From IMG/VR virus record IMGVR_UViG_3300007643_000136, positions 1 to 25,134 of that record: DNA of 25,134 bases; one strand, 5' to 3'. The stretch comes from a virus. Lineage: Duplodnaviria > Caudoviricetes. This document shows positions 1 through 25,134 of this stretch, one piece after another. The notes under the pieces are model-generated. The model worked only from the letters and a program-made list of their open reading frames with translations, did not search any database and was not told the origin of the DNA. The translations under genes and the position numbers were made by a program. Positions within the stretch are counted from its first letter, which is position 1. The number at the start of each line of letters is the position of its first letter.

Positions 1-2
1 AA

Positions 3-467
3 TTGAAATGGACCGTCCGCAGCGACATGCCTCAAATTTTTGACATCGAGCAACGCTGCTTTCCCGATCCCTGGACTGAGGAGGAATTCCTCAAAATGCT
101 CCGCGTTCGCGAAAACATCTGCCGTAGTGCGTGGCGCGGCGAGCGGGTCGTCGGCTTCCTGGTCTACCAACTGAAGCGACACGAGTTGTTGATCCACAAC
201 TTGGCGGTTCATCCGGAAGAGCAGCGACTGGGGGTCGGCCGGGCGCTGCTCGACCAACTGAAGGGCAAGCTCTCCGACAATCACCGTCGGGCGATCGTGG
301 CGCCGGTGGCCGATTCGAACCTCGACGCGCAACTGGTTTTTCGCTCACAAGGCTTTGTGGTCAGCGAAGTGGAGGCCGGAGCCTTCAACGACGGCCGCGA
401 CGCTTATCGTTTTATTTTCCGCCACGGATGGCCCCTTCCCGACGCACCGAAAGGAACCTCAGTATGA
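3..467 (+). CDS. rimI: RimI-like GNAT N-acetyltransferase (probably 5'-truncated by the window edge)
   Basis: DMPQIFDIEQRCFPDPW, VVGFLVY, IHNLAVHPEEQRLGVGRALL (acetyl-CoA motif A), SNLDAQLVFRSQGF, DAY. Confidence 0.85.
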   Translation: MKWTVRSDMPQIFDIEQRCFPDPWTEEEFLKMLRVRENICRSAWRGERVVGFLVYQLKRHELLIHNLAVHPEEQRLGVGRALLDQLKGKLSDNHRRAIVAPVADSNLDAQLVFRSQGFVVSEVEAGAFNDGRDAYRFIFRHGWPLPDAPKGTSV

Positions 468-895
468 CAACGGACTACACCGCACTGCTCACTCACCACG
501 CTCGCTGCGGGGCTTGCGCGGGAGAGCTCGACCGCGGCCGCCTGAACCTGGTGAGCATGCGATATCGGCCCGCGTGGGAGTATCCCACGGCGAGCAACTT
601 TATCACGGGCGACGGTCCGTGCGCGGTCGGCGTGGTGTGTGACGAGTGCGTGGCCGCCGGCTCGCCGATCGTGGAGGCGATCGAGATTGACGAGGGCGCG
701 GTGCGAACGCACGCCGTTGGATCGATGCAGTCGCTCGGACCGCCGTCGACGTACGCGCCGGTCGACGAAGGCCGAGCCCTCTTGTGCCTGGTCTGCGGGC
801 AGGTCAGCTACGATCCCACCGAGGTCGCCCTCAAGTACTGCGGCGTCTGTCGCAAGTTCCACGCCGTCAAGGAGGCCGAGCATGCAAACGACTGA
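464..895 (+). CDS. Cys-rich putative zinc-binding protein, 143 aa
   Basis: ATGA overlap with the upstream stop, AGGA RBS; four CxxC pairs (CGAC, CDEC, CLVC, CGVC). Confidence 0.75.
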   Translation: MTTDYTALLTHHARCGACAGELDRGRLNLVSMRYRPAWEYPTASNFITGDGPCAVGVVCDECVAAGSPIVEAIEIDEGAVRTHAVGSMQSLGPPSTYAPVDEGRALLCLVCGQVSYDPTEVALKYCGVCRKFHAVKEAEHAND

Positions 896-1169
896 CCGCC
901 TGCGAACGGATTGGGAGTTGTTTTGCGCGGAGTGCGAGCTGTCGTTTGTGCTGCTCGAAGACTCCCCGCGGCGCCGCGTCTGCGCGGAGTGTTACGAACA
1001 ACTCGGCCGCCCGGCGCTCTCCTGCGACGAATGCGGCCGAGCAATCGCACCGGGTGAGAAGTGTCACCTGCTGTGGGGGTGCTACTGCGCCGCTTGCGCC
1101 GCCCACCGAGACCGTGAACACGGCAAATGCAAATGCAACACCAAGGGCTGGTCGGAGGCGCCGCGATGA
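882..1169 (+). CDS. Small zinc-finger protein, 95 aa
   Basis: GGAGG RBS at 871-875 before ATG 882; CAEC, CAEC, CDEC, CAAC pairs. Confidence 0.75.
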   Translation: MQTTDRLRTDWELFCAECELSFVLLEDSPRRRVCAECYEQLGRPALSCDECGRAIAPGEKCHLLWGCYCAACAAHRDREHGKCKCNTKGWSEAPR

Positions 1170-1588
1170 GCGTCATTCTCAAGCCGACCGCCAACGTGGT
1201 AACGATCCTGGAAGCGAGGCAGATGATCGACGGAGAATACGATTGCGACGATCTGCAAGTGGCCGCCGACTATCTCCGCGACGCAGGCTTCGACATGGCT
1301 TCCCGGTTTCTGCTGGAGGCCAGCGGGCGGCTGGTGCGGACCGACCTCGCCGGCTGGTACCCCAGCTCCGGCAAGAAGTGGCACTACTACGAAGACGGGC
1401 TCGGCGAACGGGGCGGCAACTCCGTCTCCTTGTGCGGGCAAATCGTTTGCCGGCGGGTCCGCCAGAACCATCCCGATCTGCAGCATTCGCTCCGGTGCTT
1501 GTCTTGCGCCGCCGCCCTCAACAAGCCGCTCACGCCCGACCCCGGCCCGAAGTTCGACCGCCGACAACAGCCGCTATTCCAACCATGA
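1166..1588 (+). CDS. Hypothetical protein with WH..SLCG..CxxC metal-binding motif, 140 aa
   Basis: GGAGG RBS, ATGA overlaps at both ends; KWHYY...SLCG...CLSC; ends QQPLFQP. Confidence 0.75.
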   Translation: MSVILKPTANVVTILEARQMIDGEYDCDDLQVAADYLRDAGFDMASRFLLEASGRLVRTDLAGWYPSSGKKWHYYEDGLGERGGNSVSLCGQIVCRRVRQNHPDLQHSLRCLSCAAALNKPLTPDPGPKFDRRQQPLFQP

Positions 1589-1923
1589 GCGCCACCATCA
1601 CGAACACGATCCACACCCACTCCGCCCGCTCGGTCGACGCCACTTGCACGATCACCGTCCGACCGGTCAAGGCCGGCTACCGCGGTGAGTATGAAGTGCT
1701 CTGGTTCCCGGTCGATCCGGTGCTGCGTCATCAGTTTGCGGTTGGATCTGGAATCGTCTACCCGAGCCCCGGGCGGGCGTTCGCCAGGACTCGCAACGCC
1801 GCCGAGATCTACGTCGGACGCTTGCGGCTGAATCGACTCACCGACCGCCAGCTCGAGCGGATCGAGCAACTGCGAGACGAAGTGCAGCAACTCACCTTTT
1901 CCCAATCTTCAGGAGGAAACCCC
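1585..1923 (+). CDS. 113-aa coding segment fused in frame to the ParB-like gene (alternative upstream start)
   Basis: ATG 1585 overlaps the previous TGA; protein-like sequence; no stop before ATG 1924 in the same frame. Confidence 0.55.
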
Positions 1924-4071
1924 ATGGCGACCGTCGCCGACAAACCGAAGAGCAGCAAAGCCAAACGCAAACGACCGACCAAAAAGAAGGCGCCGCCCGA
2001 GGCCTCGCCGGTCGAGTACTCGGCCCAGATCGTGGCGGTCGACGAAGATCGCAGCCCAGCCGGCCGGCTGATCGTCCACACTCGACCGGGGAAGGAACTC
2101 TTTAGCTCCAAGTGGGTGATCGCCTTGGCCGCATTTCAAGGCGCCGAGTCGCAATGGACAGAAGACACCGACGACGAGTTATCCCACCGCTCCGCGATGG
2201 AGAACGCCCTCAACGAAGCCTATTCGTGGATCGACGGCAGGCTTGGCGTTTCGACCGATCCGGCGGAGCAGGACGCACTAGGCGAGTTGGCAACCGCCAT
2301 CGACCAGGCCGACGAAGATGAACTCTTTGCGGAACTGCTGGCGAGCAAGCCGGACGATCCGTCGCCGCCACCCGAGCCCAACAATCAGACCAACGGCCAG
2401 GCCAACAACCAACTCGCCTCTTTGAAAATCGAACTACTCGACCAACACCCCGACAACCCCGACCCGAGCGAAGCGGAGCTGGTTGAGCAGATGGCCTGGA
2501 TGCAATCGGGGCAAGATGAGCCGATCACGGTGCGGCCGCGGGGGAAGCGTTACGAAGTACTCGCCGGCAAGCGGCGATCGCTGGCCGCCGGTCGACTCGG
2601 TTGGGAGACGATCGAAGCCCGCGTGCGGACCGACCTGGCGGACGACGCCGCGGCCGTTCGCTACCTGTTCGCCAGCAACGCTCAGCGGCATGAAGACAAC
2701 CCGATGCGTCGGGCCCAGGGGCTGGCCGCGATGATCGCCAGCGGCATGGATCCGCTCGCCGCCGGCCAGGTCTTTGGGATCAGTTCGCGCGGCGGCGTCG
2801 ACAACGCGCTCGGCTTATTGAAGCTACCGCAGGTCTGGCAAGAGCGAGTTGTTTCCGGGGAAATGCCGGAGACTTGTGCGTACGCATTAAAGCCGTACGT
2901 CGATCACGCGCCGCTCATGAAGGCGTTCGATAAAGCGTATCGGGGGCACGGATGGCAGGGCGAGCGCATGCGGTCCAAGGAGTCGGTGCGGGAGGCGTTG
3001 CGATTCATCGTGAAGCAGAACGCGCGGCCGATCGACAAGGGAGTGAAGCACAACTACGGTTACCAGCTCCATCACGATCACCAGCGGTACTTCCGGCTCA
3101 CGCCCGAGTTGGAAGCCAAGCTACAAATCGTCAAGTTGCCGCTGGGAAAGAACGGCAAACAGCAGCAATACGCCCTGAATGTAAAGGCCTACGACAAGCT
3201 GCAAATCCCGCTGATCAAAGACAAGATCGCCCAGCGAAACAGCGGCGGCTCGAAGGGCGCCAAAAAGCAGACCGCCGCCAAGCTGTCGCCCAAGGAGAAG
3301 GCGGCCGAAGAGAAGCGGAAACGGAAAGAGGCCGACAGCAAATTGGCCGATTGGATCAAGCACGAATGGCGGCCGGCGATGCTCCGTTTGCTGGCCAGCC
3401 GCGCGGTGCTGAAACTGTCGTCGGGTGAGCAATGGCGGGCCGACTTCCTGCTTCCGAGGTTGATCGAGTCGATCGGCCGCGACGCGCCGCTGTACCAATT
3501 CGAGTGCGTCGCCGCCGATCACTTCCAGGAAGAGCCGCATCGCAAGTGGAATGAGCCGTCCGATGCGCCGCGACTGATCGAGACGTTCGCCGGCGTCGAC
3601 CTCGACGAAGATCCGATCAGCCAGCTCGAAGAGCGGCGTCGGCGGTACGTGGCCCTGCTGCTCTGGCCGCAAGAGCCCGAGCTCGACGACGACGACAAGC
3701 ATAAGCACATCACGGCCATCGGACCGCAGATCCCCTTCGGCGGCCGGATGCCGCAGCTGTCGATCGCCGCGGTCGATTGGATCGCCAAGTTCCTGGAAGG
3801 CGTCACCGACGAGCGGGTCAACATGAAAGGAGGCTGGGAGTCGGCCGTCCGCCAAGGCCCCGCGAGGGAAATGTTGCAGTTGTTGCTCAACCGCATGAAC
3901 CGGGCGCAGTTATGCGACCTGGCGTCGGAGATCGTCGGCCGCGGCAACCAGGCGCCGGGCGTCAGCTACGTGAAGTGGGTCACCGGATTCAAGAAGAAGA
4001 GCGAAGTGGTGGAGTCGCTGTTGTCGCTGCACAACGTGACGCCGCTGAAGTTGCCGAAGGTTTTGATTTAG
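1924..4071 (+). CDS. Large ParB/Spo0J/Noc-family protein (ParB N-terminal domain, HTH, long C-terminal region)
   Basis: AGGAGG RBS at 1911-1916; HPDNP, EPITVRPRGKRYEVLAGKRRSLAA, SNAQR, HTH region GQVFGISSRGGVDNALGLLKLP. Confidence 0.88.
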   Translation: MATVADKPKSSKAKRKRPTKKKAPPEASPVEYSAQIVAVDEDRSPAGRLIVHTRPGKELFSSKWVIALAAFQGAESQWTEDTDDELSHRSAMENALNEAYSWIDGRLGVSTDPAEQDALGELATAIDQADEDELFAELLASKPDDPSPPPEPNNQTNGQANNQLASLKIELLDQHPDNPDPSEAELVEQMAWMQSGQDEPITVRPRGKRYEVLAGKRRSLAAGRLGWETIEARVRTDLADDAAAVRYLFASNAQRHEDNPMRRAQGLAAMIASGMDPLAAGQVFGISSRGGVDNALGLLKLPQVWQERVVSGEMPETCAYALKPYVDHAPLMKAFDKAYRGHGWQGERMRSKESVREALRFIVKQNARPIDKGVKHNYGYQLHHDHQRYFRLTPELEAKLQIVKLPLGKNGKQQQYALNVKAYDKLQIPLIKDKIAQRNSGGSKGAKKQTAAKLSPKEKAAEEKRKRKEADSKLADWIKHEWRPAMLRLLASRAVLKLSSGEQWRADFLLPRLIESIGRDAPLYQFECVAADHFQEEPHRKWNEPSDAPRLIETFAGVDLDEDPISQLEERRRRYVALLLWPQEPELDDDDKHKHITAIGPQIPFGGRMPQLSIAAVDWIAKFLEGVTDERVNMKGGWESAVRQGPAREMLQLLLNRMNRAQLCDLASEIVGRGNQAPGVSYVKWVTGFKKKSEVVESLLSLHNVTPLKLPKVLI
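2850..2865. promoter_or_regulatory. Palindromic NBS/parS-like site 1, TGTTTCCGGGGAAATG
   Basis: TTTCC-NN-GGAAA core, one of five copies; inside the parB-like gene just after the HTH-coding region. Confidence 0.65.
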
Positions 4072-4097
4072 TTCTCAGCTTCAAACAGGAGAGAGTT

Positions 4098-4340
4098 ATG
4101 GGTAAGCAGACAGGCGGCGAGGCGTTCCCGCGACCGGGCTACGAATCGCCACTAGGCGGTGATCATCACGATTGTCTACCGCAGAACGGCATGTCGCTCC
4201 GCGACTGGCTGGCGGGCCGAGCAATGCAGGGGTTGCTGGCTGGCGGCGAAGCGGCGACTGCGCCGGAAGTAAAAGGCCTGTTGGCGCATCGCGCCTATGA
4301 AATCGCCGATGAAATGCTCCTCGTGCGGAGGGCGCTATGA
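4098..4340 (+). CDS. Conserved small phage protein (GGxAFP...GMSLRDW.A..AMQG...AY.IAD.ML family)
   Basis: AGGAG RBS before ATG 4098; recognisable widespread phage family motif of unknown function. Confidence 0.85.
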   Translation: MGKQTGGEAFPRPGYESPLGGDHHDCLPQNGMSLRDWLAGRAMQGLLAGGEAATAPEVKGLLAHRAYEIADEMLLVRRAL

Positions 4341-5017
4341 GCCAAGTCGACCCCTTGCCTACCGATCCGAACGATCGTTCTTGGCTGACCTTCAACGGCA
4401 GAGAGCGTCGGCAAAGGATCGGCGTATCTTCGAAGTCGCACCAGATGGGAAGCGACAAAAACAGCATCACCTTTCGCAACATGACGGACAAAGAACTGCA
4501 TGCGATGGAGGCGTTCTTGAGCGGCCACAGCTACGTGCGGGTGGTCGACGGCCGCCTACATGCCTACCACGCGTTCGACCCGTTGCCGGAGCCTGAACGC
4601 GACCCCCTGCTTGCGGAGCACTGGCCGGTGGACGGAGAGACCAAACAGTTCGGCGGACTGGGTGATGAAAAAGGTTGGCAATCGCCGGGGATCATCATCA
4701 CCGCTGTCGGCGCTGCGGGCCGGGCCGAGCGGTCGCGAGACCTGCTGCGAGACTGGGGGTTCGCCTGCCTTCGCTCACCTCGCCAAAGCGACGGGACGTA
4801 TTGGGAGCAGTGGGTGCTGCACTACCTCCTAGCCGCCCAAGGCGATTTGAAAGACCACCTGGATCGGTGGAAGGCGGAGCAGCCGAAACTCACCTGGGAT
4901 GCGGATAGTTGGAAAGCCTCGGCCGAAGAGGCGGGGCGGTTCATCGTCAAGTGCGGCGTCTCGTTCGGAAGTCTCGATATCACCGCCCAACGTTGGGCGC
5001 TGGCTAACCCCGATTGA
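4337..5017 (+). CDS. Hypothetical protein, 226 aa
   Basis: ATGA overlap, GGAGG upstream, Trp-rich globular composition. Confidence 0.75.
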   Translation: MSQVDPLPTDPNDRSWLTFNGRERRQRIGVSSKSHQMGSDKNSITFRNMTDKELHAMEAFLSGHSYVRVVDGRLHAYHAFDPLPEPERDPLLAEHWPVDGETKQFGGLGDEKGWQSPGIIITAVGAAGRAERSRDLLRDWGFACLRSPRQSDGTYWEQWVLHYLLAAQGDLKDHLDRWKAEQPKLTWDADSWKASAEEAGRFIVKCGVSFGSLDITAQRWALANPD

Positions 5018-5035
5018 ACGCGCGTGTGCGCGTTT
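5017..5035 (+). terminator. Short hairpin AACGCGC-GTGT-GCGCGTT, possible weak terminator
   Basis: 7-bp perfect inverted repeat directly after a stop codon; U tract is poor. Confidence 0.3.
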
Positions 5036-5076
5036 CGGTGTAGTGAGTTTCAGTTTTTCAGTGAAGGGATGAAGTT

Positions 5077-5433
5077 ATGATTTTCGAGAACTACGTCCAG
5101 GCGGAAAACCCGCAAGAGGCGACCCGACAATCTCGGGCGGTGGGAACGACTCGCATTATGCAGGTGACCGAAGTGACCGCCAACCCAGCGGCCGATGGGA
5201 TCTATCAAGTGCACGAACGTTGGTCGCGTCCCGACCTGCAACTGCGCCGCTGCGAAGAGGCGTCGATCCACTCCAAGGAAAAGTACATCCCCTGCAGTGC
5301 GCCGTCGACGTCGCTGGTCTGGAGCCCGGGCGACCGGCGGGCCTATTCGATGTGCGCCGCCTGCGCTGCTCACAGCGTGAAGAACCGCCGCGGTCTGCTG
5401 ATCTTCCAATTGCCCGAGGAGGCGTCGCCGTGA
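5077..5433 (+). CDS. Hypothetical protein with Cys motifs, 118 aa
   Basis: ATG after a purine-rich leader; CEEAS...PC...MCAACAAH. Confidence 0.65.
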   Translation: MIFENYVQAENPQEATRQSRAVGTTRIMQVTEVTANPAADGIYQVHERWSRPDLQLRRCEEASIHSKEKYIPCSAPSTSLVWSPGDRRAYSMCAACAAHSVKNRRGLLIFQLPEEASP

Positions 5434-5603
5434 GCCAAGCCAAGCAGATCATCGGCCGCATCTTCGCCGAACGCAACAACGACTGGGGCGGCGTCCGCTG
5501 GCGAAACCTCACCCGCAGTCAACGCACCCAAATCCGCCGCAGCGTCCGCCTGGCGATGCGCTGCCACCTCACCAAACTCAGAAAGGAGCTATCGAGCCGA
5601 TGA
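5430..5603 (+). CDS. Small basic hypothetical protein, 57 aa
   Basis: GAGGAGG RBS, GTGA overlap at the start and ATGA overlap at the end. Confidence 0.65.
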   Translation: MSQAKQIIGRIFAERNNDWGGVRWRNLTRSQRTQIRRSVRLAMRCHLTKLRKELSSR

Positions 5604-6046
5604 GCGACAACAAAAGTTTCACCGACCAATTCCACGACCTGGTGGCGATGAGCATCGACGATAAAGGGGTCTATCCGCAGCAAGCGATGGCGGTCGACGG
5701 CGAAGGAAGGCTGAGCGTGTTCTCGCTCGCCTTGCCGGCGCCGCAGATCTACGAATGGTTTGGCGCCCAACTGCTCACCGGCGGTCATTGCCAAATCATC
5801 TTCGGCGTGGACCGCTTCACGAGGCCCGGGCAAGGGACTGAGTTCGCCGACGTAATCACCTGCTGTCACTGGCGCAAAGAGGCAGCCGACGGCCTTCACT
5901 TCCGGATCGGAGTCATCAACTACCAGCACCAGCCGCGCATCGTCCGGCCGTTCGATTGGGATAACGAGTACTGGGGGGTTCAGATGGCGAAGGAGATGGC
6001 CTTCCTGCCTGGCGGACCGAAAAGAGAACGCATGAGCCATGATTGA
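5600..6046 (+). CDS. Hypothetical protein, 148 aa
   Basis: AAGGAG RBS, ATGA overlap, globular alpha/beta pattern. Confidence 0.75.
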   Translation: MSDNKSFTDQFHDLVAMSIDDKGVYPQQAMAVDGEGRLSVFSLALPAPQIYEWFGAQLLTGGHCQIIFGVDRFTRPGQGTEFADVITCCHWRKEAADGLHFRIGVINYQHQPRIVRPFDWDNEYWGVQMAKEMAFLPGGPKRERMSHD

Positions 6047-6377
6047 ACTGCTCGACGGCCCGGCGGCTGGGAAGATCCTCGACTTGCAGCGAGCCCCGTT
6101 GCTGCTCCGCGTGGTGATCGGTCCGCGCGGGGCGGTCGACGCGCTGGACCAGTTGGGCGACGAACCGCACGCCAAGGAGACGATCCACGTCTACCGCCGT
6201 ATCAATCAAGCGACCCGCTATCACTTGAAGATGCGTTGCCGGTCCCAATCCGGATGGCGAGCCTCCGCCCAGTACGAGCTGCTCGACGAGCAACCCGATC
6301 AAGAGACCGCCCGCGAAACGTCCCTTTGGCGGGCCTGGGCCGTCGAAGCAGCCCGGCAATGGAAGGACACCGAATGA
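6039..6377 (+). CDS. Hypothetical phage protein with N-terminal DGPxxG motif, 112 aa
   Basis: Overlaps both neighbours; MIELLDGPAAG start typical of small phage proteins. Confidence 0.7.
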   Translation: MIELLDGPAAGKILDLQRAPLLLRVVIGPRGAVDALDQLGDEPHAKETIHVYRRINQATRYHLKMRCRSQSGWRASAQYELLDEQPDQETARETSLWRAWAVEAARQWKDTE

Positions 6378-6637
6378 CGCAACGATACGTACCACCACCG
6401 CCGCCACCCGACGGAATTCTCATGATCAAGAAAGACGACCCTCCGATTTCTCTGGCCGGCTGGGTGTACCTCTACCTGTTCACCTTGGGCGCGATTGCAA
6501 TCGCGATGTCGGTTATTTGGTTCACTCATTCGTATTGGCGGCGTCAGAACGATCTCATTGAGATGAAGATCAAAGCGGACCAACGCACCACCGTGTTTGA
6601 ATCGCCCGAAGGCCGTCTTGAAATTAAAGGGGATTGA
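6374..6637 (+). CDS. Single-pass membrane protein, 87 aa
   Basis: ATGA overlap, AGGA RBS; poly-Pro N-terminus, then hydrophobic ISLAGWVYLYLFTLGAIAIAMSVIWF. Confidence 0.7.
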   Translation: MTQRYVPPPPPPDGILMIKKDDPPISLAGWVYLYLFTLGAIAIAMSVIWFTHSYWRRQNDLIEMKIKADQRTTVFESPEGRLEIKGD

Positions 6638-7356
6638 GCGTGGTCCCGGAACCGATCTACACGTGTCTCGTCTGCAGCGGTCCGACCTGGGGCCGCTACT
6701 GTTCGGAGCGCTGCCACTGCCAGGCCGAGGATCGAGAGCCCGTGCATACTCGCCCGTTCCCGTGGTCGGCGGAGACGCTGGCCCGCCACGCAGCCGCGCC
6801 GAAGATCTATTGGGACGGAGTGACCGGCCGCGAGCGGAGGGAAGCGGAAGCGGCGGCCGCCAAAGAGGCGGAGGAAGCGGAGTCAGTGGAACCGAGCGAT
6901 CTTTCGCCCGCAACTCGACGACCTGTCGGAGCGAATGAACTGCTGCGGCCGTGCGTCATCTGTCCCCGCTGCATTCGCGTCCACCCGCCGGCGGCCGAGC
7001 AGTGCGACTGCGGCGAGCTGCTCGACGCGCAACCGCTGGTCGAGCCGCCGACCGATCCTACCGGGAAGCAAGACTGCGGCGCTACGCCGCGGGAGGACCC
7101 GACGCCCAGCGTCGATCAGCCTGACGTCATTCGCGTCGACGCGAATGACAACAACTCGGTGAGTTCCGAGGAAAGTTCCCCGGTCGGCTCGGCGGTTCAA
7201 CCAGCGTGCATCGCCTGCGGAGACACCGGCCAAAACAGCCGCGGCGGCCCCTGCCTGCCCTGCGAACGCCACGGGCGGATAGCCAGCCAACCAACGCCGA
7301 AACCTAAGCCCAGCAAACGCGATCGCCATCTGGCCGATCAGCCGTTCTTGTTTTGA
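6634..7356 (+). CDS. Multi-zinc-finger protein with low-complexity linkers, 240 aa
   Basis: TTGA overlap (or GTG 6640); CLVC..CSERC, CPRC..CDCG, CIACGDTG..PCLPC; ends DQPFLF. Confidence 0.7.
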   Translation: MSVVPEPIYTCLVCSGPTWGRYCSERCHCQAEDREPVHTRPFPWSAETLARHAAAPKIYWDGVTGRERREAEAAAAKEAEEAESVEPSDLSPATRRPVGANELLRPCVICPRCIRVHPPAAEQCDCGELLDAQPLVEPPTDPTGKQDCGATPREDPTPSVDQPDVIRVDANDNNSVSSEESSPVGSAVQPACIACGDTGQNSRGGPCLPCERHGRIASQPTPKPKPSKRDRHLADQPFLF

Positions 7357-7475
7357 TCGCCGCCAGCCTTCGGACTCATCATTCCGGCTCATCCGGCGAT
7401 TTTACGGTGACCTCATACGAGAGCATTTTTCCCAACGCAATGAGGACAGCCGCTAGCTCTCACGTGAATCTCCTT

Positions 7476-7503
7476 TTGCACGATGAAAACTGAAGACTAA
7501 CGT
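7476..7503 (+). promoter_or_regulatory. Putative sigma70-like promoter TTGCAC-N16-TAACGT
   Basis: In the large AT-richer intergenic gap (7357-7584); same architecture as the candidate at 16007. Confidence 0.35.
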
Positions 7504-7584
7504 TGCTGCAGGCGGGATTTCGGAACACGGAACAATTTTACGAAAAATAGGAAAACGCCCCGAAACCTGCTTTAGCATGAAGGT

Positions 7585-7866
7585 GTGAACTCAAGGCAGT
7601 GTCTTTGCGCCGGGAGCAGTATCGTGGTTTCTTTCGCCGCCCAACAATCGAAGCTGGATCGACTGATCCTCTCTGGCCGCTACTCGCGGCGTGAGATCGC
7701 CCGCTTGTGCGGAGTCTCCACCAAGACGGTGGCGGCCGCCGTGTTGCGATTAAAGCAGGCCGGCGACAACTTCTCTCCCTCCCGCAATCTGCGGCAACCT
7801 CGCCGCTGCGGCGACTGCGGCGCACTCCTCAATCGCTGGCCTTGCGTGGCCTGCGACGCGGCCTAG
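7585..7866 (+). CDS. HTH plus zinc-ribbon DNA-binding protein (start may be GTG 7624)
   Basis: YSRREIARLCGVSTKTV helix-turn-helix; RCGDCG...PCVAC. Confidence 0.75.
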   Translation: MNSRQCLCAGSSIVVSFAAQQSKLDRLILSGRYSRREIARLCGVSTKTVAAAVLRLKQAGDNFSPSRNLRQPRRCGDCGALLNRWPCVACDAA

Positions 7867-7902
7867 CCGCCGCCTTCCTTCCTACCCCGAGAACCCGCCT
7901 GT

Positions 7903-8316
7903 ATGGATACTTCTCAAGCGATCCTCGCGCACGCGTTGGCTAAGCACTTTGGCAAAGAAGCGGATCGCGACTCGCTTCCCGTGGGGTCGTTTTCACTGTT
8001 TGGCCAGGTTAGCGGGAAGGTCGACGGGCGGACTGTTGGTCTCCCCTTTGCCGGTCTGCTGGCCGTGGGCGAGGACAACGAAACGCACAGCAACGTGGCG
8101 GTCGACAAGAATGAACTGTTGGCCGTGTTCCTCTCGCGGATTCAGGCCGAGGAAAGGGCCGTGCTGCTGAATTCGCTGGTCGATCACCTGCAAGAGTTCG
8201 GATCGCTGCCGCGCGTCGAACGGGTGCATCGCGAAGAGGCGGCCCGGTTGTTCCGCCGGCTCAACACCCGCGTCGCCAAAACCCGCCGCGGCAACGTCGT
8301 TTTTACGCCGCACTAA
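7903..8316 (+). CDS. Hypothetical protein, 137 aa
   Basis: Fills the gap between genes; globular; basic C-terminus. Confidence 0.7.
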   Translation: MDTSQAILAHALAKHFGKEADRDSLPVGSFSLFGQVSGKVDGRTVGLPFAGLLAVGEDNETHSNVAVDKNELLAVFLSRIQAEERAVLLNSLVDHLQEFGSLPRVERVHREEAARLFRRLNTRVAKTRRGNVVFTPH

Positions 8317-8387
8317 ATGAGGATAGGAACGACACTACCAGGCCCCGCTATGTCGACTCGGGCGTTGGCGAGAGGGCTCAAAAAAGC

Positions 8388-8594
8388 ATGTCGAGGTGGA
8401 GTTTGGATCATTTGGAAGAAGAGGAGATCGCTTCGCATCCGGATTATCGACCGGCGCGGGCCCAGTCGCCGACCAAAGCCCCGGCCGGGTCGCCGGAAAA
8501 GATTGAGGTGATGCGGGACCGAGTGGCGCGCGGCGAGCAAGCGACGCATCCGCTCGACAATTTGCGCCAAGTCGATCCGGAGCGTTCCGCATGA
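8388..8594 (+). CDS. Small protein of the PTxAPxGSxEKIEV..R...G...HP.D family
   Basis: Motif recalled from planctomycete hypothetical proteins; ATGA overlap with the next gene. Confidence 0.7.
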   Translation: MSRWSLDHLEEEEIASHPDYRPARAQSPTKAPAGSPEKIEVMRDRVARGEQATHPLDNLRQVDPERSA

Positions 8595-8809
8595 TCAGTA
8601 TCGAATTCTGCGGCGGACCGGCGGACGGTCGACGCGACACCACCGCGATCAGTTGCCTGAAGCCGGGTGACTCGGTGAGCGTCGTCGTCGAAACGGCCGC
8701 CGCCCGGCACACGTATCGACTCCCCGGCGTCTGGTGCGGCCAGTCCCGCCTGCGACTGCGACACGCCCAAACGGTCGCCAGCGTTTCCCCGGAAACAGAG
8801 GAGGCGTAG
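8591..8809 (+). CDS. Small phage protein with GGPxDG motif, 72 aa
   Basis: GGAG RBS, ATGA overlap, FCGGPADG. Confidence 0.65.
   Translation: MISIEFCGGPADGRRDTTAISCLKPGDSVSVVVETAAARHTYRLPGVWCGQSRLRLRHAQTVASVSPETEEA
8782..8797. promoter_or_regulatory. Palindromic NBS/parS-like site 2, CGTTTCCCCGGAAACA
   Basis: TTTCC-NN-GGAAA core; abuts the GAGGAGG RBS of ATG 8810. Confidence 0.65.
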
Positions 8810-8937
8810 ATGCCGAAACGCCCCATCCCGCCGCCCGCTCAACCGGCCAATGCGCCGCCCAAGCCGACTTCACCGCCGCCCGATGCCGCGCGCCGTTCAA
8901 GCGGAAGCCGCGGCAACTATCCCTTTTCAAGAAGTGA
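8810..8937 (+). pseudogene. Pro-rich microprotein, apparently frameshifted, ending RKPRQLSLFKK
   Basis: Strong RBS and ATG at 8810 are in one frame; QLSLF and TGA 8935-8937 (3 nt before the next ATG) are in the -1 frame; span is 128 nt. Confidence 0.45.
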
Positions 8938-8940
8938 ATC

Positions 8941-9183
8941 ATGCCCACCAACGATCCGCCCCGCGGCAGTCGCCCACTCTCTTTCTCCTCCGCCGACGGC
9001 GTGCAGGTCGGCAAACTAACCGGCTTGGCCGCGGTCGGCTTCGTCGCCGCTTACGGAGTCGCCTATTGGTGGCGCAACGTCTCCGGCGAGGAGCTCACCA
9101 CCGAGCAGATGGGAGTACTCAGCACGGCCATCGTCTTCACCCTCTCCACCGCCTTCCAGTACTTCGCCAAAACCGACGCCTAG
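8941..9183 (+). CDS. Putative holin-like protein (two transmembrane segments), 80 aa
   Basis: LTGLAAVGFVAAYGVAYWW and MGVLSTAIVFTLSTAFQYF; first gene of the membrane/peptidase cluster. Confidence 0.55.
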   Translation: MPTNDPPRGSRPLSFSSADGVQVGKLTGLAAVGFVAAYGVAYWWRNVSGEELTTEQMGVLSTAIVFTLSTAFQYFAKTDA

Positions 9184-9200
9184 CAATCCCCGTTCAGACC

Positions 9201-9228
9201 ACTGAACACTGCAAACTGAACACCAAAC
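9201..9228 (+). repeat. Heptamer tandem repeat ACTGAAC ACTGCAA ACTGAAC ACCAAAC
   Basis: 7-nt periodicity running up to ATG 9229. Confidence 0.6.
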
Positions 9229-9549
9229 ATGCAAACCCTGAAACAAGCGGCCGCCGAAGTTCAAAACCTATCGATCGCCGCCAACGTCCTGCTGGCCTTG
9301 GGCTGGATTCTGGTGCGGCACTTCCTGCCACAGATCGGAGCCCCGATCGATAAGGTGGTTGACCTCTTCAAGGATCTCATCGGGCGCTACATCACCCCGG
9401 TCGACCAGCAGAGCGACAACCGCAACTCTATCCTGCAAATCATCACCGATCTGCTCGACAAGCAGGCGGCCGCCCTCGAACGGGGCGATTTGCAGTGCGT
9501 CGAAAAGTGCAACCGCGAAATCAAGCAACTGCGGGAGCTGGTCTCTTGA
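9229..9549 (+). CDS. Membrane-anchored helical protein, 106 aa
   Basis: TM segment LSIAANVLLALGWILV; C-terminal helical hairpin LLDKQAAALERGDLQCVEKCNREIKQL. Confidence 0.7.
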   Translation: MQTLKQAAAEVQNLSIAANVLLALGWILVRHFLPQIGAPIDKVVDLFKDLIGRYITPVDQQSDNRNSILQIITDLLDKQAAALERGDLQCVEKCNREIKQLRELVS

Positions 9550-9953
9550 GCGATCGGCAAGCGAACCCGATTCCCGGCCTGCTGCTGCTGGCCTTGCTGG
9601 CCTGGCTGTTGTGGGGCGGATCTTGCGAGAACGCGATTGTCGCGCCGCCCACCCCCGGCCCGCGAGTGGTGGCGATCCTGCGCGAGTCGGGCGACAAGGA
9701 TCCGCAGCTGCACGCCGCTCTGTTGCAGCTGCGGCTCGAAGCGGGCGAGCAGCGCGAAGTGTTCCTGCTCGATCCGGATGACGACGCGGATCCGTTTGTC
9801 GCGGCGATCAAGAGCGGCTTTGAAGGATCGCTCCCCTTGCCGGCGATCGTGATCGGCGTCCGCGTCGGCGATCAATTGCAAGTACTCCACCGCGGCCCCT
9901 GTCCACGCGAACTCGAAGAATTGAAAGCCCTGGTGCAGCAACATGGCGGTTAG
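9546..9953 (+). CDS. Exported or lipoprotein-like protein, 135 aa
   Basis: TTGA overlap, GGGAG upstream; hydrophobic GLLLLALLAWLLWGGSC, Pro linker, alpha/beta domain. Confidence 0.65.
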   Translation: MSDRQANPIPGLLLLALLAWLLWGGSCENAIVAPPTPGPRVVAILRESGDKDPQLHAALLQLRLEAGEQREVFLLDPDDDADPFVAAIKSGFEGSLPLPAIVIGVRVGDQLQVLHRGPCPRELEELKALVQQHGG

Positions 9954-10719
9954 CAACTCCCCCTCTCCTCTGTACGACGCCCCCGGCCGCGGCGACTGCC
10001 TGCCTCGCGTCGATGCGTGCGGCGATCTGTTCGCGGTCTTTGAAGACGCCGTGCCGGTGATCCCGCGCGGCGAGTGGCGAGGTTTGTTTGAGTCGCTGCC
10101 CGATCTGTCTCGCCTGGTGAAGAAGATCAAGAATCAGGGCCAGGAAGGATCGTGCGCCAGCAACGCCACCGTGCAGGCGTACGAGATCGTTTTCAACCTG
10201 CAGTTCGGCGTGCGCCGCTGGATCGAATTCAGCGCCATGAGTCTGTATAAGCGTGTCGGCCGCACCGCCCAGTCAGGCAGCGTGGTCGGCGACAATTTGA
10301 AAGAGATCCGCGACCGCGGCATTCTGCCGGTCGACAACCCCGAGAACCGCGCGCGATTTGACTGCGTTCACCCGGCCACCGGCTTTGGTCGCCGCCTGCC
10401 CAGCAATTGGGAGGAAACGGCCGCACAGTTCCGCGCCGTCGAGTGGTTCGACATCAGCAGCTTCGACGGCTTCATGACGGCCCTCTTGCTGGGTTACCCG
10501 GTGGTCTATGGCCGCGCGGGACACGCCATCTGCGGCGTACGCGGCGTCGAGCGCAGCGGAGCCTGGCACGTGAAGTACGCCAATAGCTGGGGCCCATGGG
10601 GCGAGAACGGCTACGGCTACGACAGTGAACGATTCATCAGCGGAGCGATCCGCAGTTACGGCGCCTTTGCCATCCGCAGCGTCGCCGTCCATTCTGATTT
10701 TGTGTCCCCCCTTACCTAG
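9943..10719 (+). CDS. Papain-like cysteine peptidase (family C1), 258 aa
   Basis: NQGQEGSC (Q65, C71), GHAI (H194), ANSWGPWGENGYG (N214). Confidence 0.92.
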   Translation: MAVSNSPSPLYDAPGRGDCLPRVDACGDLFAVFEDAVPVIPRGEWRGLFESLPDLSRLVKKIKNQGQEGSCASNATVQAYEIVFNLQFGVRRWIEFSAMSLYKRVGRTAQSGSVVGDNLKEIRDRGILPVDNPENRARFDCVHPATGFGRRLPSNWEETAAQFRAVEWFDISSFDGFMTALLLGYPVVYGRAGHAICGVRGVERSGAWHVKYANSWGPWGENGYGYDSERFISGAIRSYGAFAIRSVAVHSDFVSPLT

Positions 10720-10731
10720 GAGACTGACCCG

Positions 10732-11091
10732 ATGCGCAGCTTATTTGTTTGTGCGGCGATCCTGGCGATCGCCTGCATCAGTTGCAACACGCCCGACCAA
10801 CCGGCGGCCGAAGCCCAGATTCAATCGCAACTCTGCCAGGCCCCGGCCCCGCAGCCGCGGTGCGAATGCCACTGCGACTGCGAAGCCCGCCTCGTCGCCC
10901 TCGAGCAACGACTCGACCACGTACAAGCGTACGCGACCCAACTCAGAGAGTACGCCGTCTGGCATCTGCAGCCCGACAAGCGACAGCCCGCAAAACAAGA
11001 GGCGGCGACTCTAGTGCCCACGGCGGCCACCGGTCACTGGGAGGAGCGCTGCAACGGCCGCACCTGCACGCGAGTCTGGGTCTCGCATTGA
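10732..11091 (+). CDS. Cys-rich lipoprotein with coiled coil (spanin-like candidate), 119 aa
   Basis: AGGAG RBS; signal MRSLFVCAAILAIACISC; CECHCDC; EARLVALEQRLD; GHWEERCNGRTCTRVWV. Confidence 0.65.
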   Translation: MRSLFVCAAILAIACISCNTPDQPAAEAQIQSQLCQAPAPQPRCECHCDCEARLVALEQRLDHVQAYATQLREYAVWHLQPDKRQPAKQEAATLVPTAATGHWEERCNGRTCTRVWVSH

Positions 11092-11375
11092 CCCCCGGCG
11101 AAGCACCACAGTACAAGCCCCGCCACGCGATCGCCAACCCGAGGCGATCCGCCCACCAGCGAGGCTACAACCGCCAGTGGCGCAACGCCCGACTCCGACA
11201 CCTGAAGGCCCACCCACTCTGCGCGCAGTGCTTAGAAGCAGGTCAAGTCCGCGCAGCCACCGTCGTCGATCACCGCCGCCCACACCGAGGAAACAAGGTC
11301 CTCTTCTGGGATGAATCCAACTGGCAAAGCCTTTGCCAGACACACCACAACGCCAAGTCAGCAACCGAGCGATAG
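11088..11375 (+). CDS. Terminase-associated HNH endonuclease (HK97 gp74-like), 95 aa
   Basis: TTGA overlap; RGY..W, HPLCAQC, VVDHRRPH, SNWQSLCQTHHNAKS; directly upstream of terS. Confidence 0.9.
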   Translation: MTPGEAPQYKPRHAIANPRRSAHQRGYNRQWRNARLRHLKAHPLCAQCLEAGQVRAATVVDHRRPHRGNKVLFWDESNWQSLCQTHHNAKSATER

Positions 11376-11459
11376 GGAGGGGGGTCGATTTTCGACCAGC
11401 CCCTCTCACCGTAGACCGCGGCGAGCGCGCACATTTTTTGGCAAAAAATCAGAGGTTTC
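11376..11459. other. Probable cos packaging region
   Basis: Between HNH and terS; G-run; inverted repeats GGTCGA/TCGACC (11383-11397) and ATTTTTTG-G-CAAAAAAT (11433-11449). Confidence 0.6.
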
Positions 11460-11897
11460 ATGGCTGGGAATCAACGCAGTGGTCGACCGCGAAAACCCGT
11501 CTCCCCGGATGCACCGGGATACCGGGCCGATCGACACGATCGCGGCGAACCGCCCGCCATGGAAGGCACGCCGGTGATGCCGGAGTGGCTCGACGACGAC
11601 GCAATCACATTGTGGAATGCGGTCGTGCCCGACTTGGCAACTGCGGGCGTCGCCAAAGCAGCCGACTCGCACATGCTGGCGGCGATGTGCGACGCCTGGT
11701 CGATGTATTTGGCCGCGCGCGTGATCGCGCACGAGCACCCCAACGACAAAGACTCCCGACTGAATTACGTCGCCTACTACAACGCCTTTTCCTCCGTCGC
11801 TTCTCGGTTCGGGCTCACCCCAAGCGACCGCGCGCGGCTGAACATCAAACCGGCAAACGAAGGTGAGCCAAAAGTCAAAAGCCGCAATCGTAAATGA
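11460..11897 (+). CDS. terS: Terminase small subunit (P27 family)
   Basis: SGRPRKP, P.WL...A...W, D...LA..C, FGLTPSDRARL. Confidence 0.92.
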   Translation: MAGNQRSGRPRKPVSPDAPGYRADRHDRGEPPAMEGTPVMPEWLDDDAITLWNAVVPDLATAGVAKAADSHMLAAMCDAWSMYLAARVIAHEHPNDKDSRLNYVAYYNAFSSVASRFGLTPSDRARLNIKPANEGEPKVKSRNRK

Positions 11898-13654
11898 CGA
11901 TCGACAAGACAACGCTCCTCTGGATTCGCAACAAAGCCGACGAACTCGCCGCCGCTGACGGACACCGCTTTGACCTTGAGCCCGCGGCCTGGGCGGTTTG
12001 GTGGATTGAGTATTATTGCCGACTGTACGAAGGCGAGCTGGCGGGCGAGCCGTTGTATCTTCGCGGTTGCCACGAATGCGACAGCGATGCTGATCGCGAG
12101 GAGCTGCTGGACTGGGACGAAGGCGGGCGCGAGCAAACGCTTGATCGCCTCGATCGACACGCCGCATGCTACGCCGCCGGCCACACTCTCGACTGGCAAC
12201 TCGACGTAACCGCCCGCATGTTCGGCTGGCTTCGACACTCCGAAAAGTGGCGCCGTGAAATCCGCCGCTTTCGCCAGGCTTCGGTTTGGGTCGCGAAGAA
12301 AAACAAGAAGTCGCCGACGCTCGCCGCCTGGGGATTGTACCTGCTGTGCGGCGACGGAGAGCCAGGCCAAAAGATCTATCTCGGCGCGAAGGACGGGAAG
12401 CAGGCTAAATCGATCGCAGGCAAGCACGCCGTCGAAATGGTGCAGTCGTCGCCGATGCTGTCGTCGGTTTGCACTTGCAACAAGATGGCGGCGGAGATCA
12501 CCCACGAACCCAGCCGCTCGGTGATGATCCCGCTGAGCAGCAGCAACTCCGCCAGCCAAAAATCGAAAGAAGGGCTTAACGGCAGTTGCTGCATTGACGA
12601 AACCCACGTGGTTGACGACGAGTTTATCGGCCGCATCAGCCGCGCGGGAATCTCTCGCAGCGAGCCCTTGCAGATTGAGACGTCGACGGCCGGCGACGAT
12701 CCGGACGGCTACGGGTTCCGCCGCTTTCAGTACGCACAATCGGTAGCGGCGGGTGAGACGCTCAACCACCAGTTGCTGCCGGCGATCTACGCCGCGCCGC
12801 AAGACGCGACCGACGAAGACATCATGGCGGACCCGCTGCACTTCGCCCGCCAGGCCAACCCGGCGCTCGGTCACACGGTCGACCCCGAGGAACTGCTGAA
12901 CGACGCAACGCAAAGCAAAGCCAACTCGGTGGAGTGGAATCGCTTCAAAAAATACCGGCTCAACATCTGGACCGGCTCGCTTACCAAATGGCTCCGCCCG
13001 TCCGACTGGACCGCCTGCTACGAACCGTTCACCGCGGAGCAGTTCCGCGGGCAACTCTGTTACGCGGGGCTCGATCTCAGTAAGACTCGCGACCTCACCG
13101 CGCTGACGCTGATCTTCCCCGGCGACGACGACATCTGGCGACAGATTAATTACTACTGGATGCCGCGAGAGGCGGCGATCGAACTGGCGGAGATTGTCCC
13201 CTATCTCGACTGGGAGGAACAAGGCGCGGTCGAACTGACCGATGGCCCAGTGGTTGATTACGCCTTCGTGAAGTCGCGGATTCTGGAAGTGGAAGAGACG
13301 TACGACTTGCAAGTACTCGCCTACGATCCGTGGAACGCGGAGACCCTCACGCAGGAGTTGGAGACCGAAGGAGTGCATCGGGTGGCGATGCAACAAACGA
13401 TAGCCAACCTGGCCGAGCCAACGGCCGAATACGAACGGCGAATCCTCAACGGCACGCTACGGCACAACGGCAACCCGCTGACCACTTGGCAGGCCGGCCA
13501 CGTGCAAGTGAAGTGCGACCACAACAAAAATATGCGGCCGGTCAAGAGGCAACACGGAGACCACCGCACAATCGACGGCATCGTCGCCGGCGTGATCGCC
13601 GCGGGGCAGTTACTAGTTGATCCTCCCGCCACAGGCATAGGTTTATTCGCATGA
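11894..13654 (+). CDS. terL: Terminase large subunit
   Basis: Walker A-like VAKKNKKS, Walker B CCIDETH, STAG, ANPALG, GLDLSKTRDLTA, YDPWNA, HNGNP, IDGIVA. Confidence 0.96.
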   Translation: MTIDKTTLLWIRNKADELAAADGHRFDLEPAAWAVWWIEYYCRLYEGELAGEPLYLRGCHECDSDADREELLDWDEGGREQTLDRLDRHAACYAAGHTLDWQLDVTARMFGWLRHSEKWRREIRRFRQASVWVAKKNKKSPTLAAWGLYLLCGDGEPGQKIYLGAKDGKQAKSIAGKHAVEMVQSSPMLSSVCTCNKMAAEITHEPSRSVMIPLSSSNSASQKSKEGLNGSCCIDETHVVDDEFIGRISRAGISRSEPLQIETSTAGDDPDGYGFRRFQYAQSVAAGETLNHQLLPAIYAAPQDATDEDIMADPLHFARQANPALGHTVDPEELLNDATQSKANSVEWNRFKKYRLNIWTGSLTKWLRPSDWTACYEPFTAEQFRGQLCYAGLDLSKTRDLTALTLIFPGDDDIWRQINYYWMPREAAIELAEIVPYLDWEEQGAVELTDGPVVDYAFVKSRILEVEETYDLQVLAYDPWNAETLTQELETEGVHRVAMQQTIANLAEPTAEYERRILNGTLRHNGNPLTTWQAGHVQVKCDHNKNMRPVKRQHGDHRTIDGIVAGVIAAGQLLVDPPATGIGLFA

Positions 13655-15324
13655 TTCGATGGCTAAGTTCCGCGGCAAAATCTATCGGTTCGTTTCTCGG
13701 CTCTGGCGCGAGTGGCAGCTACAACCCGGCCCAGTGGCTGATCGACTGGGTGTGGGGCGGACCCAAGAGCGCCGCCGGCGTGCGGGTCAACCTAAAGTCG
13801 ATGCTTTCGATCGCCGCAGTGAAGCAGGCCGTGACGATCATCAGCGGCGACGTTGCCAAGCTGCCGCTGCACGTTTTTCGCAATCTGCCGGAAGGCGGAA
13901 GGGATCGCACTAAAGACCACCCGGCCTGGTATCTGCTCCGCCGCAAGCCGTCGACCGACCTAACCGCCTACCCGTTTAAGCAGACGATCACCGCCCACGC
14001 CCTGCTGCACGGCAACGGCTACGCCTTCATTGCTCGCGATCGCCGTAACCGGCCCGTCGACTTGGTCCCGATGTGTCCGCGGGCCACCTACCCGGTGCGG
14101 ATGGACCGCCGCTTATGGTACATCACCCAAGTTGACGGCGAAGACGTGCGACTGTCGCCCTCCGAGGTGTTTCACCTGCGGGGCCTCGGCAGTGACGGCG
14201 TGATGGGTTACGCGGTGATCGACCTGGCCAAGGAGTCGATGGGGCTCACGCTGGCCGCACAGAAGTTCGGCTCCAAATTCTTCGGCAACGACAACACGCC
14301 CGGCGGCCTGCTGGAGGCGCCGGGCAAGCTGACCGAACAGAAGGCCGATGAGTTGCGGCGGCGGTGGGACAAGATGCATTCAGCCGACAACGCGCACCGC
14401 TTGGCGATCGTCGAAGCGGGCTACAAGTTCACGTCGATTTCCGTACCGCCCGAACAGGCGCAGTTTTTAGAGACTCGCAAATTCCAGCGCACCGAAGTCG
14501 CGAGCTGGTTCAATATCCCGTCGCACAAATTGGGAGACGACTCCAAAACTTCGCGCAACAGTTTGGCCGAAGAGAATCAGTCCTATCTGGAGTCGACACT
14601 GGAACACTGGCTCTGTTCGTGGGAGGAGGAGGCTTGGGATAAGCTGCTCACCGAAAAAGAGAAGCGGAGCGACGAAGTCTTTATCGAGTTCCAGCGATTG
14701 GCGCTACTCCGCGCGGACGCCGGCACCCGCAGCAACTTCTATCACAACGCGCTCTTGGACGGCTGGATGAATCGCGACGAAGTGCGCGATCGGGAAAACC
14801 TCAATCCGATTCCGGACGGCCAGGGAAAACGCTACTACACGCCGCTCAATATGGACGCAGGCGACGACACGCTTGTCGAAGATCCGCCGGCCGAACCGGG
14901 ACCCGATCCCCGCGCCAAGCGGACGCTCGCCAAGTTGGTCGCGGAGACCTGCGGACGGATGCTCCGCTGGGAAGTCGACGCCGCCGAACGCTCGGCCAAA
15001 AAACCGAGCGGCTACGTGGCTGCAATCGACGACTTCTACGGCCAGCATGCCGATCGCCTGGCCGCCAGTCTGGCGACCGTTGTGGAGTGCCTGGCCGCGG
15101 TTGCCGGCAGCGACGTTTCCCCGGAAACCGTCTCCCGCCAAGTCGCCGCCGCGCACTGCGCGGAAGCCAAGCAACGCTTGCTGGCCGCCGCCGACCTGGC
15201 GACCGACGCCGAAACATTGCGCACCCAAGTCGCCGGCGTGCGCGATTGGATCGCCACACAACCGGCGGCGATTGCCGACCACTTGATCACTCAATTTTTT
15301 GGAGACGACCACGATGGCGACTAA
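13651..15324 (+). CDS. HK97-family portal protein with C-terminal extension
   Basis: VAKLPL, LLHGNGYA, EVFHLR, AQFLETRKF...VASWFNIP, GWMNRDEVR..ENLNP, PLNM. Confidence 0.95.
   Translation: MIRWLSSAAKSIGSFLGSGASGSYNPAQWLIDWVWGGPKSAAGVRVNLKSMLSIAAVKQAVTIISGDVAKLPLHVFRNLPEGGRDRTKDHPAWYLLRRKPSTDLTAYPFKQTITAHALLHGNGYAFIARDRRNRPVDLVPMCPRATYPVRMDRRLWYITQVDGEDVRLSPSEVFHLRGLGSDGVMGYAVIDLAKESMGLTLAAQKFGSKFFGNDNTPGGLLEAPGKLTEQKADELRRRWDKMHSADNAHRLAIVEAGYKFTSISVPPEQAQFLETRKFQRTEVASWFNIPSHKLGDDSKTSRNSLAEENQSYLESTLEHWLCSWEEEAWDKLLTEKEKRSDEVFIEFQRLALLRADAGTRSNFYHNALLDGWMNRDEVRDRENLNPIPDGQGKRYYTPLNMDAGDDTLVEDPPAEPGPDPRAKRTLAKLVAETCGRMLRWEVDAAERSAKKPSGYVAAIDDFYGQHADRLAASLATVVECLAAVAGSDVSPETVSRQVAAAHCAEAKQRLLAAADLATDAETLRTQVAGVRDWIATQPAAIADHLITQFFGDDHDGD
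15114..15129. promoter_or_regulatory. Palindromic NBS/parS-like site 3, CGTTTCCCCGGAAACC
   Basis: TTTCC-NN-GGAAA core; 15/16 identical to site 2; inside the portal extension. Confidence 0.6.
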
Positions 15325-15997
15325 GCAGACAAACCGGATCAAAGCCCTCGGCGACAACCGCGCGGAGATTTGGATCTACGAAGAGATCAGCGACTTCTGG
15401 GGCAAGGGGGCGGTCGAGCTGATTGCCGAACTCTCCGCGCTGGGATTGGTCGATGAGATCGTCGTGCGGATCAATAGTCCCGGCGGCGACGTGTTTGAAG
15501 CGGCGGCGATGTACAACGTGTTGAAGCAACACCCGGCGAAGGTGACCGTGGAGATCGACGGCATGGCCGTTTCAGCCGCCTCGGTGCTGGCGATGGTCGG
15601 CGACACAATCCGCATGGCCGACAACGCCATGATGATGATTCACGATCCTTGGGGCGGCGCGGTCGGCAACGCCAGCGAACATCGACAGTACGCCGACCTG
15701 TTGGAGAAGGTGGGCGAAACACTAGTGGCGACCTACGCCAATCGCACCGGCCGGCCGGCCGACGAGATCCGCCCGCTGATGGCGGCCGAAACCTGGATGG
15801 ACGCCGAGGAAGCGCTCGCCGGCCAGTTTATCGACGAGATCGTCGCCGGCAAGCAGGTGGCCGCCCGCTTCGATCCGGATCGCTTCAACAACTGCCCGCA
15901 ACAATTCGCCGAGCGGGCCAAGACGGCTCCCGCGCCGACGCTGCACGAGTACCGCAACCGGCTCGACAAACTGACGCTCGCCGCAACCAACAGATAG
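15314..15997 (+). CDS. ClpP-like (S14) prohead maturation protease
   Basis: GGAG RBS; INSPGGDVFE, IDGMAVSAAS (Ser), MMIHDPW (His), ETWMDAEEA. Confidence 0.93.
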   Translation: MATKQTNRIKALGDNRAEIWIYEEISDFWGKGAVELIAELSALGLVDEIVVRINSPGGDVFEAAAMYNVLKQHPAKVTVEIDGMAVSAASVLAMVGDTIRMADNAMMMIHDPWGGAVGNASEHRQYADLLEKVGETLVATYANRTGRPADEIRPLMAAETWMDAEEALAGQFIDEIVAGKQVAARFDPDRFNNCPQQFAERAKTAPAPTLHEYRNRLDKLTLAATNR

Positions 15998-16006
15998 AAA
16001 CCGAGC

Positions 16007-16034
16007 TTGACCGCCGAACGCTCGGCGCTAACAT
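16007..16034 (+). promoter_or_regulatory. Putative promoter TTGACC-N16-TAACAT upstream of the capsid gene, with a palindrome in the spacer
   Basis: Near-consensus -35 and -10; CGCCGA-N4-TCGGCG at 16012-16027. Confidence 0.55.
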
Positions 16035-16214
16035 TTCACTTGCAACAAAATCGAAACGCCGCCTCTCGGCCGCCGGGTGATCCCGAGCCGCCGAGCGGAC
16101 GGAACGATTGAGCACGCAACCTGCTGATGCGGTGGCGGCTGATCCGCGATTTGAATTTTCATTCACTTCGCCGGCGGCCCGCCGTAGCTTGGCCTCCGGC
16201 ATCTGGAGGCATCT

Positions 16215-17723
16215 ATGACCTGCTTGGTCCAAGTCAAAAGTCTGAAAAAGCTGGCAATCCACGCCGCGATCGCGGCCCTCTTCTCCAGTGGCCGCGCCGG
16301 CCCGATCTTGGCCGAGGGCCTCGACTGGGTCAAAGAGAAGGAGCTCACCGAGCAGGCGGCCGAACTGCGGGCCGAGGCCGAGACGCTCATTAAGGGCGCC
16401 GACGAAGCCAAGCGATCGCTCAACGAAGAAGAGCGCAAGCGATTCGACGAGATCGAAGCCGAATGCAAGCGGATCAACGATCTGTTGGCCGACGCCAACA
16501 AGCTGGCCAAGTGGCGACCGAGCAACTCAGTCGATCCCAAAGACACTCAGCCGAAGGGACGCATCGGCCGCGATCGCCAGCCAGGCGACGACGACGACGA
16601 GGACGAAGAACTTGACGATCAGCCCCGCGCGGCGTCGATTCGGATCCCCGCGCAGGCCCGCTTCCGGCACACCCGTTTAACCGCCTACAAGGGCGAGCAT
16701 GCCGAGAAGGCCGCCTACATCGCTGGTCAGTTTATTTTGGCGACGCTGGGACGGCACGAACCCTCAGCGAACTGGTGTCGCTCGCACGGGATTGATACGC
16801 AATTCAGAGGCGCCATGAGCGGCAACAGTAACAGCCTTGGCGGCTACCTGGTTCCGATCGAAATGGAACAGTCGATCATCGATCTGCGGCAACTGTACGG
16901 CGTGTTTCGCCGCGAAGCCCGTGTGGAGCCAATGGCCAGCGACACGAAGACGGTGCCCGTTAGGTCGACGGGTCTGACCGCGTACTTCTCCGGCGACAAC
17001 GTCGCGCTCACCGAAAGCGAAAAGACCTGGTCGCAGGTGTCGCTGATCGCCAAGAAGGTTCACGCGATGACCCGCTACTCTTCGGAGTTGTCGGAGGATT
17101 CGGTCATCGACTTGGCGAACGACCTGACCCAAGAGATCGCCCACGCCTTCTCCCTGAAGGAGGATCAGTGCGGATTCTTGGGCGACGGAACCAGCACCTA
17201 TGGCGGCATCGTTGGCTTACTCAGCGCATTGCTCGCCGGCTCGACCGTCGATGCGGGCAGCGGCAACACCGGCTTTGAAACGCTCGACCTGACCGACTTT
17301 GAGAAGTGCATCGGGAAACTGCCGGAGTTCCCCGGCATCGACCCCAAGTGGTACATCCACAAAGCAGGCTGGGCCGCTTCGATGGCTCGACTGCAGGACG
17401 CCGCCGGCGGCAACACGAACGTGAGTTTGGCGGAAGGCCCGCGACAGATGATGTTTCTGGGCTATCCGGTCGTGTTCAGTCAGGTGCTTAACAGCACGCT
17501 CGGCGCGGACGCCAGCGCTGTTAAATGCTACTTCGGCGATCTTGATATGTCCGTACGCATGGGCAACCGCCGGGGGATCAGCGTGATGCTGTCCGACCAG
17601 CGATACTTTGAGCAAGATCAAATCGCGATCAAGGGAACCGAGCGTTTCGACATCAACGTTCATTCGACCGGATCGGCCACCGAGCCGGGCGCCGTTGTCG
17701 CCCTCAAAACCGCTTCCGGCTAA
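16215..17723 (+). CDS. Major capsid protein, HK97 fold, with N-terminal coiled-coil scaffold (delta) domain
   Basis: GGAGG RBS; coiled-coil N-terminus; GGYLVP, SSELSEDS, FLGDGT, LGYPV, FGDL, ERFD. Confidence 0.95.
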   Translation: MTCLVQVKSLKKLAIHAAIAALFSSGRAGPILAEGLDWVKEKELTEQAAELRAEAETLIKGADEAKRSLNEEERKRFDEIEAECKRINDLLADANKLAKWRPSNSVDPKDTQPKGRIGRDRQPGDDDDEDEELDDQPRAASIRIPAQARFRHTRLTAYKGEHAEKAAYIAGQFILATLGRHEPSANWCRSHGIDTQFRGAMSGNSNSLGGYLVPIEMEQSIIDLRQLYGVFRREARVEPMASDTKTVPVRSTGLTAYFSGDNVALTESEKTWSQVSLIAKKVHAMTRYSSELSEDSVIDLANDLTQEIAHAFSLKEDQCGFLGDGTSTYGGIVGLLSALLAGSTVDAGSGNTGFETLDLTDFEKCIGKLPEFPGIDPKWYIHKAGWAASMARLQDAAGGNTNVSLAEGPRQMMFLGYPVVFSQVLNSTLGADASAVKCYFGDLDMSVRMGNRRGISVMLSDQRYFEQDQIAIKGTERFDINVHSTGSATEPGAVVALKTASG

Positions 17724-17760
17724 CGGTCGTTCGCCGCTTCCGCCGTCTGGCACTCCCTTT

Positions 17761-17776
17761 CATTTCCTCGGAAACA
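17761..17776. promoter_or_regulatory. Palindromic NBS/parS-like site 4, CATTTCCTCGGAAACA
   Basis: Intergenic, 7 nt upstream of ATG 17784. Confidence 0.65.
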
Positions 17777-17783
17777 TAACGAT

Positions 17784-18239
17784 ATGATCCCCTCGCAAAA
17801 CATGAAGGTCATCAACGTCACGCCTCCGGCGGCGATCGTTGACGACGGGTCGTATGCGACCACCGAAGTCGACACGCTCGGCTTTGACTACGCCACGTTT
17901 ATCATCAGCATGGGTGCGACCGACATCGCCATGGCCGCGCTGAAGGTGCAGGAGTCGGACGTTAGCGCCACCGGCCTGGCGGATATCGACGGCGCGGACT
18001 TCGCCGGCGATACCGACGTCGACGGCGCGGCGGCGACCGTCCCCTCCGCGACCGACGACAACAAGGTCTTCATCGTGGAACTCGACCTGCGCAATCGCAA
18101 GCGTTACCTCGACCTGGTCGCCACCGCCGGCGACGGTACGGCCGGATCGTTCATGAGCTGCGTCTGCCTGCTCAGTCGCAGCAAGAGCGGTCTGGAGACG
18201 GCGACCGAGCGGGGCGCGGACATCGTCCTGCGAGTCTAA
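17784..18239 (+). CDS. Putative head decoration/cement protein, 151 aa
   Basis: Immediately after the capsid gene; beta-rich; DTLGFD, KVQESD, KRYLDLV motifs. Confidence 0.7.
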   Translation: MIPSQNMKVINVTPPAAIVDDGSYATTEVDTLGFDYATFIISMGATDIAMAALKVQESDVSATGLADIDGADFAGDTDVDGAAATVPSATDDNKVFIVELDLRNRKRYLDLVATAGDGTAGSFMSCVCLLSRSKSGLETATERGADIVLRV

Positions 18240-18280
18240 GCCGCGGCCGGTTTAGTTGCTCTGTTGACGGAGGAGTTGTC

Positions 18281-18457
18281 GTGGTCGAAGTACGTGTCGT
18301 GAAAGCCTGGAAGCACTACCAGCCCGGCCGCCTACTACAGGTGACCGGGGGCGTGGCCAACGTGCTGTTGCGGCGCGGCATTGTCGAGTTGCTGACCGAG
18401 AGACCCACGTTCGCCAAGCGGACCAAGAATAAGCGAAAGGGGAGCCGTGCGACTTAA
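18281..18457 (+). CDS. 58-aa protein resembling the ribosomal protein L9 N-terminal domain (not in the ORF track)
   Basis: GGAGGAG RBS, GTG start; MVEVRVVKAWKHYQPGRLLQVTGGVANVLLRRGIVE plus basic tail; overlaps the next gene. Confidence 0.7.
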   Translation: MVEVRVVKAWKHYQPGRLLQVTGGVANVLLRRGIVELLTERPTFAKRTKNKRKGSRAT

Positions 18458-19028
18458 GCAAACGGCCGCCCCCGCCGCCGAACCGATCACCGCCGACGAA
18501 GCCAAGGACCACGTGCTTACCACGGAGACCGATCAAGACGATCGCATCACCGCTCTTATTCGAGCGGCGCGGGAGTACGTGGAGCGAATCTCCGGATGGC
18601 AACTGGTGACGGCGACCTGGCGCCAGTCATTTGATGCGTTCCCCGTCAGTGGATCGATCTTGTATGTCCCCCGGCCGCCGCTGCAATCGGTCAGCCAGAT
18701 CACGTACTACGACACGCTTGGCGTTCAGCAAACGCTCGACTCCGCCCTGTATCAGGTCGACGTGGAGGATGAGCCGGGCCGGATCGCCGAGGCCCCGGCC
18801 GCCAGTTGGCCAACGACGGAGAGCAATCGACTGAACGCGGTGCAGATTACCTTTGTCGCCGGCTACGGCGCGGCGGCCGCCGTGCCCGAGGATTGGAAGC
18901 AAGCGATCTACCTGTTGGTCGGCCACTGGTTTGAAAACCGGGAAGCGGTCGGCCAGGTGGGGCCCGAGATTCAGTTGGCGGTGGAGTCGCTGCTAGAGCC
19001 GTTCCGTTTTCATGGAGTCGCTCAGTAA
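18447..19028 (+). CDS. Head-tail connector (HK97 gp6 / phiE125 gp8-like)
   Basis: EPIT.DEAK.H, LI.AAR..VE, PLQSV, F.AGYG, VPEDWKQAIYLLVGHWFENRE. Confidence 0.92.
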   Translation: MRLKQTAAPAAEPITADEAKDHVLTTETDQDDRITALIRAAREYVERISGWQLVTATWRQSFDAFPVSGSILYVPRPPLQSVSQITYYDTLGVQQTLDSALYQVDVEDEPGRIAEAPAASWPTTESNRLNAVQITFVAGYGAAAAVPEDWKQAIYLLVGHWFENREAVGQVGPEIQLAVESLLEPFRFHGVAQ

Positions 19029-19357
19029 TGCGGACCAGCGGCCAGATCGGCAAGCTAAGGCACAAGATCACGATTGAGCAACCGACGCTCGCGCAGAACA
19101 CGGGCGGCCAGCCGACTGCCGCCTGGTCGACCTACAAAACGGCGTGGGCTCGCATCGAGTCGGGCGGCGGGGGAGAGAGCAAGCACTACGCCGAGCAGCT
19201 CGGCCTGGGCCAGGTGCTGATTACGACCAGATACGCCAGCGGCGTGACCACCGACATGCGGATCACCCACAACGGCCGCACACTCAATATCGACCACGTC
19301 GACGACCCGGACGGGCGCCGGCGACGGCTGGTCATTATCGCCAAAGAGATCACCTAA
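19028..19357 (+). CDS. Head closure protein (SPP1 gp16-like)
   Basis: GKLRHKITIEQ, WARIE, TRY..GVTTDMRI. Confidence 0.9.
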   Translation: MRTSGQIGKLRHKITIEQPTLAQNTGGQPTAAWSTYKTAWARIESGGGGESKHYAEQLGLGQVLITTRYASGVTTDMRITHNGRTLNIDHVDDPDGRRRRLVIIAKEIT

Positions 19358-19361
19358 CCCA

Positions 19362-19535
19362 GTGAAAGCCGCCGTGGACCTCGACGCCAAAGAACTCGCC
19401 ACGATGATCACGCTCCGCGTGCGGATCCGCCGCATGCGACGGTGGCGAGTGCGTTTGTGGATCGGTTGTCGCCTGATTCGCCTGGCGTCCTGGGTGATGT
19501 GGGTGCCGGTCGAGATCGAGCAGGTGGAGCCATGA
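19362..19535 (+). CDS. 57-aa Arg/Trp-rich amphipathic protein (not in the ORF track)
   Basis: GTG 4 nt after the previous stop; ends in an ATGA overlap with the next gene; MKAAVDLDAKELATMITLRVRIRRMRRWRVRLWIGCRLIRLASWVMWVPVEIEQVEP. Confidence 0.65.
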   Translation: MKAAVDLDAKELATMITLRVRIRRMRRWRVRLWIGCRLIRLASWVMWVPVEIEQVEP

Positions 19536-19972
19536 GCGGCGCTTACCTCACCGGCGACAAAGGTCTCGACCTGTTCTTCGCCACCGCCGCCGCCAAGCTC
19601 CAAAAGAAGATCGGCGCCAAGGCGGCCCGCGAAACGGCCAAAGGCGTGGCCGACAAAATTATCGAACTCGCGCCGCAAGACGAAGGTGAGTACGTCACCT
19701 CGATTAAGGTCCGCGCGCTGAAGCGATCGCGAAGGAACAAGTACATCGCCGGCGCCCGCGTGGTGACCGACGAGAAGCGATTGCGCGAGATCGCTGAAAA
19801 TGAAGGCCAGACGTTCAATCCGCACTGGCTGGAATTCGGCACGGCCAAAGCTCCAGCTCAGTCGCACTTCCGCGCGGGCGCCGACGTCAGCGAGGCGTTC
19901 TTCCGTTCGGACTTTCGCGCTCGCATTCGGCCGCTAGTGCTGGAGCTGGCGCGGGAGGCGAGAACGCCATGA
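19532..19972 (+). CDS. HK97 gp10-like tail component
   Basis: GGAG RBS; APQDEGEYVTSI, HWLEFGTAKAPAQ. Confidence 0.85.
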   Translation: MSGAYLTGDKGLDLFFATAAAKLQKKIGAKAARETAKGVADKIIELAPQDEGEYVTSIKVRALKRSRRNKYIAGARVVTDEKRLREIAENEGQTFNPHWLEFGTAKAPAQSHFRAGADVSEAFFRSDFRARIRPLVLELAREARTP

Positions 19973-20391
19973 GCGGCATCGGCGAAGCGGTCTACGTCTA
20001 CCTCCAAACAGTGAGCGAGGTGACAGATCTTGTCAGCACGCGCGGCTATCCAGGGAACCTTCCCAAGAAGCCGACGCTGCCGGCATTCACGTACGCGGTG
20101 ATTAGCCAGGCGTCGGACGCGTCCTTGCAGGGTTCGACCGGCTACGTTGCTTCGCGAGTGCAGATCGACGCCTACGCGGCGGAGGATGGCGACGCGGCCG
20201 AACTGGCTACGCAAATTCGCCTGGCGATGCTCGCGCAGCCGCCGCCCGCAATGAACGGCGTCGAGGTCGACGTGGTGACCAAGGATGGCGGCTTTAGCCG
20301 CAGCGAGCAACCCAAAGACGGGTCGGACGCTTGGCGCCACCGACACAGCCAGGATTTTCGCATCGGCCACGAAGAAACCATTCCTTCCTAA
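19969..20391 (+). CDS. Tail terminator/completion protein (DUF3168, gp17-like)
   Basis: RGYP...P..PTLP..TY, RVQIDAYA, gene position. Confidence 0.85.
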   Translation: MSGIGEAVYVYLQTVSEVTDLVSTRGYPGNLPKKPTLPAFTYAVISQASDASLQGSTGYVASRVQIDAYAAEDGDAAELATQIRLAMLAQPPPAMNGVEVDVVTKDGGFSRSEQPKDGSDAWRHRHSQDFRIGHEETIPS

Positions 20392-20406
20392 GCAAAGGCA
20401 ACAAGC

Positions 20407-20847
20407 ATGACAGGCTCACTCGGCCGCAGCGGACACGGCGCCTCGATCGTTTTTGGAACGACCGGCTGGACCGGCATCATTCACAAAATCACCGGCCTCC
20501 ATCGGACCCGTGGGAAGATCGAGATTACCGCGCTCAATTTGGCGGTCAACTCGGAAAAGCAGTACATCCCCGAGGATCTGATCGACTGCGACGAGATCAC
20601 GATCGACTACGAATTCAACCCATCCGCCAGCACGCAAACACCGCTCACCTCCGCGCCCGAAACGATCACCATCACCGCCCCCATGCGATCGGGCGAGTCG
20701 ACGGCGGCGACGCTCGCGGGCTCCGGCTTCGCGACCGACGACAAGCACGGCGATTACGAACGCGGATCCTCCAATCCCATGATGGGCCAGCTCAAATTTC
20801 AGTTCGACGGACTCACCGGCCCCGTGCTAACCGCCGGCAGCGCGTAA
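20407..20847 (+). CDS. Major tail tube protein
   Basis: Position; IEITAL...KQYIPEDLIDCDEITIDYEFNP; beta-rich, 146 aa. Confidence 0.8.
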   Translation: MTGSLGRSGHGASIVFGTTGWTGIIHKITGLHRTRGKIEITALNLAVNSEKQYIPEDLIDCDEITIDYEFNPSASTQTPLTSAPETITITAPMRSGESTAATLAGSGFATDDKHGDYERGSSNPMMGQLKFQFDGLTGPVLTAGSA

Positions 20848-20904
20848 CCATAAGTCGCCTTTCGACACGAAACGAGAACCCCCACACAAACGACGGAGCC
20901 ACAC

Positions 20905-21237
20905 ATGCCCGAGAACGAACCGATGAAGTTGGAACTGCGAAACCATCCCGCGCAGGCTCAACACCCTATCACCAAAAAACCGCTGTTCGACGAACACCGC
21001 AAGCCCGTTCCACTGCTCAAGCACGAACGGGCTATCTACCTTGACGGCGATCATGTTGGCTACTGCACGGCCAAGCCAGGCTTTCCCGTCAACCTGATCG
21101 TGAACTTCCCCGATTCCATGCGCGACATCATCGTGAAGTTCGTGGAGGATGAAATCGGCGCCGTGAGCCACAACTCGATGGTCCCGCCGCCCCCGGAAGA
21201 TCGCGACCCAGAAGACGACGACGACGACGACGAATAG
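20905..21237 (+). CDS. Hypothetical protein with acidic C-terminal tail, 110 aa
   Basis: GGAG RBS; ends PPPPEDRDPEDDDDDDE. Confidence 0.75.
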   Translation: MPENEPMKLELRNHPAQAQHPITKKPLFDEHRKPVPLLKHERAIYLDGDHVGYCTAKPGFPVNLIVNFPDSMRDIIVKFVEDEIGAVSHNSMVPPPPEDRDPEDDDDDDE

Positions 21238-21258
21238 TCGCCTCTCGCTCAGTAGCGG

Positions 21259-21305
21259 AACGCAGAAACCAGATCAACGCAGAAACCAGACGGAGAAAAC
21301 CAAGA
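21259..21305 (+). repeat. Direct repeat AACGCAGAAACCAGA x2 plus a degenerate third copy
   Basis: Exact copies at 21259-21273 and 21276-21290; CGGAGAAAACCAAGA at 21291-21305. Confidence 0.8.
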
Positions 21306-21730
21306 TGGACGCAACACCCAAAGCAAAACCACAGCCCAAGACCTTCGCCGGCCGCGAGCGATTCTTGCGGGGCTTCAAGCGTCGCTACCAGGAAGTGACC
21401 CTTCCGGACGGCGAGATTGTCCGCATTCAAAACCTCAGCGAAGCCGAGAAGTCCCGCGTCGATACGGCCTCGATCGATTACAAGAAGAGCAAGATCGTTC
21501 GCAAGGCGGCCCAACTGAGCCGCGCCCGTCTGTTGGTCGCCTGCATCGTCGACGCCGCCGGGGCCCGATTGTTTGGCGACGATGATACGGAGACGTTGGC
21601 CACCGAACTCGACTCGCGGGATTCGCAGGTGATCTACGCGGCGATTTTGGAGTGGGTGGGAGGCGACGACGAAGACTTTGAAGAGACGGTAAAAAACTCC
21701 GTCGACGACCCCGCCGGCGGTACGCCTTAG
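21305..21730 (+). CDS. Tail assembly chaperone (gpG equivalent)
   Basis: Upstream of the tape measure gene; ARLLVACIVD..G.RLF; ends ETVKNS at a slippery site. Confidence 0.88.
   Translation: MDATPKAKPQPKTFAGRERFLRGFKRRYQEVTLPDGEIVRIQNLSEAEKSRVDTASIDYKKSKIVRKAAQLSRARLLVACIVDAAGARLFGDDDTETLATELDSRDSQVIYAAILEWVGGDDEDFEETVKNSVDDPAGGTP
21691..21697 (+). promoter_or_regulatory. Programmed -1 ribosomal frameshift heptamer A AAA AAC
   Basis: X XXY YYZ pattern in the correct phase (GTA AAA AAC); the -1 frame is open to 22035. Confidence 0.88.
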
Positions 21731-22035
21731 CGCTTGCCGACCGGCGTGGGTCGTTTGCCGTCGACGACCTGTTGGCGCGGATGACGCCGGACGAATTCAA
21801 CGAACGGTTCGCCGCGTGGACGATCGAGCAAGAGGATCGGCGGACGGAACTCTGCACGCTTATCGCCACAATTTTCAACGCGGCCAAAACGATCGTGAAG
21901 GGGGAGACGCTGGAGGAAGGCGAGTGGCTGACCCCCGAGCAACTCCTGCGGACGCCCGACGAAGAAGCGGAAACCGACAACCACTCGATCGACGCCTTCT
22001 TCGCCGCCGCCGCGGCCAAGTGGGGACCGAAGTAA
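21697..22035 (+). CDS. gpT portion of the G-T frameshift chaperone (fusion spans 21305-22035)
   Basis: -1 frame reads LRRRPRRRYALALADRRGSFAVDDLLARMTPDEFNERFAAW. Confidence 0.85.
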   Translation, partial: LRRRPRRRYALALADRRGSFAVDDLLARMTPDEFNERFAAWTIEQEDRRTELCTLIATIFNAAKTIVKGETLEEGEWLTPEQLLRTPDEEAETDNHSIDAFFAAAAAKWGPK

Positions 22036-22051
22036 CATTTCCTGGGAAACG
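22036..22051. promoter_or_regulatory. Palindromic NBS/parS-like site 5, CATTTCCTGGGAAACG
   Basis: Fills most of the 24-nt gap before the tape measure ATG; 14/16 identical to site 4. Confidence 0.65.
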
Positions 22052-22059
22052 TTTCGACC

Positions 22060-23949
22060 ATGGCCACCGCCGGAACACTCGCCGTCAACATCATCGCCAA
22101 CCTGGCGCCCTTCTCGCGCGACATGAAGCAGGCCCGGCGCACGCTCACCGGCTTTGGATCGTCGGTCCTGAAGACGTCGACTCTCTTGATCGGCATGGCG
22201 ACCGCCGCGGCCGGCGTCGGCGTGGTGGGCGGATTTGGCGAAATGATCCGTTCGGCCGAGCAGTTCGACCAGGCGATGCAAAACTCGACCGCGATCATGG
22301 GCGAGTTGTCGGGCTCGATGCGCCGCGACATGGTGGCCGCCGCCAACGAAGTGGCCCTCTCGACCAAGTTCAGCGCGACGCAGGCGGCCGAGGCTTATTT
22401 CTTCCTGGCGTCGGCTGGTCTGGATGCGACGCAGTCCATGGCCGCCATGCCACAAGTCGCGGCGTTCGCGCAGGCGGGTAACTTTGACTTAGCCTTGGCC
22501 ACCGATCTGTTGACCGACGCGCAGTCGGCGCTCGGTATGTCGAGCCGAGACGCCGCTGAAAATCTGACCAATCTAACGCGGGTTTCGGACGTGCTGGTGA
22601 AGGGCAACACCTTAGCCAACGCCAGCGTGCAACAGTTCAGTGAGGCCCTCACCAACAAGGCGGGAGCGGCCCTGCGAATCGTCCACAAGGACGTAGAAGA
22701 AGGCGTCGCCGTGCTGGCCGCCTTCGCCGATCAGGGGATTAAAGGCGCGGAAGCCGGCACCGGCCTCGGTATCGTAATGCGCGATCTGCAAACCAAGGCG
22801 ATACAAAACGCGGCCACCTTCCGAGAGTTCGGGGTGACCGTATTCGATTCCAGCGGATCGATGCAGAACATGGCCGCAATCATCGGCGACTTGGAAACAG
22901 CGCTCGCCGGCATGAGCGACGAACAAGCCAAGCTAACGCTGGCGACGCTCGGCTTCAGTGACAAGTCGGTCGCCTTTGTGCAGACCCTGCTCGGCACTTC
23001 CAGCAAGATCCGCGACTACGAAGCGGCTCTGCGCGGGGCAGGCGGGGCAACCGCCGACATCGCCAACAAACAGATGACGCCGCTGCAGAAGGCGACCAAC
23101 CTGCTGCGGACGAACTTCGATCTCCTCTCGCAGAACATCGCGACTGTCGTCACTCCCACGCTGGTCTCTCTGATTGAATCCGTGTCTACGATTGTGGGAT
23201 GGATGGCGAACTTTGACGTGTCGACGGCAAAAACGATTGTACAAATCGCCGCCTTCAGCGCCGCGTTGCTATTCGCGCTGAAAATCATTCCGATGATCGT
23301 GACGGGGATCAGGACCATCGTTGTCGCTCTACGCACAATGACGATCGCCCAAGCGGTCGCGCAGGCGATGGAAGGCCCGACCGGCTGGGCGACCCTGGCC
23401 GCCTCCATGGCGATCGCCGCCGGCGCCGCCTATGCGGTGGGAACCGCCTTTAACGGTCTCACTGACACGATGGCGGAAACCAGCGTGGAAGCCAAGAAGG
23501 CCGTCGACGCGGCCAAGTCGATCGAGCCGCCCCCCACTCACTCGGACAAACTGGCCGAATTCAAAACGTTGCTCGGCGAGGATGCGGCGGCCATGGATAC
23601 GCTGGCGGTCTCCACCAGCAAAGCAGCCGAGGAGCTGGAAGCCGCCAAGGAGACGATTGAACGGATCCGCGGCTTGGGCGCCCTCGACGTGAGCACCACC
23701 GCCGGTTACACGGCGATGATTCAATTGCGGCAAGCGAGAGCAGACGCGGCGTCCGCAGCCAGCAGCACGCCCGCAGCCAGCGCCGGCAGCTTCGACAAAG
23801 TCGTACGATCGACCGAAGAGGGGACGGCCGCCACTCGCGACGCCGACGCGGCGAGAGCCAAGGAACACAAAGAGCAGCTGGCCGCGCTGACCACGATCGC
23901 CAAGAACTCCGGCAAGCCAGGCCCGACCGTCGTTGTGGGGAGGATCTAG
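22060..23949 (+). CDS. Tail tape measure protein (TP901-family core), 629 aa
   Basis: FDQAM, TKFSATQAAEA..FLASAG, LAAFADQGIKGAEAGT; Ala-rich helical with hydrophobic segments. Confidence 0.95.
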   Translation: MATAGTLAVNIIANLAPFSRDMKQARRTLTGFGSSVLKTSTLLIGMATAAAGVGVVGGFGEMIRSAEQFDQAMQNSTAIMGELSGSMRRDMVAAANEVALSTKFSATQAAEAYFFLASAGLDATQSMAAMPQVAAFAQAGNFDLALATDLLTDAQSALGMSSRDAAENLTNLTRVSDVLVKGNTLANASVQQFSEALTNKAGAALRIVHKDVEEGVAVLAAFADQGIKGAEAGTGLGIVMRDLQTKAIQNAATFREFGVTVFDSSGSMQNMAAIIGDLETALAGMSDEQAKLTLATLGFSDKSVAFVQTLLGTSSKIRDYEAALRGAGGATADIANKQMTPLQKATNLLRTNFDLLSQNIATVVTPTLVSLIESVSTIVGWMANFDVSTAKTIVQIAAFSAALLFALKIIPMIVTGIRTIVVALRTMTIAQAVAQAMEGPTGWATLAASMAIAAGAAYAVGTAFNGLTDTMAETSVEAKKAVDAAKSIEPPPTHSDKLAEFKTLLGEDAAAMDTLAVSTSKAAEELEAAKETIERIRGLGALDVSTTAGYTAMIQLRQARADAASAASSTPAASAGSFDKVVRSTEEGTAATRDADAARAKEHKEQLAALTTIAKNSGKPGPTVVVGRI

Positions 23950-23952
23950 CGA

Positions 23953-25047
23953 GTGAGCGTATTACAAACAATCCCCTGGTTCTCTGGTCGCGACGGATCC
24001 AAAGGCGTCGAAGATCAACGCCGCTGGGTCAGCGTTTATCGCGTGCAAACCGACGATCCGCTGGACGGCCCGCAAGTGGTGCTCGACAACTACGACGGAC
24101 CCCAACCAGGCGACAGCTACCGCTTCGGTAACGACTTTGATCGGCAGGCGATCTGTCAAGAGATCACGCCGTCGCCAGTCGGCGACAGTCGCCTGGTGTG
24201 GGATGTGGCGGCCAACTTCGCGCCGGCCGAACTCAGCGGCGGAGGGGGAGGCGGTGGCGGCGGCGGCGGCGGTCCTCGCGATAAGAATGGCCGGCGCACC
24301 AATGTTATCGAGCTGATCACCGCCGACCTCTCGGTGAGCAAGAGCAAGATCACCGTACCGGTCGAATCGGCCGTACTGCTGACCGATCTACCGGCCGCCG
24401 GTCGCAAGAAGGGGTCGCGCGGACCGGTCATCAACGCGGCGGGCGAGATCCTGGTGCCGCCGCTGGAAAAGGAAGTCTCCCGCAACGTGTTTCGCACGAG
24501 CCGCTACTTCAAGAAGTTCCCGGACGATCACTTCAACTACACCGATCACGTCAACTCGGACGAATTCACCCTCAAGATCCTTGACCCCAAGTTCTCGCGC
24601 AAATTCGCGAAGTACACCTGCAAGATGGAAAACGTCCTGCCCGCCAAAGTGCTGCTCGGCAACGGTCGCGCCTGGCGGCTCGATTACGAGTTTTTGGAGT
24701 GGCGCAAGCGATCCAGCGACGGCAAAACAATCATCGGCTGGCGGCGTGAAGTGCTCAACACCGGAGAAACGGCGTTGGTCTCCGCCGGCGACTTGGACGC
24801 CGACGGCCAAGAGATCACGACAGAGCGACTGACGGCTATGGGCTACGAGGATGGAGAGCCAGTCGCCGTGCATAGCGTTACCGGTGAGCCGCTTCGCCGC
24901 CGATACGGTGGCTTTCTCGGTACATGGACGAGTCGCATGCCACTCACCAAGTCTGGCAAACCGCTGGCCCTCGGCAAGCCAATCCCGACAATCCTCTACG
25001 GCGTCCACGACGAGACCCCGTTCGCCAAACTGAAGCTAGGAGACTGA
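23953..25047 (+). CDS. Putative distal tail/baseplate protein with Gly12 tract, 364 aa
   Basis: GGAGG RBS, GTG start, directly after the tape measure gene. Confidence 0.7.
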   Translation: MSVLQTIPWFSGRDGSKGVEDQRRWVSVYRVQTDDPLDGPQVVLDNYDGPQPGDSYRFGNDFDRQAICQEITPSPVGDSRLVWDVAANFAPAELSGGGGGGGGGGGGPRDKNGRRTNVIELITADLSVSKSKITVPVESAVLLTDLPAAGRKKGSRGPVINAAGEILVPPLEKEVSRNVFRTSRYFKKFPDDHFNYTDHVNSDEFTLKILDPKFSRKFAKYTCKMENVLPAKVLLGNGRAWRLDYEFLEWRKRSSDGKTIIGWRREVLNTGETALVSAGDLDADGQEITTERLTAMGYEDGEPVAVHSVTGEPLRRRYGGFLGTWTSRMPLTKSGKPLALGKPIPTILYGVHDETPFAKLKLGD

Positions 25048-25054
25048 CGCACCG

Positions 25055-25134
25055 ATGGCACTCGCAAAAACATGGGCCGGCGTCAGCCAGACCGACGCCA
25101 CAACGACCGCCGGCGATTACTCGGTGGCCGATCA
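25055..25134 (+). CDS. Start of the next tail-region gene (partial)
   Basis: AGGAG RBS, ATG 25055, open to the window end (MALAKTWAGVSQTDATTTAGDYSVAD). Confidence 0.6.
   Translation, partial: MALAKTWAGVSQTDATTTAGDYSVAD

Follow-up and report, generated by a model that had tools for sequence, protein, structure and literature searches.

The question raised by this locus is why a phage genome should carry the same palindrome at five dispersed positions together with a gene for an orphan ParB-family protein. The window, by which we mean the whole 25,134-nt stretch analysed, is a fragment of an HK97-like tailed phage whose host is likely a planctomycete, and its completeness is only about 36%. 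Its late genes (11460..23949, + strand), identified by Pfam matches, encode the small and large terminase, portal, ClpP protease, capsid, head-tail, tail and tape-measure proteins. Ahead of them is a gene for a small helix-turn-helix (HTH) protein (7585..7866, + strand) with weak matches to HTH and sigma-70 region 4 domains and a homolog in the related prophage C98 (tblastn, 46%); as a partner of ParB this protein is a candidate only. We consider it probable that the orphan ParB clamp encoded by the phage loads at these palindromes, and that the resulting coat controls transcription at a distance.

Exact TTTCCNNGGAAA cores were found at 2852, 8784, 15116, 17763 and 22038, with gaps of 5932, 6332, 2647 and 4275 bp between neighbors. 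Dinucleotide shuffling gave an expected count of 0.04 cores (0 of 100 shuffles reached five), Markov models of orders 1–5 gave 0.01–0.02, and a spacer of 2 was the only enriched length among the 0–15 tested (five copies; one copy for spacer 12). These analyses recovered the same 16-mers as the original prediction and bore out its claim that five TTTCC-NN-GGAAA palindromes exceed chance (5 versus 0.01–0.04 expected). This core equals that of the Noc site quoted in the same prediction. The weaker copy that had been reported at 7161 exists as the sole additional one-mismatch match (7161..7176, core 7163), but 0.64 such matches are expected by chance and its flanking purine is missing, so it was not counted as a site.

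None of the five sites is assigned a strand. Site 1 (2850..2865) lies inside parB itself, in codons for V-S-G-E-M just after the HTH, and the probability that these codons spell the palindrome is 0.0012 from codon usage. Site 2 (8782..8797) occupies the final codons (V-S-P-E-T) of a 72-residue ORF (8591–8809) upstream of the lysis-region genes; it is directly followed by a Shine-Dalgarno sequence and an ATG (8810) that opens a 69-codon frame not called as a gene. The other three sites are carried by the late genes. Site 3 (15114..15129), also read as V-S-P-E-T, is in the part of the portal gene that encodes a C-terminal extension; in prophage C98 the portal gene likewise ends with a site. Site 4 (17761..17776) falls between the major capsid gene and the ORF at 17784, and site 5 (22036..22051) abuts the stop of ORF 21772–22035 ahead of the tape-measure gene, the centers of both being 15–16 bp upstream of ATGs (17784 and 22060). 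The cores at 17763 and 22038 are thus the intergenic ones, and the position of 2852 within parB had been overlooked in the original prediction.

The parB gene (1924..4071, + strand), whose ATG at 1924 is preceded by a Shine-Dalgarno sequence, encodes an orphan ParB-family protein of 715 residues, matched by Pfam PF02195 above the cut-off (E = 3e-6) and by the PHROG ParB-like family (E = 1e-16). It comprises a ParB_N domain with the CTP-binding fold (residues 164–244), an HTH near residues 258–340 and a C-terminal part of about 350 residues without an assigned domain. The HTH_ParB profile matched the window protein weakly (E = 0.007) and its relatives strongly (1e-16, 3e-20). Profile matches to the Noc/ParB fold and HTH reached E = 1e-37 to 1e-36, and the AlphaFold model matched Noc, ParB and KorB in Foldseek over about 210 residues at E = 1e-8 to 4e-7 (KorB 8QA9, 4e-7). 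Against the PDB, Foldseek matched the N-terminal ParB part only; long viral ParB-like proteins were also matched, at low TM-score, and residues 350–715 had no match at 0.9 or more in the ESM Atlas. No relative was found among cultured GenBank phages.

The GxxR and NxxR motifs are kept in the window protein (G215, R218, N252 and R255), the first three residues in 74/74 aligned relatives and R255 in 73/74. The positions of the catalytic glutamates (B. subtilis E78 and E111) are K216 and S251, and glutamate is kept at the first position in 49 and at the second in six of the 74 relatives. KorB is reported to hydrolyse CTP even though it lacks the first glutamate (PMC11790492). From its sequence, the window ParB is predicted to be hydrolysis-poor and to form long-lived clamps. 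The TIGR04285 model for Noc scored 45 bits versus a cut-off of 315, and the ParB model likewise scored far below its cut-off.

To follow the palindrome beyond the window, we used records collected ParB-first or capsid-first, with the motif playing no part in the search and family ParB defined by a profile E ≤ 1e-50. All 15 records of at least 15 kb with a family ParB, two of which (G443 and L133) are near-identical, held 2–11 copies of a palindrome, the same as in the window in eight and a variant in seven. The TTTCC type of these eight also occurs in the window, G007 and G009. The variants were TTTCG (G439), ATTTC-N4-GAAAT (G440, G460), ATTNCGCGCGNAAT (G194), TGTCC (G441, G458) and, from a looser, after-the-fact search, a TATYAC-type near-palindrome (G447). 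Scanning for the motif first yielded 30 contigs; in 24 the fetched locus had one site, and three of the remaining six were taken whole (G007, G008, G009). The profile matched 102 genomes of the phylum, from which the two strongest new ones (G041, G194) were followed, the others being weaker and mostly having shorter frames.

ParB was the only family common to 18 of the 19 clustered records, which span three different head modules; the next most widespread family reached 12, and no second protein common to all records compared was found. An exact palindrome lies inside parB in 15 records and is encoded in two distinct peptides, one after the HTH in seven and the other in the CTP box (ISGET) in eight. 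Codon usage made these copies 0.08–2.5% likely per gene in the 12 genes computed, and chance coding was rejected on this basis. The sequences support the view that the palindrome changes when ParB changes; inspection of the HTH alignment by eye revealed no clean residue code for the variants, and a quick tree of the proteins, in which 8 of the 19 forks stay open, gives no order of events.

Several records did not follow this association. Three short ParB loci had no site (L134, 2.9 kb; L135, 8.8 kb; L137, 10 kb), and G446 had none in 27 kb of late genes beside its parB arm; these late genes may be those of another prophage, one that has an integrase-like gene of its own. Conversely, no family ParB was detected in G008 (three sites, 87% complete) or in prophage contig C29 of G001 (three sites), where the contig start cuts the prophage, and the five scattered TTTCC-type sites on five contigs of G041 are not accounted for by the ParB reading. 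The distant ParB phages G002, G003 and G004 lack any such motif (profile E of 3e-16 and 2e-26 for G002 and G004) and were left outside the family. G454 (profile E of 1e-21) carries a repeat of another kind, GTAC-N4-GTAC, in clustered form.

Across the related phages the median site spacing was 4.5 kb, and in 9 of 13 records the sites were spaced more evenly than random placement would give (combined p = 1e-9). The 94 sites were divided between coding (48) and intergenic DNA (46), non-coding DNA making up 15%; 65 lay over 60 bp away from any called start and the other 29 within that distance. Genes of the relatives were called with a simple codon-usage program, which makes their starts and the intergenic counts approximate. 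The finding that 37 of the 46 intergenic sites lie between co-oriented genes fits genome coverage better than promoter operators, and 39 of 45 coding sites share one reading frame, which indicates that proteins were recoded to hold the sites. The parB gene belongs to a co-oriented early operon and in four relatives lies directly behind an initiator-like gene.

The sites were largely confined to prophages. In G194, a 6.76-Mb single-contig chromosome, 11 of 12 variant sites are in one 46-kb prophage between 48-bp att repeats. In G001, a 6.6-Mb MAG, prophage C98 is bounded by 55-bp att repeats that enclose six of the nine core sites and all six sites with the fuller consensus; two different motifs occur on the two G001 prophages, C98 and C29. 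The 32 other genomes of the host family of G001 (4–8 Mb each) had about 0–5 scattered, unclustered copies per genome, and capsid relatives without a family parB had three copies in 390,625 bp. An equal frequency of the motif in host DNA or in relatives lacking parB would have counted against the original prediction by its own criteria, and neither was seen. Its alternative of host ParB sites is unsupported; host DNA is nearly free of the motif, and host parS was rejected.

A broader form of that alternative would make the palindromes operators or stoperator-like roadblocks of another phage repressor, or sites of a host protein such as host ParB, a LexA-like protein or another regulator. The intergenic share of the sites (46/94, versus 15% non-coding DNA) would suit such a role, mycobacteriophage repressors use many genome-wide stoperators (PMC9283540), and G008 has its three sites with family ParB not found. 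However, no other protein family is common to all records, and the motif follows ParB variation and is rewritten inside parB itself; the few unclustered copies in the 32 host-family genomes and the two motifs within G001 also weigh against it, and we regard all of these possibilities as very improbable. As to partition, ParA (PF13614) had no match in any of the 12 virus records or within the G194 and C98 prophages, integrases were matched in 3/3 records at least 90% complete, and att repeats flank the C98 and G194 prophages. With no ParA found and integrases present, plasmid-style partition is unlikely; a plasmid prophage with ParA was rejected, and the suggestion that ParB segregates a plasmid-like prophage, together with a parA elsewhere in the element, was not upheld in these records and spans. 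ParB could still partition an excised or plasmid-like genome from dispersed centromeres, as N15 SopB does, using host ParA or SMC, in keeping with its ParB-CTPase fold, the parS-like 16-bp palindromes and the four IR centromere sites that serve N15 (PMC7205306). The same ParA and integration results count against this, as does the ParA-binding motif described in PMC12704722, which is absent from the window ParB and present in 3/74 family proteins and 0/14 motif-linked ones; we consider this reading improbable. What the comparison supports of the original prediction is the proposed loading of the phage ParB at genome-wide sites, which track the ParB family, are phage-confined and vary with ParB; plasmid partition and host ParB are not supported.

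A less easily dismissed explanation is that ParB binds the same sites and forms a structural coat that bridges, condenses, positions or shields replicating phage DNA with little effect on transcription, including Noc-like occlusion, self-marking of phage DNA and exclusion of host enzymes. The even spacing of the sites, their frequency in coding DNA (48/94) and far from called starts (65/94 at more than 60 bp), the early-operon position of parB and the roughly 350 unassigned C-terminal residues are all consistent with it. Noc carries an N-terminal membrane-binding helix; the N-terminus of the ParB model is unstructured and of low confidence (pLDDT under 50), with no apparent sign of one. The 29 sites that lie no more than 60 bp from a start codon count against a purely structural role, which we judge rather unlikely.

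We favor instead a ParB clamp that acts on transcription. Judged from sequence, ParB very likely binds the palindromes; given binding, control of phage transcription at a distance by the coat is, by analogy, about an even prospect. As in the ParB family generally, a dimer would read the palindrome with its HTH, and the clamp would close on CTP and slide several kilobases outward, so that loading at every site would cover the phage DNA end to end. The position of parB, in a co-oriented early operon and behind an initiator-like gene in four relatives, suggests that the protein is made after induction or infection and not in the quiet lysogen. In the least certain step, the coat would influence the transcription of distant phage genes in the manner of KorB and BisD, as repressor or activator.

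Both of these are among the known systems closest to the phage ParB. KorB-OB of the IncP plasmid RK2 (PMC11790492, PMC13768133) belongs to the same CTP-clamp family and has palindromes element-wide, twelve over about 60 kb (PMC13768133), or about one per 5 kb. KorB differs in having a ParA partner, IncC, and a role in plasmid partition, whereas the phages integrate and no ParA was found; the phage ParB (715 residues) is also longer, with unassigned C-terminal domains, and the comparison of shared protein families brought out no clamp-locking partner of the KorA or TrbA kind. BisD of ICEclc (PMC12409273) is likewise an orphan ParB; it too has an additional C-terminal domain, comes from an element that integrates, and has sites that fall within genes. 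Its slow CTP hydrolysis, long spreading and production on element activation may have counterparts in the phage protein. It differs in sliding about 50 kb from two bisS sites 2 kb apart, whereas the phage sites are repeated genome-wide, and in having a partner, BisC, for which no equivalent was identified here. The PRTRC ParB model of BisD type (TIGR03734) was only weakly matched (E = 3e-5; 22.7 bits versus a cut-off of 278.6).

Noc and chromosomal ParB-parS (PMC7383237, PMC8494293) share the fold and HTH, but in an alignment the Noc specificity residues (Q173/K179/K184/R201; PMC7383237) are not present as a set, both catalytic glutamates are missing from the window protein, and here ParB is phage-encoded with sites only on the phage. 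Temperate phage N15 (PMC7205306) also encodes a ParB-type protein with several sites, the IR1-4 centromeres of SopAB, but is a linear plasmid prophage with SopA, in contrast to integrating phages in which no ParA was found. Mycobacteriophage stoperators (PMC9283540) are similarly numerous and spread along the genome of a temperate phage, in many cases where genes meet, but there the immunity repressor recognizes asymmetric sites, whereas here palindromes are linked to an early-operon ParB clamp. Prophage orphan ParB proteins are described as common and of mostly unknown function (PMC12704722), and a literature search covering few subscription papers found none on such sites in integrating phages.

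More tentatively, we speculate that integrating planctomycete phages have made the ParB clamp into a motorless whole-genome coat. Taken jointly with this idea, evenly placed loading sites would be kept by recoding phage proteins, including the CTP-binding box of ParB; long-lived clamps would mark the DNA from attL to attR after induction, timing late genes or shielding the genome; and the site variants could represent self-recognition groups between phages. One orphan ParB family has gained a predicted 14–16 bp target together with natural protein and site variants, and G194, a single-contig host genome whose prophage is intact, makes binding, spreading and function directly testable. If the proposal is correct, it would provide orthogonal ParB-site pairs for DNA labelling and would extend long-range clamp regulation of the KorB/BisD type to integrating phages.

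The record is 25,134 bp long and ~36% complete, and the window spans all of it. It represents the central part of a tailed phage whose head genes are HK97-like. The original prediction of five dispersed palindromes held: exact TTTCCNNGGAAA cores lie at 2852, 8784, 15116, 17763 and 22038, five against 0.04 expected from shuffles and 0.01–0.02 from Markov models, with enrichment at a 2-base spacer only. The weaker sixth copy was not upheld, as its one-mismatch class has 0.64 members expected by chance. Elsewhere in the window are a GNAT acetyltransferase (3–467, +), with homologs in five further phage records of the group, and a papain-like C1 peptidase (9943–10719, +; E 1e-4), which follows a holin-like gene in the lysis region and occupies the place expected for an endolysin.

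The first site lies inside the gene at 1924–4071 (parB), whose 715-aa product has a ParB N-terminal domain and an HTH. G215, R218 and N252 were invariant across 74 relatives and R255 nearly so, a pattern that fits predicted CTP binding. In B. subtilis, loss of E78 and E111 is reported to block hydrolysis and widen spreading (PMC8494293); the window protein has K216 and S251 at these positions, and glutamate is retained in 49 and 6 of the 74 relatives, respectively. Slow CTP hydrolysis by the window ParB is offered only as a prediction, because KorB, with alanine in the first of these positions, is reported to hydrolyze CTP (PMC11790492). The structure model had a mean pLDDT of 68 and a pTM of 0.38, and Foldseek and ESM Atlas searches gave no confident match for residues 350–715. 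The parB frame is open far upstream (784–4071, +), and the database version of the protein has 828 aa from ATG 1585 (extra 1585–1923, +); with a Shine-Dalgarno ahead of ATG 1924, the extension may reflect a longer isoform or the fusion of an upstream gene.

Related records were gathered without use of the motif. Alignments were built from ParB relatives (632 representatives at E ≤ 1e-10), ParB loci were fetched from viral, metagenome and genome collections, and by a separate capsid route 45 capsid relatives were fetched and 20 of their records searched for ParB. All 15 records of at least 15 kb with a family ParB (profile E ≤ 1e-50) carried a repeated palindrome, two of them (G443 and L133) being near-identical, which supports the expectation that the sites accompany parB. 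TTTCC-NN-GGAAA was present in the planctomycete contig C98 (6 copies), G442 (5), G443 (5), G444 (9), G445 (8), G446 (5), L133 (4) and L138 (2). Variants were TTTCG-NN-CGAAA in G439 (6), ATTTC-N4-GAAAT in G440 (8) and G460 (10), ATTNCGCGCGNAAT in G194 (11), TGTCC-NN-GGACA in G441 (7) and G458 (3) and, from a looser search, a TATYAC-type near-palindrome in G447 (5). Of six shorter records passing the same threshold, three had sites (two variant sites in G041:C131 and one each in L132 and L136) and three had none (L134, L135 and L137); the fragment L139 had one site. Protein clustering of 19 records with three different head modules placed the ParB cluster in 18 and the next cluster in 12, the size of the former depending on record choice because a few ParB-methylase genes were drawn in. 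The exception was G001:C29, a cut prophage contig.

A motif-side scan covered 30 contigs. G009 had six sites and a ParB 44% identical, and G007 had seven, its ParB (E 4e-18) having lost the C-terminus at the contig end. No family ParB was found in G008, which has three ATTTCC-NN-GGAAAT sites (6917, 11894 and 23648); G008, G010, G021 and G031 have 1–3 such sites with family ParB absent or a shorter ParB (310–330 aa), and a separate system may use this site in such phages. Other repeated motifs were a second palindrome, TCGGT-N7-ACCGA, in G009 (L063–L065; 10 copies), possibly a repressor operator family; GTAC-N4-GTAC in G454 (L209, L210; 11 copies, mostly within 22.6–33.2 kb), with a distant 555-aa ParB; and GCTGGCCAGC in G462 (L223, L224; 7 copies), with no family ParB.

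The first alignment gave C98, from a Planctomycetaceae MAG (G001), as the sole genome-collection match (35% identity). The window and C98 have twelve proteins in common in the same order, and we therefore infer a planctomycete host for the window. Of nine core sites in the 6.6-Mb MAG, six are on C98, as are all six that match the fuller consensus. C98 also has an integrase-like gene, and a 55-bp sequence repeated directly at positions 1 and 37,773 is read as attL and attR. The same MAG has a second HK97-like prophage on C29 (L122, L123), with three perfect ATTTCGCGCGAAAT sites (3379, 13400 and 26897) and no parB on the contig, which begins within the prophage. G194 is a single-contig genome of 6.76 Mb with 12 variant sites; 11 of them fall within 3,221,728–3,263,296, enclosed by 48-bp repeats that start in a tRNA-Phe gene. 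All five sites of G446 fall on its 10.4-kb parB arm. The 27 kb beside this arm are free of sites and bring integrase-like and excisionase-like genes of their own; we tentatively read this stretch as a second prophage.

Host DNA proved poor in the motif, as the original prediction required: 32 other genomes of the G001 family had about 0–5 scattered copies each, with close pairs 3.7 kb apart in one case and 22 kb in another. The 3.7-kb pair, two full-consensus sites on G487:C10 (6613 and 10287), possibly marks another prophage of the same kind. Capsid relatives in which no family parB is known were likewise poor in sites: their loci, many of them fragments, had three core sites in 390,625 bp, and one such locus, G451, had terminal repeats. 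Five RTTTCCNNGGAAAY sites of G041, on contigs C29, C62, C69, C105 and C114 (control 0), were not near a family parB.

The consensus of 65 TTTCC-type sites was (C/T)(G/A)TTTCC(C/G)(C/G)GGAAA(C/T)(G/A). Spacing was more regular than expected at random in 9 of the 13 records that had at least five sites (Fisher p 1e-9); the median gap was 4,505 bp (78 gaps), and only one gap fell under 1 kb. Of 94 sites, 46 were intergenic and 48 coding, the coding share of the DNA being 85%, and 29 were ≤60 bp from a called start; flanking genes of the intergenic sites were co-oriented in 37 cases, divergent in 5 and convergent in 4. Fully intragenic sites mostly used one frame (39 of 45), encoding peptides such as V-S-P-E-T and I-S-R-E-M, and compatible peptides spelled the site in 30 of 43 cases in ten TTTCC-type records versus none of six in four ParB-free records. 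An exact copy lay within parB in 15 records, either after the HTH (window, C98, G009, G439, G440, G041 and L138) or in the CTP box, [ILV]SGET (G442–G446, L133, L136 and L139), with one-mismatch copies in that box in G441 and G194. Because records with the CTP-box site encode the post-HTH peptide without the site, the sequences argue that the item conserved within parB is the DNA site, not the peptide.

The early genes around parB share its orientation; immediately ahead of it stands an HTH_36 initiator-like gene in G440, G445 and G446 and, in C98, a similarly placed 350-aa gene. In lambdoid phages the corresponding early region is switched on by induction or infection, and by analogy the parB region would be too. 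Ten of the 19 clustered records have a CsrA homolog among their early genes (3656–3847 in C98). Genes for tRNA-Met lie beside integrase genes in G439, G444 and G446, with two divergent integrase-like genes around one tRNA-Met in G439 and G446, which suggests a shared insertion hotspot.

Sites of this kind could serve partition, a reading we consider unlikely: the ParA model had no match in 12 virus records and two prophage spans, and a ParA-binding motif was found in none of 14 motif-linked ParB proteins. Integrase matches were present in 7 of the 12 virus records, including all three that are at least 90% complete. Recognition by a binder other than ParB is also improbable; the motif type covaried with the ParB across related records. 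The main rival to transcriptional control is that ParB forms a structural or protective coat.

The system lies outside ParABS, Noc and PRTRC ParB by the membership tests for each, and in the literature searched we found no account of an integrating phage whose orphan ParB has evenly spaced sites bounded by att. The system is predicted to work like KorB-OB or BisD-bisS. KorB is described with twelve sites over ~60 kb (PMC13768133), and BisD as an orphan ParB with an extra domain carried by an integrating element (PMC12409273). The family ParB would bind the sites, close on CTP and slide, and zones spreading from neighboring sites would meet, since silencing by P1 ParB is reported to reach genes as far as 11 kb away from parS (PMC13768133). 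Our committed guess, by analogy with KorB and BisD, is that the system may provide long-distance control of phage transcription.
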